DNA of 60,506 bases. Source: an uncultured Gammaproteobacteria bacterium (GTDB lineage Bacteria > Patescibacteriota > Patescibacteriia > CAYYDP01). The notes under the pieces were generated by a model. That model saw nothing but the letters and a program-made list of their open reading frames with translations, was not told where the DNA came from and searched no databases. The stretch is taken from contig CAYYDP010000002.1 in NCBI GenBank assembly GCA_964470645.1, positions 1 to 60,506 of the forward strand, in the 5' to 3' direction. The position numbers and the translations under genes were made by a program. Of this stretch, positions 1-60,506 are shown in pieces (position 1 is the first letter of the stretch; the number at the start of each line of letters is the position of its first letter).

Positions 1-1
1 A

Positions 2-682
2 GTTATAAATATATGAAATCAAACAAGGAAAACTCATTAATGACTGAAGTTCTTGATTCCTCTTGCGTCCATAAGAATCTGAAAAGTGAAAGCTTTTGCT
101 ACCATGTCGCTCACCACCCTTATAAACAGTAAACAATAACGAGCAATGATTCGCCAGACCCTTAAACCCATTAAGTATGGCGGCAGCTCCTGACAATGAA
201 CATTCTGGAGCACGAATAAGTTTCGAACTATTAGTAACAACGTCATTTCTCTCAAGAGGAGGCAGTTTAAAGCTTCCAAGATGGTAATTATACGCTTGAA
301 TAACTATTGGGATTCCTTTGGTTAGTTTTTCGAAATGAAAGGTAGAGACATCATGGGTAAAATCTATGAACACATCGCACTCCAAAATCTGTATATCCTC
401 TAATACAATAATAGTATACTGATATGCTTTTCCCCCAAATGAATTAACTATTTCTCTGACATCGTCTCTGGTACCATCAACTATTAATATCGTATCTAGC
501 GGAAGTAACCCATGAAAAACAAAATAACCTAAATTTTTTAGGGTGATTAAGTCGTTTTTTATCACAATAAACCGAACCTTAAAAAGGTTATTCAATCCTG
601 ACCTAAACAAATAATAAAGTACTTTTGCTCCCAGGTTCCCAACTCCTCTGCACCCAATTGACCGTTGTGTTATTTTTTTCAT
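2..682 (-). CDS. NAD(P)-binding Rossmann-fold protein, 3' end cut by window edge (DapB/semialdehyde-dehydrogenase-like, tentative)
   Basis: The minus-strand frame is uninterrupted from ATG at 682 to the window edge. It is absent from the ORF track because no stop lies inside the window. The N-terminus MKKITQRSIGCRGVGNLGAKV has a GxGxxG loop, and CDVFIDFTHDV resembles a DapB-type motif. The family call is by eye only. Confidence 0.4.
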   Translation of the reverse strand, partial: MKKITQRSIGCRGVGNLGAKVLYYLFRSGLNNLFKVRFIVIKNDLITLKNLGYFVFHGLLPLDTILIVDGTRDDVREIVNSFGGKAYQYTIIVLEDIQILECDVFIDFTHDVSTFHFEKLTKGIPIVIQAYNYHLGSFKLPPLERNDVVTNSSKLIRAPECSLSGAAAILNGFKGLANHCSLLFTVYKGGERHGSKSFHFSDSYGRKRNQELQSLMSFPCLISYIYN

Positions 683-690
683 AAATTAAT

Positions 691-714
691 ACAACCACCG
701 TTTCCGGTGGTTGT
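691..714 (-). terminator. Perfect 10-bp hairpin (acaaccaccg tttc cggtggttgt) between valS and the next minus-strand gene
   Basis: The stem is perfectly complementary in the sequence. On the minus strand it is followed by AT-rich attaattt rather than a clean U-run, so terminator function is uncertain. Confidence 0.35.
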
Positions 715-893
715 TTGATTTTCATTTAGTATCTTGAATCAAATCCACCGGAAAAGAGGAGGTACAACGACCACAACTACTACAACAACTGAAAGGAGAC
801 GTTTGAAAACGTTTGTGAACACTTCAACAACTCTGTTGATGGTTACAAGTTGATTCATAGGTAATAGAAACATGGACAACAACATGTTTTTTG

Positions 894-3581
894 TCACGCT
901 TGTAGTTTCTCAAGCTTCTGTTTCGCTTCCTCAAGCTTCTTTTGCTCTGCGTTCACGATCGCTTCCGGAGCGCGGGCAACGAAGTCCTTATTTGCGAGTT
1001 TTGATTCGAGCAACGCAATGTAGTTCTGAAGCTCGAGGCGTTCTTTCTCTTTCTCTGCATCAGAAACCTCGGATGTTGGTACGTCCAAAAAGATCTCAAA
1101 TCCGCTTTCAATGATCTGCGGTTTCTCTAATGATGTTGATTCAACCAATGAAACCTTGGTCATCCGTTCAATTACTCCCTTATGCTGAAGCAGTAATTGC
1201 CGATATTGCTCTGATTGAATGTGGGCAGGCAACACCAATTTCGCATCAACACCCTGACCTGAACGAAAGTTTCTAATTGAGGAAATAATGGATTGAAGGA
1301 CCTGAAATTGTCGTATCTCGTTCTCGGTACACTTAACGGAACCGGCCTTGGGCCATTCTGCAACCATAAGCAGGCTTGTAGCTTGTAGCTTGTAGCTTGT
1401 AGCAAAAAATTGATAAATGTGTTCTGTTACGAACGGAATGAACGGATGCCAGAGTTTTAGGAGCGTAACCAAACAATGTGCCATGATCTTTTGGGTACCT
1501 TCTTTCAATTTCTCGTTTTGCATTTGGACTTTCGCGATTTCCAAATACCAATCAGCAAATTCATGCCAAGTAAATTCATACAAAGCTTCGGCTGCTTGCG
1601 AAAATTGATACCCCGAAAGGGCTTTAGTTACCGTCTGAATGAGGGTATTGAGATTGCTGAGTATGCGCTTATCGGCCAAGGTGGCGGGAATTGGCTCGCC
1701 TTGAACATCGAGTTGTTCAACACTTCCCATCACCAAACGAGTGATATTCCAAAGCTTATTAATAAAATGTTTATAATGCTCAACTCGCTCCTCAGAAAAC
1801 TTTGAGTCATTGCCTGGAGCAATCCCAATCACAAGACTTAAACGAAGCGCGTCAGTGCCAAATTTATCGCACGCCTCAATGGGGTCGATTCCATTCCCCA
1901 AGGATTTTGAAAACTTCCTCCCTTGTTCGTCTCGTAGCATCCCATGAATGTACACATCTTTAAACGGGATTTGATCGAGCGCGTACGTGCTCATGAGAAT
2001 CATTCGCGCCATCCAGAAAAACAATATTTCATATCCCATCTGCATCCAAGTTGTGGGATGATAGTTCTTCAGGTCGTCTGTTTGCTCAGGCCACCCAAGG
2101 GATGAAAACGTCCACGCCCCGGATGAAAACCACGTATCAAGGGTGTCTGGATCCTGTTCCCATCCATCTCCTTCCGGTTTCTCAATCCCAACATAAATAT
2201 CTTCACTTTGTTTCGGATTTCGGATTTCGGATTTCGGATTTTCCTGTTTACGATAGTAAACAGGAATTCTGTGCCCCCACCAAATTTGCCTTGAAATACA
2301 CCAATCCCGAAGATGATCAATCCAGCGCAAATAGGAATCGCGGAACCGCTCCGGCATGATGGTAATTTTCTGCCGCTCATCTCCTTTGTGCCCTGTCGTC
2401 ACCGCCTCACGCATCAAGTCTTTCAAGGTTTTCCCTCGTCCAGGAATCTCTTTATTCACCGCGATAAACCATTGCTCCATCGGAATGACCTCGACAACGT
2501 CTCCAAATCGATCCGATGTCCCGACGTTCTGAGTAATCTCTTCTTCGTTTTGCAGTAACCCTTCAGAGCGCAACCGGTCAACAAATTTTGCGCGCGCCTC
2601 CTCAACACTCAAACCCGCATATCCTTGACCTGCCTCTGCGGTCATCATTCCATCCGATCCAATCACCTGAACAAACCCAATTTCTTCAGCCGTACCCTTT
2701 CGTTTCGCGTACATCTCATGGTCAATTTGACTATGCGCTGGTGTTACGCCCAATGCACCGGTTCCAAATGAAGGGTCAACCTCTTGGTCGGCAATAACGC
2801 GAATCTTTAGCGGCTTTGAAGCGCCCACATCAACCGTAAAAGTTTTTCCAATGTACTGTTGGTACCGAGCGTCTTCTGGATGCACCGCAACGGCAGTGTC
2901 CCCAAGTTTTGTTTCGGGGCGAGTTGTTGAGATTGCGATGGGAAACTCTTTTGTATACGTAAACGTGAACAGCTTCGTCGATCGTTCAACGTACTCCAGC
3001 TCATCATCCGAACACGTTGATTGCCCTTTCACTGACCAATTCACCGTTCGGAATCCGCGATAAATGAGCCCGTCATGATACATCCGAATGAATAATTCAT
3101 GCACGGCTTTTGACCGTGGTTCATCAAATGTATACACAAGTCGAGACCAATCGTAGCTGGTTCCCATTTTTTTCATCTGACTTAGGATGGTTGACTTGGA
3201 CTTCTCTGCAAACTCCCGGATGATTTCCAAAAGCTTTTCGCGACCAAGTTCCTCGCGGGGATGCTTATACTTACCGGATTGAATAAGGTTTTTTTCGACC
3301 CTCGCCTGAGTAGCAACAGCCGCGTGATCTGTACCAGGGATCAAAAGAGCTTTTTTCCCAAGCATTCGTTGAAACCGAACTTCAATATCCATGATGGAAT
3401 TCTCAAGCGCATGTCCGAGATGAAGCACGCCGGTCACATTCGGCGGAGGGAGAGCAACAACAAACGGCTCTCTTCGGTCACCGGGTAGATTCTCGGGTGT
3501 AAAATACCCGCTTTCCTCCCACATCTTGTAGATTCCATCTTCGACCTCTTTTGGATTGTACGCTTTTGGCAACTCGTTCAT
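894..3581 (-). CDS. valS: Valine--tRNA ligase
   Basis: The long ORF carries class I aaRS signatures (PPPNVTGVLHLGHA as the HIGH region, KFSKSLGN as KMSKS) and a typical ValRS N-terminus, MNELPKAYNPKEVE. I prefer ATG at 3581, because the 8 extra codons of the track ORF overlap the U-tract of the leader terminator. Confidence 0.95.
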   Translation of the reverse strand: MNELPKAYNPKEVEDGIYKMWEESGYFTPENLPGDRREPFVVALPPPNVTGVLHLGHALENSIMDIEVRFQRMLGKKALLIPGTDHAAVATQARVEKNLIQSGKYKHPREELGREKLLEIIREFAEKSKSTILSQMKKMGTSYDWSRLVYTFDEPRSKAVHELFIRMYHDGLIYRGFRTVNWSVKGQSTCSDDELEYVERSTKLFTFTYTKEFPIAISTTRPETKLGDTAVAVHPEDARYQQYIGKTFTVDVGASKPLKIRVIADQEVDPSFGTGALGVTPAHSQIDHEMYAKRKGTAEEIGFVQVIGSDGMMTAEAGQGYAGLSVEEARAKFVDRLRSEGLLQNEEEITQNVGTSDRFGDVVEVIPMEQWFIAVNKEIPGRGKTLKDLMREAVTTGHKGDERQKITIMPERFRDSYLRWIDHLRDWCISRQIWWGHRIPVYYRKQENPKSEIRNPKQSEDIYVGIEKPEGDGWEQDPDTLDTWFSSGAWTFSSLGWPEQTDDLKNYHPTTWMQMGYEILFFWMARMILMSTYALDQIPFKDVYIHGMLRDEQGRKFSKSLGNGIDPIEACDKFGTDALRLSLVIGIAPGNDSKFSEERVEHYKHFINKLWNITRLVMGSVEQLDVQGEPIPATLADKRILSNLNTLIQTVTKALSGYQFSQAAEALYEFTWHEFADWYLEIAKVQMQNEKLKEGTQKIMAHCLVTLLKLWHPFIPFVTEHIYQFFATSYKLQATSLLMVAEWPKAGSVKCTENEIRQFQVLQSIISSIRNFRSGQGVDAKLVLPAHIQSEQYRQLLLQHKGVIERMTKVSLVESTSLEKPQIIESGFEIFLDVPTSEVSDAEKEKERLELQNYIALLESKLANKDFVARAPEAIVNAEQKKLEEAKQKLEKLQA
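1374..1403 (-). repeat. Heptanucleotide tandem repeat GCTTGTA x4.3 inside valS
   Basis: Plus strand reads gcttgta gcttgta gcttgta gcttgta gc. It is translated in frame as ATSYKLQATSYKLQATS. Confidence 0.95.
2211..2241 (-). repeat. Heptanucleotide tandem repeat TTTCGGA x4.4 inside valS
   Basis: Plus strand reads tttcgga x4 followed by ttt. It is translated in frame as NPKSEIRNPKSEIRNPK. Confidence 0.95.
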
Positions 3582-3603
3582 ATAATAATTGAAAATAAAA
3601 AAC

Positions 3604-3934
3604 ATCCCTTACCGAGGGACGTCGTAATCTGCGTAATCAGCGTTTTATCAGTGCTAATCTGCGTATGAGACGTGGTACCACCCTTGTTCACCATGAATCG
3701 CATAACACATAACTCGTATCATGGATCAAACAAAAGTTCCATGTTACGTGTTCCATGTTTAATGACCCACGGCCTTATTTCTGCTATTACGGGCTTACCC
3801 GGCGAATTCTACTCCCCCAATTTGCATCGATTCGCGTTATATCGGCGCGAATCAGCGTCGTGGGGTTTCTTTTCGCAAGTATCAAGAATATGACTGGTAT
3901 TCTTGGGAAGCTAACCTTCGCTCTTTTTATTTGT
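3604..3934 (-). promoter_or_regulatory. T-box riboswitch leader of valS
   Basis: The minus strand contains AACAAGGGUGGUACCACGUC (plus 3669-3689), matching the conserved T-box sequence. An antiterminator can form: AGGG/CCCU, a 7-nt bulge UGGUACC, then ACGUC/GACGU. It competes with a terminator, cgtccct-cggta-agggatg, followed by UUUUUUAUUUU at plus 3596-3622. The UGGU bulge fits a tRNA with discriminator A. A candidate Val codon GUA lies in GGGGGAGUAGAAUUCGC, but the specifier assignment is not secure. Confidence 0.8.
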
Positions 3935-3940
3935 ATAACC

Positions 3941-3969
3941 TATATACCACACCAAAATTGAAAAAACAA
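3941..3969 (-). promoter_or_regulatory. Sigma70-like promoter for the valS leader
   Basis: On the minus strand: TTGTTT (3964-3969), a 17-nt spacer, then TGgTATATA extended -10 (3941-3946). Confidence 0.5.
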
Positions 3970-4030
3970 GTACCCAGTGGTATACTACCCATGATTTCGT
4001 CAATCTAAATTGAACTCAGCTAATAAATCT

Positions 4031-4273
4031 ATGGATCTTTTTCAACTTAACAATATCAACCCCTATGTATTCGCCCTTGCTACCCTTTGGACCCTTCCCT
4101 GGAAAGGTGTAGCCCTGTGGAAAGCTTCAAAAAATGGGCACAAAGGCTGGTTCATCGCGATTCTTGTGCTCAACACACTTGCAATCCTCGACATTATCTA
4201 CATCCTTTTTTTCTCAAAACCAAAAGAGGACAAACAAGAGGTGATCCCTCCCACGCCCCCCCAGAATCCGTAA
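4031..4273 (+). CDS. Small membrane protein (DUF5652-like)
   Basis: It has two hydrophobic segments and the motif WKGVALWKASKNGHKGWFIAILVLNTLAILDIIY. ATG at 4031 is preferred over TTG at 4010. Confidence 0.55.
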   Translation: MDLFQLNNINPYVFALATLWTLPWKGVALWKASKNGHKGWFIAILVLNTLAILDIIYILFFSKPKEDKQEVIPPTPPQNP

Positions 4274-4375
4274 TTTTCACCCTTCATTTGTCATCCCTAC
4301 ATCGACACGGGAACCAAATACAAAATAGTAAAGACGTTGCGAGGATTTACTTACAAAGTAATCTTGTCTTAAACG

Positions 4376-5398
4376 TCACAATGTGACCACCTCATCGCCT
4401 CTCGACTTGTAGTATTCCTTATAAAGAGACAAAAATCGTTCTACCAGAACCGGACATCCCGTAAATATTCGTATAAACTCATTCGATAAACCTAATTCTT
4501 CCCCGTTCATTACAAACGTATTTTTTGATTTTAAAAATCTGACAAGACCATCAACAAAAAAGTTACTTGGAGTCTTTATGAGAGCAAAGTTTGAAAAAGA
4601 TTTGTAGTATGTGCCAAAACGGTTGTTTATAAAAAACGAATCAAGGAGATCAAGTGATTTCTGAATGAGCTTCTTATTTTGGAAAGAAGCTATTTTGATG
4701 TTTAACAATTTCGTAAGTTTCTTGAGAGCATGAATGTTGTGGTTGAGATCTCGTTTTCCCGATAATAGTAGCGCAGTTGCATTGCTATTTGTCGATAAAT
4801 ACCCTACTCTTTCTCCCGATAAGTTGTGGGTTTTCGAGTATGAGTGGAGAACAATCATCGTCTTGTTTGGAAAAACATTGAACAGATACTTCGTTGATAT
4901 TTCATTTGCGATGTTTTGACAACTTCGATCGATTATTATCACTTGATTTTTTGTAGTACTTCTTATTATTGACAACAGGTCTGCGTTTGCGATCGGTTTT
5001 CCCGTAGGATTATTGGGTGTGGTGATCCAGATAATATCGGGTTTCGCGTTCTGAATTTTCTTTACGAATTCCTTGAACGGGAATTCCATTAAATGATTTC
5101 TCGGAACAGAAAAAAGTCGGACTTTCCATTCCCGGATTTGTTGTAAGGTAAAAAAGTAGTTTGGGAGATCGAGCAGAAGTTTTAGTGGTCGACGATAGCT
5201 CACCCGATAATGGAGCGAAAAAGACGATAGTAGTTGAATAATACTACTGTTCGAGCCGTAGTTCAGTAAAACATTGCTTACCGGAAGGTTGAGTTGTCGA
5301 GCAATTCGCGACTCAATCGTTCTTTTCAGTTCGATTATTTCTTGGTAGTGTCCGCCAAAGCGAAGGTCAGTCATATCGAGTATCACTTGTGATACCAA
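4376..5398 (-). CDS. Class I/II PLP-dependent aminotransferase (histidinol-phosphate aminotransferase-like)
   Basis: Motifs TTPNNPTGKP and HSYSKTHNLSGERVGY (PLP lysine context) are present. Confidence 0.75.
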   Translation of the reverse strand: MVSQVILDMTDLRFGGHYQEIIELKRTIESRIARQLNLPVSNVLLNYGSNSSIIQLLSSFSLHYRVSYRRPLKLLLDLPNYFFTLQQIREWKVRLFSVPRNHLMEFPFKEFVKKIQNAKPDIIWITTPNNPTGKPIANADLLSIIRSTTKNQVIIIDRSCQNIANEISTKYLFNVFPNKTMIVLHSYSKTHNLSGERVGYLSTNSNATALLLSGKRDLNHNIHALKKLTKLLNIKIASFQNKKLIQKSLDLLDSFFINNRFGTYYKSFSNFALIKTPSNFFVDGLVRFLKSKNTFVMNGEELGLSNEFIRIFTGCPVLVERFLSLYKEYYKSRGDEVVTL

Positions 5399-6540
5399 TC
5401 ATTCCCAGACGCTTTGGAAATCAAGATTCTTTTTGAATCAGTTCGATAGTGTCCGGCAAGCTCGATAACCATATGTTGAATAAACAGAAGAGTTGAAAAA
5501 AACTTTTCTAAATATGTGTGGCCTTGCATTGGAACCGAACGCACCAAATTGTGCTTGTTTTCAGATATTGATTCGGTCAAAAGTTCGGTGAGATTCTCTA
5601 TTTTCCAGTTTGTGTACGGATGTTCTGAATCGTCGTGAAAAACCAGGACACACTGGGACGATTTCGGATCCGTACAAACACAGATTTCGCTGTGGCTGAA
5701 CTCATGCAGGAGGTCGCGATGTGCCGGAGCGCGTCCAATTTCGTTCAAGTGCATTTTAGCGAGTTTCAATAAACTGAAATACCACCGAGCTGAAGCGATC
5801 AGAATAACGTCGTGGTCATAAAGCTCTTGTGCGAGAACCCGTGTGTTTTGGGCAAGAGAATCAGACATCATTGGCTGTAAGAAAGTAACTGTTGCTTTCA
5901 AGTCTGGTTCAAAATTGGTACGAAGTAGTCCTATGGAATGAAACGCGTCAAGGAGTATTGAAAAGAATTGTGGTACATGAAACAGCGGAAATTCTGGATC
6001 AGGATTTCTTAATTCCCACAAAATGAGCGGGATACCAACGTTTCGTCCTATCTTCTCCAGTTTTCCTTTTGAAACTTTTGAGGTTACGAAGATGATGTTA
6101 TTGGTTTTGGGTTTCAAATATTCATAGAGAAGAATTGGTTCGTGGGAGTGGCCACTATAGGAGTTGATGATGAATAGGGTATGTTCGTATGTCACGTTTT
6201 CGCCAAGAATGTGTTCGATTTGAAAATCGTTAATCACGTCAGTTTCGATATTGATTTGTTGATCTTTAAGAAACGCACATACAAGATCAGAAACAATCGC
6301 CGAACATCCCATACCGCTAAAAATAATCTTCTTGAAATTTCCACCCGAAAGTTTGTCCATTAAATTTTTACTGAACCCAGACAACTCATAGTCTTTATTC
6401 CAAAGAAGGCTGGGGATGAATTCGTTGTTGGTAAATTGTTGGTATCGTTCAAGTACTGGTTTCATAAAATTACATCTATTCATGTAGCATAATACAGATG
6501 GTAGTGAAAATAACAATAATTCTGATTCGACATTGTTCAA
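5383..6540 (-). CDS. SIS-domain sugar isomerase (bifunctional PGI/PMI-like)
   Basis: The SIS motif IIFSGMGCSAIVSDLV is present. The gene overlaps the downstream aminotransferase start by 16 nt, which suggests an operon. The start codon is uncertain, with internal ATGs at 6483 and 6465. Confidence 0.65.
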   Translation of the reverse strand: MNNVESELLLFSLPSVLCYMNRCNFMKPVLERYQQFTNNEFIPSLLWNKDYELSGFSKNLMDKLSGGNFKKIIFSGMGCSAIVSDLVCAFLKDQQINIETDVINDFQIEHILGENVTYEHTLFIINSYSGHSHEPILLYEYLKPKTNNIIFVTSKVSKGKLEKIGRNVGIPLILWELRNPDPEFPLFHVPQFFSILLDAFHSIGLLRTNFEPDLKATVTFLQPMMSDSLAQNTRVLAQELYDHDVILIASARWYFSLLKLAKMHLNEIGRAPAHRDLLHEFSHSEICVCTDPKSSQCVLVFHDDSEHPYTNWKIENLTELLTESISENKHNLVRSVPMQGHTYLEKFFSTLLFIQHMVIELAGHYRTDSKRILISKASGNDWYHK

Positions 6541-6606
6541 AGATTGTAAATTATGCTAACATAAAATCAAAATAATCAAGATATTATCGTCGAAAAAACC
6601 GATACT

Positions 6607-7350
6607 ATGTTGCTAGAGTCTTACCTTCAAAAAATTGGACTAACCGAAAAAGAGTCACGGGTATACCTTGCCGGGTTGCAAACTGGTCCCGCTACAATGC
6701 AATTCCTCGTTGACGCATCGAAGTTGAAACGCGCCACTGTTTATGACGTAGTTTCGTCTTTGCGCGATCAAGGACTCATGAAAACTTTCATGAAAGGAAG
6801 GCGAAGGATGTACGTTGCCGAAGATCCACAAAATCTATTCTCAATATTGAAACAAAAAGAAACCGTACTCCAACAAATCTTCGGACAATTGCTGGCATTG
6901 CAAAACACGGCAGGCAACAAGCCGTCAGTAAGGATTTACCAAGGCATTGAAGGGATTAAAGAAATCTATGAGGACATCTTAAGTAAACGCGCGAATTACA
7001 TTGAGTTATTATCAACAAAACTTCCAGACCAACGTCTCGTTGATTATTGGAGCGGAGAATATATTGAGCGGAGGGTGAAGAAAGGAAATTTCGTGAGAAT
7101 TATCGCTCCCGATGTTCCAATGTATCGAGAACTACAGTCAAAAGACAAATTCGCCTTGCGCGAAACTCGGCTGTTACCGACAAAAAATTTCCCCTCACAA
7201 AATGAAATATTTGCTTATCGAGGAAAGGTGGCGTTCATCACACAGGAAGGAGATGACTCGCTGGGGTTGGTGATTGAAAGCAAAGATATTTCGCAAACAA
7301 TGGAACTCATGCTGGAATATATCTGGAATTCGGTTCCGAATAGTCAATAA
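6607..7350 (+). CDS. TrmB-like wHTH transcriptional regulator, paralog T1
   Basis: The N-terminal wHTH is LTEKESRVYLAGLQTGPATMQFLVDASKLKRATVYDVVSSLRDQGLM, followed by a roughly 170-aa C-terminal domain. It is divergent from the SIS/aminotransferase operon. Confidence 0.8.
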   Translation: MLLESYLQKIGLTEKESRVYLAGLQTGPATMQFLVDASKLKRATVYDVVSSLRDQGLMKTFMKGRRRMYVAEDPQNLFSILKQKETVLQQIFGQLLALQNTAGNKPSVRIYQGIEGIKEIYEDILSKRANYIELLSTKLPDQRLVDYWSGEYIERRVKKGNFVRIIAPDVPMYRELQSKDKFALRETRLLPTKNFPSQNEIFAYRGKVAFITQEGDDSLGLVIESKDISQTMELMLEYIWNSVPNSQ

Positions 7351-7355
7351 CTAAT

Positions 7356-7503
7356 GTCATTGCGAGTGCATCCGAAGCAATCTTCCGCCGTCTCCTCCTT
7401 TTAAGATAAGAGGGGGTTGGGAGGAGTTATGAAGTTTGACGCGACAACCGCAAATGCAAACATTTGAAGATTGCTTCACTCACTCTGATTCGTTCGCAAT
7501 GAC
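7356..7503. repeat. MITE-like imperfect palindrome between convergent T1 and ksgA
   Basis: Terminal inverted repeats are gtcattgcga (7356-7365) and tcgcaatgac (7494-7503). An inner 12-bp pair is gaagcaatcttc (7374-7385) and gaagattgcttc (7466-7477). It encloses one copy of the GC-rich hairpin element (7388-7427). Confidence 0.7.
7388..7427 (-). repeat. GC-rich hairpin element, intergenic copy
   Basis: Sequence ccgtctcctcctt ttaagat aagaggggg ttgggaggagt has the same architecture and orientation as the intragenic copies at 8101, 12841 and 31634. Confidence 0.6.
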
Positions 7504-7506
7504 AAG

Positions 7507-8400
7507 CTATTTTGATTTTATGGCATCAGCCAATTTCACCCACTCTTCAAATTTCAAATTCTCCGAACGCAGATCGGGATCGATTCCTGACTGTTTTAAT
7601 AATGCTTCTGCCTGGCTTGGTTCGCTTCGCAAAAACGCAGCCAAGGTGTTGCGAAGTTTTTTGCGTCTGTTCGCGAAACACGCCTTTACAATTCTGATAA
7701 AATCTTCTTCTTGAATACCACGCTCCCGAAGCAACTTTGCTTTTGAATACATTTCACCCAGCGTAATCTTCACCAACGCGCTGTCAACTTTTGGCTGCGG
7801 TCTAAACGCGGTTTTTGGAACATACGCGAGCAACTCAACGCGAGCGCGCAACTGAGCAATGATCGTAAGAATTCCCTCACTCCCGTCTTTCCCAATCAAA
7901 CGTTCGGCAACTTCTTTTTGAATCATGAGAATTGCTTCCGTTGGTTGGGTTTCAATCGGTGAAAACAGGATATCTTGAACAATGGGCTTGGTAATGTAAT
8001 ACGGAATATTACCAAAAATCTTATAGGGTTTTGAAATATGTTTTTTGAGTTCCGTGGACTCCCGCAAATAATCCCCTTGGATAATCTTCAGACGCGCTTC
8101 TCCCCTACTCTGTCTCCCCCTTGGCAAGGGGGAGATGAAAGAGGGGGTCTTGACTTGATTCAAGAATTTGACCATTCTCTGGTCCTTTTCAACACTCCAC
8201 ACTTCTCTCACCTTCTCCACCAACGGCAGTGTAATCACCCCAAGTCCAGGACCAATTTCCAGTACAACGTCATCTTTTGAGAACTGGTCGAGAATAAAAT
8301 CAACCGTCAAATCATCAATCAAAAAATTCTGCCCCAGAGATTTCGTGGCAATGATTCCTTCTCGCGTCGCGAGTTTCAAAAGTTCAAGTGGATGGATCAT
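7507..8400 (-). CDS. rsmA: 16S rRNA (adenine1518/1519-N6)-dimethyltransferase
   Basis: Motifs GQNFLIDD and VLEIGPGLGVITLPL are present. It contains an in-frame insertion (TPSFISPLPRGRQSRGE) encoded by the hairpin element at 8101-8148. Confidence 0.9.
   Translation of the reverse strand: MIHPLELLKLATREGIIATKSLGQNFLIDDLTVDFILDQFSKDDVVLEIGPGLGVITLPLVEKVREVWSVEKDQRMVKFLNQVKTPSFISPLPRGRQSRGEARLKIIQGDYLRESTELKKHISKPYKIFGNIPYYITKPIVQDILFSPIETQPTEAILMIQKEVAERLIGKDGSEGILTIIAQLRARVELLAYVPKTAFRPQPKVDSALVKITLGEMYSKAKLLRERGIQEEDFIRIVKACFANRRKKLRNTLAAFLRSEPSQAEALLKQSGIDPDLRSENLKFEEWVKLADAIKSK
8101..8148 (-). repeat. GC-rich hairpin element inserted in frame in ksgA
   Basis: Sequence is tcccctactctg + tctccccctt ggc aagggggaga (10-bp stem) + tgaaagagggggt. 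Confidence 0.8.
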
Positions 8401-8403
8401 ACG

Positions 8404-9159
8404 TCACTTGTATTGCTTACTAATACTCCACAACGTGTCAAAAAAAGACTTTTGCGTTTCGAAAAAATCTCTGCTCTCAATAATCAACGCGTAACCTTCG
8501 CCTTTTGTGGAAATCACCCCCACTTTGTAATCATACAACTGCATGAAAATTTTGAGTACTGTTGTTCTCGGGGCTATCCGAACTTCTCTAAGTTCAGAAT
8601 TATTTTTCGAAGGATGCAGAAATTCAAGCACATCATTATCGTCTTTCACAATTCCATAAGCAAAGATACCCCGTTTCACGCGCTCCTCAACAAATGTTTT
8701 GTTGAAATCGTTCACTCTCAAAATTGTATAATATTCCTTCATATCTCCCACGTAATATACTTCTTTTGAGGTACAGGAAACAGGGTCCCAAGCCGCTTCT
8801 TGAATCCCCTTCGTCCCGTGAAAATATTGAATCTTGGGTTTCGCGGGGAAAGCTGAGAACAGTGAGTTGAGTTGAGGCAAAATTTCCTTTGCCAATTCTT
8901 CCTTTTCTTTTACCAGATCACGAATTCGTTTTGGTGGATTGGCAACAAAGTAATGATGGTTGCTTTCATAAATTTCTGTAATCAACGATTTGCGCAATAA
9001 AAAACTTAGGTTGTCATAAACAGTCGTCCGCTTTACTCCAGCCTTTTTTGCAATTTCAATCACCGTTCCCTTTCCAAGCTCCAAACAGGCAAGATAAATT
9101 CTTGCTCGGTTTTCTTCAATTCCCAATTCTTGCAGCTGCTGTTCTAATAATTGATGCAT
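8404..9159 (-). CDS. TrmB-like regulator, paralog T2
   Basis: The wHTH is IEENRARIYLACLELGKGTVIEIAKKAGVKRTTVYDNLSFL. Its stop lies 3 nt from the ksgA ATG. Confidence 0.8.
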   Translation of the reverse strand: MHQLLEQQLQELGIEENRARIYLACLELGKGTVIEIAKKAGVKRTTVYDNLSFLLRKSLITEIYESNHHYFVANPPKRIRDLVKEKEELAKEILPQLNSLFSAFPAKPKIQYFHGTKGIQEAAWDPVSCTSKEVYYVGDMKEYYTILRVNDFNKTFVEERVKRGIFAYGIVKDDNDVLEFLHPSKNNSELREVRIAPRTTVLKIFMQLYDYKVGVISTKGEGYALIIESRDFFETQKSFFDTLWSISKQYK

Positions 9160-9267
9160 ACTGTTTAATGTCGTTGTCAGATGACATCATCAATAGCATA
9201 AAAGTACCATAAATAAACTATAAAATCAATTCTCTTTATGAAGGGGCTAAAATCGAGTCGAATACAG

Positions 9268-9296
9268 TTGACCTACATTTTAATAATAATTATTGT
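9268..9296 (+). promoter_or_regulatory. Sigma70-like promoter for P1
   Basis: TTGACC (9268-9273), a 17-nt spacer, then TATTGT (9291-9296). The TTG start of the track ORF at 9293 sits inside this -10 box. Confidence 0.5.
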
Positions 9297-9325
9297 GTTC
9301 AAAACAAGTAACTACCGCTGCCCCT

Positions 9326-10486
9326 ATGGTGCCAATATCTAAAACAAAGCTTTTCATCGCTGGATGTATCATTCTAGTTGGTTTAGCGTGGTTGACTCTC
9401 ATGATCCCATTTGAACATGGAGGCAAACCAAAACAACCCGACATCATTAAGGTGGGTGTCATTTTGCCTCTGACAGGAAATCTTGCGTCAATTGGCGTCC
9501 CAGGTAAGAACGCACTTGAACTCGCGTTTAACAGGATTAACCAACAGCAAACAGACTTTCGCTACGAAGTGATATATGAAGACTCAAAAGGGAGCCCGAA
9601 AGACGGCGTCACCGCTGCTCAAAAATTGCTTTCAGTTGACAAGGCACAAGTGGTCTTTGCAACGCTCTCCAGTGTGAGCCTTGCGATCGCACCGATCATC
9701 CAAGAGCGCAATGCACTATTATTTGCATCAGCAATCTCCACCGATCTGCTCAAGGAAGGAGACGGGATTTTTCGGTTTTTCCCGTCCACCCAAAATGAAG
9801 TTGCGGTATGGCTCGACAGGATCAAAAGTAAAAACTACAAACGAGTAGCTATGCTCTACATGAATGCCGAATTTTCTCTTGAGGAAAAGAAACAGCTTGA
9901 GGCGAGTTTACCAAATGACGTAATGTTTATTGCCGAATCATTCGAGGCGAATAGTCAGGATTTACGGACGCAGCTTACAAAGTTAAAACAATCGGATCCA
10001 GATGTGATTGTTATCTCAGGAATAGGTTCAAATTACGTCTCTTTAATGAATCAACTCAACGATCTTAACATCTCGCCCGCGGTTATTGGCGATTTCGATT
10101 TCGCCCTTTCAATAGCACGAAATGCTGCAAGAAAATCCGATCAAGGTCTCTCTCTGTTTGACGGTGTAGAGTTCGCTATGATTAACATTGATTCCACTTC
10201 ATCAGTAACGCAAGATCTCATAAAACGTTACCGTGAACGATATCGCGATCCAGAGTACGACATCTTAAACGAGTCAGAGGCGCTCTTTGCATATGACGCC
10301 GCGAATCTTCTCAATGAACGGGCGCAAAAGATTGGCGTGTTCGACATTAGCAAACTCAAGGACCAGTTACAAAACATAACACAATATTCCGGGGTGAGCG
10401 GCAACATCAAAATAACGAATCGTTCAGCCGATATTCCTTTAGTTCTCGCAAGATATCGAAACGGAGAAATTGAAATTGTTAAATAA
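9326..10486 (+). CDS. Membrane-anchored periplasmic-binding-protein type 1 (LivK/branched-chain amino acid SBP-like), P1
   Basis: An N-terminal TM segment is followed by IKVGVILPLTGNLASIGVPGKNALELAF and VIYEDSKGSPKDGV, typical of the Leu/Ile/Val-binding family. No lipobox cysteine is present. Confidence 0.8.
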   Translation: MVPISKTKLFIAGCIILVGLAWLTLMIPFEHGGKPKQPDIIKVGVILPLTGNLASIGVPGKNALELAFNRINQQQTDFRYEVIYEDSKGSPKDGVTAAQKLLSVDKAQVVFATLSSVSLAIAPIIQERNALLFASAISTDLLKEGDGIFRFFPSTQNEVAVWLDRIKSKNYKRVAMLYMNAEFSLEEKKQLEASLPNDVMFIAESFEANSQDLRTQLTKLKQSDPDVIVISGIGSNYVSLMNQLNDLNISPAVIGDFDFALSIARNAARKSDQGLSLFDGVEFAMINIDSTSSVTQDLIKRYRERYRDPEYDILNESEALFAYDAANLLNERAQKIGVFDISKLKDQLQNITQYSGVSGNIKITNRSADIPLVLARYRNGEIEIVK

Positions 10487-10487
10487 T

Positions 10488-10567
10488 AAAAAATTCTGCC
10501 CCAGAGCCTTCTTGGTAATAATCCCTTCGTGAGTTGCACGTTTCAATAATTCAATTGGATGGATCAT
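10488..10567 (-). repeat. Duplicated ksgA 5' terminus (gene fragment)
   Basis: These 80 nt align with 8321-8400 (the intact ksgA start) at roughly 80 percent identity by eye, including the ATG (10565-10567). The fragment begins right after the P1 stop and ends 1 nt before the T3 stop. Confidence 0.85.
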
Positions 10568-10568
10568 A

Positions 10569-11315
10569 CTATTTCCCAACTGCCTCCCACATGATATGAA
10601 ACATTGTGCGGAATAAATTCGCGATTGTGTGACTTTTGATTCTCATTACCACTTTTTCTTTTGGATTTGAATATACGATCACGGTATCATCATATGTTTT
10701 CCAGTACGACTCGACGGTATGTTGTTTGGGATAAAAACGCATTTCACGTAAATACTTTGTATCGCTATTTTTATGAAGACGAGTAAAGTCAGACTCATTG
10801 GCGAGCATATACAAAAATATTTTGTTTCTCACGCGTTCCTTCATATACACATCCAAATCATATTCCCTCCCAATAATTTCCTGGAGTACATCAATATTCC
10901 CAAAATCAAACATGGTCTTGTTTTTTGCAAATAAACTTTGCTCCGTCAACTCACGAAATTGCTCAAGTGTATAATGCACCTCCACTTGAGCATTGTTTTT
11001 TTTCGTTCCATATTTCAAATCATCAAGAAGATCTTGAAGACTTAATTCCATGTGGCGATACTGACGGCGTTTTTTCGCGACAATATTCATGAGGGCTTCA
11101 GGCGCTGACAAGCGATACTTGTTAGCTCTACTTTTCAAGTCGTCTACAATAACTCCCTTGGCTTTCAATTCAGTTAAAAAACGAAACAAGGTGCTTTTTG
11201 GCAACCCGGTTTCTCGCATGAGCTCCATTGAGTTCGCTGATTGTCGTTGAATGAGTATCTCAATGATACGCTCCTCCTCTGATCGCAATCCAATGTCTTG
11301 AAGGGATAGTTTCAT
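10569..11315 (-). CDS. TrmB-like regulator, paralog T3
   Basis: The wHTH is ANSMELMRETGLPKSTLFRFLTELKAKGVIV. Length and C-terminal domain match the other paralogs. Confidence 0.7.
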   Translation of the reverse strand: MKLSLQDIGLRSEEERIIEILIQRQSANSMELMRETGLPKSTLFRFLTELKAKGVIVDDLKSRANKYRLSAPEALMNIVAKKRRQYRHMELSLQDLLDDLKYGTKKNNAQVEVHYTLEQFRELTEQSLFAKNKTMFDFGNIDVLQEIIGREYDLDVYMKERVRNKIFLYMLANESDFTRLHKNSDTKYLREMRFYPKQHTVESYWKTYDDTVIVYSNPKEKVVMRIKSHTIANLFRTMFHIMWEAVGK

Positions 11316-11435
11316 AGTCTCATGTTTAAGACTACTAAAGCGTAGCTTTTTTCCTTCATTTTAGCAAGACATGAAGATGGACATTCCCTTTTAGGACTAA
11401 TGAGCTAAAGTAACAATCGTATTATTCAACATCAT

Positions 11436-12329
11436 ATGGTTAATCCAAAAAACATCCGCGTTATTGTTACTGGCTGTGGGTATAAACCACTACAGCGAGA
11501 ATTTTGTGACCATCTTTCCGGACTGCCAACCCATTCAGAAATCATTTTAAATGGAATTCGGTGTAAATTAAATATCGGAGCGGCAATTGCGTGCACACTA
11601 TCCCAAAACGGATATATAGTTCACATGATATCAAAAACAGAAAAATCGCTCCTGAATCTCAAACAAGAATTTTGCAGTCGCTTTCACTGTTTACCAGACA
11701 CCATCGAGTACAGCGCATTCGATCTGCTGGATTCTGATCAAGTTAATAACTTCGTGGTTGATCTTCCAAAAGATAAACCAATCTATTGGGTGCAATCCAT
11801 TGGTTTGAGTGCGGGGAGTTATCAAGTGAAGGACGATAACCCATACCTCCCCATTGAGGACATTGATGCCGAGCTCATTGAGGCTGAATCTCGAACTCTG
11901 CTTCGAGGAACTCACCTTCTTGCGAAGAAGCTTGTTCCCTTATTTCGAAAACAAAAGGAGACGAGAGTTGTTATCATCACATCTCTTAGCGCAATACGCA
12001 GTTACGATATTGGTGCGACCCACTGTGCGTCAAAAGCGGCTTTGGATACGTATACTGAAGTTCTCCGTCTTGCGTTAAGTAAGGAGCATATCTTTGTCAC
12101 AACAATCCGACCTGGTATTGTAGATACTGGCATGTATGACCACCCAGCTGTGATCGCAGCGGTGAAACACGTTGGTGCAGAGTATGGCTGGAGCTATACA
12201 GATAACCAAATTCCACTTATCACTCCGCTTGCGATCGGAAAGCTTGTAAGAGAAGTTCTTTCATCAGAAGCCCACATCACCTCCATCAACCTGGTTGCCC
12301 GCGGCCAATGGCCGCACGAAGGGTCGTAG
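11436..12329 (+). CDS. Divergent short-chain dehydrogenase/reductase-like protein
   Basis: A Rossmann start VIVTGCGYKP and the segment SLSAIRSYDIGATHCASKAALDTY are present. The usual YxxxK tyrosine position reads H. Confidence 0.5.
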   Translation: MVNPKNIRVIVTGCGYKPLQREFCDHLSGLPTHSEIILNGIRCKLNIGAAIACTLSQNGYIVHMISKTEKSLLNLKQEFCSRFHCLPDTIEYSAFDLLDSDQVNNFVVDLPKDKPIYWVQSIGLSAGSYQVKDDNPYLPIEDIDAELIEAESRTLLRGTHLLAKKLVPLFRKQKETRVVIITSLSAIRSYDIGATHCASKAALDTYTEVLRLALSKEHIFVTTIRPGIVDTGMYDHPAVIAAVKHVGAEYGWSYTDNQIPLITPLAIGKLVREVLSSEAHITSINLVARGQWPHEGS

Positions 12330-12363
12330 CGACTATCTCATCGACCAGTTACGATTCAAAAAT

Positions 12364-13191
12364 CTAATCGCATTTACTTCGATATATCGTAATATCGAAG
12401 TATGCTAGCTCTATCTTCTTCAACCCAAGATACCACTTCCGTTTCTTTTCTGGAAATTTTTCGATTGCATATCGGAGCATGGTTCGGGGCATACGGTGGG
12501 CATGTTTATTTAGAAATGATTCTAGACTTCTCACATCCTTCTTCCCCACTTCCCGGAGCATCCACCCAACGGCTTTGTGAATGAGATCATGTTCGTCGTT
12601 CAATAATACATTCGCGATGTTGATCGTATCGTCAAATTGTCCTTTTTGGATTAACGCGTTAGTTGAAACCATAGCAATCCTTCGCTCCCACAGATTTTCC
12701 GATCTTGCAAGACGGAACAGAACTTTCCGATCTTTCTGTTTAAGTAAATAATCACCAAGAATACATGGCGCTGACGTATCCACCAAATCCCAATTATTAA
12801 CGTACTTTGTATGCTTCAAATAGAACGTTACTAGTTCCGCTCTCCCTCTGTCCTCCCCTTTCGAAGGGGAGGTGAAGGAGGGGTATCGAATGTTCGATTT
12901 TCCATTTTTCATTTTCCTTTTTCCATAATCCTCATATTTCATCGCCAACATTTCAAGCGCCACAAACCGTTCTTCGTGAATCTTGCTTTTGAGTAGCGTT
13001 TGAATCTCTTCAAGGGTTATTTCTTTGTAATATCTCTTCGCCACCTTCCGTTGTTCTGGTACCTTGATTCCCAAAAATCTATCCCCTTCTCCGTACTCCC
13101 CTTTTCCCGTCTTAAAAAACCACGCCGAAGCGTGAGCGCGTTTTGAATTAATAAGTTTCCGAAGTTCCCGTTTAAGCATCGCGAGGTACAT
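12364..13191 (-). CDS. DNA alkylation repair protein (AlkD-like HEAT-repeat family)
   Basis: The N-terminus KRAHASAWFFKTGKGEYGEGDRFLGIKVPEQRKVAKRY and NNWDLVDTSAP are typical of the DNA_alkylation family. It carries an in-frame hairpin element. Confidence 0.7.
   Translation of the reverse strand: MYLAMLKRELRKLINSKRAHASAWFFKTGKGEYGEGDRFLGIKVPEQRKVAKRYYKEITLEEIQTLLKSKIHEERFVALEMLAMKYEDYGKRKMKNGKSNIRYPSFTSPSKGEDRGRAELVTFYLKHTKYVNNWDLVDTSAPCILGDYLLKQKDRKVLFRLARSENLWERRIAMVSTNALIQKGQFDDTINIANVLLNDEHDLIHKAVGWMLREVGKKDVRSLESFLNKHAHRMPRTMLRYAIEKFPEKKRKWYLGLKKIELAYFDITIYRSKCD
12841..12884 (-). repeat. GC-rich hairpin element inserted in frame in the AlkD-like gene
   Basis: Sequence is tctccctctgt + cctcccctt tcg aaggggagg (9-bp stem) + tgaaggaggggt. 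It encodes YPSFTSPSKGEDRGRAE. Confidence 0.8.
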
Positions 13192-13210
13192 ACGAATTAT
13201 ATCGAACGAG

Positions 13211-13942
13211 TTAAAATCGATCCCATGCGATCTGCAATAATGTTCTCATTGACTCCGCAATCTCTTTATCTTCAACGATGACGGCAATTTTATTACTAAA
13301 CGACATAAGGGCTACCTTGTTGGCGTATACGATGATTTCATTGGGGATCCGATACTTTTGATGCGGAAAAAATTTCATTTTCCGGGATGCCCGCTCGTCA
13401 AAGTTATGCTCCTCCACGCTCTCCGGGGTGTCGGGGCTTAATGATCTCACGGTAATATTATTTTTCTTTCGATTCCGATACGTTCGATGCAAAAAATCCC
13501 TTCCGGTTGCTTCATATAAATCCTTCACGGAAGAAACTGATACTACCTGACAATTTTTCGTTGATGTAAAATCTTCATACACATGCCGAAGTCCCGACAG
13601 CCCTTCGTAGAAGGAAACTTTGGGTTTAACGCCAGTATGTTTTCCGAGAAAAAGAAGATGTTTCAATTGTTTACGAAATTCTTCAACATTCATCACTACA
13701 TACTGAAATAAGCGGTCAGGGCTTAAGACCGAAAACGATTTTATTCCCTCTCTCTCTACGAACGAGCCGTATCCCTTTTTTACTAACCTTTTACACGTAT
13801 CGTATGTGGTAATCCGATTCAAACGGGCGGCGGTAGCGATTTCAGAAACCCTTGTCTCCCCAATGTGGAGCACAGCGAGGTATACCCTCGATTCCTTATC
13901 ACTAAAACCTAAACGGACGAAAATTTCTTCCAAATTGTTCAT
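13211..13942 (-). CDS. TrmB-like regulator, paralog T4
   Basis: The wHTH is FSDKESRVYLAVLHIGETRVSEIATAARLNRITTYDTCKRLVKKG. Confidence 0.8.
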   Translation of the reverse strand: MNNLEEIFVRLGFSDKESRVYLAVLHIGETRVSEIATAARLNRITTYDTCKRLVKKGYGSFVEREGIKSFSVLSPDRLFQYVVMNVEEFRKQLKHLLFLGKHTGVKPKVSFYEGLSGLRHVYEDFTSTKNCQVVSVSSVKDLYEATGRDFLHRTYRNRKKNNITVRSLSPDTPESVEEHNFDERASRKMKFFPHQKYRIPNEIIVYANKVALMSFSNKIAVIVEDKEIAESMRTLLQIAWDRF

Positions 13943-13952
13943 GATGTTTTGT

Positions 13953-14043
13953 TGTAATTATTTTCTACAATTATGATACAGAATGTCGTCTTTTATTTCA
14001 AATAAGAGATTAAATTTATATTAGTCTGTAATAATTTTCTACA
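13953..14043. promoter_or_regulatory. Divergent T4/methyltransferase control region with two 17-nt direct repeats
   Basis: Repeats are tgtaattattttctaca (13953-13969) and tgtaataattttctaca (14027-14043), with 16 of 17 identical. They are candidate operator sites. Confidence 0.4.
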
Positions 14044-14049
14044 GGATTT

Positions 14050-14805
14050 ATGATTTATCTGACGAATATGACAAAAGAACACTTCGTTCACAAAACGGTG
14101 TACCGACGGTACTCGATTGATACTTCGGCCCTGCGTCTGGAAATAACACCGGATATTTTCCCCCCTTCCACAAATGGACTATTTCTTGCAAAACAGTTCA
14201 GTGTTCGAAAGGGGGAAACAGTTATTGACATCGGCACTGGCTCCGGTATTCTCGCAATTACGGCCGCAAAACGAGGTGGCATTGTGTATGCAACCGACCA
14301 GGATCCTAAAGCAATCCGAGTTGCGCAAAGAAACGCTCATCAAAATAACGTACTGATAAAATTTAAGGTTGGGAAGTACTTCGCAAATTTTAGAAGAAAG
14401 TTTGATGTGATTATTGCTAACCTCCCCCAGGAGATCATTCCATACGAATACCGAATAAACCTCGGAGATACTCTCGCAAAGACTATCGATGGCGGCACGC
14501 GGGGGAACCGACAAATGGTACAATTACTCAAGGTAGCGAAACAATGGATGCGACGAAAATCACGAATGTACTTTCTGGTTAATTCATCAACCGACTATAT
14601 TTCCACACTGAGTATCATGGTGAAAAATTATGATGCGCGCCTTATTGCATTCAGCACACAGCCTATGAAGGGGTTCGTGGATGCTCACATACATAAATTC
14701 GAAAGGCTCCATAAACATGGACTCATTCATATACTTAAAAAGAGAAATAGATGGTACTGTTGTATGTATCTGTTCGAGCTCATGTTAAAAAAGTCTGATT
14801 TATAA
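14050..14805 (+). CDS. Class I SAM-dependent methyltransferase
   Basis: It has SAM motif [21 protein letters not shown], then [10 protein letters not shown] and DVIIANLPQ. Confidence 0.75.
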
Positions 14806-14821
14806 AATTAGAACCCCCCAA

Positions 14822-14902
14822 CCTAAAAAACCACGCCGAAGCGTGAGCGCGTTTTGGATCGGCAAGATGGCGAAGTTCTTTTTTTAAAACGTTTAGCATC
14901 AT
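14822..14902 (-). repeat. Duplicated 5' terminus of the AlkD-like gene (gene fragment)
   Basis: It aligns with 13111-13191, sharing a 29-nt identical core taaaaaaccacgccgaagcgtgagcgcgttttg. It translates as MMLNVLKKELRHLADPKRAHASAWFF. It lies about 17 nt after the methyltransferase stop and 6 nt from the AbiEii stop. Confidence 0.85.
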
Positions 14903-14908
14903 ATCCCT

Positions 14909-15757
14909 TCACTCAGGAAGTCGAGTAATTTCTCTTTTGAGGATGTCTTTCATGTTAGCGCTTACGTCCTTCGTATACCGCTCGTCCTTGATGAACGCTT
15001 CAAGATCAATTCTGATACTTCCGGGGTCAGCTTTCTCGACCGCGTCCAACAGTTTCTGCTTCAATTCTTTCATGTTCTTGATCTCGGATAGGCACGCGAG
15101 ATTAGGCACGACCCCTTTGCTCAAATACCAAAGAAGATCAAAATAGTCACGCCCCTTGACCGTTGCGATCACGTTGCCAGCTTTGTCCGTTCTCTTCCAC
15201 CGGCGTTCGAGAACTGCTCGTATTTTTGTCGCCATGAGCGTTGGTAAATCAAATGTTCTCACCAAAAGCGACTTGTTCATTTTAAATAAGGGAATAATTT
15301 CAATCGGACAGTTCCGTAGGCTTCCATTATCTCGAAACACTTCAAGCTTGATCAGGAGAAGATCGGACTCGCTCGCGGTAGCTAACCCAAGTTCCCGAAG
15401 AAGCGGGAACTTCAGATATACTCGAAATTTCTGAATGAGACTGGTCGCCCTTATATCTGTTTTTTTGTTGATAAACTCTAACACATCTTCGGAAAACTGA
15501 CTCAGGGAAATTGAACCCTCAAGATCGATAAAATCAAGATCTTCCGACAGTCTAGGCAAACCATGGCAGTGCGCCAAGCATGAACCGCCGTAAAAAATCA
15601 ACTTGCCGTATCTTGGCTGTGAGTAAATGAAATCAAGCAGAACAATCTGCAGGTATTCTTTCAGGAGATTGCGCCGAAACACGATTTGATCGCTCTGCGT
15701 TTCTGCAACAATTCGACTGAGCGCTGGCTTAATCTCATTCATAACGTTTTGTATCAA
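14909..15757 (-). CDS. Nucleotidyltransferase AbiEii/AbiGii-family toxin (type IV TA / abortive infection)
   Basis: It carries the motif FYGGSCLAHCHGLPRLSEDLDFID, characteristic of the DUF1814/AbiEii family. Confidence 0.7.
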   Translation of the reverse strand: MIQNVMNEIKPALSRIVAETQSDQIVFRRNLLKEYLQIVLLDFIYSQPRYGKLIFYGGSCLAHCHGLPRLSEDLDFIDLEGSISLSQFSEDVLEFINKKTDIRATSLIQKFRVYLKFPLLRELGLATASESDLLLIKLEVFRDNGSLRNCPIEIIPLFKMNKSLLVRTFDLPTLMATKIRAVLERRWKRTDKAGNVIATVKGRDYFDLLWYLSKGVVPNLACLSEIKNMKELKQKLLDAVEKADPGSIRIDLEAFIKDERYTKDVSANMKDILKREITRLPE

Positions 15758-16397
15758 ATAGTGTTTTAAGAATTGTTTTCATTCGGTCAGTTCCTTCGCG
15801 CGCTGCGTGTGCTAAACACTCACGCCGAACCGCAGGAGATAGCTCTTCCACGTTAAGGCGCAACTCTTCAATCGCCTCAGGATTGTTGAGGTGTCGTTTA
15901 CGGAAGTACAGATAGTCAAACAACGCTTTGGCAGGAGAAGCCTTAAAAATTTGGAGATCGCCGTCCCGTTTTATTTCGAATCCTGTAAACAGTGTCGCGG
16001 TAATGCTCTGATACCGGAAACGACCAAACTGATTGTTTAACGTTGCGGTTTTATTGGTGGAAACCGCCGTAATCATAACGGGAAACTCGGTAATGATCCC
16101 GTGCTGATAAAGGACGTATTCGCCGCTCACATATGATGGGGAATAAAGTGCGCTTGCTAAAAATTCCACATACGACGCGATCCTTCCCGATTTTTCCAGC
16201 AAATGAACGTAGTCCTTCGTAACATAGGTTCCTTTTTTGAGCCTAACCACGCTGCCAGACCTCTGGTGACGAGAAAGGAGGATTTTGAGATACGTTTTAT
16301 TTGTTTCAACACTTGCCAAATCATCAAGCGTAAACAACGGTAGTGTTGCTACCATTCGTAAAATACGCTGAATTTTCGAATTTTCCTCATTTCTCAT
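15735..16397 (-). CDS. AbiEi-like antitoxin/transcriptional regulator
   Basis: It sits upstream of AbiEii, overlapping it by 23 nt, and has an N-terminal wHTH-like segment. The gene order is typical of abiEi-abiEii pairs. Confidence 0.55.
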   Translation of the reverse strand: MRNEENSKIQRILRMVATLPLFTLDDLASVETNKTYLKILLSRHQRSGSVVRLKKGTYVTKDYVHLLEKSGRIASYVEFLASALYSPSYVSGEYVLYQHGIITEFPVMITAVSTNKTATLNNQFGRFRYQSITATLFTGFEIKRDGDLQIFKASPAKALFDYLYFRKRHLNNPEAIEELRLNVEELSPAVRRECLAHAAREGTDRMKTILKTLFDTKRYE

Positions 16398-16522
16398 AGT
16401 ATACTTTAATGGTATATTATCAGAAATGACTTGTCAATTAAAATCTCCACAATTTTATTATGCGTTTATTCCGTTTATGCTGATGAGTGAACTTCCATGG
16501 TTCCATTCGCATATTTTATCTT

Positions 16523-16548
16523 TCAAATCCTCCTCGCATCAATCGCTC
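16523..16548 (-). repeat. Short duplicated 3' terminus of the 168-aa gene at 18581-19087
   Basis: It matches 18581-18606 at 22 of 26 positions, including the stop codon (AIDARRI* versus AIDSRRV*). It lies 14 nt from the T5 stop. It is short, so confidence is lower. Confidence 0.5.
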
Positions 16549-16562
16549 GCCCTATCCATCAC

Positions 16563-17309
16563 TCACTCAGGCTCTTTTGACCCGAGCCCCCACATGAAAT
16601 GAAAATACGCTTCGAGTGTCCGCGCGAATTCATGGCTCTCGATAATGAATCCGAAATTCTCTTTTCTCGTTGATGCCATGGCAACTTTATTATCGTAAAT
16701 CATAATCATGGAAGCGTAAAACGTGCCCGGGGGCAAATAACGAGTATGTCGTTTCCATCGTGCACTTTCTTCGCCCAGGAGCTCTGTGTGGATATCGCCG
16801 GATTTTGGATTTAACGCGTACGCGGTTATACCCTTGCTTACCCGTTTCTGTATATATTCCAGAACATATCCTTCTCCTAAAAATTCAAGAAAATCACGGA
16901 CTCGAACAATTTGATGAATTTTTTTCGACCGACACCGAAGTGAATCTTCAAAAATTCGCTTCACCCCTTCCTTCCCTTCAAAAAACTGTAATCGAGGACG
17001 GATTGTGTGAGTTGCAAACAAATGCTCAATATCTGGTATCACTTTTTCTAACTCATTTCTCCGGTCATCCAATAAATCCTGTAATACCTGTGGACGCTGT
17101 GCGTGAAACCATTTCATACTCCCTTTGTGTGAAACACTTACAATTCCCAACGATAACAATTCATCGAGAATCCCATATGTTGTGGTTCGCTTAATTCCCG
17201 CTTTTCGGGCTATTTCCGGTGCTTTTGCTCGGGCAAGCTCAAGACATGCAAGATATACTTTTGCCTGTTTTTCGTTTAGCCCTGATTTGATAAGCGTATT
17301 TTCGTACAT
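16563..17309 (-). CDS. TrmB-like regulator, paralog T5
   Basis: The wHTH is LNEKQAKVYLACLELARAKAPEIARKAGIKRTTTYGILDELLSLGIV. ATG at 17309 (MYENTLIK) was chosen by alignment with the paralogs. Confidence 0.8.
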   Translation of the reverse strand: MYENTLIKSGLNEKQAKVYLACLELARAKAPEIARKAGIKRTTTYGILDELLSLGIVSVSHKGSMKWFHAQRPQVLQDLLDDRRNELEKVIPDIEHLFATHTIRPRLQFFEGKEGVKRIFEDSLRCRSKKIHQIVRVRDFLEFLGEGYVLEYIQKRVSKGITAYALNPKSGDIHTELLGEESARWKRHTRYLPPGTFYASMIMIYDNKVAMASTRKENFGFIIESHEFARTLEAYFHFMWGLGSKEPE

Positions 17310-17443
17310 ATTTTTCGACAACATTATTGTTACTATTATAGGGCTAATAATAAACGAAATATCGTAAACAATCAATCGGATGTTCACAAATTCTGTATTA
17401 GATTTAGATTCTCACATAGGATTACGGCATAAAAGTTAATTTT

Positions 17444-18574
17444 ATGAATTCCACAACCCGATCATTTTTTATTTACACACCCATTTTACTGATCCTTATC
17501 GCCGCTGTTTTGATTATTTTTCTAACCACAAACTCGAACGCAAATCAAACAATCGCGATTGGAGCGATCCTTCCCTTAAGCGGACAGAACGGATTCTATG
17601 GCAAAGAGATTCAAAACGCGATTGAACTTGCGAGCTCCGAAATCAACGAAAGCGGAGGGATCAATGGAAAGTTGCTTGAAGTCGTCTACGAAGACGACAA
17701 AGCCGATCCGAAAATTGGAGTTACCTCAATGCAAAAGCTTATCAATATAGACAAGGTTCCAGTCGTGCTTGGTTCATGGGCATCCGGCGTCGTTCTTGCG
17801 GCCGCGCCGATTGCTGAACAGACAAAAACCGTAGTCGTCGCGCAGGCAATCGCTCCCACAATCTCTCAGGCCGGAGATTTTATCTTCCGTATCCAACCAT
17901 CAGCAGTGTATTATACTGAAGAGCTTTTAAAAACTACGAAACAAATCATAAACCTAAACACATTAGCCATCATCTCAATCAACAACGAATTCGGTAATGC
18001 GATCCGTCAAACAACACGAGAGCAAGCGTCGCTTCACAAGATTGACATTATCTCGGACGAAAGCTATGCCCCTGGGGATCAAGATTTCCGCACTCAACTC
18101 CAAAAAATCAATCAAAAACAACCCCAAGCGCTTTTGATCGGAGGATATCAGGAACAGTCACTCATCATCCAACAAGCGCGTGAGATTGGACTCGCATCCA
18201 TACTCCTCGCCGCTCCCACATTTGAAAACGAAAAGCTCATTAACGAACTCGGATCACTCGCGGAAGGAGTGATCTATCCCTACCATTTCCTCGCTGACGC
18301 TGACAACCAGAAAACAATCGCGTACCTTAAATCTTACCAAGAACGATTCGGCACAGAAAGTGGTGGATTTGCGCCACTTATGTACGATGGCGTTCATATC
18401 ATTGCGGGCGCACTCAAAAAATGCTCGACAAATACCGAGTGTATAAAAAACTATCTCTATAACGTTTCCTACGACGGAGTGAGCGGAACGATCACGTTCG
18501 ATGAAAACGGAGATCCCCACCTTCCGATCGTCATCAAAACCGTGAAGAATGGAAAATTCGTAAAGTACGAATAA
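17444..18574 (+). CDS. Membrane-anchored LivK-type solute-binding protein, P2
   Basis: An N-terminal TM segment is followed by IAIGAILPLSGQNGFYGKEIQNAIELA and VVYEDDKADPKIGV. Confidence 0.85.
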   Translation: MNSTTRSFFIYTPILLILIAAVLIIFLTTNSNANQTIAIGAILPLSGQNGFYGKEIQNAIELASSEINESGGINGKLLEVVYEDDKADPKIGVTSMQKLINIDKVPVVLGSWASGVVLAAAPIAEQTKTVVVAQAIAPTISQAGDFIFRIQPSAVYYTEELLKTTKQIINLNTLAIISINNEFGNAIRQTTREQASLHKIDIISDESYAPGDQDFRTQLQKINQKQPQALLIGGYQEQSLIIQQAREIGLASILLAAPTFENEKLINELGSLAEGVIYPYHFLADADNQKTIAYLKSYQERFGTESGGFAPLMYDGVHIIAGALKKCSTNTECIKNYLYNVSYDGVSGTITFDENGDPHLPIVIKTVKNGKFVKYE

Positions 18575-18580
18575 CAGTTA

Positions 18581-19087
18581 TTAAACCCTCCTCGAATCAA
18601 TCGCCCAGTGCAAGATGGCCTGACGCTGGCGGGGGCGGCACGAGAGATCGCCTTTCATGCAATTATTCCGCACTTGCGCGATGTGTCGACGAATCGCTTT
18701 CCACCGCTTGATTTGCCGTTCATCATCTTCTGTTCGTCTACCCATGTAGTACCGACAATACCACTGAAACCACCCCCTGGGGTCTTGCGGGTGAATCCAA
18801 CCTTTTTTCCTCCAGACTGAGAGCGGTTGCGAAGCATTCACACCAAAAAAATTTAACTTTGGATCGTGGCGTTCCGGGCAGAACTTTGCCTTCTCAAACC
18901 AGTCTTTTGGAAACTCCGTCCCGCAATCCGTCATGTACTTCCCGCCAAACACCCCGAGCGCGAGCATTTGCTTTGGCGTCAATTCCGGCTTGAATTCAGG
19001 ATCAAAATTCTTCCCTTCCGGTTCAACAAGATAATACGAGTACCCTTGCTGCATTACATCATTCACGGTTATCTTTTTCGGCTTCAT
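18581..19087 (-). CDS. Conserved hypothetical protein (Trp/Cys-rich)
   Basis: It is a clean ORF with the motif GWFQWYCRYYMGRRTEDDERQIKRWKAI. I do not recognise the family with certainty. Confidence 0.5.
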   Translation of the reverse strand: MKPKKITVNDVMQQGYSYYLVEPEGKNFDPEFKPELTPKQMLALGVFGGKYMTDCGTEFPKDWFEKAKFCPERHDPKLNFFGVNASQPLSVWRKKGWIHPQDPRGWFQWYCRYYMGRRTEDDERQIKRWKAIRRHIAQVRNNCMKGDLSCRPRQRQAILHWAIDSRRV

Positions 19088-19090
19088 ATG

Positions 19091-19306
19091 CTACATCTTC
19101 CCAATCTCTTTCAAATCCTTATCGGGAAGATAGAGAATCACGAGCCCGATGAGAATCCCCACAATCGCGGTCCACGCGTGACTACCCCCAAACAGGAGGA
19201 CGTCAAGCTTGTCGAGTACATACCAAATCCCCCGCCAAATAAGCACCACCCCCACAACGGTTGAAATATTTTTCACGAACACATGAATGGTTGAACGTTT
19301 TGACAT
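19091..19306 (-). CDS. Small two-TM membrane protein
   Basis: It has two hydrophobic helices and is tightly packed between flanking minus-strand genes. Confidence 0.45.
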   Translation of the reverse strand: MSKRSTIHVFVKNISTVVGVVLIWRGIWYVLDKLDVLLFGGSHAWTAIVGILIGLVILYLPDKDLKEIGKM

Positions 19307-19314
19307 AGTGTAAA

Positions 19315-19863
19315 TTATGCAATAGTACCCTGCTCGATATGCTTTTTCAATTGTTCCGCTGCTTTTCGTCGGAGACCGATATCATGAAGTTCTTCCTGCG
19401 TCATTTCGGCAAATGTTTTGGTTGAACCTTCAGGCTGAAAGATTGGATCCCACCCAAAACCGTTCGTCCCCCTCGGAACAACAATCGTTCCCCGAACAGA
19501 GGATTCAAAATAATGGAGATCATCTTCCGATTCAGCGTACCCGAGAATCACACTTACCGTAACGCCAAAATTCCCAAACCCCTTTGCAATTGCATACAGC
19601 CCATCATTGCCAACGGATTTCAAAAACCAACGAATAAACGGTCCCGGAAGTCCGTTCATACAGTCAAATACAACAGATGTGTCTTCAACGAGAATAGGTG
19701 CCGACAATTGTCTCAATGCTTCTTTCAATTTTTCTTCTATCACCTTCTTTGGGTCAATTTCTTGAATCTCAGGCAAATCAATATCTGCTTGAACCAAATC
19801 AGGCAAGAATGTTTTCATTTGATCGAATTTCCCTTTGTTACCAGTGATGAATGAAAGCGGCAT
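19315..19863 (-). CDS. rdgB: Non-canonical purine NTP pyrophosphatase (RdgB/HAM1 family)
   Basis: Motifs FITGNKGKF, LPEIQ and GFGWDPIF are present. ATG at 19863 is preferred over GTG at 19887, which overlaps the 21-bp repeat. Confidence 0.85.
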   Translation of the reverse strand: MPLSFITGNKGKFDQMKTFLPDLVQADIDLPEIQEIDPKKVIEEKLKEALRQLSAPILVEDTSVVFDCMNGLPGPFIRWFLKSVGNDGLYAIAKGFGNFGVTVSVILGYAESEDDLHYFESSVRGTIVVPRGTNGFGWDPIFQPEGSTKTFAEMTQEELHDIGLRRKAAEQLKKHIEQGTIA

Positions 19864-19885
19864 ATATCTCAAATGTGTTGTTCCC

Positions 19886-19906
19886 ACATTCCTAGGATAG
19901 TTACAA
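19886..19906. repeat. 21-bp perfect direct repeat, copy 1 (acattcctaggatagttacaa)
   Basis: It is identical to 20243-20263 and contains the palindromic core tcctagga. The two copies flank the arsR-like gene. Confidence 0.9.
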
Positions 19907-19911
19907 TGAAA

Positions 19912-20199
19912 TTATATTTTCACTGAAAGCATGTCCCGCGCTCGGGATGTTACTTGATATCCGATAGATTGTCCGTGACGGACACGTTCAACTAATTCCG
20001 ATTGATCAAGGATCTGCAGGTGGCGGGACGCGAGTTTATATGAAATCTTAAACCGTTTTGCGAGATCAACAACAGAAAACGATTCCGGTCGCTCCTGGCT
20101 TGCCAAAAAAGAAAGCAATAACATCCTTCTCTCATTCGACAAGGCTTTGTGAACCTTTGCGGTTTCTCGGTACGCTTTACTGTCAGTTGGAATTACCAT
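19912..20199 (-). CDS. ArsR/SmtB-family wHTH regulator
   Basis: HKALSNERRMLLLSFLA and VVDLAKRFKISYKLASRHLQILDQSELV are typical of the ArsR family. Confidence 0.75.
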   Translation of the reverse strand: MVIPTDSKAYRETAKVHKALSNERRMLLLSFLASQERPESFSVVDLAKRFKISYKLASRHLQILDQSELVERVRHGQSIGYQVTSRARDMLSVKI

Positions 20200-20242
20200 A
20201 CATGAAAATTAAACGAGATAGCAATCATCCTTTCTCATTGTA

Positions 20243-20263
20243 ACATTCCTAGGATAGTTACAA
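20243..20263. repeat. 21-bp perfect direct repeat, copy 2, overlapping the arsR promoter
   Basis: On the minus strand it reads ttgtaactatcctaggaatgt, immediately followed by TACAAT (a candidate -10). Confidence 0.9.
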
Positions 20264-20292
20264 CAAGAGCTGAGATTATTGTAATACGAACC

Positions 20293-20844
20293 TTATCGGT
20301 ATGGTGAATCGTTAGTATCCGTCATTCGACTTCCTAATCTTGGCAATAACCACCGGTCAATTCCCCAATACCCAGCAGTTCGCCACGCAATCATAAGGAG
20401 AATTGCTCCGAGGAATAAGACAGGATTGGTTGAGGCAGAACCCGCGAGCATGTAATTGAAATTCATAAGGGCTCCAAAAAACGCCGTGATCCCCACAATC
20501 GCGCCAACAATCAAACCAATGCCCACCAACAGTTCCCCAACAGCCACAAACTTCGCAAACCAGGTGTAGTGTTCTCCGTGAAGCAAGAACTCCAAAAACG
20601 AACGATACCAATCGTACGTGATCAAGGGTTTTGCTGACGCGTCGGGAATCGCGACCGACTTTTCCCAAAATCCTTTGAGCGCGAGACCAGTTTTCATCCA
20701 CTTTGGGTCGCCAATCTTGTGCCACCCGGCCTCAACCCACTGCCAACCGACGTAGACCCGAACCACGAGCCAGGCCCAAGTCCATTTACCCGTTCCCGCG
20801 AACATATTTTGAAGCCAACGTGGATTTGTAAGTGTTGTGTACAT
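20293..20844 (-). CDS. DoxX-family membrane protein
   Basis: It has four predicted TM segments and the motif LVVRVYVGWQWVEAGWHKI, similar to the DoxX/DoxD family. Confidence 0.55.
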   Translation of the reverse strand: MYTTLTNPRWLQNMFAGTGKWTWAWLVVRVYVGWQWVEAGWHKIGDPKWMKTGLALKGFWEKSVAIPDASAKPLITYDWYRSFLEFLLHGEHYTWFAKFVAVGELLVGIGLIVGAIVGITAFFGALMNFNYMLAGSASTNPVLFLGAILLMIAWRTAGYWGIDRWLLPRLGSRMTDTNDSPYR

Positions 20845-20847
20845 AAA

Positions 20848-21372
20848 TCAATGTATATTCTTCATTGTATATGTTTGTTTGGGAAAATACCAAATCCTCA
20901 ATACCGTGAACACGTAATGCGCGACAATGGAACCAAGAAGCGAGCCAGTGAGCCACAGGGGGATGAAAAAGGTAATCCCATAACAAAAAATGACAACCGC
21001 CGTGAGGGTCTTGTCTTTAAAATTCAACGAATGGATGAATGCAAACGCAAGCGTTGTCCACAACCAACCGATCGTCACAGCTAACAATCCACGAAAAAAG
21101 AGCTCTTCTGCAACAGAGATCAATAATGGTTTCCACGTGTACCGTTCTACAAACGAAGCACCATGATACGAATTGTGATACTCTTGCATGAATCGCCGTG
21201 AGCGATCGAATTGCTTTACAAAAAACCACGTCAAGAAAAAATCGACAACCCCAATGATTAACCCAATGTCAATTGACGCTGCAATATTGGGTCCAAACAC
21301 CAAAGGACGAATCGTTGAGAAGAAGAATAATGAAACCGTTAAGATACAGAGTTCAAAAACGATAACGATCAT
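20848..21372 (-). CDS. CPBP-family intramembrane glutamic endopeptidase (CAAX protease-like)
   Basis: Motifs VAEELFFRGLL and FAFIHS are present. Confidence 0.75.
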   Translation of the reverse strand: MIVIVFELCILTVSLFFFSTIRPLVFGPNIAASIDIGLIIGVVDFFLTWFFVKQFDRSRRFMQEYHNSYHGASFVERYTWKPLLISVAEELFFRGLLAVTIGWLWTTLAFAFIHSLNFKDKTLTAVVIFCYGITFFIPLWLTGSLLGSIVAHYVFTVLRIWYFPKQTYTMKNIH

Positions 21373-21374
21373 AC

Positions 21375-22961
21375 TTATAGTGATGGCTCTGGTGAAGGTG
21401 CTAAAGAAGAAATCTCAGGTGGAACGTAGTCTTTAAACATTTGAAGAAGGTCTCTGCGCTCTAAGAGATCGTTTCGCGCGCGCAGGCGCGAGAAATGCGC
21501 GGAACGCCAATCAGAGACTTCTGGACTTGATAATCGGTATTCAAGTCGCTCCCACAATTGACGACCTAGTTCTCCGCGCACTGTCTCGTCCTGAATCTTC
21601 CCGCTTTCAAACAGCGTGACAAGTGAAGGCACCACATCATTGGAAAGCACGCTCAAGTACGACGTATCAAATTGATTTCCGTTCAAGTAACGCTTGATGT
21701 TTTGGTTCACGATAAATCGGTCAGGACTGACAATATTAATCCCGACAAGGAACACGATAATGCTCGTGAACACAATCTTCAGAAAGACATCATCGCGTTT
21801 GTTCATCAACAATTTACCAATGAGCAAAATGAATGTGAGTGTGAGCCAAATGAGAAATACATGTACAAAAAACCGAGGGCGTGTAAACCCGTATGCTTCT
21901 TCGTAGAGCCATAACCGCTGGAACGAGGAAACCATAACAACGAGTGTTTGCAGGGCAAGAAGAGAAGAAAGAATACGGAACGTGAGCGGGTACGATTCCC
22001 CTTTCTTCACAACCACCTTTTCAGAAACCCAAATCAATGCAAACGCAATCACCGCAACCACCACCAGCTCAAAGAATCCTTTTCTCGCATACTCCGCGTA
22101 GGTGAGTCCCAGCTCAACCAGCTTTTCTTTTCCACTGAAGAAATAGGATACCTGAATCAAGATGAAACAAGTGAACAACCCATTGACTAATCCCAAAAAC
22201 GAACCAAGTTCGAGCGAACCCAGACGACGCACGTTGGAAGATTGGGGAAACAACCGGGCAACATTCGGCTGCACACCTCCCACAATATATCCCAACGCGC
22301 CCGAGAACAAGATCGTAAGAATAAAAACGATGAGGATTCGCGCAATCACATTCACATCGATTGAAAACGAAAAGATAGCTTGGGTGTATTGGGCAAACAC
22401 CATATCGCCTGAGGCGAATAGAAGCGTAAACACCACGAGGACTGGAAACGCCATGAGAACACCAACAAGAATCTGTTTAACACGTTTGTGACGAGTTGAA
22501 TCTTCTTGTGCCCTAAACACCCCGTTCAGCACTGCCCCGCTTCGATTGAGGAACGCGAATGGCAGTATCACCACAGGCCAAAGGTAATCAGACACTGTTG
22601 CGCGAACACGAGTACCCGCGATTATGTCCACGCAATACACCAACAAATACACAATCATCACCACATTGAGAAAGGACAAAAAACCATTCGAACGAACAGC
22701 TAGCATGCCAGAAAAAAACAGCATCGCGCACATAACTACCACCAACTCCATGGAAAATCTCTTTTGAGAACGTTGCGAGAACACGATCGCCGCGATGAGG
22801 ATCAAAACCACAACTATCACTGCGTTGATTCCAAGATACACACCATAAAGCAGATACTGCGCCACAAGCGCCAATGTCAGTGAGACCAACAAAATGGACC
22901 GATGATGGGTCAATGTTGTATTTCCCTTGATATGATTCCAAACATTCAATAGGAATGTCAT
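21375..22961 (-). CDS. Large polytopic membrane protein (DUF4153/DUF4173-like, tentative)
   Basis: It has at least 10 hydrophobic segments followed by a soluble C-terminal region. The family name is tentative. Confidence 0.45.
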   Translation of the reverse strand: MTFLLNVWNHIKGNTTLTHHRSILLVSLTLALVAQYLLYGVYLGINAVIVVVLILIAAIVFSQRSQKRFSMELVVVMCAMLFFSGMLAVRSNGFLSFLNVVMIVYLLVYCVDIIAGTRVRATVSDYLWPVVILPFAFLNRSGAVLNGVFRAQEDSTRHKRVKQILVGVLMAFPVLVVFTLLFASGDMVFAQYTQAIFSFSIDVNVIARILIVFILTILFSGALGYIVGGVQPNVARLFPQSSNVRRLGSLELGSFLGLVNGLFTCFILIQVSYFFSGKEKLVELGLTYAEYARKGFFELVVVAVIAFALIWVSEKVVVKKGESYPLTFRILSSLLALQTLVVMVSSFQRLWLYEEAYGFTRPRFFVHVFLIWLTLTFILLIGKLLMNKRDDVFLKIVFTSIIVFLVGINIVSPDRFIVNQNIKRYLNGNQFDTSYLSVLSNDVVPSLVTLFESGKIQDETVRGELGRQLWERLEYRLSSPEVSDWRSAHFSRLRARNDLLERRDLLQMFKDYVPPEISSLAPSPEPSL

Positions 22962-23226
22962 AGAGGAAGTTGTGCTAGATACTATCTAAGACGGGTGGTA
23001 CAACGCTCTTGTTACACATCATTATGGTATACTAAATGTATGGAGAATTCAAAGAGTATCTCGCCCAGACCGGAACGTCGTGAGCAACCTTTGCTTCTAG
23101 ATGCTTTGCCGCTCAAGAACTATGTCTATCAGAAAAATTACGAACGGCTCTCAAATACTCCAATGAGGCGAGGATTGTTTGGAAAACCATGATGACAAAT
23201 CGCCCTACGTTAATCTTTCCATACTC

Positions 23227-23255
23227 TTGACTTTTATAAAGCTCCGGTTTATTAT
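23227..23255 (+). promoter_or_regulatory. Sigma70-like promoter, near-leaderless AAA ATPase mRNA
   Basis: TTGACT (23227-23232), a 17-nt spacer, then TATTAT (23250-23255). The ATG is at 23264, only 8 nt after the -10 box. Confidence 0.5.
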
Positions 23256-23263
23256 AGTCATAT

Positions 23264-24490
23264 ATGTATATATCTCGTAATCTTGAAAAGACGCTCCTTT
23301 CCCTCGCTAAATCATTTCCCGTTCTCCTCCTGACCGGCCCGCGGCAGGTTGGGAAAACCACGCTTTTGGAACAGATAGGGAAACGCCTGCACTTGGGGTA
23401 TGTTTCGCTTGATGAATTCGAGATTCGCTCAAGCGCCCAACGGGACCCCGGGCTTTTTTTGCACCAACACCCTGCTCCGCTCATTATTGATGAAATCCAA
23501 TACGCGCCCGAGCTTCTTTCGTATATCAAAGTCCGAGTCGACCAGTCGCAACGCAAAGGTACATACTGGCTGACTGGTTCACAACAGTTCCATCTCATGA
23601 AAGGCGTTTCCGAATCTCTCGCTGGCAGAATCGCTATTGTCAATCTGCTCGGACTTTCCGTTGCAGAAGAAACACCAACAAAAAGACCAAAAAAACCTCT
23701 CATCCCTCTTGAAGCGTTCGCGCAACAATCATTCCCGCCACCGGACATTACCGCCCTATTCTCGCGCATTCTTCGCGGAAGTTATCCTCGCCTAGCGCTC
23801 CCTGATGCACCGCCACTCGAAACCTTTTATGGTTCCTATGTGCGAACGTACCTCGATCGGGATATTCGCGACTTGATGAGGGTATCGCTACTCCCCCAAT
23901 TCGAGACATTTATCCGCCTATGCGCAGCACGGACGGGTCAACTTCTCAATATCGCGGATCTGGCGCGTGACGCGGGAGTCAGTGCTCCCACAGCCCGCGA
24001 GTGGCTCAATCTTTTAGAAACAAGCGGACAGATTTATTTCCTTCGCCCATATTACCGGAACATCAGCAAACGATTGGTAAAATCTCCAAAACTGTATTTT
24101 CTTGATACCGGACTCGTGAGCTACCTTACTGGATGGAAGACGGCAGAGACCGCACAGCACGGCGCCATGGCCGGCGCGCTGTTTGAAACATTTATCGTTT
24201 CTGAACTGCTCAAATACTACTGGAATCAAGGTATGGAAGCGCCGATTTGGCACTTTCGGACAAAAGAAAAACAAGAAGTCGATATTCTAATTGACCAGGA
24301 TGGAATTCTATATCCCATTGAAATCAAGCTCGCCACTCGCATCAATGAACGAGATCTTGCGGGAATGAAGCAGTTGAAAAAAGCAACCGTTTCCTCCGGA
24401 TACGGCGCGGTGGTGTGCGCAACCGCGACCCCTTACGCGATTGATACATTGACTCAAGCCATTCCCTATACTTGTATTGAGCGATGGTAG
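23264..24490 (+). CDS. AAA-family ATPase with DUF4143-like C-terminal domain
   Basis: It has the Walker A motif LLLTGPRQVGKTTLL. The architecture is shared with 52500-53687. Confidence 0.7.
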   Translation: MYISRNLEKTLLSLAKSFPVLLLTGPRQVGKTTLLEQIGKRLHLGYVSLDEFEIRSSAQRDPGLFLHQHPAPLIIDEIQYAPELLSYIKVRVDQSQRKGTYWLTGSQQFHLMKGVSESLAGRIAIVNLLGLSVAEETPTKRPKKPLIPLEAFAQQSFPPPDITALFSRILRGSYPRLALPDAPPLETFYGSYVRTYLDRDIRDLMRVSLLPQFETFIRLCAARTGQLLNIADLARDAGVSAPTAREWLNLLETSGQIYFLRPYYRNISKRLVKSPKLYFLDTGLVSYLTGWKTAETAQHGAMAGALFETFIVSELLKYYWNQGMEAPIWHFRTKEKQEVDILIDQDGILYPIEIKLATRINERDLAGMKQLKKATVSSGYGAVVCATATPYAIDTLTQAIPYTCIERW

Positions 24491-24525
24491 GTATACATCA
24501 TTTTCACTCAGAACAGTATCGTTCT

Positions 24526-25065
24526 ATGAAAGCTCAAAATCTCGCAACCTTCGCTTCTGGATGTTTTTGGTGCACGGAAGCGATATTCCAAAACCTCAAA
24601 GGAGTCGAACGCGTAATCTCAGGGTACACCGGAGGAGATATTCCAAATCCAACCTATGAGCAAGTCTGCTCTGGTTCAACCAACCATGCGGAAGCGGTAC
24701 AGATTACGTTTGATCCCAATGTGATTTCATATGAACAATTACTCGATGTCTTTTTTCACACCCATAATCCAACAACATTGAATCGTCAGGGAAATGACGT
24801 GGGGACGCAATACCGCTCCTCAATCTTTTATCACTCAGAAGAACAGCGGGAGGCCGCTGAGAAGATGAAACAGAAATTCAACGAAGCACAAGAATTTGAT
24901 AATCCTATCGTGACTGGAATTGTCCCCTTCTCCGCCTTTTATCCCGTCGAGCAGTATCATCAAAACTATTACAAAGAAAACTCCTCAAAACCCTACTGTC
25001 AAATTGTCATCTCTCCAAAACTAAAACACTTCCGCGAACGATACGCTGAGCTATTGAAGAAATGA
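24526..25065 (+). CDS. msrA: Peptide methionine (S)-S-oxide reductase
   Basis: ATFASGCFWCTEAIF and GYTGGDIPNPTYEQVCSGSTNHAEAV are present. ATG at 24526 is preferred. Confidence 0.9.
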   Translation: MKAQNLATFASGCFWCTEAIFQNLKGVERVISGYTGGDIPNPTYEQVCSGSTNHAEAVQITFDPNVISYEQLLDVFFHTHNPTTLNRQGNDVGTQYRSSIFYHSEEQREAAEKMKQKFNEAQEFDNPIVTGIVPFSAFYPVEQYHQNYYKENSSKPYCQIVISPKLKHFRERYAELLKK

Positions 25066-25179
25066 TAATTATTCAAATATTCAAACGAATCTTTAAACAA
25101 CGCATTCGTGCTTTTACCCAATCCGCAAAATCACTTCCTCGGTCGACATAACATCGCAGTAACATTGACTTACAATCAT

Positions 25180-25899
25180 TTACTTCCACGCTATAAAACC
25201 CACATGAGGAGGGTCAGTGAGATATTTTTTCCAAAATACGGCACCGAATCTTTTGATTCCTTCTGGATTTGGTTTCAACATTCTCCAAGAAACGTTTGAA
25301 AAACCACCATCATGCGCTCCTGTTTCATAATCACTTTGACTAAAGTTTTTACTCGTAGCAGAACATAAAAATTTGTTGTTTCTATCAAAAAATTCAACCT
25401 TAACTTTTTTGTTTTTCAGAGGTGTATACCGACGGCGGTGCCAGAACTCGTTAAAATGGGAAAAATCTGGGTTTCTAACAACGGAAATGAATACTCCTCC
25501 ATTCTTCAAAAGTTTGCAGGTTGAGGAGAAAAAGAGAGCCAAATATCTTCGCGAAGGCGCATACGGAAGCGACATAACCGACACCGCGTCATCGAATTTC
25601 CCCGTGCTTTTGAACTTCCGTGGATCTGAGATGAAATAATCAATCCCAAACGGATGTTGGTGCTCCCTCTGTTTCGCAATGGCTATCTGTTTCGATGAAC
25701 GATCATATCCAACAACACTCGCCCCTTTCGAGGCGAGAAGGCGGGCTAATGTTCCCTCGCCACATCCAACGTCGAGAGCATGTTTGTCGTTGGCGGCGCC
25801 GATTTCATCAAGAATAAAAGGATATGATACGTACCGTAAGACAGGATCATCGTTCACGAACGATGCATATTGATGAACGATTGGATCATATCGGTTCAT
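25180..25899 (-). CDS. Class I SAM-dependent methyltransferase
   Basis: It carries motif I ALDVGCGEGTLARLLASKGASVVGYDRS. Confidence 0.75.
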   Translation of the reverse strand: MNRYDPIVHQYASFVNDDPVLRYVSYPFILDEIGAANDKHALDVGCGEGTLARLLASKGASVVGYDRSSKQIAIAKQREHQHPFGIDYFISDPRKFKSTGKFDDAVSVMSLPYAPSRRYLALFFSSTCKLLKNGGVFISVVRNPDFSHFNEFWHRRRYTPLKNKKVKVEFFDRNNKFLCSATSKNFSQSDYETGAHDGGFSNVSWRMLKPNPEGIKRFGAVFWKKYLTDPPHVGFIAWK

Positions 25900-25900
25900 A

Positions 25901-27049
25901 TCATTTTTCTAGTGGTATGATGGTTCCGTTTCTTACGGTCTTCAACGAATATTCTCTCACGCCGTCGCCGTTTTGATCGATAGTAATGGGACCCGAGATG
26001 CCTTCATATTGCTTCACCTGATAAAGATATTTTCTGATTCGTTCAATATCAAGACCGTTTTCCGCAATTGCGTCTGTGATGAGATATACTGCGTCGGCGC
26101 TTTCTGCGGTATAAAATCCGTAGGGCAATTCTTGAGTACCATAGGCCGCATTATATCTCTCGATAAATCGTTTTGTTTTTTGGTTTTCCGTATCGAAGTC
26201 GGGCAACGCGAGAATAAACCCTTCATAGAGATTCGGAATTTGGCGAATATTGACGGGGATTCCAGCAACATCATTGCCGAATAACTGGGCTTTGATCCCG
26301 ATTTCATTAACTTGTTTCATAAAATTCAGAGCTGCGTCGGGACTTTGGGCAGAGAGAAAGAGCGCGTCAATATGTTCGGCCTTTGCTTTTGTTAAAAGCG
26401 TTCTAAAGTCAGTAACTCCCGGGGCATACCCTTCATACAACTCGATCAAACCTCCCAATCGGACAAATTCTTCCTTGAGTCTTTCGGCAATAGGACTGGC
26501 GTAATCGGTTTGTTCGTAGATAATCGCCATTGTTTCTAGCCCCAAGGTGTTCCGCGCAACATCTGCTATTAAATGAGATTGCACAATTGAAACGGGAGAT
26601 GTGCGAAAGACATAATCCCCCATGGGTGTTAGTGCTGGACTCGTGGTGATGGAGGCGAGCATGATGACGTTATTTTTCTCTGCGATTGGAGCAATCGCAA
26701 TACTTTCAGGAGTGCAGTGGCCTCCAAGGATGATGTTTACATTATCAATGTTGATGAGTTTATTTGCCGCGTTGGTCGCCGCGCTTGAATTACATTTTCC
26801 ATCCTCAGCGATAAGCTCGATCTGAGTTCCATTGATTCCACCGTTGGCGTTGATCTCTTCCGCCGCAAGTCGAGCAGCTTCGTATGAGCCGTATTTGGCT
26901 ACTGGTCCGGACATTGCGCCGATAAAGCCGAGTTTGATCCGTTCCGTAGGTCCTTGCTTGTAGGGGTCTGCAAGCAGTACAACCGCTATCAGAAAAAAGA
27001 TTACGATAATAGCCAACAAGATTCGATGACGAAAAGTGGCATTAGTCAT
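25901..27049 (-). CDS. Membrane-anchored LivK-type solute-binding protein, P3
   Basis: A TM anchor is followed by IKLGFIGAMSGPVAKYGSYEAARLAAEEINANGGINGTQIELIAEDGKC. ATG at 27049 (MTNATFRH) is preferred. Confidence 0.85.
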   Translation of the reverse strand: MTNATFRHRILLAIIVIFFLIAVVLLADPYKQGPTERIKLGFIGAMSGPVAKYGSYEAARLAAEEINANGGINGTQIELIAEDGKCNSSAATNAANKLINIDNVNIILGGHCTPESIAIAPIAEKNNVIMLASITTSPALTPMGDYVFRTSPVSIVQSHLIADVARNTLGLETMAIIYEQTDYASPIAERLKEEFVRLGGLIELYEGYAPGVTDFRTLLTKAKAEHIDALFLSAQSPDAALNFMKQVNEIGIKAQLFGNDVAGIPVNIRQIPNLYEGFILALPDFDTENQKTKRFIERYNAAYGTQELPYGFYTAESADAVYLITDAIAENGLDIERIRKYLYQVKQYEGISGPITIDQNGDGVREYSLKTVRNGTIIPLEK

Positions 27050-27097
27050 AGAGTGTAATGGATGAGTTGCGCTTACTTTACTCGCTGACGATAATCT

Positions 27098-27127
27098 TTG
27101 ACATGGGTACATGCTATTTGCTTATAT
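27098..27127 (+). promoter_or_regulatory. Sigma70-like promoter for T6
   Basis: TTGACA (27098-27103), a 17-18-nt spacer, then cTTATAT (27121-27127). The TTG start of the track ORF is this -35 box. Confidence 0.5.
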
Positions 27128-27157
27128 TTGCTTTATTTTTTAAAGTCATCTAAAATA

Positions 27158-27907
27158 ATGACGATATCTATGTCAACATACGAAACTTTAAAAAAGGTAC
27201 TCGCGAACCTTGATGTTAACGAAGCGCAAGCTAGTGTGTACTTAAAGTTGTTGGAGCTTGGAGAAGCGAATTACTCGACTCTCGCCCGTTCGACGGGAAT
27301 TAAGCGAACTTCTTTGTATCCGCTTATTGAGAAAATGGAGCGACGCGGTCTGGTGGAGCGTGTGATTGACCATCGGGTACTTCGAGCAATCCAGCCCCAT
27401 ACTGTTTTTGAAAATCTTCAGGATAACAACCTCGCATTCTACCATTCTCTTGGGTTGTTTCGTGAAATCATAAAAACACCTTCATTGCCCACGAAAGTAC
27501 GATTCTATAATGGAAGACGTGGAGTCCAAAAATTACTGCTTGACGAATTGGAAGAGTACCGCAGATCAAAAGAAAAGCAACTCCGAGTCATTGGATCTGC
27601 GCTCGTGTTTCAAAAAGATCCGATCTTTTTTCGTCAATACCAGCAGAAAAGAAAAGAAATCGGTGTTCTTACGAAACTCATCGCGCATCATGATGTGAAG
27701 CCGTATGAACATGAGTACAAACATCTCAACGTTCAAGTGAAATTTTTTACTCACGAAAATAAGTTTGGAAGAGGAAGGATCTCATGTACCCAACGACGTC
27801 TAACCGTCATCAATCTTTTAGGGGATGAAAACGGAATTATTGTTGAAAGCCGTGGGATAGCAGAAGTGTTCGCGTGGTTTTTTGATGCGACGTGGAAGTT
27901 GTTGTGA
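27158..27907 (+). CDS. TrmB-like regulator, paralog T6
   Basis: The wHTH is VNEAQASVYLKLLELGEANYSTLARSTGIKRTSLYPLIEKMERRGLV. It is divergent from P3. Confidence 0.8.
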   Translation: MTISMSTYETLKKVLANLDVNEAQASVYLKLLELGEANYSTLARSTGIKRTSLYPLIEKMERRGLVERVIDHRVLRAIQPHTVFENLQDNNLAFYHSLGLFREIIKTPSLPTKVRFYNGRRGVQKLLLDELEEYRRSKEKQLRVIGSALVFQKDPIFFRQYQQKRKEIGVLTKLIAHHDVKPYEHEYKHLNVQVKFFTHENKFGRGRISCTQRRLTVINLLGDENGIIVESRGIAEVFAWFFDATWKLL

Positions 27908-28082
27908 GGCGTGGTTTGATTTCGTGTCGAATCTCACACAATTACCGAGATGTTCCGTCAATTCTTTTTCTTCGCCTGGCAGTTGTTGAAAGATGTTTGA
28001 TGGTGTGTAGCCACGGATTTGAATGTGTCTTGATGTGATGCAGAACATTGAAACGATGTCCTTTTTATGGTAAACTATCTTC

Positions 28083-28388
28083 ATGAAAGAAGTCCATATT
28101 CCTCAAGAATTGAATCGTTTTTTATGGGATACGAAGCCGGGTGATTTGGATACACAAACGCACAAATCGTTTATCATCGAACGGTTGTTAGAGGAAGGAA
28201 ACCGCCAGGCCGTACATTGGGTTTTAAACGAGTTCTCGCCAAATGATATAGAGGATGTTGTCAGCTCATCTCGTCGAATCCGCTTGAAAACCGCGTTATT
28301 CTGGAAAAATCGCCTAGGGATAACCAAACCCATTCTATGCATGCAGAAACCCTCTACCCCGACACCCGCCACGCCCTGGAGACATTAG
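28083..28388 (+). CDS. Putative antitoxin partner of the AbiEii-like nucleotidyltransferase
   Basis: It is a small ORF immediately upstream of, and overlapping, the NTase gene. The motif LWDTKPGDLDTQTHKSFIIERLLEEGN recurs in such pairs, from memory. The 3' end is uncertain. Confidence 0.45.
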   Translation: MKEVHIPQELNRFLWDTKPGDLDTQTHKSFIIERLLEEGNRQAVHWVLNEFSPNDIEDVVSSSRRIRLKTALFWKNRLGITKPILCMQKPSTPTPATPWRH

Positions 28389-28957
28389 CGAAGGAGAAAA
28401 TGGTTGACGGACTTTATCTCGCTGGGGGAACCGCAACAGCACTTCGGCTTGGACATCGTAAGAGCATTGATCTTGACTGGTTCTCGTCAAAACCATTTTC
28501 AGTTGATGAATTGCTTCAGAAGTTAATTCGCGTAGCCCCATTCGACGTGGCGATCAAAGAAACAAAAACACTCACAGGTCAATGGCTATCTACCCGAGTT
28601 GAATTTTTCGAATACCCATATCCTCTTCTTGAAACAACTGAGACATGGAACGGTGTCAATATAGCCGGATTGCAAGACATCGCGTTGATGAAGCTCATCG
28701 CCATCTCCGATCGCGGGAGCAAAAAAGACTTCATTGATCTTTTCGAGATTTGCAAGACCGCCCTGACATTGGAGTCGCTCTTCTCGCTTCTCCCGAAAAA
28801 GTTTCCTGGTATCAACTTCGATCCATATCATTTGCTTAAATCTCTCGTCTATTTTGAAGATGCGGAACGTGATCCAAATCCCGATCTGATCAAAAACATC
28901 TTATGGAAAACGGTCAAAGAGTTCTTTCTTGATCAAGCAAGGCTGATTAAGTTATAA
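28337..28957 (+). CDS. AbiEii/DUF1814-like nucleotidyltransferase (short form)
   Basis: LYLAGGTATALRLGHRKSIDLDWFS resembles the AbiEii NTase motif. Confidence 0.6.
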   Translation: MHAETLYPDTRHALETLAKEKMVDGLYLAGGTATALRLGHRKSIDLDWFSSKPFSVDELLQKLIRVAPFDVAIKETKTLTGQWLSTRVEFFEYPYPLLETTETWNGVNIAGLQDIALMKLIAISDRGSKKDFIDLFEICKTALTLESLFSLLPKKFPGINFDPYHLLKSLVYFEDAERDPNPDLIKNILWKTVKEFFLDQARLIKL

Positions 28958-28985
28958 CTAATTCGCATCTGCCTGTTTGAATTAC

Positions 28986-29047
28986 CAAATTGTCATCTCT
29001 CCAAAACTAAAACACTTCCGCGAACGATACGCGGAACTGATTCGTTA
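28986..29047 (+). repeat. Duplicated msrA 3' terminus (gene fragment)
   Basis: Positions 28986-29032 are identical (47 of 47) to 25000-25046. The similarity continues to a stop codon (…RYAELIR* versus …RYAELLKK*). Confidence 0.9.
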
Positions 29048-29063
29048 ATATCTACTAAGAGCG

Positions 29064-29450
29064 CTATGGGAGAAGAGATTGAACGCACGCGAAGATTTCA
29101 CTTGGGGTCGTATTGATTTTTGTGAGATATCGTGAAACGTGAAAAGTGTTCGCGCGGTCAACATACGACCCATCGTCCACATTGGTCAGCATAATCACCG
29201 GAACGCTCGCTCCCCACGGATCGTTTCTCAATTTCTCCAACACCTCAAGCCCACTCATCCGGGGCATGATAATGTCCAACAAAATAATGTCGGGATGCTT
29301 CGAGAACGCGAGTTCCAGCCCCTGAACTCCAACGATGGCCGCAATTGCCTCAAGCCCTTCCAGCATGAATTTTTCCACAAGCATTTTCAAAATCGTTTGT
29401 TCGTCCTCAATAATGAGGACACATTTTTTTGTTGGTTTTTTTGATGTCAT
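29064..29450 (-). CDS. Stand-alone response-regulator receiver domain (CheY-like)
   Basis: VLIIEDE, DIILLDIIMPRMSGLEVLEKLR and VPVIMLT are present. ATG at 29450 avoids overlap with the MFS gene. Confidence 0.8.
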   Translation of the reverse strand: MTSKKPTKKCVLIIEDEQTILKMLVEKFMLEGLEAIAAIVGVQGLELAFSKHPDIILLDIIMPRMSGLEVLEKLRNDPWGASVPVIMLTNVDDGSYVDRANTFHVSRYLTKINTTPSEIFACVQSLLP

Positions 29451-29497
29451 AAACGGGTTAAGAAACATTCGATCAGCTACATGGCAGTACTTACGCA

Positions 29498-30661
29498 TTA
29501 TAGCACGCCGTACAACAACGCTGCCAGTCCGGCAAACACGAACAAAGGAATGTATGATCCCGTCAGATGCCACAAGAACATACACACAAGAATTGCGAGT
29601 ATTTTACCGATGATCAACGCCATTTCAAATACCATAACACGGTTCATAACCGAGTTCGCACGCGCCTCTTCGTAGGTAATGGAGACTAACGGTACGCTCA
29701 CAATATTTTTTGTGACTCGTGAAAGCGTGTCAACAACAAACACACCAACCGGGGTTTGCGCGAGGAAGCGTAAAAACCACACAAATGCGTAAAGTACGGA
29801 TCCTGATTTAAGAATGTGGCGCTTGTCTTTCGCGGCATCCGTTTGTTTTCCAATATAAAGAGTTACCAAGAGCGTCACAAACGTTGCAGCGGCAACAACA
29901 ACACCGACGTTAAAAAACGACTTCACGGTGATATATACAAACGTCGGCCACACAACAAGTACGACGAATTCTTCAGCATACCCAAACGACGCGAAGGTTG
30001 CGCGCCAATACTCCTTGGTAAACAGTCGTTTGTAGGATTCAAAATAATTAAATGGTGCGGGTGTAAATTGTTCGGGGACCATGTACAGCGGAATATTTGA
30101 AACCAAAATCAATACCGAAACAATCACGAACAATGTTTTAAAACCAAGAACGGTGATAATGACGCCGCTCAAAAATGGTCCAACGATATACACAATGGAT
30201 GAAATCACAACGAGATTTGAAATTTCTCTGCTTTCTTCGGATTGTTCAGAAAAACGAGCGAAATCGGCGTGGTATCCGGGCCAATAAAACGTTTTTTGAA
30301 TGGCGTAACACACCGCGGCAACAGCGATCCAAATGAGATTGTGATTTGCCGCCGCGAAAAATGAGAGATATAGCCCGATTAAAAACGGCGAGCTGATCAT
30401 GATTGACTTTTCATACCCGTATCGTTTAGCGAACCGCGCGCCAAACGGTATGAGCACGAAATACAACGCATACACCGCAAGATAGAAAAGTAATATCTGG
30501 GAAAGATCGAAGCCGATCGAGAGAAGATAAATAGGCTCAAAAATCATGACCATGGCGAGCGCCAAATCCATGATGGCTACCGATTCATAGAGTCCTTTCA
30601 CTTGTTTTGAAAGCGAGTGAGGGAACAGAGCCGATAAATTATACGAAAGACGACGAAACAT
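29498..30661 (-). CDS. MFS-type transporter
   Basis: About 12 hydrophobic segments are present. ATG at 30661 is preferred over GTG at 30679. Confidence 0.6.
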   Translation of the reverse strand: MFRRLSYNLSALFPHSLSKQVKGLYESVAIMDLALAMVMIFEPIYLLSIGFDLSQILLFYLAVYALYFVLIPFGARFAKRYGYEKSIMISSPFLIGLYLSFFAAANHNLIWIAVAAVCYAIQKTFYWPGYHADFARFSEQSEESREISNLVVISSIVYIVGPFLSGVIITVLGFKTLFVIVSVLILVSNIPLYMVPEQFTPAPFNYFESYKRLFTKEYWRATFASFGYAEEFVVLVVWPTFVYITVKSFFNVGVVVAAATFVTLLVTLYIGKQTDAAKDKRHILKSGSVLYAFVWFLRFLAQTPVGVFVVDTLSRVTKNIVSVPLVSITYEEARANSVMNRVMVFEMALIIGKILAILVCMFLWHLTGSYIPLFVFAGLAALLYGVL

Positions 30662-30689
30662 GAATATAGTATACACCACGATCCAAAGT

Positions 30690-31934
30690 TCAGCTACCCA
30701 ACCTCAGTCCTGGATCACGTTCAAGTCTTGAGACGTTTTTCACAAATTGTTTTCGCTTTACCCTATGAAATGCCGCAATCGCGATCATCGCGGCATTATC
30801 GCCAAGCAACTTTTTATCGATTGGATAAACGACCTCTATTTCAAATGGTTTCATTGCTTTACGAATTTCAGAACGGACAAGTTTATTCGCAACCACACCA
30901 CCACCGAGCAACAGCCTTGTAACCTGTAACTTGTAACCTGTAACTTGTAACTTTTTAATAGCCAATGTGGTTTTCTGTACCAAATGTTCAACAGCGGCTC
31001 GTTGAAATGAGGCACATAAATCACAAATTAGTTTTTTGGTGAATTTTCCTTTGGGAGAGATCTTTTGCAACGCGTACAATACTGAAGTTTTGAGCCCAGA
31101 ATAACTGAAGTCACATGTTTTAGACTTTTCGAGCGGCACAGGGAATGGATATTTGTGGGGATTCCCCTCTTTAGCAAGCTCTTCCACAATCGGTCCTCCC
31201 GGGTATCCAAGACTGAGCATTTTCGCAACCTTATCAAACGCCTCACCAACTGCATCATCGAGTGTTTCACCAATGATTTCATATTTTCCATGGTTTTTCA
31301 TAAGCACGAGTTCCGTGTGACCACCTGAGATGAGAAGACACAAGACTGGAAAATCCGAAGCACGGAGCACGAAATCCAAATTGGACTTGAGTTTTGAATT
31401 ATTGGTTTGTTTCGAATTTCGAATTTCGAATTTCGAAATTACTCCAACTCGTTTTGCGAAGTTGGAGTAGATGTGTCCTTCCATATGATTCACTGCAACC
31501 AAGGGTTTTTTATACAACCTTGCGAGTTCTTTTGATTTCTCAACGCCGATTTGTAACGCTGGCGCAAGCCCCGGCCCGTAAGTTACAGCGAAGACATCTA
31601 CATCTTGTAACCCGAAACTTGTAGCTTGTAACTTACCCTGCCCCCTCCTTACGAAGGAGGGGATTGAGGAGGTGCTTTTGGATTTGTAACTTGATATTTG
31701 TTTGTGATTTGGGATTTGTAATTTGGAAATTGAAATATTGGCGCGTTTGACTGCTTCCTGGATCACCGCGTCAATACGTTCCTGGTGCGCCCTCATGGCG
31801 ATCATTGGAACAACGCCTCCATATTTCTTATGAAGTTCCACCTGACTTGAAATGACATTGGAAAGAATCACGTCATTCCAAGTAATCGCAACCGAGGTCT
31901 CGTCGCACGATGTGTCTATTGCTAAAATCAACAT
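30690..31934 (-). CDS. tsaD: tRNA N6-adenosine threonylcarbamoyltransferase
   Basis: MLILAIDTSCDETS, VTYGPGLAPALQIGV, VNHMEGHIY and GGGVVANKLVR are present. It is about 75 aa longer than usual because of three in-frame repeat insertions. Confidence 0.9.
   Translation of the reverse strand: MLILAIDTSCDETSVAITWNDVILSNVISSQVELHKKYGGVVPMIAMRAHQERIDAVIQEAVKRANISISKLQIPNHKQISSYKSKSTSSIPSFVRRGQGKLQATSFGLQDVDVFAVTYGPGLAPALQIGVEKSKELARLYKKPLVAVNHMEGHIYSNFAKRVGVISKFEIRNSKQTNNSKLKSNLDFVLRASDFPVLCLLISGGHTELVLMKNHGKYEIIGETLDDAVGEAFDKVAKMLSLGYPGGPIVEELAKEGNPHKYPFPVPLEKSKTCDFSYSGLKTSVLYALQKISPKGKFTKKLICDLCASFQRAAVEHLVQKTTLAIKKLQVTGYKLQVTRLLLGGGVVANKLVRSEIRKAMKPFEIEVVYPIDKKLLGDNAAMIAIAAFHRVKRKQFVKNVSRLERDPGLRLGS
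30916..30953 (-). repeat. Heptanucleotide tandem repeat (CTTGTAA/CCTGTAA x5) inside tsaD
   Basis: Plus strand reads cttgtaa cctgtaa cttgtaa cctgtaa cttgtaa ctt. It encodes KLQVTGYKLQVTR. Confidence 0.9.
31410..31437 (-). repeat. Heptanucleotide tandem repeat TTTCGAA x4 inside tsaD
   Basis: Plus strand reads tttcgaa x4. It encodes FEIRNSK. Confidence 0.9.
31604..31740 (-). repeat. Composite in-frame insertion in tsaD: heptamer repeats + GC-rich hairpin element + degenerate heptamers
   Basis: The first part is cttgtaa cccgaaa cttgtag cttgtaa (31604-31631). The hairpin element follows: taccctg + cccctcctt acg aaggagggg + attgaggaggtg (31634-31674). The last part is 7-nt periodic gatttgt aacttga tatttgt ... 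(31681-31738). Confidence 0.85.
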
Positions 31935-31981
31935 AACAATAACATAACAGATGCCCGCCCCGTACCGTCCGCCTCAGGCGA

Positions 31982-32029
31982 CTGGTGCGAGGTTTCGTTG
32001 TATGATGTGTCAATAGCAAGGATGAACTT
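31982..32029 (-). repeat. Fragment resembling a tsaD/tsaB 5' terminus
   Basis: The minus strand translates as KFILAIDTSYNETSHQ, compared with the tsaD start MLILAIDTSCDETSVA. It has no start codon and lies about 47 nt upstream of the tsaD ATG. Confidence 0.55.
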
Positions 32030-32067
32030 ATCTTTAACTTATACATACATCATAAAAAAGTTATTCA

Positions 32068-32096
32068 TTGACAACAAATGTTGTAGGGTCTACTAT
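32068..32096 (+). promoter_or_regulatory. Sigma70-like promoter for the HTH-M20 gene
   Basis: TTGACA (32068-32073), a 17-nt spacer, then TACTAT (32091-32096). Confidence 0.55.
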
Positions 32097-32115
32097 GTTG
32101 TATATATCATTGTAT

Positions 32116-33570
32116 ATGCACTATCGTTTATTGGAAAACATCAAAGAACGACTTCAGTCGCACCCTCATCAAAAAATTTATCTTCGTGAATTAGCACGAG
32201 CACTTCATTTAGACCCTGGAAATCTTTCTCGAAACGTCCAAACATTGATTGATCAGGGTCACATTTCGAAACATAAAGAAGGTAACTTGACCTACATTAC
32301 TCTTCCTGATCAACAAAAAACAATTACTCGAGACGCGTCCGCGGTGGATGAGATTATTCGTAGCGCAGAACATTATCTCAAAGAACACGAACAGGAGATG
32401 GTGAAGCTCTGCCAGACCCTTATTCGGATACCTTCCGTATCTGGTGAAAATCCTGAGGAAAAAATCGCGCAATATATTTACCAGAAATCGCGCGAATATC
32501 ATTTATACCCACGGATCGTCGCGAAAGAACGAGATCGGCCAAACCTTGTGATTGAAACGGAGTCAAAGCGCCAAGCATCAAAACAAAATTTTTTATTTTT
32601 AGGACACATGGACACAATTGGACCTGGGGAAATTGAGAATTGGCACTATTACCCATTTTCCGGCCACGTTGCTGGTAACCATGTGTATGGACGAGGCGCA
32701 GTTGACATGAAGGCAGGAATTGTTTGTGAGTTATTCCTTCTCCGAGTATTGAAAGAGCTCAACATTGAAACGTTAATTCAGCCGCGATTACTCCTTGTTT
32801 CAAACGAAGAGGGGGGTTCGACGGCAACAAAAATTTTTAACGTTGGAATGGAATACTTAATTGAAGAAGGATTCGTAGAAGGAGTAGGGGCCATTTATGG
32901 ATACGGTGGTACATATAACGTAGGAATAGGACATCGTGGAGTGCTCAGGGTCAAGATTTCAACGAAAGGGCATTCAGTCCATTCGGGTAGTGTGAAATGG
33001 CAGTCAAAAGAACGGGGCGCAAATGCGGTTACCGGCATGGCTGAAATTCTACTCGCGCTAGAAAACATCAAACTCCCCGAAACAACGCACCCCAGCTTTC
33101 CTCGACATGGCAATGTCATCACGCCAGGTACCATGATCCTCCACGGAGGCACGGCTGTGAGTACGGTCCCTGATTTATGCGAGAGCGTTGTTGAAGTTCG
33201 CTATCTTCCTAGCCTTTCAATCAAACGAATTTATCATCAGATTCGAGAAATAGCAGAGTCGATTGCTCGAAAGCGAGGTATCAAAGTTGAGCTCGAAACG
33301 TTTGTGGACATTCCCGCAGTATCGTTATCGCCGTCAGAAAAGCTTGTTGAAACAGTGAGCTCAGCTTGCGAACAAATCTATCAACAAAAAATTACCGCGC
33401 GTGGTACTGGGCCTGCAAACGAAAGTTTCATGTTAATCCAAAAGGGAATTCCGACGGTTATATTCGGACCTCTTGGCGGAAAGGCGCACTCAGACAATGA
33501 ATTCGTGGAGATACCTACTCTCAAAAAAACCATTCTCGTGTACCTGTTGACTTTACTTAACTATTCCTAA
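32116..33570 (+). CDS. Fusion protein: N-terminal ArsR-like wHTH + M20-family metallopeptidase (ArgE/DapE-like)
   Basis: The N-terminus is IYLRELARALHLDPGNLSRNVQTLIDQGHISKHKEG. The M20 motifs are FLFLGHMDTIGPG and VYGRGAVDMKAGIV. Confidence 0.8.
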   Translation: MHYRLLENIKERLQSHPHQKIYLRELARALHLDPGNLSRNVQTLIDQGHISKHKEGNLTYITLPDQQKTITRDASAVDEIIRSAEHYLKEHEQEMVKLCQTLIRIPSVSGENPEEKIAQYIYQKSREYHLYPRIVAKERDRPNLVIETESKRQASKQNFLFLGHMDTIGPGEIENWHYYPFSGHVAGNHVYGRGAVDMKAGIVCELFLLRVLKELNIETLIQPRLLLVSNEEGGSTATKIFNVGMEYLIEEGFVEGVGAIYGYGGTYNVGIGHRGVLRVKISTKGHSVHSGSVKWQSKERGANAVTGMAEILLALENIKLPETTHPSFPRHGNVITPGTMILHGGTAVSTVPDLCESVVEVRYLPSLSIKRIYHQIREIAESIARKRGIKVELETFVDIPAVSLSPSEKLVETVSSACEQIYQQKITARGTGPANESFMLIQKGIPTVIFGPLGGKAHSDNEFVEIPTLKKTILVYLLTLLNYS

Positions 33571-33678
33571 AAAGGAATTTTTGCTATTCATGTATCCTGT
33601 ACAAATAAGTACAGTATAACGCCATGACCAGCACACAAAGATCGGTGCTCAACGATTGTCCCACAGCGGATAATATTA

Positions 33679-34695
33679 TCACTTCTTCTTCAACAAATTC
33701 AATATAAGCTTGATAATCACATCTTTTTGAGCTGGTTTACTTTCGGCAACGAGAAGCGCGAGGGCAACTAGGGCGTTGTCATTAATTTTCTTTTCACCGT
33801 TTGCATTGAACAAATGACGATTGCGCGCGAGATAGAGAATGAACAAAAATGATCCGATCCGTTTGTTTCCGTCCACAAACGGATGATCTTTGATAATGAA
33901 GTACAACAGATGCGCTGCTTTTTCTTCAATACTTGGATAAAGCACTCGCCCACTGAACGACTGTTCAATATTCCCCAAGATCCCGGCAAGCGACCCTCTC
34001 TCCCGTTCGCTTCCAAAAAAACTGGTTGCTTCTTTGCGCGCCCGAAGGCTTTGCGCCAATTCTTCAATTGCTTGGTATGCCTGGCCCGCAACAAGCACAT
34101 ACCTCGTCCGCTTCGTCAGCCGTTCTCCCGACAGTGTCCCTTGGTCGTACTGATGCAACAACAACCATGAATCGGCATAATCCGTAATAACCTGAACCAA
34201 TCCCACTGCCTCATCTCTGTTCAAATAGTTTTGCGCGACCGTTGTCTGAAGAAGTGCTATTGCCTGTTCAAGTTCTCTTAATTCCTTGCCGCGCTTTTCT
34301 TCAAGACGTTTCTGGTTAATGGTGAAGCCTTTCAAGATGTGGTCTCGAAGTACGCTCGTTGCCCATACGCGAAACCGAGTGCCTTCCTGAGACTTTACCC
34401 TGTACCCCACGGAAATAATGACATCCAAGTTATAGAAATTTGTATCGTATTGCTTGCCATCCTTGGCAGTTATCCGGAATTTCCGGATAACTGAGCTTTG
34501 GCTAAGCTCACGCTCTTTAAATGTGTTTTTGATATGCTCATTTACGGTTCGAATGTTCTTGTTGAACAAGAGAGCCATCTGGGCTTGGGTGAGCCAGACA
34601 GTCTCTTCCATCAATCGAGCCTCAACCGACACGTCTTTCTGCCGGCTTTGATAAAGAATGATTTCAGTTGATGACGGTTTGGGGAGTTGTTTCAT
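33679..34695 (-). CDS. RhuM-like N-terminal domain fused to Fic/Doc domain
   Basis: The N-terminus VWLTQAQMALLFNKNIRTVNEHIKN ... VISVGYRVKS is RhuM-like. The C-terminal HPFVDGNKRIGS is a Fic/Doc motif. Confidence 0.75.
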   Translation of the reverse strand: MKQLPKPSSTEIILYQSRQKDVSVEARLMEETVWLTQAQMALLFNKNIRTVNEHIKNTFKERELSQSSVIRKFRITAKDGKQYDTNFYNLDVIISVGYRVKSQEGTRFRVWATSVLRDHILKGFTINQKRLEEKRGKELRELEQAIALLQTTVAQNYLNRDEAVGLVQVITDYADSWLLLHQYDQGTLSGERLTKRTRYVLVAGQAYQAIEELAQSLRARKEATSFFGSERERGSLAGILGNIEQSFSGRVLYPSIEEKAAHLLYFIIKDHPFVDGNKRIGSFLFILYLARNRHLFNANGEKKINDNALVALALLVAESKPAQKDVIIKLILNLLKKK

Positions 34696-34721
34696 AACAC
34701 TAGCAGTATATCACACGTTTA

Positions 34722-35117
34722 CTACGATCCCGCATAATTCGTCACGACCATCAGACAACTTCCATCAGCAACAATTTCAATTCTGTTTTGTTCCGCGACT
34801 TGAACCAACTCTTCGCTCTCAGCTCCGGGCTGACACCAAATCTTTTTGATTCCAAGTTTCACCACTTCTTCCACCACTTCAATTCCCCGCTCTGGCGGAA
34901 TGACCAAGACCACGACATCTGGCTTCGATGGAATCGCTGACAAATTCGGATAACACACAACTCCATCAATGAGTTGATACTTTGGATTCACGGGAACCAC
35001 ATGAAATCCTTTGCGTTTCAAATTATCAAACACAATCCATCCATATTTCTCATGATTTTCCGTCGCGCCAACAATGGCATAGGTAAAAGATGGATTAATA
35101 AATGAATGGTGATTCAT
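34722..35117 (-). CDS. CoA-binding domain protein (YccU-like)
   Basis: YAIVGATENHEKYG, VVPVNPKY and KIWCQPGAES are present. Confidence 0.7.
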   Translation of the reverse strand: MNHHSFINPSFTYAIVGATENHEKYGWIVFDNLKRKGFHVVPVNPKYQLIDGVVCYPNLSAIPSKPDVVVLVIPPERGIEVVEEVVKLGIKKIWCQPGAESEELVQVAEQNRIEIVADGSCLMVVTNYAGS

Positions 35118-35140
35118 GTAATAATGATAACACCCTAATA

Positions 35141-35168
35141 AATAGAAAAACAACCCAAATGGGTTGTT
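35141..35168 (-). terminator. Intrinsic terminator
   Basis: The stem is aacaaccc/gggttgtt with a 4-nt loop, followed on the minus strand by UUUUU. Confidence 0.6.
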
Positions 35169-35193
35169 TCTCCTGTATTCACTTTATAAAACC

Positions 35194-35232
35194 CTACATC
35201 TCCGGCGAATCCGCTGAAGGGCCGTAGATGGG
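35194..35232 (-). repeat. Duplicated 3' terminus of the DinB-family gene (gene fragment)
   Basis: It aligns with 36828-36862. It is identical except for one substitution and a 3-nt indel, and includes the stop codon (IYGPSADSPEM* versus IYGPSADTEM*). It lies 3 nt from the T7 stop. Confidence 0.85.
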
Positions 35233-35235
35233 AAC

Positions 35236-35988
35236 CTAAACAGGCTTAGCTGTTTTCCAAAGCAACTCGAAAGAATCGAGGTAACTTTTAGCGATGGGTT
35301 TGTTGCGAATTTGAATCACCACAATCTGTGGATGATACATCTCGATGGAAACCATCTCTTGATTGATGCGGGTATAGGTCGGCGAAGAAAGACCCGTAGG
35401 GACAATTCGCAACTCCGCAAATTTTTCCGCAATGAATTTCTTTTGAAACTCATGAGAATAGGATTCCGGCGCGATGAGCCGTTTTTTGACTCTGTGTGCT
35501 TCTAGCAGATGAACATACGTTGGGTACCACTCCCCGACTGCTTCATAGAAATCAACATCGGGTGCACCCCCAATAATACACATTTCTTTCTTTGCTTGTA
35601 GTGCGCAGGATTCGATCATTTCAGTGAGATTCGTCTGAAACCCCTCATTCCCAACCAACGTCCGTACGTTCACCACATCCGAAAGTTGTTGCTGGAGCTT
35701 TCGAAGCTCTGGAACCACAACCTCCGCTTCCAAACTAAGCTTTTTGGTTTTTTCTAACAAAACACCGGGGTCAGTTGGTTGAAACAACTGAACGGACTTT
35801 TTATGAATCACTGTTGCTAACCCTTCATCAACCAAACGATTGAGCGCATTATATACAAGCATTCGATGGAGTTTCGTAGTTTTTACAAGCGGACCCGCCT
35901 GGGTGAGCCCGCATTTAAGGAGAGCGAGGTAGACCGTAGCCTCATTTTTCGCTAACCCAAGATTTTCGAGTAATTTTGATGTGTTCAT
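35236..35988 (-). CDS. TrmB-like regulator, paralog T7
   Basis: The wHTH is LAKNEATVYLALLKCGLTQAGPLVKTTKLHRMLVYNALNRLVDEGL. Confidence 0.8.
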   Translation of the reverse strand: MNTSKLLENLGLAKNEATVYLALLKCGLTQAGPLVKTTKLHRMLVYNALNRLVDEGLATVIHKKSVQLFQPTDPGVLLEKTKKLSLEAEVVVPELRKLQQQLSDVVNVRTLVGNEGFQTNLTEMIESCALQAKKEMCIIGGAPDVDFYEAVGEWYPTYVHLLEAHRVKKRLIAPESYSHEFQKKFIAEKFAELRIVPTGLSSPTYTRINQEMVSIEMYHPQIVVIQIRNKPIAKSYLDSFELLWKTAKPV

Positions 35989-36031
35989 ATACTCAGAGTA
36001 TAGCAACAATCATCATTGTCATCAATACCCA

Positions 36032-36059
36032 TTGACAAACTTAATCATTATGATATTAT
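36032..36059 (+). promoter_or_regulatory. Sigma70-like promoter for the methyltransferase at 36084
   Basis: TTGACA (36032-36037), a 16-nt spacer, then TATTAT (36054-36059). Confidence 0.5.
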
Positions 36060-36083
36060 ACTGTCATAAATATTTTATGACAT

Positions 36084-36776
36084 ATGTCTAATATAAAAGC
36101 GTACGCAATAACTTCACGGGAGAAGGATACCTATCAACACATCGGGCGTGAAATGAAAGAACAAATCGGGGAAAGTGACATATTACAACATTGGGAGATA
36201 CGCGCCCAAAGACCAAATGTACAATCGGTAATGTCTGCCCGACACAGTCTTGAAGAAAATATACAAGCAACAGAACGGTTACAAAAAGACATACTCGATT
36301 TTTTAGGTGACCTGCATGGGAAACGAATATTTGAGTTTGGGTTCGGTATCGGACGTATGACCGAATTTCTAGCGCAACGGGCACGAGAAGTAGTAGGAAT
36401 AGATATCTCCCCTACTATGATGAGCCGTGCTCAAAAAGTTCTGAAAAACCAAACGAATATACAACTTTTACTCGGGAAAGTAACTGAACTCAATTTGCCA
36501 CCAAAATCTTTTGATCTTGTATTCGACTGTATTGTCTTACTTCACATTTTGAATCCCGAGGAGCTCCGAAGTACTATTGCGGCGCTTCAAAATTTGAGTG
36601 ACAGTATATTCATTACCGAACATACATTTGAGGGGCAGGATTCCCCCATTTCGAAATACTCTATTCTCCGGGAACCCGAAGAGTATCAGCGACTATTCGA
36701 ACCATTCAAACTCGTAAAACAAAAAGATGTTCGCTGTGTGGGTGATCGCTTTACCATGATGTTGTTTCAGAAATAA
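36084..36776 (+). CDS. Class I SAM-dependent methyltransferase
   Basis: It carries motif I IFEFGFGIGRMTEFLAQRAREVVGIDIS. Confidence 0.75.
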   Translation: MSNIKAYAITSREKDTYQHIGREMKEQIGESDILQHWEIRAQRPNVQSVMSARHSLEENIQATERLQKDILDFLGDLHGKRIFEFGFGIGRMTEFLAQRAREVVGIDISPTMMSRAQKVLKNQTNIQLLLGKVTELNLPPKSFDLVFDCIVLLHILNPEELRSTIAALQNLSDSIFITEHTFEGQDSPISKYSILREPEEYQRLFEPFKLVKQKDVRCVGDRFTMMLFQK

Positions 36777-36803
36777 AAAACCTCCCATAACGAGAGGTCT
36801 TTG
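36775..36803. terminator. Bidirectional hairpin between the methyltransferase and the DinB-family gene
   Basis: The stem is acctc/gaggt. It is preceded by an A-run on the plus strand, which reads as UUUUUU on the minus strand. Confidence 0.45.
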
Positions 36804-36827
36804 TGAATTTCAAGCGATTCCCCAACT

Positions 36828-37316
36828 CTACATCTCCGTATCCGCTGAAGGGCCGTAGATGGAAGGGACTTTGCCGCCCATGGCGCGAAGATGGGTTGAG
36901 ATTTGCCCTCGGTGATGAATTGCGTCATGAAGGAACATCCAGAGCATTCCCCCAAGCGGCGCTTTCCAGGGCTCTTTGCCACCCAGAAGCGTTGCTTCCG
37001 AATCCCATTTTTCATCAGGCATCGCGGAAACGATTTCCTGAACCTCTTTCATGGTTTTTTCAAGAAACGCGTAAGCATCTTCTTTCGACAGTGGTTCCCA
37101 TTTTGGGGCATTACCGAAATCCACCATCCCTGTTTCGGCTATTGATTTTACTGCGGCTGCCTCCGCAGCAAGGGTGTTCACAATTTCCATTGCGGTTTTC
37201 GACTTTGGATCTGGTTTGTAGTCCGTGTGTTCGTTTGGTACTGCTTCAAACACGCGTTTGAACGCAGGCAGTTCGTTGGTAACGGATTGCACGTACCATT
37301 CTTTTGCATTCATCAT
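36828..37316 (-). CDS. DinB-family (DinB_2/YfiT-like) protein
   Basis: FLHDAIHHRGQISTHLRAMGGKVPSIYGPS is typical of DinB-family four-helix-bundle proteins. Confidence 0.7.
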   Translation of the reverse strand: MMNAKEWYVQSVTNELPAFKRVFEAVPNEHTDYKPDPKSKTAMEIVNTLAAEAAAVKSIAETGMVDFGNAPKWEPLSKEDAYAFLEKTMKEVQEIVSAMPDEKWDSEATLLGGKEPWKAPLGGMLWMFLHDAIHHRGQISTHLRAMGGKVPSIYGPSADTEM

Positions 37317-37461
37317 AATTCTAATGAAAAACAATTTCGCGAATCAACCCCAGTAGTAGAACCTTGCACGGTTCACAACGGGACAGACGCATTTTAGTTG
37401 ATTGATTATTTAATTTCGACGTGAGTTAGAGTATAGTCAAAACAAACCCAGATAGCAAGGA

Positions 37462-38016
37462 CTAAATCTTGTCTTGTTTCATGTTGAGCAAGTATCCGAT
37501 GTACGACACAACAACATGAAGTATGATGCTAGAGATAACCATGACAATGAAGTGCACGGGGTCGGGTTGATAAAGCGGAAGCAGAAACACAATCATGCCG
37601 ATCACATAATCGAGCTGATCATACGGAAACCACGATTTACCTGAAGCAACACCGATTCTGCGTTTAAAAAAACTCTTAATCAAATCTCCAATCAGCGCCC
37701 CGAATCCAAGCAAAAAACCCAATAACACAATCGATGTAGTCTGATAATTGACGAGACTTATATTGCGAACCCATTCAGATAACCCAAACAATTCGCGCTG
37801 GAGAACCGTGAAAGCTAAGGCGCACGCGACCCCAAAGAAAAATCCACGATATGTCTTATGGCTTCCAAAGAGCGGTTTTCCACGCAGCGTTTTTCCGAAA
37901 TCAACTGGAATATTGAGTATGGGAACGCGCTGAAACCAAATCGGTGCCATATTCGCAACGTAGCCAGGAAACAAGAGCCACGCGCTTTCCGCAATCATTA
38001 TCAAGAGTTTTTCCAT
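37462..38016 (-). CDS. CDP-archaeol synthase-like protein (CarS/DUF46 family)
   Basis: PVDFGKTLRGKPLFGSHKTYRGFFFG, GALIGDLIKSFFKRRIG and PYDQLD match the CarS family pattern as I recall it from archaeal sequences. Confidence 0.75.
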   Translation of the reverse strand: MEKLLIMIAESAWLLFPGYVANMAPIWFQRVPILNIPVDFGKTLRGKPLFGSHKTYRGFFFGVACALAFTVLQRELFGLSEWVRNISLVNYQTTSIVLLGFLLGFGALIGDLIKSFFKRRIGVASGKSWFPYDQLDYVIGMIVFLLPLYQPDPVHFIVMVISSIILHVVVSYIGYLLNMKQDKI

Positions 38017-38113
38017 AATGCCATGATATGCTATCGTGAACAACACGCATACTATGATTCGTTGGCTTTGGTATTATAGCAAATTTTTCGTTCAAATCGG
38101 AAAACGAAACTCG

Positions 38114-38641
38114 ATGCCCGTCATAAAGGAGGCAACGGTATACGACATTGATGTTAATGCCTTAGTAAAGCGCGGAGTGACACTGTTTCTATTTGACGCG
38201 GATGATACCATTGCGGGGTATTCAGCACAAAAACTTCCACAACAAACCACAGAACTTTTCAAACAGATTCAACTGCTTCCGGGTGTTCAAATTGTGGTTG
38301 CTACAAACGCTTCTCGTAAAAGAAAAACTCTTATTGCCAATGTCCTCGCGCACATCGGCATTCCTGTTGCGGGTTCGGGAAAAAAACCAGATCCTGTCGT
38401 TTTCGCCGATATTCTGAAGTCGTTTAACCGCCGACCGGACCAAAGCGTCATGGTCGGCGACAGACTCGGCACCGATCTATGGGGCGCGTATCTCTCCGAA
38501 ATTCCCAACCTCATCCTCGTTGAGCCCTACTCGTCGCGTTTTCAAGGAAACGCCGCACCGGCAATCATCCGTGTCATGCGGTGGCTGGAATTCATGGCTT
38601 CGCGAACATTGTTGCAACACGCCGCAAGGCGTGGATTATGA
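38114..38641 (+). CDS. HAD-superfamily phosphatase (YqeG/IIIA-like)
   Basis: It has the DxDxT motif FLFDADDTIA, plus VVATNASRKR, GKKPDP and MVGDRLGTD. Confidence 0.7.
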   Translation: MPVIKEATVYDIDVNALVKRGVTLFLFDADDTIAGYSAQKLPQQTTELFKQIQLLPGVQIVVATNASRKRKTLIANVLAHIGIPVAGSGKKPDPVVFADILKSFNRRPDQSVMVGDRLGTDLWGAYLSEIPNLILVEPYSSRFQGNAAPAIIRVMRWLEFMASRTLLQHAARRGL

Positions 38642-39247
38642 AGGTAAATCGTGTTTAACAAAAACAGGAGCTATGTGTGTTACCAACGAAGACAGCGACA
38701 GCAACGCGGTTATCCAAGCGAACGTCAATACTGAAGTTTGGATCCAATCAGTGTTGAAAAACGCTGAACATAGAAACAACGGGACCAATAAGCTTTGAAA
38801 AACCATTTTCAATTTACCAACTATTGTTGCGGGAATGAGGGTATGTTTGGGCGGGAAAAGCGCTTGATACGCGAGTACACTCTCGCATGCCAAAATAATA
38901 AGGATTGAGGCCGTAGGACCAAAAGGAATTAAACTACACGCGATCAAAAATTTATCACTAACGCGATCAAGAACTGCTCCTTTGACCGATACTTCTAATT
39001 TTTGTTCTCGACGCAACAACCGGGCAAGCGGACCGTCGATAGCGTCCGTTGCCACCACCAAACCATAAAGGATGACAACAAAAACAACTCGTGCTAGACT
39101 GGGCTTCATAAGCGCGTATGCGATAGAAAGCCCGATCCATGGACCCGAAAACATCCGGAACGCACTCAACCCGTCCGGCGTAATATGATAGCGGCGATAT
39201 AAATAATTTCCAATGGACTCACGAATGTGCATACGGTTTGTACCCAT
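38636..39247 (-). CDS. CDP-alcohol phosphatidyltransferase family protein
   Basis: DAIDGPLARLL...GAVLDRVSDK is the CDP-alcohol transferase signature with a longer spacer. It is a multi-TM protein. Confidence 0.7.
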   Translation of the reverse strand: MGTNRMHIRESIGNYLYRRYHITPDGLSAFRMFSGPWIGLSIAYALMKPSLARVVFVVILYGLVVATDAIDGPLARLLRREQKLEVSVKGAVLDRVSDKFLIACSLIPFGPTASILIILACESVLAYQALFPPKHTLIPATIVGKLKMVFQSLLVPLFLCSAFFNTDWIQTSVLTFAWITALLSLSSLVTHIAPVFVKHDLPS

Positions 39248-39272
39248 TGTAACGAATCAAGCATAAAAAGTC

Positions 39273-39773
39273 ATGCACACACTCACCCACACCACAACAG
39301 GACTCTTGATCGGTGCGATCGCATTTCCAAATGAGCCCGCGTTTCAAGCACTTTGTGTGCTTGCTTCGAATCTTCCCGACGCAACGCTGGTTTCCAACTG
39401 GCTTCGCGCGCGAAAAACCGACAACACATCACACCACAATGAGCGTTCAAAGGAAATATCCCATTCGATCTTCGTGTGGGGAATTCTTTGTGGTGCATCA
39501 CTGATTTGGATTCCCATTTGCATACCATTCGCGATCAGTGGACTCGTTCACGTTCTGTTTGATGTATTCAGTCACGGTCATGGAATGAATCAAGCGATAC
39601 GAGAGAGCGATGCAGGCATGCTCTGGCCGTTTCGCAGACGCATCGGCGACCTCATTGGATATGTTTGGGAATACCGGCATCGAGATGGTAGCATTCCCTG
39701 GCCGCCAAAGCCTTTGGAGCTTGGAATTATTGTTTCAACAGTTGTCATGTTTTTGATTACCGTCTTTGCCTAA
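39273..39773 (+). CDS. Membrane-bound metal-dependent hydrolase-like protein (YdjM/DUF457-like, tentative)
   Basis: It is a His-rich small membrane protein starting MHTLTHTTTGLLIG. Confidence 0.35.
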   Translation: MHTLTHTTTGLLIGAIAFPNEPAFQALCVLASNLPDATLVSNWLRARKTDNTSHHNERSKEISHSIFVWGILCGASLIWIPICIPFAISGLVHVLFDVFSHGHGMNQAIRESDAGMLWPFRRRIGDLIGYVWEYRHRDGSIPWPPKPLELGIIVSTVVMFLITVFA

Positions 39774-40384
39774 GCAAGCGTTCTATTCCACTCTCTCAAT
39801 TTCCCCGCTTTAATCTCAATCTGATCAGCCTTTCGGAGCTTGATTCCGCGCGGGAGGATGGTGAAATGTTTTGAACGATCAAGATCACGAGAGATGTACC
39901 ACAAATGCTTCTCACCTGTGATCCAAGAACGGTCTGTATATTGGCGAAGATCAAACGGGGCCGAATAACTTCGCATCACCTTTTTTCCAGAATCCGTGAA
40001 ATACTCATGGAAGTAGGACATTGCAAGCTCATGAAAGCTTCGATATACCGGTTCACGATACCGAATCGTCGCGTGATTGGTTTTGCTGATTGCTCCCCAA
40101 CGGCCATGCTGTCGGAATAAGGCAACCACGTGTTCAAAATCATCGTTCGTTGTTTTGAGATCAAGTAGCAGTGGTCGAGCACCATGAAACCACAACACAG
40201 CTGCGGCAAATAACGCACCTTCCATGCAATGCGCGGTTTTCTTCTTCATCACCATTCGAGGTGAATAGAGTGTTTCTCCCTTCTTCTCAAAATTAATCGG
40301 CAACGAATCCAAGTAATCCTGAATCTTCTGAGGAGTGGAAAGTTTTCTGAATAATCTGGTTTCACTTTGATTTAATCCGAACAT
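39770..40384 (-). CDS. Transglutaminase-like cysteine-protease-fold protein (tentative)
   Basis: A Cys/His/Asp-type arrangement is visible (TAHCMEGALFAA ... DFEHVVALF). ATG at 40384 (MFGLNQSETRLF) is preferred. Confidence 0.45.
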   Translation of the reverse strand: MFGLNQSETRLFRKLSTPQKIQDYLDSLPINFEKKGETLYSPRMVMKKKTAHCMEGALFAAAVLWFHGARPLLLDLKTTNDDFEHVVALFRQHGRWGAISKTNHATIRYREPVYRSFHELAMSYFHEYFTDSGKKVMRSYSAPFDLRQYTDRSWITGEKHLWYISRDLDRSKHFTILPRGIKLRKADQIEIKAGKLREWNRTLA

Positions 40385-40394
40385 ATCCAAATAG

Positions 40395-41159
40395 TTATTT
40401 ATTATTTTCAGTTTTACCTTTGATGGGGGTGCACGATTTCCAGACAATTTCAAAAAGAGGTTTTAGGGCATGGGCGAGTTTTTCAGATTTAATGAACACA
40501 AGGAATGGCAATCCATCTAGCGACGAAATTGAAAATGTATCTTCGGTAAGCACGACGTCGGTTTCAAATCGTGTTTCGCGCGGAAGGATCCGTACGTTTT
40601 GGCCGGCATTTTGATACTCAAGCCCAAACATTCGATCGATGTGGTTGTCGGGGATCACATGGCGTGCCTGAATTTTGTATTTACGACGTTTATAATTTGA
40701 TATCCATTGTTTAACAAGTCCGGGGAAGTGTTCGTGAATCTTCGCGTAAGAAGAAATAAAGAACGCCTCGGCTGAAACATTGAAGCTTTCATAAACATTT
40801 CGTATTCCCTCTTTCGTATCGACATAGTGAATCTCTGGACGCGTTGAGTTCTTATTCCCCAAGGTCTGGAGTAGCGGAAGCATCTGACCTATGGAGTGGA
40901 CGATGCTTTTTTGTTTCGAAAGAAGAAACGAAGGATCTAGTGGTTTGTATTCATTCACTTTTTTATTGAGTGATTGAGTGGCATAACCCCGCGCAATTAG
41001 TTGTTCAAGGATTACATAGGTAATTGATTTTTTGAGTCCTGCAGTTTGCGCGATGTTTGTTGCGGTTCCCGACTTTATTTCTAATAACGCAAGATAACAC
41101 CGTGCCTCTTTTTCATTCATCCCGGCGTCTTTAAGGGTTCTAACGAGTACATGATCCAT
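40395..41159 (-). CDS. TrmB-like regulator, paralog T8
   Basis: The wHTH is MNEKEARCYLALLEIKSGTATNIAQTAGLKKSITYVILEQLIARGY. Confidence 0.8.
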   Translation of the reverse strand: MDHVLVRTLKDAGMNEKEARCYLALLEIKSGTATNIAQTAGLKKSITYVILEQLIARGYATQSLNKKVNEYKPLDPSFLLSKQKSIVHSIGQMLPLLQTLGNKNSTRPEIHYVDTKEGIRNVYESFNVSAEAFFISSYAKIHEHFPGLVKQWISNYKRRKYKIQARHVIPDNHIDRMFGLEYQNAGQNVRILPRETRFETDVVLTEDTFSISSLDGLPFLVFIKSEKLAHALKPLFEIVWKSCTPIKGKTENNK

Positions 41160-41237
41160 AAGTCAAAGATTTTGATGAATTTTGATCTGGCTTACCTATT
41201 TTATCCTTTAAAAAGCGAAAAATCAAGTTCTAAGTCA

Positions 41238-41266
41238 TTGACAAATAATTGCTCTTTTCGTATTCA
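41238..41266 (+). promoter_or_regulatory. Sigma70-like promoter for the DUF2419 gene
   Basis: TTGACA (41238-41243), a 17-nt spacer, then TATTCA (41261-41266). Confidence 0.5.
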
Positions 41267-41294
41267 TTGATTGTTCCATAGGTTCAGCACTGCT

Positions 41295-42257
41295 ATGAAT
41301 AAGGTTCTCGACACAACGAAATTCGTGGTTGAACATTCTGATTTTGTCAACATAAACCACGAAAAACTTATCAACTACTCACAGAAACTTTCCCAAGAAA
41401 CGTTCAGACACTGGCTGTGTGTCGCGCCGTATTCTTTTGATTCATTGACACTTACTGATGAAGAAAAACTTCGTCTATTATTCGTGTTTAATACGATCAG
41501 CTTTTCTTATTGGGGTGAGCCGAAATGGGCTATTGAATACGATAATCGCAAATACGACGGCTCGTGGGGAATGATCTCCGCGTTATATCGTGCAATTAAG
41601 GAAGAAATCCCAATCTTAGACTTTAAGTATCTTGCTAGAATGAAAAAACCAATCTTCGGGCACATCATGAGAAGTAACGCCGTGATCCCTCTCTTTGATG
41701 AACGGCTTAAATTTATTAACGATATAGGATTTCAAACACAGCGTATGTACGATGGCAGCATGCACAATCTTATCGCTTCATCAGATTTTGACGCACTAAA
41801 ACTTTTAGATGTCTTAACACAGAATTTTCCCTCCTTTCACGACAGCGCATTTTATAAAGGAAAGGAGATTTTCTTTTTTAAGCGAGCACAATTATTTATC
41901 GCGGACGTCCGTCAAATGTTTAACGGACGTGATTATGGAAACCTGAAAAACATCGACTATGTCACTGCATGTGCAGATTACAAGCTGCCACAAATCTTAA
42001 GAAAATTTGGGATTTTGGAATACCAACCGTCACTCGAGCAAAAAGTTGATCAAAAAGTTGAAATTGCAAAACACTCTCCTGAAGAGATTGAGATTCGCGC
42101 AAACACCATCTGGGCAGTAGAATGGATCAAGACGGAGATCAAAAAAACACACCCGAGCGTTACATCATTCAACATAAACGACCATCTTTGGCTCGAAACG
42201 CAAATTAAGCTTCCGGATGATAAACCCTACCACCGAACACGGACAACAGCGTATTGA
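41295..42257 (+). CDS. Queuosine-salvage family protein (DUF2419/QNG1-like)
   Basis: ISFSYWGEPKW, FFKRAQLFIADV and CADYKLPQILRKFGIL are as recalled for DUF2419. Confidence 0.6.
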   Translation: MNKVLDTTKFVVEHSDFVNINHEKLINYSQKLSQETFRHWLCVAPYSFDSLTLTDEEKLRLLFVFNTISFSYWGEPKWAIEYDNRKYDGSWGMISALYRAIKEEIPILDFKYLARMKKPIFGHIMRSNAVIPLFDERLKFINDIGFQTQRMYDGSMHNLIASSDFDALKLLDVLTQNFPSFHDSAFYKGKEIFFFKRAQLFIADVRQMFNGRDYGNLKNIDYVTACADYKLPQILRKFGILEYQPSLEQKVDQKVEIAKHSPEEIEIRANTIWAVEWIKTEIKKTHPSVTSFNINDHLWLETQIKLPDDKPYHRTRTTAY

Positions 42258-43051
42258 ATAAGCCGCAACGAATCCAAGTAATCCTGAATCTTCTGAGGAG
42301 TGGAAAGTTTTCTGAATAATCTGGTTTCTTTTGGTGTGAGATTGGAGAACATAAAGTTACCACTGTTGTAAGATTGCTTCGGATGCCTCGCAATGACATT
42401 GTAAATATTGCTAAATGATCCTGTATTTAAAAACTGTTTCGTATAGTGAATCACCTCCGGATTCGAAAGGAGTGAATCATGGCATTCGTCCACCGTGACG
42501 AAATCTTTCATAAATGGCAGCTTGGTTTCCTCAATTTTCACCTTGCCGTCAGAATCCGTGGTATCAAAAAAACGGTTAACGTAGAAAAGCGGGATCGGCG
42601 GTTTTGTAATCTTCGCCTTTGTTCCTGCAATAATTCCAACAAAAAAATCGGGTGTTAATGGAAGATAATCACTTTCGTGGTCCAAAAAATCTTCGATAAG
42701 CTTTCCCAGTAACAGTTTCCATTTTCGATCTTTTATCGCCACTCTGAGGAGCATTGCGCCTCGATTCGGCGGACCAATCATCACTGCGCGGTTTAAGCCT
42801 TCCGTTCCAAATCGAGCAAGATAATTTCGCAGGATGATTGCACCAAAACTCATCGTGACCGCGAAATACTCTTGCACGCCCTGTTGTTCTAAAAACTGTC
42901 GGAGACGCATTCGTATCTCTGGAATGGTTTCTTTATTTGAATAGGAAAAATAGTGGATACTGTATCCGTCTTTTTCTAGCTCAAGAAGCATGTTCCGAAA
43001 CGAAAACTTCAGCTGATTCAACCCGTGAATGATGAGAAGATTTTTTGCCAT
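42227..43051 (-). CDS. Alpha/beta-hydrolase-fold protein with chimeric C-terminus
   Basis: LLIIHGLNQ and a nucleophile-elbow-like VTMSFGA are present. The ORF reads in frame into the duplicated gene fragment at 42265-42352, so its last ~40 codons derive from another gene. Confidence 0.55.
   Translation of the reverse strand: MAKNLLIIHGLNQLKFSFRNMLLELEKDGYSIHYFSYSNKETIPEIRMRLRQFLEQQGVQEYFAVTMSFGAIILRNYLARFGTEGLNRAVMIGPPNRGAMLLRVAIKDRKWKLLLGKLIEDFLDHESDYLPLTPDFFVGIIAGTKAKITKPPIPLFYVNRFFDTTDSDGKVKIEETKLPFMKDFVTVDECHDSLLSNPEVIHYTKQFLNTGSFSNIYNVIARHPKQSYNSGNFMFSNLTPKETRLFRKLSTPQKIQDYLDSLRLIQYAVVRVRW
42265..42352 (-). repeat. Duplicated 5' terminus of the gene at 39770-40384 (gene fragment)
   Basis: Positions 42265-42328 are identical (64 of 64) to 40300-40363. 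Weaker similarity continues to an ATG (MFSNLTPKETRLFRKLSTPQKIQDYLDSL). Confidence 0.9.
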
Positions 43052-43114
43052 AGATTTAACGTATATTATCAAATTACAAACACCTATTCGTTCCCCCTAT
43101 CATTTTACTCGCTC

Positions 43115-43143
43115 TTGACAATACGTACCAATCAATTTACCAT
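43115..43143 (+). promoter_or_regulatory. Sigma70-like promoter for the TA operon
   Basis: TTGACA (43115-43120), a 17-nt spacer, then TACCAT (43138-43143). Confidence 0.45.
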
Positions 43144-43169
43144 ATAGCTATAAACTAGTTATTAACTAT

Positions 43170-43484
43170 ATGGCTTACGACTCACAGGCACAAGTTAGTT
43201 TTAAAACGAGCCAGCGGCTGAAGGAAAAAGCCCTAGAAAAAGCTGAAGCGCAGGGAATCACCTTAAAAGCCTTGCTCACGATGGCGATGAACGCGTTTGT
43301 ACAGGACGAACTTGAGATTGCTATGCGACCCAAGGGAGAGACTCCCTCACCCTATCTTATCAACGCGATTCGATCTTCAGAAGAAGATATCAAACAGGGA
43401 CGAGTTTCTCTTTCTTTTGATAATGCCGATGACGCAATCAAATGGCTCAACCGAAAACCTCGAACGTATGCGCGTTCAATTTAG
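43170..43484 (+). CDS. RelB/DinJ-like antitoxin
   Basis: It is a small ORF upstream of, and overlapping by 17 nt, the RelE/YafQ-like toxin. The N-terminal VSFKTSQRLKEKA is RHH-like. Confidence 0.55.
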   Translation: MAYDSQAQVSFKTSQRLKEKALEKAEAQGITLKALLTMAMNAFVQDELEIAMRPKGETPSPYLINAIRSSEEDIKQGRVSLSFDNADDAIKWLNRKPRTYARSI

Positions 43485-43731
43485 TCGTCAATTCGCAAAG
43501 CTTTACGATAAAACACCATTGAAGATTCGAGGAGTATTCGACGAACGACTTCGATTGTTCACTCATGATCAATTTCACCCTCTCCTTTCAAACCATCAAC
43601 TCACAGGAGAATGGAAAGGATACCGAAGCATCAATATCACCGGAGACTGGAGAGCTATTTTCCACGAACTAAATGATACTGACTCAATCATCTTCGACGC
43701 AATCGGAACTCACAGTCAACTGTATTCATAA
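43468..43731 (+). CDS. RelE/YafQ-family mRNA interferase toxin
   Basis: LSNHQLTGEWKGYRSINITGDWRAIF ... AIGTHSQLY matches the YafQ/RelE signature. ATG at 43468. Confidence 0.75.
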   Translation: MRVQFSRQFAKLYDKTPLKIRGVFDERLRLFTHDQFHPLLSNHQLTGEWKGYRSINITGDWRAIFHELNDTDSIIFDAIGTHSQLYS

Positions 43732-43732
43732 C

Positions 43733-43870
43733 TCAATCCAGCACATCCGCCCATACAATCCTCCTCTCATTCTCCCTCTTTCCGTGACCAATCTTCACCC
43801 AAACAATCTTCGCCTCATCGGCATATTGTTTCAAGATATTTGAAATTTTCTCTGCCCACTCAATCAAGAT
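43733..43870 (-). repeat. Duplicated 3' terminus of the tsaC-tsaE gene (gene fragment)
   Basis: It aligns with 47154-47290 at roughly three quarters identity by eye. It translates as IEWAEKISNILKQYADEAKIVWVKIGHGKRENERRIVWADVLD*, compared with the intact IEWAEKVTNILKKYSDEAKIIWVKIGHGKRENERTIEWSDMVV*. It starts immediately after the T9 stop codon, in frame with it. Confidence 0.9.
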
Positions 43871-44620
43871 TCAATGCTGCACTCGTTTCCAATGATCCTC
43901 AAAGACATTTTGCAACAATTCAACCATCGCTTTATTCTCAATCATGACTCCGACGGCATCCGCGTACGAAAAGAGATAAATTCGATTCCCCACAAGATAC
44001 ATGCCAGCTTTTTGCGGCTTCATATTGAGTCTTTTAATTTCGCGTCCGTATCGGCTTGAGTCATCGACAATATTGAAATCATCTCTCCCCTCCCCGACGA
44101 ATAATTTCGTCTTCGTACCATATCGGTGGCGCTTGCGAACAAACGTATATAAAAACTTTCCGAGCGTCTCCCGGAAGGTATTTACGCCATATCCACGAAA
44201 TTCTTTCACGCCTCCCACGCGATGCTGCCTCAATATGTCCTCAAATAACCGAATAAGACCCATTCGTCCCTCATAATATTCCACCTTCGGAAATTCCGGA
44301 GGTTGTTTTTGCTTTGAACGAAGTATGGACATCTCCTCAGCGAGAGATTGCTTAACATTTTCAATACTTTTCTTCTGATTTTCTAATAATTCTTCAAGAC
44401 GACTAACGTCTGCAAAAAATGATTTTACGCCGTTTTCATTACTTTGTTCTACAAGCTCTCTTCGAACAAGGTTCTTGAGAATCGAATATGTGGTCTGGCG
44501 TGGAAGACCGACTGACTTCGCGAGCGATGAAACTCCCATTTTCCCCAGGGTAATGAGCGAAACGTAAACTTTGGACTCTTTATCCGATAATCCTAAAAGT
44601 TGAAGCGATTTTTTAAGCAT
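43871..44620 (-). CDS. TrmB-like regulator, paralog T9
   Basis: The wHTH is LSDKESKVYVSLITLGKMGVSSLAKSVGLPRQTTYSILKNLVRRELV. Confidence 0.8.
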   Translation of the reverse strand: MLKKSLQLLGLSDKESKVYVSLITLGKMGVSSLAKSVGLPRQTTYSILKNLVRRELVEQSNENGVKSFFADVSRLEELLENQKKSIENVKQSLAEEMSILRSKQKQPPEFPKVEYYEGRMGLIRLFEDILRQHRVGGVKEFRGYGVNTFRETLGKFLYTFVRKRHRYGTKTKLFVGEGRDDFNIVDDSSRYGREIKRLNMKPQKAGMYLVGNRIYLFSYADAVGVMIENKAMVELLQNVFEDHWKRVQH

Positions 44621-44690
44621 ATTGAGGTGACGACGAAACACTTCGTCAAAGTATATTGTATTTCAAAACGAAAAGCAATAGTTTGACCTT

Positions 44691-44981
44691 ATGGAATTTT
44701 GGAATCTTAATATTAATAACCATAAAGAACAGCTTCCAGCATTACAACGTCTTGGCAAAGACTTCCTAGGGCGTTTCGGAAACGCATTCCGCGTTTATGA
44801 TTTTCTCGAAAAAACTCAAGATTTGGAACCATACACAAAGGATGAGCTGTACGTCCTATTTGTGAGAGGTAACCGGCTGTTAAAACGTCTTACTACATCG
44901 AAAGCTCCGGTAGTTCAATCATTACTGATCGAACTTAATAATACAATACGATTCATTGAACAACGATTAAAAAACAACTAA
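44691..44981 (+). CDS. Hypothetical protein
   Basis: It is a clean 96-aa ORF placed first in the unit divergent from T9. No motif was recognised. Confidence 0.4.
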   Translation: MEFWNLNINNHKEQLPALQRLGKDFLGRFGNAFRVYDFLEKTQDLEPYTKDELYVLFVRGNRLLKRLTTSKAPVVQSLLIELNNTIRFIEQRLKNN

Positions 44982-44986
44982 TTACT

Positions 44987-45997
44987 ATGGCTTGCTCAAT
45001 CGCAGTCAATATACCGCTTCAAAGGCTTCGTAAACATCTTGGACTCCCTGAACAGTGCCACTCGAGCATTCGTTCCGAGCGCTGTCTTCATGGACTACCG
45101 TCAGGAGGAGTAGGAGCAAACGGAATCATTGGCGCTGCATTCGGATACTGCCAAGGATTAGTAAACAGATCCACCGAAGGACCGGCGGAGCATACCAATC
45201 TCGTCACAAAGACTCTTGAAGAGATCCACGCACCATGGAACCGAAGCCATGAATTATTCTGGGGTTACAAACCCGAGACAATGTCGGCGACAGAATTCAT
45301 CGAACTAGCAATCAGACCACTGGAAAAAGATGGGAGAGTTCCGGTATTGATTACCGGACTCGACCCGTCAGAAGATCGGGCTGAGATTGAAACCATTTTC
45401 AATGCCAAGCCGAAACTTGCTGAAGGAGAAACTATGCTCGTGAGACTGATCCTGAGCAACGAGAAATCAATAAACGCCGTCGTTGAACTTATTCGTAAAA
45501 TCATCCAAAACTCGGAAGTGAAATCGAAAATGCCCCAACTCTGGCCCCTTTTGCAAGGGCATTTAACCATTGTCCAATGGAATCAATTAAAAACTACATT
45601 GGGCAATTTTTGGAAATATGTAAACGTGGCGATCAATCCCTTCACTCCCCCGGAAATCATAACTGAAATAGAGCGTCAAGTGACTGTTGCGCAAATTGTC
45701 GTGGGGAATGAGTTTGGGATCACAGATGATGTGATCAATATCATTCCGGGAAATGATGTTTCGAATTCGCTCAAGGACAAAAAATATTCGTTAAAAGATT
45801 ATTTCACTACACTTCTATCTCTCGACACAACTCCGACACTGATCGTTTGTGGCCCGAGCAAACCGGAATGGAAGCCGGATGAAAACAAAAGACAACTCTC
45901 AAAACTTCTCATGTTAGTCAAAAAGTATGTCAATGAAATTCTTTGGAAAACCGTGTGTTCTGAACGCCAGAAACTGTTATGGGAATTACAAGCGTAA
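44987..45997 (+). CDS. Hypothetical protein
   Basis: It is a 336-aa ORF tightly linked to the flanking plus-strand genes. No motif was recognised. Confidence 0.45.
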   Translation: MACSIAVNIPLQRLRKHLGLPEQCHSSIRSERCLHGLPSGGVGANGIIGAAFGYCQGLVNRSTEGPAEHTNLVTKTLEEIHAPWNRSHELFWGYKPETMSATEFIELAIRPLEKDGRVPVLITGLDPSEDRAEIETIFNAKPKLAEGETMLVRLILSNEKSINAVVELIRKIIQNSEVKSKMPQLWPLLQGHLTIVQWNQLKTTLGNFWKYVNVAINPFTPPEIITEIERQVTVAQIVVGNEFGITDDVINIIPGNDVSNSLKDKKYSLKDYFTTLLSLDTTPTLIVCGPSKPEWKPDENKRQLSKLLMLVKKYVNEILWKTVCSERQKLLWELQA

Positions 45998-46013
45998 TAA
46001 CTTTGTTAACCAT

Positions 46014-47150
46014 ATGAACAAATCATATAAATGGATCGGGGTCATTGTTTTCTTAGCTTTAGTTATTTTCGGAGTATCGCTTATTGGATCAAAAAACAAA
46101 CCCAAAAACCAATCAACAATTACTATCGGAGGATTATTTCCATTCACGGGAGTCAGCGCATCATTTGGAGAACGCGCAAAACATGGAATGGAATTGGCCT
46201 TGGAAAAAGTGAATAGTGAATATCCTTTTGAGTTGAAGGTGATCTATGAGGACGACAAAGGCGAGTCAGCTGCCGCTGTTGCAGCGGCAAGGAAGCTCAT
46301 GGACATAGACAGAGTGAATATTATTATCGGAACGGCAAAGTCAGACCCAATGCTCGCAGTCGCGCCAATTACAGAAGCCGACAAGGTTATTTTATTCACT
46401 CCGATTGCCGGAGCTGCCGCCATTTCGCAAGCGGGCGATTATGTGTTTCGTAATCTCGAGGTGCCTGCGGCGCATGGAAAAGGGTCAACAGCGTTCTTAA
46501 AAAGCAAGGGCGTTACACGAGTAGCTCTGTTTACAGCTCAAGCATCAAACGCGCAAAGTTATGGTAAGGCGTTCCGCGACCACACAGAACAAGCGGGCGT
46601 CGCCATTGTATACTCAGCTGAGTATCCTAGCACTGAAAATGATTTTCGAACGAATATCCTGAAAGCAAAACAAGAAAACATTGATGCGTTTTACCTCGCG
46701 GTAGCGACTGGCAAAGATTCTGGTATTGCGACCAAACAAATTCGAGAAAGCGGATTTGCCGACACCATCATGGCAAGCGTCGCGAGTGAATCGCAGGAGT
46801 TTCTGGATTCCGCAGGTTCCGCGGCAGAAGGAGTGTTCGTTTCCTCAGCTACGTTTAATCCCAATGATCCGGTTGCAAAAGGATATACGGAGCAGTTCCG
46901 TGTTCGATATGGAAAAGAAAGCGACGGATTTGCGGCAAATGCCTATGACGCTGTCATACTCACCGCAAAATCAATCGAACACTGCAAGAACGATACGAAT
47001 ACCGACTGTATTCGTGATTATCTCTATAACGTGAAAGACTATCCAGGTGTTGGCGGTAAAACAACTTTTGACCAGAATGGAGACGTGATCAAGCCCGTAC
47101 AAATCAAAGAGGTCAAGAACGGAAAATTTGTTTCCATTGAGCTTCGGTAA
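46014..47150 (+). CDS. Membrane-anchored LivK-type solute-binding protein, P4
   Basis: A TM anchor is followed by ITIGGLFPFTGVSASFGERAKHGMELA and VIYEDDKGESAAAV. ATG at 46014. Confidence 0.85.
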   Translation: MNKSYKWIGVIVFLALVIFGVSLIGSKNKPKNQSTITIGGLFPFTGVSASFGERAKHGMELALEKVNSEYPFELKVIYEDDKGESAAAVAAARKLMDIDRVNIIIGTAKSDPMLAVAPITEADKVILFTPIAGAAAISQAGDYVFRNLEVPAAHGKGSTAFLKSKGVTRVALFTAQASNAQSYGKAFRDHTEQAGVAIVYSAEYPSTENDFRTNILKAKQENIDAFYLAVATGKDSGIATKQIRESGFADTIMASVASESQEFLDSAGSAAEGVFVSSATFNPNDPVAKGYTEQFRVRYGKESDGFAANAYDAVILTAKSIEHCKNDTNTDCIRDYLYNVKDYPGVGGKTTFDQNGDVIKPVQIKEVKNGKFVSIELR

Positions 47151-47153
47151 CTA

Positions 47154-48242
47154 TCAGACCACCATATCCGACCATTCAATCGTTCGCTCATTCTCTCGCT
47201 TCCCATGTCCAATCTTCACCCAAATGATCTTTGCCTCGTCGGAGTATTTCTTTAGGATATTTGTTACCTTCTCTGCCCATTCGATGGCGAACACTGCGCC
47301 GGAGTCAATAAGTTTGGCAAATCCAAGGTCCAAAAATTCTTGATCCGAAAACATGCGCCAGGTGTCGATGTGAATGAGTTTATATTTTTTGCTCCCATGC
47401 TTGAACACATAGTCTCGTTCGAGAATAAACGTGGGAGAATTCACCCGTTCTTTCACCCCGAGCGCCCGCGCAACTCCCTTCGTAAACTGTGTCTTCCCTG
47501 CACCCAAATTCCCTTGAAGCGCAAAAATGACCGACTTGAATCCAAGATAGTGTTTGTATTGATTCATGAGTTTCTCTCCCAGCGCAATGGTTTCCTCCTG
47601 TGATTTCGTGTTTTGGTGATTTCGTGTTTTTGTAAACTTGATTTCTCCCTGCCTCAAGATCGTCGCGTCGTTGAGTGTGGTATCTACCACAGTCGAAGGT
47701 TCGCGAATGGGCAGTTGCCCCGCATCCAAAACCAAATCAATAAGTTTCTTTTGTTTCGCCGAGATGTTATTGAAAATATCCTTAATGTGGTACGGGCGTT
47801 TTTTATACGACGCATTAGCAGACGTGGAAGTAATAGGTTTCCCAAATGTTTTCACGATTTTCAGAATTAACGGATAATCCGGAATCCTGATCCCGAGCGT
47901 TCCCAGTTCTGATTCTACTCCTTTCGCAACATTCCCCTTGCTCTTTGAAACAACTGTTACGGGTCCTGGGAGCAATGTCCGATAGATATTCTCTGCTGTT
48001 TTGTTGATGCGAACAAATTTTGCCGCCATATTTTTATCCGCGCAGGCAATCGAAAGCGGCTTCCCTTCCCGACGAGCTTTATACTTCAAAAGTTTATTCA
48101 CTGCTTCCTGATTTGTCGCATCAACCCCGATTCCATACAGTGTCTCTGTTGGATACACAACAAGTCCCCCCTCCTTGAGGACTTCAATGGTTTTCTTAAC
48201 CACTTCCGATTCTTTCGTTTTTTTGAGATTCAGGGTGAGCAT
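47154..48242 (-). CDS. Fusion of L-threonylcarbamoyladenylate synthase (TsaC/Sua5 YrdC domain) and TsaE ATPase
   Basis: The N-terminal YrdC motifs are VVYPTETLYGIGVDA and KGKPLSI. The C-terminal TsaE P-loop is LQGNLGAGKTQFTKGVARALGV, followed by SPTF. Confidence 0.85.
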   Translation of the reverse strand: MLTLNLKKTKESEVVKKTIEVLKEGGLVVYPTETLYGIGVDATNQEAVNKLLKYKARREGKPLSIACADKNMAAKFVRINKTAENIYRTLLPGPVTVVSKSKGNVAKGVESELGTLGIRIPDYPLILKIVKTFGKPITSTSANASYKKRPYHIKDIFNNISAKQKKLIDLVLDAGQLPIREPSTVVDTTLNDATILRQGEIKFTKTRNHQNTKSQEETIALGEKLMNQYKHYLGFKSVIFALQGNLGAGKTQFTKGVARALGVKERVNSPTFILERDYVFKHGSKKYKLIHIDTWRMFSDQEFLDLGFAKLIDSGAVFAIEWAEKVTNILKKYSDEAKIIWVKIGHGKRENERTIEWSDMVV

Positions 48243-48245
48243 ACT

Positions 48246-48989
48246 TTAAGTAACAGTTACGGGTTCAGACTTCTCCCACATCATGTCAAAATAATTCTGA
48301 AACACCTTTACAAAATCCGAATCACGAATTTCAATAATCCTAGGCGGGTCGGTCACGGCTTGCAAAATAACAGTATCATGAACCACATTGAAATCACCCA
48401 AAAACTCACCTTCACGTTTCCAAACTCGATACTCGGTGAGGTCAGGATATTTTTTCAGCATATCAAGCTCGCTTTGGGTGATGGAAAAATGAATGGTTTT
48501 CCAAAAAATTCTTTTTCGTAATCTAAGCTCTAAATATTTTTTATAGTTTTTCCCCATCAGCGCGATCCACTGTTCGTTGGGAAGCACTCCCACCGCGTAG
48601 TCAACAGTGCCTTCGGGAATGCGCTCAAGCGACTGAATCCAGTAGTCACGGTAGCTTTCGATTCCCTCATACACGATCATCTGTTGGTGTACTTTATGCT
48701 GATAGGTTTTCACCTCTTCCATAATCCCAGAAACAATACTCTCTTTTCTTTTTACCTGAGTCATTAAGCTTGCCGGATCGGTAATTTGAAACTGCCAAAC
48801 TCCGCTTCGAATCAATTTTGTTGCGTATCCTTGGTTAACAAGATGATCAAGAGATTGGTAAACGAGATTTCGGTGTAAGTCGATTTTATTGATAATATGA
48901 CCGGCCCTGCAAGGCCCGAATCGAACAAGCGCCTCATAAACCAAGGCGTCGTTTTTTGTCATTCCTAATGTTTGAAGCTCTTTTAACAT
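48246..48989 (-). CDS. TrmB-like regulator, paralog T10
   Basis: The wHTH is MTKNDALVYEALVRFGPCRAGHIINKIDLHRNLVYQSLDHLVNQGY. Its stop lies 3 nt from the tsaC ATG. Confidence 0.8.
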   Translation of the reverse strand: MLKELQTLGMTKNDALVYEALVRFGPCRAGHIINKIDLHRNLVYQSLDHLVNQGYATKLIRSGVWQFQITDPASLMTQVKRKESIVSGIMEEVKTYQHKVHQQMIVYEGIESYRDYWIQSLERIPEGTVDYAVGVLPNEQWIALMGKNYKKYLELRLRKRIFWKTIHFSITQSELDMLKKYPDLTEYRVWKREGEFLGDFNVVHDTVILQAVTDPPRIIEIRDSDFVKVFQNYFDMMWEKSEPVTVT

Positions 48990-49147
48990 ATCCAGTTCTG
49001 TCACAAGAAAGTATACGTTAAAACAGCTATTATGTAAAAAGTAGTTATATTAGCATAAATTATATAATATAAAATATAAATATTGTCATCATAATTTATT
49101 TGATAAGTATCAATGTTCCTTATTATGATTCTTGTATTAACGTTTTT

Positions 49148-50299
49148 ATGACTTCAAAACACACAAATCTCTGCAAGAACTTACTGGTGCTTCTGGCTGC
49201 TCTGCTTGTTATTATTGGAATTGTACTCATCAACAATAGTTCTGGAACGATACCGGAAAACAATCCGCTAGTAACGATTGGGTTCGTAACCCCACTCTCT
49301 GGTCCGTTTGCAGAATGGGGGACTTCTATACGAAACGGAATGGAGATTGCTTTAAAAGAAACCAAACACCAATTTCGCGTGAACTATGAAGACGACGTAT
49401 GTGATCCGAAAAACGCAGTAACCATTGCGAATAAACTTTTTTCTGTTGATAAAATCAAGATCATCATCGGTCCTGGATGTATTGACGGGTTAAAAGCTGT
49501 TGCCCCTCTTGCCGAACAACACAAGGCACTTCTCTTTTCCACTGGTCTCCTTGACGATGGTGTATTTACCGAAAACAAGAACGTCATTAATTTAGCAAAC
49601 CAAATCTCCACAGAAGCAAGGTATTTAGCGGCCTATCTCAAGACTCAGCCTATAAAAAAAGTAGCTATTGTACACGGAACAAATCTCTTTGGGGAAGAGC
49701 TTGGAAACCGACTTCCTGATTTTCTAAACGAATACAGTATCATGGTTACCTCTACAAATTCAACCAGCCTTGATGAAACCGATTTCAAAACAATCATACT
49801 TTCCATTTTCAAAAATAAACCTGACGCGATTTTTATTCACCAAGGTGAAGTACAAATCGGTACATTCGCAAAACAACTCCGAGAGCTCGGTCACACAACA
49901 CAGGTATTCAGTTACTACGGAACTGAGTCACAATCAGTATTGAAAACAGGTGGAAACGCGCTTGAGGGAGTGAAATATACCTACCCAGTAAATTCCGAAG
50001 AATCATCACCGGGGGCGGTAAGGTTTGAGCAACGGTACGCTCAACGGTTTCCTCATCAAATCCCTTCGGCGACCTCGCGCTTTATCTATGACGGTATGAT
50101 ACTCTTGGATCAAGCTCTTGACACTTGCGGAAGCGAAAATGCTAAATGTATTGCGTTCTTTTTCAAACATTTTGGCACCTATCGCGGCATCTCCGGCGAT
50201 ATGACCTTCAATAATGATGGTTCGATCACAAGACCATTCGGTATCAAAGAAGTTCGGAATGGAAAATTTGAATGGGTGGAGAAAAGGATTGAATTGTAA
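49148..50299 (+). CDS. Membrane-anchored LivK-type solute-binding protein, P5
   Basis: A TM anchor is followed by VTIGFVTPLSGPFAEWGTSIRNGMEIA. ATG at 49148. Confidence 0.8.
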   Translation: MTSKHTNLCKNLLVLLAALLVIIGIVLINNSSGTIPENNPLVTIGFVTPLSGPFAEWGTSIRNGMEIALKETKHQFRVNYEDDVCDPKNAVTIANKLFSVDKIKIIIGPGCIDGLKAVAPLAEQHKALLFSTGLLDDGVFTENKNVINLANQISTEARYLAAYLKTQPIKKVAIVHGTNLFGEELGNRLPDFLNEYSIMVTSTNSTSLDETDFKTIILSIFKNKPDAIFIHQGEVQIGTFAKQLRELGHTTQVFSYYGTESQSVLKTGGNALEGVKYTYPVNSEESSPGAVRFEQRYAQRFPHQIPSATSRFIYDGMILLDQALDTCGSENAKCIAFFFKHFGTYRGISGDMTFNNDGSITRPFGIKEVRNGKFEWVEKRIEL

Positions 50300-50319
50300 T
50301 TGTTAGTTTTTTAGAACGG

Positions 50320-50453
50320 AACATTTGTGAAGGTTTCGGAATAGACCTCACTCAACAACGCCCCGTTCTACGATTCGCGCGAATTGAAGAACGATTCTAT
50401 TAAAGGAGTGGGGCTTCAGCTTCTTTCATTTTCTTGAGATTCAAGATGAGCAT
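50320..50453 (-). repeat. Duplicated tsaC 5' terminus, copy r1 (decayed)
   Basis: The minus strand reads atgctcatcttgaatctcaagaaaatgaaagaa (MLILNLKKMKE), compared with the intact MLTLNLKKTKE. Weaker, frame-broken similarity extends to about 50320. Its ATG lies 1 nt from the T11 stop. Confidence 0.75.
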
Positions 50454-50454
50454 A

Positions 50455-51204
50455 TCAATCCTCGATTGAATTCCATATTAGTTGGAACAACTCTCGTCCC
50501 ATTTGTACGACACTGGGGTTTTCAATGGCAATGGCGGAGATTGGGTTAAATTGATGAATGACGAGTAGATTGGGCGTGACAATCAGGTTTGTGGCGAGCG
50601 ACGTGTTTGGCGGAAGAATTTTAATGTGTTCGTGATAATTTTTTTCAAAACCCTTCCGTCGTCGCGCTTCTTCAGTGTCTTGCAGAAGCAACCGAGTGTC
50701 AATATTGAGTTTAGAACGGCAATTAAGATACTGTTCAAAGTATTCCCGATCCTCTTTTCTCCACTCTTCCGTATCCGATATCGCCCAGTAGTACTCTTTT
50801 GGTTTCAATTCTTCTAAGATTCGGTCATAAACCGTTTTCACCAATTCCAAACCTTCGTAGTGTTTGATAGTGCTCGATTCTCCCTTGAGGTGGAAGAGCG
50901 CGGAAAACTCCGGCAGTATGTGCTGGAATTTTTGTTTGCGGATATCAAGGAGATTTCCGACGTGTTCCGGGTTTTCGGCTATGAATCTGCGCTTTACTCC
51001 TTTGATTTCAACTCGAATAAATCCTTGCCTCATCAAGGATTCAATGATTGAATACACTGTTGTTCGTTTGATCCCAGTTTCTTTTGAAAGCGAGAGAACC
51101 GATGAGGAACCGAGCGATAAACAAGCGACATACACTCGTGCCTCGTGGTCGCTCATCCCGATGTCAATAAGCGATGAAACAAGCTTTTCGTGATGATTGA
51201 TCAT
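50455..51204 (-). CDS. TrmB-like regulator, paralog T11
   Basis: The wHTH is MSDHEARVYVACLSLGSSSVLSLSKETGIKRTTVYSIIESLMRQGF. Confidence 0.8.
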   Translation of the reverse strand: MINHHEKLVSSLIDIGMSDHEARVYVACLSLGSSSVLSLSKETGIKRTTVYSIIESLMRQGFIRVEIKGVKRRFIAENPEHVGNLLDIRKQKFQHILPEFSALFHLKGESSTIKHYEGLELVKTVYDRILEELKPKEYYWAISDTEEWRKEDREYFEQYLNCRSKLNIDTRLLLQDTEEARRRKGFEKNYHEHIKILPPNTSLATNLIVTPNLLVIHQFNPISAIAIENPSVVQMGRELFQLIWNSIED

Positions 51205-51234
51205 AAAATGTCTGAAAAAGGTCCGACATTATCT

Positions 51235-51263
51235 ATACTAAAATAAGGTAAGAATATTGTCAA
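51235..51263 (-). promoter_or_regulatory. Sigma70-like promoter for T11
   Basis: On the minus strand: TTGACA (51258-51263), a 17-nt spacer, then TAGTAT (51235-51240). Confidence 0.5.
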
Positions 51264-51350
51264 ATTAAGTCGAATGTCGACAGATATGACAGATTTTCGT
51301 TTCTAAGGTACGTTTATTAGTCGAAAGGTAAATTCTGGAGACGAACTATT

Positions 51351-52475
51351 ATGAAAAAGTATATCATTCCATTTATCATATTGATCATGCTTGTGATCGG
51401 CGCTGCGTTAGCGGTATTTCCTGAAAAACAAAAGGGAGCAATCAAAATCGGGGTCGTCGCAACGCTCACGGGTGTTGGGGCGTACCAAGGACAACAAGAG
51501 CTCCGGGGACTTGAGTTGGCGCGAGATGAAATAAATTCGAAAGGAGGAATAAAAGGAAAGCAAGTCAAGCTTTTTGTTGAAGACAGCAAAGCGGATCCAA
51601 AAGAAGCTGTCAGGGTATTTCAAAAACTGATTTCAGTAGATGGAGTAAAGTTCGTTATTGGTGACTCGTGGTCTTCAACGACCGTTGCGCTTGTTCCGCT
51701 TGCAAATGAAAATAAAGTTCTACTGATTTCTCCATTGGCTCTCTTGAATGAGTTAAGCGCGGATGATTACTTTTTCAGAACCATCCCAGCAGTGCAGAAA
51801 ATGATGGAGACGCTAGCACAACACGCATACGGATCACTTGAGTCCAGGAGTGTTGGCATTTTGCGCCAGCAGACGCCATTTGGCGTCGAACACACGAAAT
51901 ATTTCAAAGAAGAATTCGAAAAACTTGGTGGAATTGTTGTTGGCGAGGAAAGCTTCCCGCTCTCGCAAACCGATGTTCGGGCTGAAATCACAAAATTGAA
52001 ATCCACAAACCCCGATACCGTTCTCAATCTTCATGGTACTGGTCCGATTTTGGGAAATCTCATGAAGCAGGCAAAAGAATTGGGGTTGGATGTGAATTGG
52101 ATTTCTTCGTTCGGGGCTCAAAATATCCCGCTTGTAAAAGAATTTGGAACGGTGGTGGAAGGGTTGATCTACCCATATCCGTTTGACAGTGATGCAAACA
52201 TTAAAAGCATACAGAATTTCAACAATCAGTATCAAGAGCGTTTTAATGAATTACCGGACATGGTCGCCGCGAACTCGTATGATGCTTTGATGGTATTGGC
52301 GCAAGCGATTAATAACGCTGGTGAAGATACGTTTAAAGTAAAACAGCGGCTACTGAAGACCAAAGATCACAACGGTGCAAGCGGAGAATTTTCGTTCGAT
52401 CAAAACGGTGACGTCGAAAAACCCATTATCATCAAACAAATCCATGATGGGAAGTTCGTGAAGGTTTCGGAGTAA
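51351..52475 (+). CDS. Membrane-anchored LivK-type solute-binding protein, P6
   Basis: A TM anchor is followed by IKIGVVATLTGVGAYQGQQELRGLELA and LFVEDSKADPKEAV. Confidence 0.85.
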   Translation: MKKYIIPFIILIMLVIGAALAVFPEKQKGAIKIGVVATLTGVGAYQGQQELRGLELARDEINSKGGIKGKQVKLFVEDSKADPKEAVRVFQKLISVDGVKFVIGDSWSSTTVALVPLANENKVLLISPLALLNELSADDYFFRTIPAVQKMMETLAQHAYGSLESRSVGILRQQTPFGVEHTKYFKEEFEKLGGIVVGEESFPLSQTDVRAEITKLKSTNPDTVLNLHGTGPILGNLMKQAKELGLDVNWISSFGAQNIPLVKEFGTVVEGLIYPYPFDSDANIKSIQNFNNQYQERFNELPDMVAANSYDALMVLAQAINNAGEDTFKVKQRLLKTKDHNGASGEFSFDQNGDVEKPIIIKQIHDGKFVKVSE

Positions 52476-52499
52476 GATTCAACGGAAGGAACAATGTGC

Positions 52500-53687
52500 C
52501 TAGATCATGCTCGCGGGTATAAAACCCAATTGTTTTGAAAACGACTTTGAGATAACGTAGGTATGTTTGAGTTTCAACGATTTTGCCACAGATTGAGCCT
52601 TCGCGTAATCTTGCGGGACCGCGGTCTGCTTCACCTCAAGAGCAACCGATTCTTTCGGAAGCACAAAATCAATTTCAATCCCAGTCCTCCGTTGATAATA
52701 ATGGATAGGCTCATAGGATGGTTTCAGGTTTTGAAAAACAGCATTTTCCAAAAGCTGGCCGTCTCCGACGTTTGCGAAATGATTCACGATCCCAACATCG
52801 CAGGCATACAGCTTCTTTGTCCCACTCACCTCTCGATCACGGTTCCGGCTAAAGGGAGTAATGAGATGGATAAAATACGTTCCTTCAAGAAACGACAGAT
52901 ACGAGTATACCGTTTCCCGGGAAACCCCTACTTCAACCGATAATTTGCTGATCTCTAGCTTTGAACCAACCCGCTGCAAAAGCAATAGCAACAAATCCCT
53001 CAGAGCGGTAAGATTTTTCACATCCGCCAACGTCTTCACGTCTTTTTCAAAATAGGATTTAAAAATATCGTTCAATCGGATCTTTTTTTGCTCCCAGGTT
53101 TTGGCAAGTACCACAGACGGAAACCCACCAAACTGGAGATACTCATCGTATAACTTTTTTGATCGCTCGAATTGGACTTCGGTTTTTTGTACGTGCTTTT
53201 CCGGGAACGAACCGCCCCACGGCATGGGAACGCGCTTAAACTCAAGAAACTCCTGAAACGTTAATGGATAGAGTTCAAAAACCGCTTTTCGTCCTGCGAG
53301 ACTCTCAGGAAATACATTCTTAAAATAATAACTGGACGAACCAGTAAGAAAAAACTTAACATCATGATGATCTTGCAAATACTTGATCGCCTTTACAATA
53401 TTTGGCATTGCCTGAATTTCATCAAGAAAAACATACGCCTTTTTCTTTGGGCTGATTCCGTACGACGCGAGGTTTGCCAAGATATTATTGTAATCGGTTT
53501 CCTCAAAAATCTTTTGCTCAACCGGGTTCTCAATGTCCAAAAATACTTTGTTATCACTCTTAATCTCGTCAAAGATTTGGCGATAGAGGGTTGTTTTCCC
53601 AACCTGTCGCATACCAGTGAGAACAATAATTTCTTTGGTCGATAACTGCTTTCTCAGCTTTGGTAATAATGATCGTTGAAATATCAT
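52500..53687 (-). CDS. AAA-family ATPase with DUF4143-like C-terminal domain
   Basis: It has the Walker A motif IIVLTGMRQVGKTTLY and is a paralog of 23264-24490. Confidence 0.7.
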   Translation of the reverse strand: MIFQRSLLPKLRKQLSTKEIIVLTGMRQVGKTTLYRQIFDEIKSDNKVFLDIENPVEQKIFEETDYNNILANLASYGISPKKKAYVFLDEIQAMPNIVKAIKYLQDHHDVKFFLTGSSSYYFKNVFPESLAGRKAVFELYPLTFQEFLEFKRVPMPWGGSFPEKHVQKTEVQFERSKKLYDEYLQFGGFPSVVLAKTWEQKKIRLNDIFKSYFEKDVKTLADVKNLTALRDLLLLLLQRVGSKLEISKLSVEVGVSRETVYSYLSFLEGTYFIHLITPFSRNRDREVSGTKKLYACDVGIVNHFANVGDGQLLENAVFQNLKPSYEPIHYYQRRTGIEIDFVLPKESVALEVKQTAVPQDYAKAQSVAKSLKLKHTYVISKSFSKQLGFIPASMI

Positions 53688-53695
53688 ATATCTTT

Positions 53696-53724
53696 ATCTT
53701 ACATTATGACATAAATATTGTCAA
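53696..53724 (-). promoter_or_regulatory. Sigma70-like promoter, near-leaderless AAA ATPase mRNA
   Basis: On the minus strand: TTGACA (53719-53724), a 17-nt spacer, then TAAGAT (53696-53701). The ATG at 53687 is 8 nt after the -10 box. The region also holds the inverted repeat atattgtc-N11-gacaatat (53715-53741). Confidence 0.5.
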
Positions 53725-53772
53725 CCATCAGTCGACAATATAGTCATTCTCAAATCAACAAATGAACAATAA

Positions 53773-53820
53773 TCCGATGGTTTTCTTAATCACCTCCGAT
53801 TCTTTCGTTTTTTGAGATTG
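53773..53820 (-). repeat. Duplicated tsaC 5' terminus, copy r2 (truncated before the ATG)
   Basis: gttttcttaatcacctccgattctttcgttttttgagatt is nearly identical to 57385-57427. Confidence 0.85.
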
Positions 53821-53833
53821 ATAGTCAATGGTC

Positions 53834-53861
53834 TTGACATAAACTATATATAGAGTATCAT
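53834..53861 (+). promoter_or_regulatory. Sigma70-like promoter with no downstream ORF
   Basis: TTGACA (53834-53839), a 16-nt spacer, then TATCAT (53856-53861). Confidence 0.5.
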
Positions 53862-53867
53862 GTTATT

Positions 53868-53958
53868 GAAAATTCACAGCCGAATACTTCCCTTATGGTA
53901 GGTGTCCCGACTTGTCGGGAATAGGCTGTTCCCCCTATCGACGGGGGTTTTTGTTTTT
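53868..53958 (+). ncRNA. Candidate small RNA (~90 nt)
   Basis: It runs from the predicted TSS to an intrinsic terminator, ccccctatcgacggggg + tttttgttttt (53931-53958). An internal hairpin is tcccgac ttg tcggga. The only ORF on this strand (53912-54136) starts inside the candidate RNA, has no recognisable motif and is antisense to the DUF3800 pseudogene. It is convergent with that pseudogene. Confidence 0.4.
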
Positions 53959-54519
53959 ACAAATGTTTAATTATACCTTTGCTTTCTGCCCGGCGATAAC
54001 AATCTGCTACTTTTTCATTTCCCTCAAGATAGTCGCGAACAAAGCCAGCTATTGCGTCAGCCAATCGAATGAAAGGGTCATTTTCATCTTTCCTAACACC
54101 ACGAACCTTTCTCACACGGACGTTAAGTCTTTTTAAACCCGCTGAAAAGCGATGTCGTTCCGATCGTTTGAGTCCATCAACAAACACAGTTGTTTCATAC
54201 AACCCTTGAGATTTACGCAAAATCGCTTTCGCGGTTGAAAATATCGTGAGATCAAAATACGCCTTACTCTCGGAATAATACGAATAAAAAATTGTTTCAC
54301 GAAGATGCTTATTTTCCAGTACTGCCCGATGTATGCCAACCTCCGTTTTTCATTCGTATGAAACCACTTCCGATTCCCTTTGCAACTTCGCCTCTCAACA
54401 CCCCCAAGATGTTGTTGAATCAACTCGCGGTCGCGATCCAACACCACCACTGATACGAGAAACAGTTTTCCCTCGGTATCTTGTCCAGATTCATCAACAT
54501 AGCAGTATAGTTTTTGCAT
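53957..54519 (-). pseudogene. DUF3800-family gene split by a frameshift
   Basis: The N-terminal ORF (54133-54519) starts MQKLYCYVDESGQD. The C-terminal ORF (53957-54220) contains PFIRLADAIAGFV. The second frame is open back to a homopolymer, T5 on the plus strand at 54346-54350. One extra base there would fuse the two into one protein of about 187 aa. Confidence 0.65.
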
Positions 54520-54550
54520 ACGATCAGTGTATCAAACTCAATGTGAGTAA

Positions 54551-54618
54551 TTCAATGCTTCCACGGTCTTCTTGATGACTTCCCCTTCTTTCGTTTTTCT
54601 GAGATTCAGGATGAGCAT
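54551..54618 (-). repeat. Duplicated tsaC 5' terminus, copy r3
   Basis: ttcaatgcttccacggtcttcttgatgacttccccttctttcgtttttctgagattcaggatgagcat includes the ATG (54616-54618). It lies 4 nt from the T12 stop. Confidence 0.8.
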
Positions 54619-54622
54619 AGTT

Positions 54623-55369
54623 TTATGTTAACGGGTCACTCTGATCCCATAAAAACTGCCAAAGTTGTTTTTGCAGTTTCACAATCTTCAAATCTTCAAT
54701 GGCTGTACTTGCGAGCGGTTCAAACGAATCAAAGACAGCCATCCGATCATTCAACAGGAATCCGACTTTATTCGAGATATCAAATCCCGATGGAAGAAAC
54801 CGAATTTCCTGCATCCCCGCGCGGTATTTTTTCTTAACATATTCGAGTGTTTTCTCGGTTCGTGGCATTAGATTGCGAACACACCCGCCGTGACGCTTAA
54901 GAATCTCAAACATATGCTTATTGTGTGCTTCACCAAATATTTTCCAATACTCCTCAATAAACACGAGTCCAGAAACCTCTTTTGATCTCATCATGACATC
55001 ATGAATGTATTCAAACTGCTTTCGACCCTCATACAGGGTTGTCCTGCTTTTGGGCTCATGAATCCGTTTTTGGTTCACCTCGAGTGCAATCTGCTTTGCA
55101 AGTTCCGTCTTCTCAAGATACCCATAAAGCACAGCTTCAAAACCAAGAGGAATATAAAAATCGATCTTACCCTTCTGAATTTGAGAGACAAGACTTTTTT
55201 GCTTCAACGACTCAACGATGACATACACCGTTGGTCGTTTCAGGCCAGTGCGCTGCGCGAGTTCGGTCATGCGAGCTTCTCCAAGTACAACAAGAGCATT
55301 GTATACCTCAGCCTCTTTTCCGGTAAACCCAAGTTCAGTCAAGCGAAATACGATGTTGGTATTATCCAT
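54623..55369 (-). CDS. TrmB-like regulator, paralog T12
   Basis: The wHTH is FTGKEAEVYNALVVLGEARMTELAQRTGLKRPTVYVIVESLKQKSLV. ATG at 55369. Confidence 0.8.
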   Translation of the reverse strand: MDNTNIVFRLTELGFTGKEAEVYNALVVLGEARMTELAQRTGLKRPTVYVIVESLKQKSLVSQIQKGKIDFYIPLGFEAVLYGYLEKTELAKQIALEVNQKRIHEPKSRTTLYEGRKQFEYIHDVMMRSKEVSGLVFIEEYWKIFGEAHNKHMFEILKRHGGCVRNLMPRTEKTLEYVKKKYRAGMQEIRFLPSGFDISNKVGFLLNDRMAVFDSFEPLASTAIEDLKIVKLQKQLWQFLWDQSDPLT

Positions 55370-55467
55370 AACGACAGTATTAACATAACACAGACAATAC
55401 AAACGTCAATAGATATTGACGTTTATTTACGGCAATTCTTTCCAGAATCCACTCTCTCGCTTATGAT

Positions 55468-56313
55468 ATGACGATTGCACTGAATCTATCTATGGAACCA
55501 TATCTCCCTCCAATCAATAATCAAGAATCAGAATTTGACTTCGAAACTCGTGGAACTCACTATTCTGACGCACACGAACAAATGCCATGGGTACGTGGGG
55601 AAGAAATCAACCAAATCCTTGTGTCTGTTGGTTGTACCGGACCATTGGTTGGGAAAACAATACTCGATTTTGCATGCGGTTCTGGAACCGTTACTATCCC
55701 ATTATCTATCGCAGTTGGGTCGGGGGGTGTCGTATATGCCGCCGATGACTCTGAAACGAATTTTCAAAGACTCAAGAAAAAAGCAGGATCCGAACTCCCG
55801 ATCACTATTCTCCTTTTGAAACCAAATGAAAGGCTCAACGTACAATCGTCTTGCGTTGATGTGGTTGTCTCGCTTGCGGGGATGCATCATGTCCCAAATG
55901 ATGCGCGCCAAGGCATCTTCGTAGAATTTTATCGAGTATTGAAACCAGGCGGCTATGTAGTGATTGGCGATGTGTTGGATCAACGACCAGTACAATCTTA
56001 CTTTGACAACGTGGTTGATAAAGTTTGTTCGACGGGACATCTTCACCGTTTTTTTGATAAAACCCAAATCCAGGAATTATGCGGACAAAGTGGTCTACTT
56101 CTGGAACGGTTCAATGAGGTGTCCACACCTTGGATATTCAATAACGAGAAAGAGGCGGGTGCCTTTCTCCGGACAATTCACGATGCAAAAAAACATTTCA
56201 CACCAGAGTACTGTCTGGCGGAAGCAAAAAAATACCTCGGATGTTCAAATGACGGCGGAATATTCAAACTGAATTGGTCACTCTTTTTCATGACAGCGAA
56301 AAAACAACAATGA
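55468..56313 (+). CDS. Class I SAM-dependent methyltransferase
   Basis: It carries motif I ILDFACGSGTVTIPLSIAVGSGGVVYAADDSE. Confidence 0.75.
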   Translation: MTIALNLSMEPYLPPINNQESEFDFETRGTHYSDAHEQMPWVRGEEINQILVSVGCTGPLVGKTILDFACGSGTVTIPLSIAVGSGGVVYAADDSETNFQRLKKKAGSELPITILLLKPNERLNVQSSCVDVVVSLAGMHHVPNDARQGIFVEFYRVLKPGGYVVIGDVLDQRPVQSYFDNVVDKVCSTGHLHRFFDKTQIQELCGQSGLLLERFNEVSTPWIFNNEKEAGAFLRTIHDAKKHFTPEYCLAEAKKYLGCSNDGGIFKLNWSLFFMTAKKQQ

Positions 56314-57338
56314 TATCATCGAATCTTGATCAGCACGAAAAAATAATTCGCCTTTCAGACCCAAAATCGGGATTACGAGGGTTCATCGCTATTCACAACA
56401 CATCCCACGGACCCGCAACAGGGGGTACGCGCATGATGCCCTATACATCCGAACAAGACGCACTCAATGACGCACTCAAGCTCGCTCGAGCGATGACCTA
56501 CAAATGTGCGCTCGCCGGAGTTCCCTACGGTGGCGGGAAAGGGGTGATCATTGGCGATCCAAAAAAAGATAAGACACAGAAATTGCTACAATCCTACGCT
56601 CAAATCGTAAATTCCCTCAATGGTATATTCACCACCGGCGAAGATGTGGGGATTACACGTGAAGATGCGGAGATCATGACAAAAACATCTCCGTACATTA
56701 ACGGCTTCAGCAAATCAACTGATCCGTCACCTTTTGCCGCCCTGAGTGTGTTTTCTTCAATAAAGAGCGCGGTCAAAATAACCAATAATGAATCGCTTCG
56801 ATATAAAAAAATCGCCGTCAAAGGAATTGGAAAGGTTGGATCTGAACTTATTCGGTTACTCATAAAAACTGGAGCTAAACTCTATGCGGCAGACATTGAT
56901 TCAAAAATAATTACAAAGATACGTCGAGAATTCCCTACAGTAGGGATCGTAGAGACTTCTTCCATTCATCAATTGCCCGTTGACGTCTTTGCTCCCTGTG
57001 CACTGGGAAATGAAATTGCCAAAGAAAACATCTCTGAGATTAAGGCGAAAATAATCTGCGGTAGCGCAAACAACCAACTCTCATCAGAAGCCATCGGAGA
57101 CCAGTTATTTCATCGCGGGATATTGTATATTCCTGACTATCTCGCAAACGCAGGAGGATTGATCAATGCGATCGACACGCGCGAACCGGGTGGGTATCAA
57201 AAAAAACGAGTAATGAGGCGAATAAATTTCCTTCAAAACACATTGCGTACCATTCTTAAGGCGTCGAATATATCCAATATTCCTCCTTATAGAATCGCAG
57301 ATCGTATTGCTGAAGAGAAGATTTCGGAATCAAAATAA
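56310..57338 (+). CDS. Glu/Leu/Phe/Val dehydrogenase family (leucine/valine dehydrogenase-like)
   Basis: GPATGGTRMMPY, AGVPYGGGKGVIIGDP and VKGIGKVGSELIRLL (a Rossmann motif) are present. Its start overlaps the upstream stop as ATGA. Confidence 0.85.
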   Translation: MISSNLDQHEKIIRLSDPKSGLRGFIAIHNTSHGPATGGTRMMPYTSEQDALNDALKLARAMTYKCALAGVPYGGGKGVIIGDPKKDKTQKLLQSYAQIVNSLNGIFTTGEDVGITREDAEIMTKTSPYINGFSKSTDPSPFAALSVFSSIKSAVKITNNESLRYKKIAVKGIGKVGSELIRLLIKTGAKLYAADIDSKIITKIRREFPTVGIVETSSIHQLPVDVFAPCALGNEIAKENISEIKAKIICGSANNQLSSEAIGDQLFHRGILYIPDYLANAGGLINAIDTREPGGYQKKRVMRRINFLQNTLRTILKASNISNIPPYRIADRIAEEKISESK

Positions 57339-57440
57339 CTCTATCGTTGGATACACAACAAGTCCTCCCTTTTTCAAGACTTCAATCGTTTTCTTAATCA
57401 CCTCCGATTCTTTCGTTTTTTTGAGATTCAGGATGAGCAT
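57339..57440 (-). repeat. Duplicated tsaC 5' terminus, copy r4 (longest)
   Basis: About 100 nt align with 48143-48242 at close to nine tenths identity by eye. It translates as MLILNLKKTKESEVIKKTIEVLKKGGLVVYPT. It begins right after the dehydrogenase stop. Confidence 0.9.
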
Positions 57441-57480
57441 ATATTCACTTCAGTATGACATGGTGGTATACTGATCATAT

Positions 57481-58560
57481 ATGTACGATCTTGTTTGCGT
57501 TGGAGATACCACGCTCGATACCTTTTTAAAGGTTCAAGACGCTGCGGTGCATTGCGATCTCAAAAGCAAAAGCTGTGAGCTCTGTTTCAAATACGGAGAA
57601 AAGATTGCCGTTGATGAACTCAGACAAAACCCCGGCGGCAACTCTGCAAACGTTGCTGTTGGAACGGCAACACTTGGAGTCAAAACCGCACTCTACGCGA
57701 TCATTGGGGACGACGATATTGGGCAGAACGTAAAACGGATGATAGGCGAACGCAAGGTTGACACGAAGTACTTGTTGACCAACAAAGGCAAACCGACGAA
57801 TTATTCGACAATTATTAGCTTCAAGGGTGAACGAACGATCCTGGAGATGAAATATCCCGCACACCTAACGTTCTCAACATTCCCAACAACCGATTGGGTA
57901 TATCTTTCTTCTCTTAAACAAGACCCCAAAAGTGTGTACGAGTCACTCGTTCGGTTAAAAAAGAAGATGGGATTCAAGATCGCCTTTAACCCGGGAATGT
58001 TTCAGCTCACTCACCCTTCAAACGATATCGTAACGTTTCTTCCAAATGTAGATGTTCTTATTGTGAATAAAGAAGAAGCGGAGCTATTAGTCCGTAAAGT
58101 CGAAAGTCTCAAGTCGAAAGTCTCATTAAGGAAGTCCAACGACCGCCTCAGATTGACAACGCTACAAGCTACCCGCCTCGCGTCGACAAGCGACAGCGAG
58201 TCGAGGCGGGCAAGCTACAAGCTACAAGCTCGTACTCGTGGTCTCGTCTTCATCACTGATGGTCCCAACGGAGCATATGCGTTTGATGGAGAACGCATGG
58301 TTCACTGCAACACATTTCCTGCACCAAACGTTGTTGACCGAACAGGGGCGGGCGACGCGTTTTCTTCTGGCGTGGTCGCGGGACTCACAAATGAAGTCAG
58401 CTTTCCAGAGGTTATTCGTTGGGGCATGGCTAATTCTGCGGCAGTACTCAAAGAGATCGGCCCCCAAAACGGGCTATTGAATATCTCTGAAATAAGGCGA
58501 ATATTAGCCAATGTAAAGATTTTTCCCGACCTGTTGAAAAAATCTTTACAGAATAGTTGA
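57481..58560 (+). CDS. PfkB-family carbohydrate kinase (ribokinase-like)
   Basis: The N-terminal VCVGDTTLD, GGNSANVAVG and the C-terminal DRTGAGDAFSSGVVAGL are present. It contains an in-frame repeat insertion of about 50 aa. Confidence 0.8.
   Translation: MYDLVCVGDTTLDTFLKVQDAAVHCDLKSKSCELCFKYGEKIAVDELRQNPGGNSANVAVGTATLGVKTALYAIIGDDDIGQNVKRMIGERKVDTKYLLTNKGKPTNYSTIISFKGERTILEMKYPAHLTFSTFPTTDWVYLSSLKQDPKSVYESLVRLKKKMGFKIAFNPGMFQLTHPSNDIVTFLPNVDVLIVNKEEAELLVRKVESLKSKVSLRKSNDRLRLTTLQATRLASTSDSESRRASYKLQARTRGLVFITDGPNGAYAFDGERMVHCNTFPAPNVVDRTGAGDAFSSGVVAGLTNEVSFPEVIRWGMANSAAVLKEIGPQNGLLNISEIRRILANVKIFPDLLKKSLQNS
58097..58232 (+). repeat. Composite in-frame insertion in the PfkB kinase
   Basis: It has aagtcgaaagtctc x2 (58097-58124) and gctacaagct (58161-58170). 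A hairpin cccgcctcg ... cgaggcggg follows (58172-58210), then caagctacaagctacaagct (58211-58230). The last part is the same AGCTACA heptamer as in valS, read on the coding strand, and encodes SYKLQATSYKLQA. Confidence 0.9.
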
Positions 58561-58599
58561 CACCCAAGCTGATTTTGGCTAGAATTCGGGATAGTTTAT

Positions 58600-58773
58600 G
58601 CCCAGTAGAGCAACCCCGTACGAGAATAATTCGAATACGAATATTCCATACGGGACTTCTCTCACTGGCGTTCGTTCCGCTTTGATAACGACTATAAACT
58701 ATAACAAGTCAAAGCATGCCCCGTAGTCACCAACATTAAATGTCGGAGTACTACCGGGGTTGTCTTACTGGGT
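58600..58773 (+). promoter_or_regulatory. Structured 5' leader of rplS
   Basis: A long-range pairing links gcccagtagagcaacccc (58600-58617) with ggggttgtcttactgggt (58756-58773, ending at the ATG). It has 18 positions with 1 mismatch and 3 G-U pairs. Nested hairpins are cccgta...tacggg and ccccgtagt...actaccgggg. Confidence 0.55.
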
Positions 58774-59124
58774 ATGACTCAACAATCAACAAAATCATCA
58801 ATCGATCCAAAGGACCTTCGACCAGGTATGGTGGTTCAAATCCATCAAAAAATCAAAGAGCTGAACGCAAAAGGAGAAGAAAAAGAGCGTATTCAATTGT
58901 TTGAGGGAACTGTTATTTCCAAACACGCCGGCACATCAGTCAACTCAACATTCACAGTACGAAAAGTTTCGTTTGGCATCGGCGTTGAAAAGATATTCCC
59001 AACACACTCTCCTATTATCGCAAAAATCGACTTGGTCAAACAGCTCAAGACCAAGAAAGCAAAGTTATACTTCCTGAAGGGATATAAAAAGAGGGTGAAA
59101 GAAGTGAAGCCTCGCGCTTCTTAA
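58774..59124 (+). CDS. rplS: 50S ribosomal protein L19
   Basis: RPGMVVQIH, FEGTVISKH, FTVRKVSFGIGVEKIFPTHSP and KAKLYFL match L19. Confidence 0.95.
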   Translation: MTQQSTKSSIDPKDLRPGMVVQIHQKIKELNAKGEEKERIQLFEGTVISKHAGTSVNSTFTVRKVSFGIGVEKIFPTHSPIIAKIDLVKQLKTKKAKLYFLKGYKKRVKEVKPRAS

Positions 59125-59189
59125 TTCAGCCAAAAAACCAGGCGACAATCCTGATGTTTATTAACACAGGCTACAAACGTTGCATCCAT

Positions 59190-59273
59190 GCGGACGTGGC
59201 GAAATTGGTAGACGCACTACCTTGAGGTGGTAACGCCTTCACCGGCATGAGAGTTCGAGTCTCTCCGTCCGCA
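59190..59273 (+). tRNA. tRNA-Leu (anticodon GAG), class II with long variable arm
   Basis: It was folded by hand. The acceptor is gcggacg/cgtccgc with a 3-bp D-stem, and the anticodon loop is ttGAGgt. The T-arm is gagag-ttcgagt-ctctc and the discriminator is A. No CCA is encoded. Confidence 0.85.
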
Positions 59274-59362
59274 TATAGAAATAATATAGTTTGTCTAAAT
59301 GTGGTTCGGGTATGATGAGTTCGCCCGATCATCCGATCGGGCGTCCGGTCGAATGACCGGAC

Positions 59363-59379
59363 GAGTCTCTCCGTCCGCA
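59363..59379 (+). repeat. Second copy of the tRNA-Leu 3' end (17 nt)
   Basis: gagtctctccgtccgca is identical to 59257-59273. The intervening 89 nt hold two strong hairpins (59322-59343, 59343-59362). Confidence 0.85.
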
Positions 59380-59564
59380 TTATTATTTTCATTGGGCGGT
59401 TAGCTTCCACCTACGCCAAGGCTTCGGTGGACAAGCAATTTCAGCGAAAGGCTGATCCGCCTCCGGCGGATGTTCCCCGCCGACAGCTTCGCAGTCAGGC
59501 GGGCCCGTCAAAATGCGTAGCTTTATCGGGGAGCGTTACATTGATCCCACACCTTTCTTACTAA

Positions 59565-59638
59565 GGGCAATTAGCTCAGTTGGTTAGAGCGTTACATTGA
59601 CATTGTAAAGGTCGCAGGTTCGAATCCTGCATTGCCCA
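59565..59638 (+). tRNA. tRNA-Val (anticodon GAC)
   Basis: It was folded by hand. The acceptor is gggcaat/attgccc and the D-arm is gctc-agttggtta-gagc. The anticodon arm is ttaca-ttGACat-tgtaa and the T-arm is gcagg-ttcgaat-cctgc. The discriminator is A. No CCA is encoded. Confidence 0.9.
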
Positions 59639-59748
59639 TGAAAGGTGTGGGATAAAAGACAGACGGTTGATAAATTGTACACAGTACAAGATCAATCGTA
59701 TCCCATACGATTGATCCCCGTCTACCGCCCACCAGCACAACGCAATAT

Positions 59749-59988
59749 ATGCGAATCATTTTGAGTATTATTTTTGCAGCGATTGGCGTCGTGATTAGCG
59801 TTAAAAGCAATTGGATTGTCAACAACTTCGGTACTGTTCCGTGGGCCGAAAAACACTTGGGAAGCTCGACACTGTTTTGGAAGTTATTTGGTCTTTTGGT
59901 AACCATTATCGCGATCTTTACCATGGTTGGCATAACAGATACGATTCTTATATCAATTTTTTCAAGATTTACACCCAAAGTACAATAA
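59749..59988 (+). CDS. Small membrane protein
   Basis: It is a 79-aa ORF with 2-3 hydrophobic helices between tRNA-Val and tRNA-Ala. The overlapping 195-aa minus-strand ORF crosses tRNA genes and is rejected. Confidence 0.45.
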   Translation: MRIILSIIFAAIGVVISVKSNWIVNNFGTVPWAEKHLGSSTLFWKLFGLLVTIIAIFTMVGITDTILISIFSRFTPKVQ

Positions 59989-59995
59989 GGTCTAC

Positions 59996-60069
59996 GGGCC
60001 GTTAGCATAGTGGTAGTGCTTCCGGTTTGCATCCGGAGGGCGCGAGTTCGATTCTCGCACGGTCCACCA
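59996..60069 (+). tRNA. tRNA-Ala (anticodon UGC), CCA encoded
   Basis: It was folded by hand. The acceptor is gggccgt/acggtcc with the G3-U70 alanine identity pair. The anticodon loop is ttTGCat and the T-arm is gcgag-ttcgatt-ctcgc, followed by ACCA. Confidence 0.9.
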
Positions 60070-60078
60070 AACAATGAT

Positions 60079-60102
60079 ACAGCCATGAGGCTGTTTTTTG
60101 TT
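60079..60102 (+). terminator. Intrinsic terminator after tRNA-Ala
   Basis: The hairpin is acagcc atga ggctgt, followed by tttttgttg. Confidence 0.7.
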
Positions 60103-60208
60103 GTGAAAAAGTTTTCCACCGAGACAACAATAGAACGCGATGATATACTATAATAACCTAACGAATTTCTCGATCTCACAGCGGGTCGAGACTTTTTTGT
60201 AACATACT

Positions 60209-60506
60209 ATGAAAAAAGCAAAACAAACGAAATATATTTTTGTAACCGGTGGTGTAATTTCATCTCTCGGGAAAGGAATTGTTGCGGCCAGCATTGGAAG
60301 AATCCTAAAAGGATACGGATTCACCGTTACTGCCATTAAATGCGATATGTATGTGAACATTGACGCAGGAACAATGAGGCCAACCGAGCACGGGGAAGTG
60401 TTTGTGACCAAAGATGGGGTAGAATGTGACCAAGACTTGGGTAATTATGAACGATTTATCGGAACCGATATGAATTGGACGAACTACACAACCACAGGAC
60501 AAATTT
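60209..60506 (+). CDS. pyrG: CTP synthase, 5' part (runs off the window)
   Basis: It translates as [70 protein letters not shown], the canonical PyrG N-terminus. It is absent from the ORF track because no stop lies in the window. Confidence 0.9.

Follow-up and report, generated by a model that had tools for sequence, protein, structure and literature searches.

Regulator-plus-cargo modules beside housekeeping genes

The window analysed here, the whole 60,506-nt stretch of DNA, is probably a hot spot of genome growth on a Patescibacteria (CPR) chromosome. It features approximately a dozen small, self-contained modules beside housekeeping genes, each with a duplicated gene end, in which a gene for a TrmBL2-like repressor (T) is paired with one to three divergently transcribed cargo genes, which include those for orphan solute-binding proteins (P), SAM methyltransferases, queuosine salvage, a dehydrogenase and toxin-antitoxin proteins. 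A T gene is present in 11 of about 13 cassettes. All twelve T genes match PF01978 (TrmB) and share 18-30% identity with each other, while the six P genes encode Peripla_BP_6 solute-binding proteins that are 23-34% identical. Pfam analysis confirmed the hosts as KsgA, an AlkD-like protein (DNA_alkylation), MsrA, DinB and a TsaC-TsaE fusion. One paralog, T1 (6607-7350, + strand), lies without flanking repeats. For comparison we used the closely related Patescibacteria contigs L055/L056, L058, L059 and L060, as well as L057.

The first 80 nt (8321-8400) of ksgA (7507-8400, -; PF00398, 1.9e-50) form the live repeat copy at this locus. Cassette 1 (8404-10486) consists of the divergent genes T2 (8404-9159, -; PF01978) and P1 (9293-10486, +; PF13458), whose stop codons lie 3 nt from the ksgA ATG and 1 nt from the ksgA remnant, respectively. 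This remnant (10488-10569, -) retains the ATG and 26 codons in an open frame that ends at the LGQNF motif, and 20 of 26 residues are identical to the live copy. Cassette 1 is missing in L060 and L055, and ksgA directly follows AlkD in L060. The original prediction is corrected by a thirteenth cassette, 1b (10569-12410), which comprises T3 (10569-11315, -), an SDR gene (11436-12329, +) and a hairpin (12375-12402); it sits exactly at the ancestral AlkD/ksgA overlap without a long repeat, at most 2-3 nt being duplicated. This overlap is ATGA in L060, while the window AlkD lacks that stop and is extended by 17 codons.

The AlkD-like gene (12364-13191, -; PF08713) carries its live 5' copy at 13106-13191, and a three-way alignment with L060 showed that the first ~54 nt are a foreign allele. 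Cassette 2 (13211-14805) encodes T4 (13211-13942, -) and a SAM methyltransferase (14050-14805, +) and is missing in L060, where AbiEii directly precedes AlkD. The AlkD 5' remnant (14817-14902, -) represents the native allele and adjoins AbiEii without interruption, just as in L060: its N-terminus, MMLNVLKKELRHLADP, matches MMLNDLKTELRCLADP of L060, and the window from 14824 to 16546 aligns with that contig as one block at 90%. The native 3' remnant of a gene encoding a 168-aa protein (16523-16548, -) also matches L060, together with its downstream flank, and is single copy in L060. Cassette 3 (16563-18574), with T5 (16563-17387, -) and P2 (17444-18574, +), is missing in L060, and the 168-aa host gene itself (18581-19087, -; live 3' copy 18581-18606) shares 92% amino acid identity with the first gene of L060.

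Cassette 4 (25180-28957) adjoins msrA (24484-25065, +; PF01625; live 3' copy 25000-25065) and encodes a methyltransferase (25180-25899, -), P3 (25901-27112, -), T6 (27098-27907, +) and DUF6922 plus AbiEii (28083-28957, +). The msrA 3' remnant (28986-29047, +) lies in the ancestral context, bordering the response-regulator/MFS side, and L055 retains an msrA fragment beside MFS. At the DinB-family gene (36828-37334, -; PF05163; live 3' copy 36824-36862), cassette 5 (35236-36776) contains T7 (35236-36009, -) and a methyltransferase (36084-36776, +), and the 3' remnant (35190-35232, -) is followed by its own diverged terminator hairpin. The original prediction is also corrected here, as 47 nt of native terminator separate the repeat from the cassette on the cargo side. 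The host is 91% identical at the amino acid level to its L059 counterpart, which has a single 3' end and no cassette 5.

A further correction concerns the gene at 39770-40384 (-), whose true ATG is at 40384 rather than at 40453; the resulting 204-aa protein is 87% identical to the product of L059 5469-6077. The first 24 nt of its live 5' copy (40294-40384) are foreign, while the remnant (42259-42352, -) is the native allele with an ATG and matches L059 over the first 24 nt. Cassette 6 (40395-42257), comprising T8 (40395-41159, -) and a queuosine-salvage gene (41271-42257, +), is missing in L059, where gene U and a 202-aa gene lie 2 nt apart. A 281-aa ORF previously called at 42227-43072 is actually U, a separate gene of ~216 aa, like its homologs, with its frame extended through the 204-aa gene remnant.

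The TsaC-TsaE fusion gene (47154-48242, -; PF01300 and PF02367) hosts modules at both ends. At its 3' end, the live repeat (47154-47290) and a remnant (43733-43870, -; 45 codons plus stop in an open frame) share 78% nucleotide identity and 33 of 45 residues, and flank cassette 7 (43871-47150), which encodes T9 (43871-44641, -), two hypothetical proteins (44691-44981 and 44987-45997, +) and P4 (45927-47150, +). This site is empty in L058, and in L059 a different P and T (33% and 26% amino acid identity, respectively) lie between the same repeats. The junction common to the window and L059 is the string TTGAATCTTG, with the same internal boundary (residue ~318). At its 5' end (live copy 48148-48243) is an array (48246-57441) involving five tsaC 5' copies, including the live one. 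Next to the live copy come T10 (48246-49004, -) and P5 (49100-50299, +); remnant B (50414-50454); T11 (50455-51204, -), P6 (51351-52475, +) and an AAA_14/DUF4143 gene (52500-53687, -); remnant C (53767-53819); a DUF3800 fragment (54133-54519, -); remnant D (54524-54619); T12 (54623-55402, -), a methyltransferase (55468-56313, +) and a Glu/Leu-dehydrogenase-like gene (56274-57338, +); and remnant E (57346-57441), which adjoins PfkB as in L055. L057 6845-7891 is collinear with the segment that runs from remnant D across DUF3800 to remnant C, and copy C has an N-terminus of the L057 type, a differing allele.

Significance and boundaries of the duplicated gene ends

Self-blastn of the window, with 20 Markov-2 shuffles as a control (top shuffle score 41 bits), showed that the predicted duplications of host-gene ends are real, as seven of eight repeat sets score 52-133 bits. 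These direct repeats are tsaC 5' (48148-48243/57346-57441; 133 bits, 91%), the 204-aa gene 5' (40294-40363/42259-42328; 118 bits, 97%), tsaE 3' (43738-43864/47159-47285; 104 bits, 78%), msrA 3' (25000-25052/28986-29038; 88 bits, 96%, with a differing final 13 nt), ksgA 5' (8321-8402/10488-10569; 82 bits, 82%), AlkD-like 5' (13113-13167/14824-14878; 64 bits, 85%) and DinB 3' (35190-35231/36824-36862; 53 bits, 88%), and self-blastn also recovered tsaC remnants B, C and D. The 168-aa gene pair (16525-16546/18583-18604, 22-26 nt) scores 32 bits (E = 0.89), which alone is chance level in this search; the locus is real because L060 holds a single copy exactly where T5 and P2 sit in the window.

As predicted, ten of the twelve T genes (all but T1 and T6) have their stop codon within 20 nt of a repeat boundary; T8 is included only when its repeat is taken as far as the host ATG at 40384. 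At most loci, 0-14 nt separate the stop codons of T and the last cargo gene from the repeat boundaries, and 7 of 11 non-homologous joints are 0-14 nt from the stop codon of the terminal cassette gene. Repeat lengths range from 22 to 137 nt across loci, and repeats of different loci have no common core sequence. Breakpoints fall in or beside the sequence for LGQNF in KsgA, VVYPT in TsaC, IEWAEK in TsaE and KRAHASAWFF in AlkD, which we take to be conserved family motifs.

Empty sites and the origin of each copy

The host genes are shared with L055/L056, L058, L059 and L060 and are cassette-free there, with a backbone of ~10 kb compared with ~57 kb in the window. L055/L056 encode L19-PfkB-tsaCE-tsaD-MFS-ksgA-ValRS in ~10 kb with no T or P genes, gene U directly follows tsaCE in L058, the 202-aa gene directly follows U in L059, and the 168-aa gene, AbiEi, AbiEii, AlkD and ksgA are contiguous in L060. 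The relatives therefore carry empty sites for these cassettes, which are insertions, as had been proposed.

Comparison with an outgroup, where one is available, usually identifies the remnant as the native end, and the outermost 24-54 nt of the live gene are foreign. At AlkD and at the genes for the 204-aa and 168-aa proteins, the remnant agrees with the relative, as does the DNA on its outer side, whereas the live terminal 24-54 nt represent another allele, which supports the idea of an incoming replacement gene end. The inner 22-70 nt are identical in both window copies, and their differences from the outgroup are shared by both. The DinB locus counts against this explanation, as its polarity looks reversed, with the live copy and terminator matching L059.

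Differences between copies, summed over the ksgA, AlkD, msrA, tsaE and tsaC-E pairs, number 32, 16 and 45 at codon positions 1, 2 and 3, respectively, and simulation rejected neutral decay for tsaE (P < 5e-5), ksgA and tsaC-E (0.014 each). These differences look like purifying selection, with both copies having evolved as coding sequence. The two tsaE copies are not mutual nearest relatives: they are 77.8% identical to each other, and each is closer to another contig, the live copy to L043 (84.9%) and the remnant to L058 (81.0%), with which the tsaE remnants of the window and L059 cluster. Native remnants, foreign live termini and coding-type differences therefore support replacement of the gene end and refute tandem duplication.

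Alternative explanations

The original prediction regarded the TrmB-like gene as the constant component of a cassette-acquisition system, with a DNA-transaction role conceivable. On one reading, T itself would drive integration by binding to gene termini or the ends of cassettes and by cutting or joining DNA with its PLD-like domain. The near-ubiquity of T in the cassettes and the abutment of its stop codon with repeat copies speak for this, and the C-terminal domain does have a fold resembling the PLD-family nucleases NucT (E = 1e-6) and Zucchini. The presence of this domain was thus upheld by Foldseek, but its catalytic role was not, as the HxK...D motif is absent and the 62 family members have neither a conserved His nor a conserved Lys, Trp244 being their sole invariant residue. 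The top Foldseek matches of the AlphaFold model (pLDDT 93.6) are the regulators TrmBL2 and TrmB, which have the same inactive PLD-like domain, and the T profile aligns with TrmBL2 over its full length. Furthermore, cassettes without T are flanked alike (in the window, DUF3800 between tsaC copies D and C; in L057, inserts with DUF3800 and an SDR fragment), T3 and its SDR gene were inserted without a long repeat, gene-end repeats are absent around the T loci sampled in three unrelated CPR genomes (L052, L061 and L063), and T1 orthologs (60-78% identical) are conserved in varied, ordinary genomic contexts of other CPR contigs. A dedicated system with T as its engine is therefore not supported, and integration driven by T is highly improbable. 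Its fold points instead to a transcription factor of the module with putative operator binding; T/cargo promoter regions account for 1.8% of the window and contain 5 of its 16 GTCA-N(0-14)-TGAC palindromes.

A recombinase encoded elsewhere could act in trans to move discrete cassettes to gene boundaries and exchange them at fixed junctions, comparable to an integron integrase. This would account for the tight cassette ends, the reuse of one tsaE junction by unrelated T/P pairs and the exact placement of T3 and its SDR gene at the AlkD/ksgA boundary. Of 11 novel junctions, 4 also have a TTGAAT hexamer no more than 12 nt away. None of 2000 stop-codon control sets reached this count, but the hexamer was chosen post hoc and is not significant family-wise (maximum hexamer count of at least 4 in 8-11% of control sets). 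As originally noted, no recombinase, transposase or integrase is recognisable in the 60-kb window, nor in the related loci examined, and the lack of a core sequence, the variable repeat lengths and the breakpoints tracking conserved coding motifs fit a homology-dependent process better than a site-specific one, so we regard such an enzyme as unlikely. It is also quite unlikely that a large ancestral island was retained here and lost cleanly elsewhere by recombination between flanking repeats. Presence and absence in relatives alone cannot separate gain here from clean repeat-to-repeat deletion there, direct repeats of 40-137 nt are deletion substrates whose use would yield the single-copy state of the relatives, and the tsaE repeat pair is older than the split between the window lineage and L059. 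However, many independent clean losses would be needed in at least four relatives, same-site cassettes differ between lineages, and each repeat pair would still require an insertion mechanism with a foreign gene end. Same-orientation arrays of similar units superficially resemble tandem duplicates, but local duplication of gene end, T and cargo with subsequent divergence is scarcely credible, and the same holds for a chimeric assembly of co-existing strains. Adjacent T proteins are no closer to each other than to T of other genomes, while remnants are 78-97% identical; cargo genes are mutually non-homologous; tsaC copy C is of a different allele type; the joints that link a cargo stop to an internal gene position have no k-mers in common by which an assembler might be misled; and the independent assemblies L057 (NCBI MAG) and L059 (Logan) show the same architecture. 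Both variants are refuted by these data; in-place duplication had already been disfavoured in the original prediction.

Probable module accumulation by homology-anchored insertion

Module build-up beside these housekeeping genes most likely reflects ordinary recombination with DNA of diverged relatives, not a dedicated TrmB-driven mobile system. With a probability of roughly 0.6, modules from diverged relatives were inserted by homology anchoring and cassettes were later exchanged at fixed sites. In other lineages, modules would already lie beside the same conserved gene, and DNA from such a relative would enter the cell, most plausibly by natural transformation, and be integrated by the host's own, presumably RecA-type, recombination machinery. 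The com system for DNA uptake is conserved throughout CPR, and Saccharibacteria have been shown to be transformed through homologous recombination (PMC10633639). Such demonstrations are confined to Saccharibacteria, a different lineage from that of the window. Gene transfer into Patescibacteria is mostly from other Patescibacteria (PMC12455944).

At one end, homologous recombination would take place inside the conserved gene, in its best-conserved stretch near the start or stop codon, and the other end would be joined a few dozen nt deeper into the resident gene. The outcome would be an intact gene with a foreign terminus, the resident terminus as a dead fragment beyond the cassette and a resident stretch of 22-70 nt left in two copies. 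Two observations count against this scheme. The identical inner segment lies on the gene-body side of the foreign terminus, which simple one-molecule replacement cannot achieve; sister chromatids or a replication fork would have to be involved, or else a circular intermediate or a subsequent gene conversion. Joints so close to stop codons are not expected from random illegitimate joining and would call for subsequent trimming or a process of greater precision. Successive events at the same gene would generate arrays such as the five tsaC 5' copies, and a flanking repeat pair can act as homology arms for cassette swaps between lineages, which may be why the T/P pairs enclosed by the tsaE repeats differ between the window and L059. 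The apparent targeting of gene termini is better accounted for by the survival of insertions that restore a gene end, together with breakpoints in the best-conserved sequence near the ends.

[quoted passage not shown]

Gene content of the window

The window has a G+C content of 43%, and the nearest relatives of its housekeeping genes are in MAGs of Patescibacteria (CPR). In an all-against-all protein comparison, the 12 TrmB-like proteins (T1–T12, ~250 aa) were 18–30% identical to one another and the six solute-binding proteins (P1–P6, ~400 aa) 23–34%, and every one of the latter belongs to the Peripla_BP_6 solute-binding family. These six LivJ-like proteins (genes at 9293–10486, 17444–18574, 25901–27112, 45927–47150, 49100–50299 and 51351–52475) have no transporter partner nearby, nor is any ABC permease or ATPase gene present across the whole 60 kb, and they may be surface receptors rather than transporter subunits. 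Other cargo genes encode class I SAM methyltransferases (generic enzymes of the Methyltransf_25/11 and PrmA-like kinds), a queuosine-salvage protein, a short-chain dehydrogenase (SDR), a Glu/Leu-dehydrogenase-like protein, AbiE and YafQ toxin modules, two AAA_14/DUF4143 ATPases and a DUF3800 fragment. The host genes encode KsgA, an AlkD-like protein, MsrA, a DinB-family protein, a TsaC–TsaE fusion (TsaCE) and two proteins without family assignment, referred to here as the 168-aa and 204-aa genes.

The AAA_14/DUF4143 paralogs (23264–24490 and 52500–53687, 26% identical) both lie at edges of inserted DNA, the former directly upstream of msrA and the latter inside the array of tsaC 5' copies. Toxin-antitoxin genes (AbiEi/AbiEii, DUF6922 with AbiEii, YafQ) are found at cassette borders both in the window (14909–16397, 28083–28957 and 43297–43731) and in related contigs (L059, 3317–4812; L060, 328–1816). 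Short runs of a 7-nt unit, CTTGTAG or CTTGTAA, occur within the ValRS and TsaD coding regions (1375–1415, 30916–30956 and 31604–31634), and the match of TsaD to its own Pfam model is broken into three stretches, suggesting inserted segments.

Duplicated gene ends and cassette layout

A typical cassette comprises a T gene and divergently transcribed cargo between two copies of a host gene end, a live copy within the intact gene and a leftover remnant. The original prediction of such repeat pairs was borne out by self-blastn, where direct repeats of 52–133 bits were recovered at seven of the eight loci and the best hit among 20 Markov-2 shuffles reached 41 bits; the 22-nt pair of the 168-aa gene (32 bits) is, taken alone, at chance level. 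The tsaC 5' array includes a fifth copy at 50414–50454, and at least 12 events are packed into 50 kb when this array is included. Repeat boundaries are sharp, with repeats of 39–137 nt at seven loci and 22–26 nt at the eighth, enclosing inserts of 1.6–3.9 kb.

With T drawn on the minus strand, the order is repeat, T (leftward), cargo (rightward), repeat. T and the host gene always share one orientation, and a repeat copy always comes after T, 0–19 nt beyond the T stop codon (31 nt for T8 if the repeat boundary is taken strictly), and the last cargo stop is mostly 1–11 nt from the other repeat. Non-homologous joints fall 0–14 nt from stop codons at seven of 11 junctions, and at five junctions the T stop is 1–4 nt from a host ATG. 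Breakpoints vary even within one gene, the tsaC 5' copies breaking off at about nt 41, 66, 70 and 96, and inner repeat boundaries lie within conserved coding motifs (LGQNF, VVYPT, IEWAEK and KRAHASAWFF). No core sequence is common to the repeats of different loci, and no conserved sequence was seen at the 3' ends of T and cargo genes. The motif TTGAAT, present at four junctions, was rejected as a common junction signal because it was not significant after allowing for motif choice.

Empty sites in related genomes

Close relatives were recovered by searches with TsaCE, KsgA and U, a gene within the ORF at 42227–43072. Exact-protein look-ups of the window TsaCE and KsgA gave no match, and a scan of species-representative genomes returned only relatives with at most 59% aa identity, in which tsaCE adjoins tsaD without T or P genes; these are informative on ancestral gene order and too distant for junction analysis. 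A metagenome scan yielded mostly short contigs, L043 alone being close. In L055/L056, whose TsaCE is 85% identical to that of the window, tRNAs, L19, PfkB, tsaCE, tsaD, MFS, an msrA fragment, ksgA and ValRS are contained in ~10 kb with no T or P gene, while the same set stretches over 894–58560 in the window. Gene U starts 3 nt after tsaCE in L058. In L059 (TsaCE 89%, DinB 91% and U 89% identical to the window), 2 nt separate U from a 202-aa gene and the DinB 3' end is single. L060, from the same sample as L059 (SRR14126297), carries the 168-aa gene, AbiEi, AbiEii, AlkD and ksgA contiguously, with an ATGA overlap between AlkD and ksgA.

Comparison with relatives had been proposed as a check for empty sites, and intact host genes without the cassette were indeed found in L055, L058, L059 and L060. 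Empty sites exist for T2+P1, T3+SDR, T4+methyltransferase, T5+P2, T7+methyltransferase, T8+queuosine salvage and T9...P4, and the repeat is single-copy at such sites in L060 (ksgA, AlkD and the 168-aa gene), L059 (204-aa gene and DinB), L058 (tsaE) and L055 (tsaC and ksgA). The weakest repeat, that of the 168-aa gene, is validated by this comparison because the 22-nt sequence is present once in L060, at the exact T5+P2 insertion point. Orthologs of T1 (L052–L054) were discarded as empty sites because their genomic contexts differ. A donor genome was not found, the closest relatives having either empty sites or different cassettes.

Native and foreign repeat copies

Three-way alignments were used to assign native and foreign copies at the AlkD, 204-aa and 168-aa genes. 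At all three, the relative agrees with the remnant and with the DNA beyond it (the block from AbiEii to the AlkD remnant aligns unbroken to L060 at 90%), and at its terminus the live copy carries a different allele, over ~54 nt in AlkD, 24 nt in the 204-aa gene and the last ~15 nt in the 168-aa gene. The inner part of each repeat (32, 70 and ~22 nt, respectively) is identical in the two window copies, with common differences from the outgroup. The msrA and DinB pairs likewise combine a near-identical inner part with a diverged terminal part, and at DinB, in apparent contrast to the previous three genes, L059 is matched by the live copy with its terminator. As to the target origin of both copies, five loci have an inner 22–70 nt that is identical or 96–97% identical and a terminus that appears foreign, and the ksgA, tsaE and tsaC pairs are diverged over their full length (78–91% identity) in a coding-type manner. 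The earlier proposal that incoming DNA carries a replacement gene end, leaving the native terminus as a remnant, is upheld at the AlkD, 204-aa and 168-aa genes by outgroup alignment and at tsaE by phylogeny.

Remnants retain open frames with conservative substitutions, and differences at codon positions 1, 2 and 3 number 32, 16 and 45 (summed over the ksgA, AlkD, msrA, tsaE and tsaC copy E pairs). Duplication of a long target site in place, followed by neutral decay, was simulated by introducing into the live sequence as many random substitutions as were observed and scoring aa identity without new stops; the real aa identity was matched by 0 of 20000 tsaE runs, by 1.4% of the runs for ksgA and by the same share for tsaC copy E. 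The two tsaE copies of the window, compared over 126 nt, are 77.8% identical; L043 is nearest to the live copy (84.9%) and L058 to the remnant (81.0%), and a neighbour-joining tree sets the window remnant, the L059 remnant and L058 apart from the live copies, L043 and L055. In the tsaC array, copy C and its upstream flank are of the L057 allele type with a different N-terminus, and L057 is collinear with the window from copy D, across DUF3800, as far as copy C. In-place duplication cannot yield these patterns, and one copy of each pair diverged over its whole length came from another lineage. Duplication with neutral decay was rejected for the tsaE, ksgA and tsaC copy E pairs by simulation and for the AlkD and 204-aa genes by outgroup comparison.

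Cassette turnover at fixed sites

At the tsaE 3' end, L059 and the window are arranged alike: tsaCE is followed by a convergent P gene, a T gene and a tsaE remnant. Both remnants start at the same residue (~318) and contain the junction string TTGAATCTTG, which is absent from the live genes. The L059 P protein is 33% identical to P4 and its T protein 26% identical to T9, and this cassette is without the two hypothetical genes of the T9...P4 cassette. The same junction around such unlike T and P genes means that the repeat pair predates the cassette now inside it and that the site is reused. Duplicates of tsaE (118 nt) and tsaC (51 nt) flank T-less inserts in L057, and in L043 a methyltransferase gene is convergent on tsaE. 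Downstream of the tsaE remnant, AbiE in L059 and YafQ in the window and L057 occupy the same position.

T proteins are predicted local regulators

Each of the 12 T proteins passes the gathering threshold for the TrmB winged helix-turn-helix domain (PF01978). A profile built from 62 family members matched TrmBL2 (PDB 5bpd/5box, E ~1e-10) over residues 10–245, and an AlphaFold model of T (pLDDT 93.6) had TrmBL2 and TrmB as its best matches (Foldseek: 5bpd, 1e-13; 3qph, 6e-11). The C-terminal domain also resembles the PLD-family nucleases NucT and Zucchini, in fold only (E = 1e-6, 11–12% identity), so the earlier attribution of a PLD-like domain to the TrmB family is correct. The HxK(x)4D catalytic motif is absent from T and no His or Lys is conserved (alignments A1 and A3), a C-terminal Trp being the single invariant residue of the family; on this basis the domain is predicted to be catalytically inactive. 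The PLD-like domain of TrmB and TrmBL2 is not known to have catalytic activity either. The DNA-transaction role once considered conceivable for this domain does not agree with these features.

T|cargo intergenic regions amount to 1.8% of the window and hold five of its 16 GTCA-N(0-14)-TGAC palindromes; promoter sequences in the divergent regions include GTCAGATGAC at 9176 and GTCAATAGATATTGAC at 55405, and another such region features the direct repeat TGTAAT(T/A)ATTTTCTACA. T paralogs are not mutual nearest relatives, and their best outside matches are as distant as the window paralogs, except for T1 (78%) and T11 (36%). No gene-end repeats were present at T loci of three unrelated CPR genomes. 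The fold, the missing catalytic residues, the promoter palindromes and the repeat-free loci elsewhere together suggest that T behaves as a local regulator of its module.

T shares with the TrmBL2/TrmB regulators of Thermococcales (PDB 5bpd, 5box and 3qph) a winged helix, a long coiled-coil helix and a PLD-like C-terminus without catalytic residues, and at ~250 aa it is of similar size to TrmBL2. It differs in being bacterial (CPR) and in having many very divergent paralogs per genome, each beside a divergently transcribed cargo gene; TrmB proper has a sugar-binding domain, whereas T does not. The window also flags the TrmBL2-like family as the typical local regulator of accessory genes in CPR.

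Altered genes and further footprints

Gene U encodes ~216 aa in relatives. In the window it has no stop codon and reads through the dead 5' fragment of its neighbour to give a 281-aa ORF with a chimeric C-terminus (42227–43072). We rejected the 281-aa and 227-aa ORFs as one split gene, given that homologs of the former measure ~216 aa and that the two genes are separate neighbours in L059. The insertion of T3+SDR removed the AlkD stop codon, which overlaps the ksgA ATG in L060, and extended AlkD by 17 codons into the cassette end (12364–12412), across a hairpin at 12375–12402.

A 32-nt sequence, AATGTCATTGCGAG(T)GCATCCGAAGCAATCTT, lies just after the T1 stop (7353–7384) and, inverted, just after U (42370–42400), where it belongs to a ~45-nt insertion, absent from L059, that removed the stop codon of U; no further copies were found in the window or in 60 comparison loci (L001–L060). 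The last 19 nt of a long-arm tRNA gene (59190–59273) are perfectly repeated 88 nt downstream (59256–59274 and 59362–59380), bracketing an 87-nt segment where the window is ~200 nt longer than L055; this is another gene-end duplication footprint, at a tRNA gene. In the unrelated, Moranbacteria-type contig L061, a 74-nt sequence (1363–1436 and 2434–2507, 95% identical) follows the stop codons of RbfA and a DHH phosphoesterase and brackets the DHH gene. It may record an event of this kind in a different CPR lineage.

A probable homology-anchored route of gene gain

No transposase, integrase or recombinase was detected by Pfam and NCBIfam in the window (ORFs of at least 70 aa in the region) or related loci, and NCBIfam and PDB sequence searches found no recombinase-like domains in the hypothetical cassette proteins. 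The simplest account is that DNA from a diverged relative, with a module already beside the same gene, would recombine homologously in a conserved stretch near the gene end; the other end of the incoming DNA would be joined slightly deeper in the resident gene, and the resident terminus would remain as the remnant. Once a repeat pair exists, its two copies could act as homology arms for cassette exchange, which would explain the different cassettes of L059 and the window. In CPR the com uptake system is conserved and Saccharibacteria are transformable by homologous recombination (PMC10633639), gene transfer in Patescibacteria is mostly within the phylum (PMC12455944), and recombination with homology at one end and an illegitimate joint at the other is well established (PMC3240628). 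The inner duplicated segment is on the gene-body side of the foreign terminus, a placement that calls for integration involving a sister chromatid or a replication fork, for a circular intermediate or for gene conversion at a later stage.

This placement, the stop-proximal joints, the T stops near host ATGs and TTGAAT keep alive, at low probability, a dedicated mechanism. One such reading, improbable in our estimation, is a cassette system of this CPR clade that has no conventional recombinase and in which regulator–cargo units with ends at two stop codons would be inserted and exchanged at conserved-gene termini by an unrecognised activity, perhaps a TrmBL2-like DNA-bridging factor or a short junction signal like TTGAAT. 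If true, this would be an integron-like gene-capture platform with host-gene ends as attachment sites. For the homology-anchored account, the composite repeats constrain the mechanism to a homologous anchor plus a nearby second joint, and laboratory transformation of Saccharibacteria makes it directly testable. To our knowledge, gene gain by CPR bacteria is poorly understood. Their genomes are tiny and streamlined, and the window offers one concrete route, with ~27 kb of regulator–cargo modules added one by one beside essential genes, none of which is broken, and footprints that record resident versus outside sequence.

Comparison with known systems

Integrative elements such as e14 or phage 21 in E. 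coli icd, and tRNA-targeting islands, restore gene ends: incoming DNA brings a slightly different terminus and the original is left as a pseudo-fragment across the insert. The window footprint of replacement terminus and native remnant resembles theirs, but no tyrosine or serine recombinase is encoded in any cassette or elsewhere in the window, a different gene and sequence is used at each locus, and repeat lengths and breakpoints vary. An integron was rejected, as there is no IntI and the inter-cassette sequences are not attC sites of conserved structure but fragments of the adjacent host genes, different at each locus. Homology-facilitated illegitimate recombination during natural transformation is similar to the window in having one homologous end, another joined without homology and no element enzyme (PMC3240628); in that description, the illegitimate joint is not reported to duplicate resident sequence, whereas in the window the joint is inside the homologous gene and 22–137 nt are duplicated.

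Insertion with long target duplication (Nobusato et al. 2000; Furuta et al. 2010, PMC2853133) places inserts of a few kb, devoid of mobility genes, between direct repeats that measure tens to hundreds of bp. The repeats are single-copy at the empty sites of relatives and often span a translation start or stop, so that the target gene survives; the mechanism is unknown, and the insertions were described with restriction-modification genes as cargo, chiefly from bacteria capable of natural transformation (PMC2853133). The window has inserts below 20 kb between direct repeats above 30 bp (22–26 nt for the eighth), and no restriction enzyme was found among the cargo, at odds with that association. 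Published cases have two near-identical target copies; the window repeats are either composite (a foreign terminus with a duplicated native inner part) or uniformly diverged alleles. Further differences are the regulator-plus-cargo modules in place of restriction-modification genes, the extreme event density with arrays, the exchange of cassettes at fixed repeat pairs and the CPR host. Insertion with long target duplication is the closest described phenomenon, and the window conforms to its structural definition.

Follow-up and report, generated by a model that had tools for sequence, protein, structure and literature searches.

Integrons are characterized by an adjacent IntI tyrosine recombinase, attC sites made of imperfect inverted repeats, mostly promoterless cassettes and a common Pc promoter. 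DDE transposons and insertion sequences are recognized by a transposase gene, terminal inverted repeats and a short target duplication of fixed length. The tycheposons of Prochlorococcus are tRNA-targeting island builders that form tandem arrays, encode tyrosine recombinases and use about seven tRNA/tmRNA sites (Hackl et al., 10.1101/2020.12.28.424599). At E. coli icd/icdC sit phage 21 and e14 (Hill et al., 1989, as described in PMC13626634), the latter a 15-kb prophage that uses a single 3′ site and has its own integrase. According to the same description, e14 integrates in the end of a protein-coding gene whose function is preserved by a new end brought in with the element; the old end persists as a pseudogene on the far side, and most differences between the two copies are synonymous or conservative. 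Duplications can also arise in transformation, when a single donor fragment pairs with two chromatids (Johnston et al., 2013, PMC3784515). In Campbell-type insertion-duplication and merodiploid formation, one stretch of homology yields a direct duplication flanking the insert, with host recombination and DNA uptake only; such events are known from the laboratory or as large duplications bordered by IS copies.

The window (the whole 60.5-kb stretch of patescibacterial DNA that was analysed) was searched with blastn for copies of the tsaC 5′ end. The original prediction of five direct copies was confirmed, all on the minus strand. Upstream of the intact tsaC-tsaE fusion, whose tsaC is essential, four tsaC 5′ fragments were found (83–93% identical, 41–96 nt, E 5e-8 to 1e-33), which together with the intact gene start bound four cassettes of 0.7–3.3 kb (Table 1). 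No additional copy was detected elsewhere in the 60.5 kb. The overlap common to all copies spans about +12 to +41 of tsaC. Copy B, first placed at 50320-50453, is present, but its left end had been drawn too long, as the homology covers 41 nt only. The outermost copy, E, is the longest and best conserved and abuts the PfkB gene as proposed, with 40 nt between the two start codons. It is 88.7% identical to the gene of the related locus L031 and encodes an open stub of 36 codons. Copy E is the original tsaC start, left beside its native upstream region. The intact tsaC-tsaE has lost that region and lies directly downstream of T10, 3 nt after its stop codon.

Table 1. Coordinates of the tsaC array, its flanking genes and three further docking sites in the window
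Feature	Position	Strand	Details
tsaC-tsaE fusion	47154..48242	minus	362 aa; Pfam Sua5_yciO_yrdC 2e-48, TsaE 2e-29
PfkB-family kinase	57481..58560	plus	Pfam PfkB 8e-42; original divergent neighbour of tsaC
Copy A		minus	intact tsaC start, ATG at 48242; first ~100 nt of gene
Copy B	50414-50454	minus	positions -1 to +41; 85% identical to A; E 5e-8; directly 3′ of T11 stop codon
Copy C	53767-53840	minus	homology to A/E from +12 to +58; ATG at 53840, MSRPLTINLKK...; E 2e-12
Copy D	54557-54622	minus	-4 to about +66; directly after T12 stop codon; E 1e-14
Copy E	57345-57441	minus	about -1 to +96; 91% identical to A; E 1e-33
Cassette X1 (newest)	48246..50413		T10 48246-49004 minus, P5 49100-50299 plus, divergent
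X1 promoter-like sites (predicted)	49038-49010; 49100-49129	minus; plus	
Cassette X2	50455..53766		T11 50455-51204 minus, P6 51351-52475 plus
X2 ATPase	52500-53687	minus	AAA_14/DUF4143 (Pfam)
Cassette X3	53841..54556		DUF3800, frameshifted, 53957-54519 minus; weak Pfam match
X3 small promoter-to-terminator unit	~53866-53958	plus	candidate sRNA; unit conserved in L030
Cassette X4 (oldest)	54623..57344		T12 54623-55402 minus
X4 methyltransferase	55468-56313	plus	
X4 Glu/Leu/Phe/Val-type dehydrogenase	56274-57338	plus	
tsaE 3′ dock	43733..47153		displaced tsaE 3′ fragment 43733-43864, frame and stop codon intact
tsaE 3′ dock cassette			T9 43871-44641 minus ... P4 45927-47150 plus; 132-nt repeat, 77% identical
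rsmA dock	8321..10569		82-nt rsmA 5′ repeat, 8321-8402 / 10488-10569
rsmA dock cassette			T2 8404-9159 minus, P1 9293-10486 plus; displaced copy after T3 stop codon
Gene X dock	40294..42328		70-nt repeat, 97% identical; splits non-essential gene X
Gene X dock cassette			T8 40395-41159 minus; queuosine-salvage gene 41271-42257 plus

The gene contents proposed for the cassettes were checked with Pfam and found correct: TrmB-type regulators (T10, T11 and T12), Peripla_BP_6 proteins (P5 and P6), an AAA_14+DUF4143 ATPase, the frameshifted DUF3800 gene, a methyltransferase, an ELFV dehydrogenase and the neighbouring PfkB kinase. T10, T11 and T12 carry an N-terminal TrmB winged helix-turn-helix (PF01978, E 5e-9 to 2e-13). 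The AF2 model of T (pLDDT 92) gave TrmBL2 (5bpd/5bqt, E 1e-13) as best PDB structures in Foldseek, and TrmB (3qph). The predicted fold consists of the winged helix-turn-helix, a long helix and a PLD-like C-terminal domain without the HKD motif; no conserved catalytic His or Lys was found in this domain. On this model, T is not an enzyme but a TrmBL2/TrmB-like protein. All 12 T genes are arranged divergently from their cargo, and T is a putative ligand-responsive regulator of this neighbouring gene. Strong promoter-like matches were predicted in the space between T and cargo in every such pair. In most cassettes, 1–6 nt separate the T stop codon from the repeat. The T10, T11 and T12 proteins are only 17–21% identical to each other, whereas the adjacent tsaC fragments are 83–93% identical in DNA.

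Gene order was compared in species-level relatives, and the evidence for the integration history comes from this comparison. The proposed ancestral state, tsaC directly divergent from PfkB, was found as exactly this empty site in L028 and L029 (TsaCE 83% identical). There the core rplS-PfkB|tsaCE-tsaD-MFS-rsmA-valS covers ~10 kb, versus 58 kb here; the tsaC-tsaE orthologs of L028–L031 share 82–84% identity. The number of these cassettes in relatives ranges from none to one or more, in other combinations and orders and always with tsaC 5′ fragments between them, which supports serial integration. L030 has the order tsaC fragment-DUF3800-tsaC. Its DUF3800 gene is intact (188 aa), the X3-type N-terminus forms the beginning of its functional TsaC, and a tsaC stub of the resident type is displaced upstream; each arrival thus re-creates the gene start, as had been suggested. 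In L045, a T10-like gene (77% identity) is followed 5 nt after its stop codon by a tsaC fragment and then by DUF3800. Three genomes, each with a different neighbour upstream, have the X3/tsaC junction at +66 to +72; this junction therefore moves along with the cassette. Stub-cassette junctions recur in independent assemblies made from other samples, those of L030 (NCBI), L045 (Logan) and L040 (JGI). The P6-T11 pair was kept as a unit in L025 (72.6% nt identity) in different surroundings, with the stop codon of each gene marking the limit of homology.

At least six other cassettes of the window are flanked by duplicated ends of different genes. The docks are the 5′ ends of rsmA and of a DNA-alkylation-repair gene, the 3′ ends of msrA (53 nt, 96% identical) and tsaE, the inside of a non-essential gene and a site near T7. 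The functional partner of the tsaE repeat is the last 132 nt of tsaC-tsaE, and L030 has a different insert at the same 3′ end, with its own tsaE fragment. After tsaCE, L031 has the intact start of gene X. A 32-nt gene X piece is carried by T1 at an unrelated site (7353-7384), a hint of movement to non-homologous sites. Cassettes of the distant Patescibacteria L040 and L032 are likewise flanked by duplicated gene ends. Repeat lengths range from 41 to 301 nt across families, and no common core was found among the seven repeat families. The view of tsaC as a special attachment sequence is therefore not supported: other gene ends serve as docks in the same way, and tsaC is not a dedicated att site.

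The two copies of a pair differ in a manner that reveals the foreign origin of one of them. Pooled over pairs, ~89 synonymous and 58 nonsynonymous differences were counted, as under purifying selection (pN/pS 0.19); if one copy of a duplication were decaying, at least 0.5 would be expected (P about 1e-9 against this expectation). The tsaE 3′ pair has 19 synonymous and 11 nonsynonymous differences, with frame and stop codon kept, and the alr pair of L040 has 38 and 10. The displaced tsaE copy is 77% identical to the functional one; orthologs of other species reach 75–79%. Target-site duplication was rejected as the source of the repeats, since paired copies differ mainly at synonymous sites. 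D and C together make up a reciprocal mosaic, and the crossover lies at about +12 to +19. The first 19 nt of D match E at 19/19 positions and the following ones at 36/47 (77%). Copy C begins with an X3-type start, the type of the functional tsaC start of L030, and continues with resident-type sequence to +58 (43/45 identical to E from +13), with a 1-nt deletion in an A-run. The synonymous-biased divergence and this mosaic indicate that each cassette arrives with a tsaC 5′ segment of its own, through an event of the single-crossover type. As in elements of the e14/phage 21 type, the working start is derived from the element and the resident end is kept as a fragment, as L030, the mosaic and the divergence together show.

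No integrase or transposase was found in the 60-kb window (Pfam, about 60 ORFs, each of at least ~95 aa), and phage-integrase, resolvase and DDE domains were absent from these ORFs. No integrase was found in any cassette or in the related loci examined, and the cassettes contained no excisionase or integrase of their own. Their ends showed no terminal inverted repeats beyond shuffled controls and no attC-like sites; the boundaries are copies of tsaC coding sequence. Of the description as an integron-like or serial-integration array, serial integration stands and integron-like does not. The locus shares with integrons an ordered array of small cassettes at one site, with remnants of the recombination site between them and the newest nearest the fixed end. 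It differs in lacking intI and any attI/attC structure, and probably also a common promoter; divergent promoters are predicted within the cassettes, and the repeats are copies of host gene ends, not element-specific attC sites. It differs from DDE transposons by the absence of transposase and terminal inverted repeats and by repeats of 41–301 nt that were already diverged. With tycheposons it shares successive integrations at one site, newcomers that push older elements outward, cargo-only remnants and a streamlined genome without classical mobile elements; here, too, full and partial target copies flank the elements of a tandem array (five copies, four cassettes). Unlike tycheposons, these cassettes have no recombinase, dock at 5′ and 3′ ends of protein-coding genes, have many docks within 60 kb and hold 1–3 genes, usually a regulator and cargo. 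Compared with e14, they are units of 0.7–3.3 kb without integrase, four deep at a 5′ end and present at many genes.

Four integrations within the first ~100 nt of tsaC, in succession, built this additive cassette array, probably, though far from certainly, by means of carried gene-end copies and host homologous recombination. The incoming cassette would usually be a divergent pair of a TrmBL2/TrmB-like regulator T and a cargo gene, with a tsaC 5′ copy beside the T stop codon inherited from an earlier host of a related lineage. A single-crossover-type (Campbell-like) exchange within the shared segment would place the cassette upstream of tsaC. The cassette-borne 5′ end would become the working tsaC start, transcribed from the T promoter, and the previous start would remain as a stub. 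The order of arrival was X4, X3, X2, X1, with the newest next to tsaC; copy E (+96) is longer than D (+66), so that X4 entered an intact tsaC before X3. Docking at 5′ or 3′ ends of many genes by a carried end copy is probably a general process in these Patescibacteria, in which host homologous recombination would act on DNA taken up from relatives and the gene-end copies would serve as portable homology arms. Host recombination was inferred because the search turned up neither a recombinase nor a terminal inverted repeat nor a common core. The data show the insertion history, the empty site, the foreign origin of one copy in each pair and the crossover mosaic; the enzyme and the form of the intermediate, circular or linear, are inferred, and for the enzyme our best guess is host homologous recombination of DNA that was taken up. 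Campbell-type integration is not known as a natural, recurrent way of building foreign cassette arrays at the ends of genes.

Several points weigh against host recombination. RecA-type exchange at 41–130 nt and 77–91% identity should be very inefficient, and the longest identical runs between repeat copies are 13–32 nt. The first acquisition of a gene end by a cassette falls outside its account. The position of the T stop codon 1–6 nt from the repeat in most cassettes is not accounted for, including at the tsaE 3′ end, where it brings no obvious expression advantage, and the gene X piece of T1 also counts against the model. All the evidence compares species-level relatives; neither an excised circle nor polymorphism within a population was seen. 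Only 60 kb of the genome were in view, and a trans-acting recombinase could sit elsewhere. With such an enzyme, the tsaC 5′ end would be a true att site used in the manner of integrons or tycheposons, and the cassettes would be integrase-less satellites. A site-specific enzyme would handle short divergent (77–91%) repeats more easily than RecA. The tandem array with its newest cassette adjoining the target, the cassette-borne junction kept in three genomes and the crossover limited to a short shared segment (+12 to +41) fit as well, and tycheposon islands also hold cargo-only remnants between partial target copies. This explanation is nevertheless rather unlikely: neither the 60 kb nor any of the cassettes or examined related loci yielded an integrase, at least seven repeat families without a common motif would need many specificities, and repeat lengths and inner boundaries vary (41 to 301 nt).

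The inner boundaries (41, 58, 66 and 96 nt) would be explained by one-ended homologous invasion followed by illegitimate end-joining, i.e. homology-facilitated illegitimate recombination or break repair that copies foreign DNA. A break or replication problem at a gene end would be repaired from a relative's DNA that has a cassette upstream of the same gene; as the other end is joined with no homology, the gene end becomes duplicated. Such repair would require no more than a long anchor of homology in the gene body, and both the one foreign, synonymously diverged copy and the homology that ends exactly at an ORF boundary would be accounted for; transformation-linked duplications by interchromatid pairing are documented (PMC3784515). 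We consider it improbable, because a new illegitimate junction is predicted for each event and three genomes that differ in their upstream neighbours share the position of the X3 junction. It also needs donors with each cassette already upstream of tsaC, which moves the problem of origin one step back.

The near-identity of the two youngest pairs (gene X and msrA), the disruption of gene X and the gene X fragment at the unrelated T1 site would suit a transposition-like insertion with unusually long target-site duplications, whose working copy was later replaced by alleles of other lineages. This is very improbable given the lack of transposase and terminal inverted repeats, the variable repeat length and the shared X3 junction. 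Allelic replacement would be needed after each event, as nearly every older pair shows synonymous-biased divergence; furthermore, D and C overlap yet are unlike each other, and identity between C and E reaches 96%. The direct orientation and the resemblance of X1 to X2 in their T+P genes would fit a T-P-tsaC′ unit that was duplicated locally in tandem and then diverged, or an assembly artefact in which strain variants are joined through the repeat. This is hardly credible and already contradicted, since T and P paralogs are 17–28% and 22–32% identical versus 83–93% for the repeats, and since junctions of a tsaC stub with a cassette body, which cannot exist in single-cassette strains, recur in the independent assemblies of L030, L045 and L040.

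Beyond the host-recombination reading, an active dedicated mechanism, possibly involving T or a trans factor, would explain both the 1–6 nt spacing of the T stop codon and movement to non-homologous sites. We propose, tentatively, that Patescibacteria may harbour previously undescribed recombinase-less mobile cassettes, typically made of T and one cargo gene from stop codon to stop codon, which dock at arbitrary gene ends by a carried copy. If so, the cassettes would control the transcription of an often essential target, and only precise excision would be tolerated. Their exchange among species would explain a large share of the genes gained by these reduced genomes.

The original prediction held that the 5′ end of tsaC recurs in one orientation and delimits four gene cassettes. 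This was borne out by blastn within the window and by Pfam: the first ~100 nt of tsaC occur in four further copies upstream of the intact tsaC-tsaE fusion (tsaCE), all in the same orientation (E 5e-8 to 1e-33), and the intervals have the expected contents. No copy beyond these five was detected by blastn in the whole window. Copy A is the start of the intact gene, copies B to E are displaced stubs and the cassettes between them are named X1 to X4. The predicted coordinates held for the array and were corrected for copy B alone, which is much shorter than the ~130 nt proposed. T denotes a TrmB-type regulator of ~250 aa and P a Peripla_BP_6 solute-binding protein (Pfam), both numbered along the window; gene X is the gene split by the T8 cassette.

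Features of the tsaC array, of the other repeat-flanked cassettes and of neighbouring regions in the window
Feature	Position (nt)	Strand	Description
Intact tsaC-tsaE fusion	47154-48242	minus	Pfam Sua5_yciO_yrdC + TsaE
Copy B	50414-50454	minus	tsaC 5′ repeat, 41 nt
Copy C	53767-53819, extends to alternative start codon at 53840	minus	tsaC 5′ repeat
Copy D	54557-54622	minus	tsaC 5′ repeat
Copy E	57345-57441	minus	tsaC 5′ repeat
X1	between A and B		T10 + P5
X2	between B and C		T11 + P6 + AAA_14/DUF4143 ATPase
X3	between C and D		frameshifted DUF3800 + small promoter-to-terminator unit
X4	between D and E		T12 + methyltransferase + Glu/Leu/Phe/Val-type dehydrogenase
rsmA 5′ repeat			82 nt; encloses T2 + P1
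DNA-alkylation-repair gene 5′ repeat			55+ nt, protein homology reaching back to ATG; encloses T4 + methyltransferase
msrA 3′ repeat			53 nt; encloses methyltransferase, P3, T6, AbiE pair
Repeat near T7			42 nt; encloses T7 + methyltransferase
Repeat inside gene X			70 nt, 97%; encloses T8 + queuosine-salvage gene
tsaE 3′ repeat			132 nt; encloses T9 ... P4
Copy of tsaD 5′ end	31989-32030 vs 31894-31935		42 nt
tRNA	59189-59274		86 nt; ARAGORN anticodon ambiguous; Rfam tRNA 50.7 bits
Copy of tRNA 3′ end	59353-59380		28 nt, 86% identical
Gene X piece at T1	7353-7384 vs 42370-42400	sense relative to T1	32 nt, 97%
Unit beside DUF3800	53834-53958	plus	promoter to terminator
500-aa ORF	32068-33570	plus	N-terminal MarR-type helix-turn-helix fused to M20 peptidase and its dimerisation domain
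AAA_14 + DUF4143 ATPase paralog 1	23264-24490	plus
AAA_14 + DUF4143 ATPase paralog 2	52500-53687	minus	within X2
Toxin-antitoxin pairs among cassettes	14909-16397; 28083-28957		AbiEi/AbiEii
Toxin-antitoxin gene among cassettes	43297-43731		YafQ-like toxin
Toxin-antitoxin genes among cassettes	33679-34695		Fic/RhuM

As predicted, tsaCE now sits directly downstream of T10, whose stop codon lies 3 nt before it. No terminator is present between the two and promoter-like sites occur upstream of T10; we infer that tsaCE is probably co-transcribed with T10. Local duplication of a unit made of T and a tsaC fragment was ruled out because the paralogs of the window (12 T, 17-28% protein identity; six P, 22-32%) are far more diverged than the tsaC fragments adjoining T10, T11 and T12, which are 83-93% identical in DNA.

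Close TsaCE relatives were taken from a large protein collection and their contigs were then compared. In L028 and L029 (83% identity), rplS and PfkB are followed by tsaCE-tsaD-MFS-rsmA-valS inside ~10 kb, with PfkB directly divergent from tsaCE. The ancestral adjacency of tsaC and the PfkB kinase, proposed from the window alone, is thus found as an empty site. The window has the identical seven core genes in identical order, but spread over 894-59124; the ~48 kb of extra DNA is distributed over four gaps between core genes, the tsaC array being the PfkB/tsaCE gap. In L030 (82%, NCBI MAG), a tsaC 5′ stub is followed by a DUF3800 gene, intact there and homologous to X3, and by intact tsaCE. In L045 (a Logan contig), a T10 homolog (77%) is followed, 5 nt after its stop codon, by a 70-nt tsaC stub and then DUF3800, so that T10 precedes X3 there and follows it in the window. 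Array content was therefore reordered in these relatives, always with tsaC stubs present. The window, L030 and L045 all have the junction between X3 and the tsaC stub at +66 to +72 (counted from the tsaC ATG) despite different upstream neighbours (T12, a non-T region and a T10-like gene), so this junction moves together with the cassette. L025 keeps P6 and T11 paired as a unit; nucleotide homology there stops at both stop codons and the surroundings are unrelated.

In two other assemblies (L026/L027, 213-1601), an IS66-family transposase takes the place of P6 beside a T11 homolog with a damaged N-terminus; this lineage thus does contain classical IS elements. In L031 (84% relative), a non-T gene (3-833) ends 7 nt before the tsaC ATG. 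It looks like another HTH regulator, Lrp/AsnC-like by eye, which would place yet another regulator directly upstream of tsaC. No repeats were found in L046 (67% relative), which has a different context. The relatives returned by a TsaCE scan of genome contigs were all ≤59% identical, shared no synteny and had neither T nor P within 10 kb. Exact matches to the window proteins TsaCE, PfkB and T11 are not on record, and no close T12 homolog was found. A metagenome scan with a codon-degenerate pattern of the tsaC N-terminus gave one chance match only, in a contig of 24% GC (the window has 43%).

Substitutions between paired copies were counted in the reading frame of the intact gene. Synonymous and nonsynonymous counts were, respectively, 6 and 4 for tsaC A-E, 6.5 and 5.5 for E-D, 5 and 3 for E-B, 7.5 and 7.5 for the rsmA 5′ pair, 19 and 11 for the tsaE 3′ pair, and 38 and 10 for the alr 5′ pair of L040, a distant Patescibacteria contig. 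Pooled over repeat pairs, pN/pS was 0.19 (binomial P ~1e-9 versus the ≥0.5 expected for neutral decay of one copy after in situ duplication), and this synonymous bias rules out the repeats as target-site duplications. The displaced tsaE fragment keeps its frame and stop codon and is 77% identical to the working copy; orthologs of other species reach 75-79%. From the synonymous bias and this ortholog-like distance, it follows that one copy of each pair evolved in the working gene of another lineage.

Comparison of the copies located a crossover near +12 to +19. Copy D is identical to E over the first 19 nt and 77% identical thereafter; copy C has an X3-type start, then 43/45 identities to E. 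Such a reciprocal mosaic would be expected if the resident gene had undergone a single exchange with a tsaC 5′ segment carried by a cassette. The working TsaC of L030 has the X3-type N-terminus (MSRPQTIY...) and the upstream stub is resident-type (MSILNLKK...). A reading in which X3 entered stub D and made a duplication of its own was rejected, as C is 96% like E but just ~78-80% like D. Homology to tsaC extends to +96 in E and only to +66 in D, and X4 must therefore have preceded X3, entering a gene that was still intact. The cassettes arrived in the order X4, X3, X2, X1, the newest adjoining tsaC. Grouping of tsaC 5′ alleles by attached cassette gave no clean clusters, the sequences being too short and mosaic.

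Nearly all significant direct repeats of the window flank T-containing cassettes. Each repeat has one boundary at the target's start or stop codon, and the T stop codon lies 1-6 nt from the repeat in most cassettes. An independent insertion with other contents and its own stub is present at the tsaE 3′ end of L030. In distant Patescibacteria, a 301-nt alr 5′ repeat encloses MurL and a 234-aa gene, with the stub after a T gene (L040), and a 237-nt repeat encloses a 228-aa gene (L032). At least 10 insertions in the window obey one rule: the cassette carries a copied end of the gene in which it lands. The idea of tsaC as a specific attachment sequence was not supported, the same repeat-flanked cassettes being found at rsmA, msrA, tsaE and other ends. 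Repeats in L007, L009 and L015 are intergenic and of another kind.

Only 53 nt separate the copied tsaD 5′ end from the working tsaD start downstream. This copy is 85.7% identical to the L028 tsaD start, versus 80% for the working window copy, and may be a scar left by a lost cassette. The tRNA is followed, 106 nt further on, by a copy of its own 3′ end, another gene-end stub; this region holds ~200 nt more sequence than L028. The gene X piece lies 2 nt past the T1 stop codon and derives from ~40 nt upstream of the present T8-cassette split point, which suggests that a cassette moved carrying a remnant of its former site.

The predicted serial integration, into an originally empty PfkB/tsaC site and with every cassette bringing its own gene-start copy, is well supported by the empty site, the reordered cassettes in relatives and the crossover mosaic. 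As mechanism, host homologous recombination acting on DNA acquired from relatives is favoured. The carried gene-end copies would serve as portable homology arms, and insertion would be Campbell-type, from a circle or a linear equivalent. Pairing of one donor fragment between chromatids during transformation is documented (PMC3784515). Several points weigh against homologous recombination: it would have to act on short, diverged repeats, it accounts neither for how the first junction arose nor for the tight spacing between T stop codon and repeat, and T1 bears its gene X piece at an unrelated location. A recombinase acting in trans, encoded outside the window, is a possible alternative. The layout had also been called integron-like, which was not supported: no integrase, resolvase or transposase was found in Pfam scans of ~60 window ORFs, and no motif common to the seven repeat families was found beyond shuffled controls. 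The ten cassettes had no terminal inverted repeats, and the tsaC core was absent from viral contigs. In L040, the repeat-flanked cassette has at its MurL end one arm of a perfect 72-nt inverted repeat (8585-8656/11398-11469), whose second arm is found 2.8 kb upstream. The predicted structure of T11 (pLDDT 92) consists of a winged helix, a long helix and a PLD-like domain, with best matches to the archaeal chromatin protein TrmBL2 and to TrmB. T as the recombinase was rejected on this DNA-binding TrmBL2 fold, on the lack of a conserved catalytic His or Lys in 50 T sequences, and because cassettes without T (X3, L040, L032) are built in the same repeat-flanked way, so that T is not required.

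The tsaC array is like tycheposon arrays at tRNA genes (10.1101/2020.12.28.424599) and the e14/icd-icdC arrangement (PMC13626634), but differs from both in that no recombinase was found in the window cassettes, many protein-gene ends are used and the format is a small regulator plus cargo. Additive islands formed from elements carrying a copy of the target gene end are a known kind; here they are seen in Patescibacteria, with no element-encoded integrase. Such gene-end cassettes are apparently widespread.

The unit beside DUF3800 is also present in L030 (about 7540-7700, reverse strand). All its parts are conserved between the two (MFE -30.8, z -3.1): TTGACA-16-TATCAT, the 5′ segment ATTGAAAATTCACAGCCGAATAC, an ACAGCC/GGCTGT stem that closes off a variable interior, and an intrinsic terminator. 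The hairpin region had no Rfam match at gathering or permissive thresholds. Eleven unrelated RNA motifs linked to DUF3800 genes were reported by Weinberg et al. 2017 (PMC5737381), and this unit may be a further one. A PDB sequence search with DUF3800 gave no match. None of the six Peripla_BP_6 paralogs of the window is accompanied by ABC permease or ATPase genes; in L046 (1-3752), one P gene belongs to a complete LivHMGF-type operon. Each orphan P gene is paired with a T regulator, and these P genes may serve some function different from transport.

The genomes of Patescibacteria (CPR) are very small, and few mobile elements are recognisable in them. To our knowledge, these bacteria also lack genetic tools, and for these reasons their mode of gene gain is largely unknown. 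The window provides a concrete and testable way for streamlined genomes to gain genes, one with no need of an element-encoded integrase. Any genome can be screened for the simple signature of this route, a gene-end stub with the intact gene a few kb off and mainly synonymous differences, and insertion-duplication at essential gene ends is a possible design principle for gene delivery to uncultivated bacteria. Essential tRNA-modification genes (tsaC-tsaE, rsmA) appear to be now under the promoters of imported regulators, and such promoter takeover could stabilise the cassettes.
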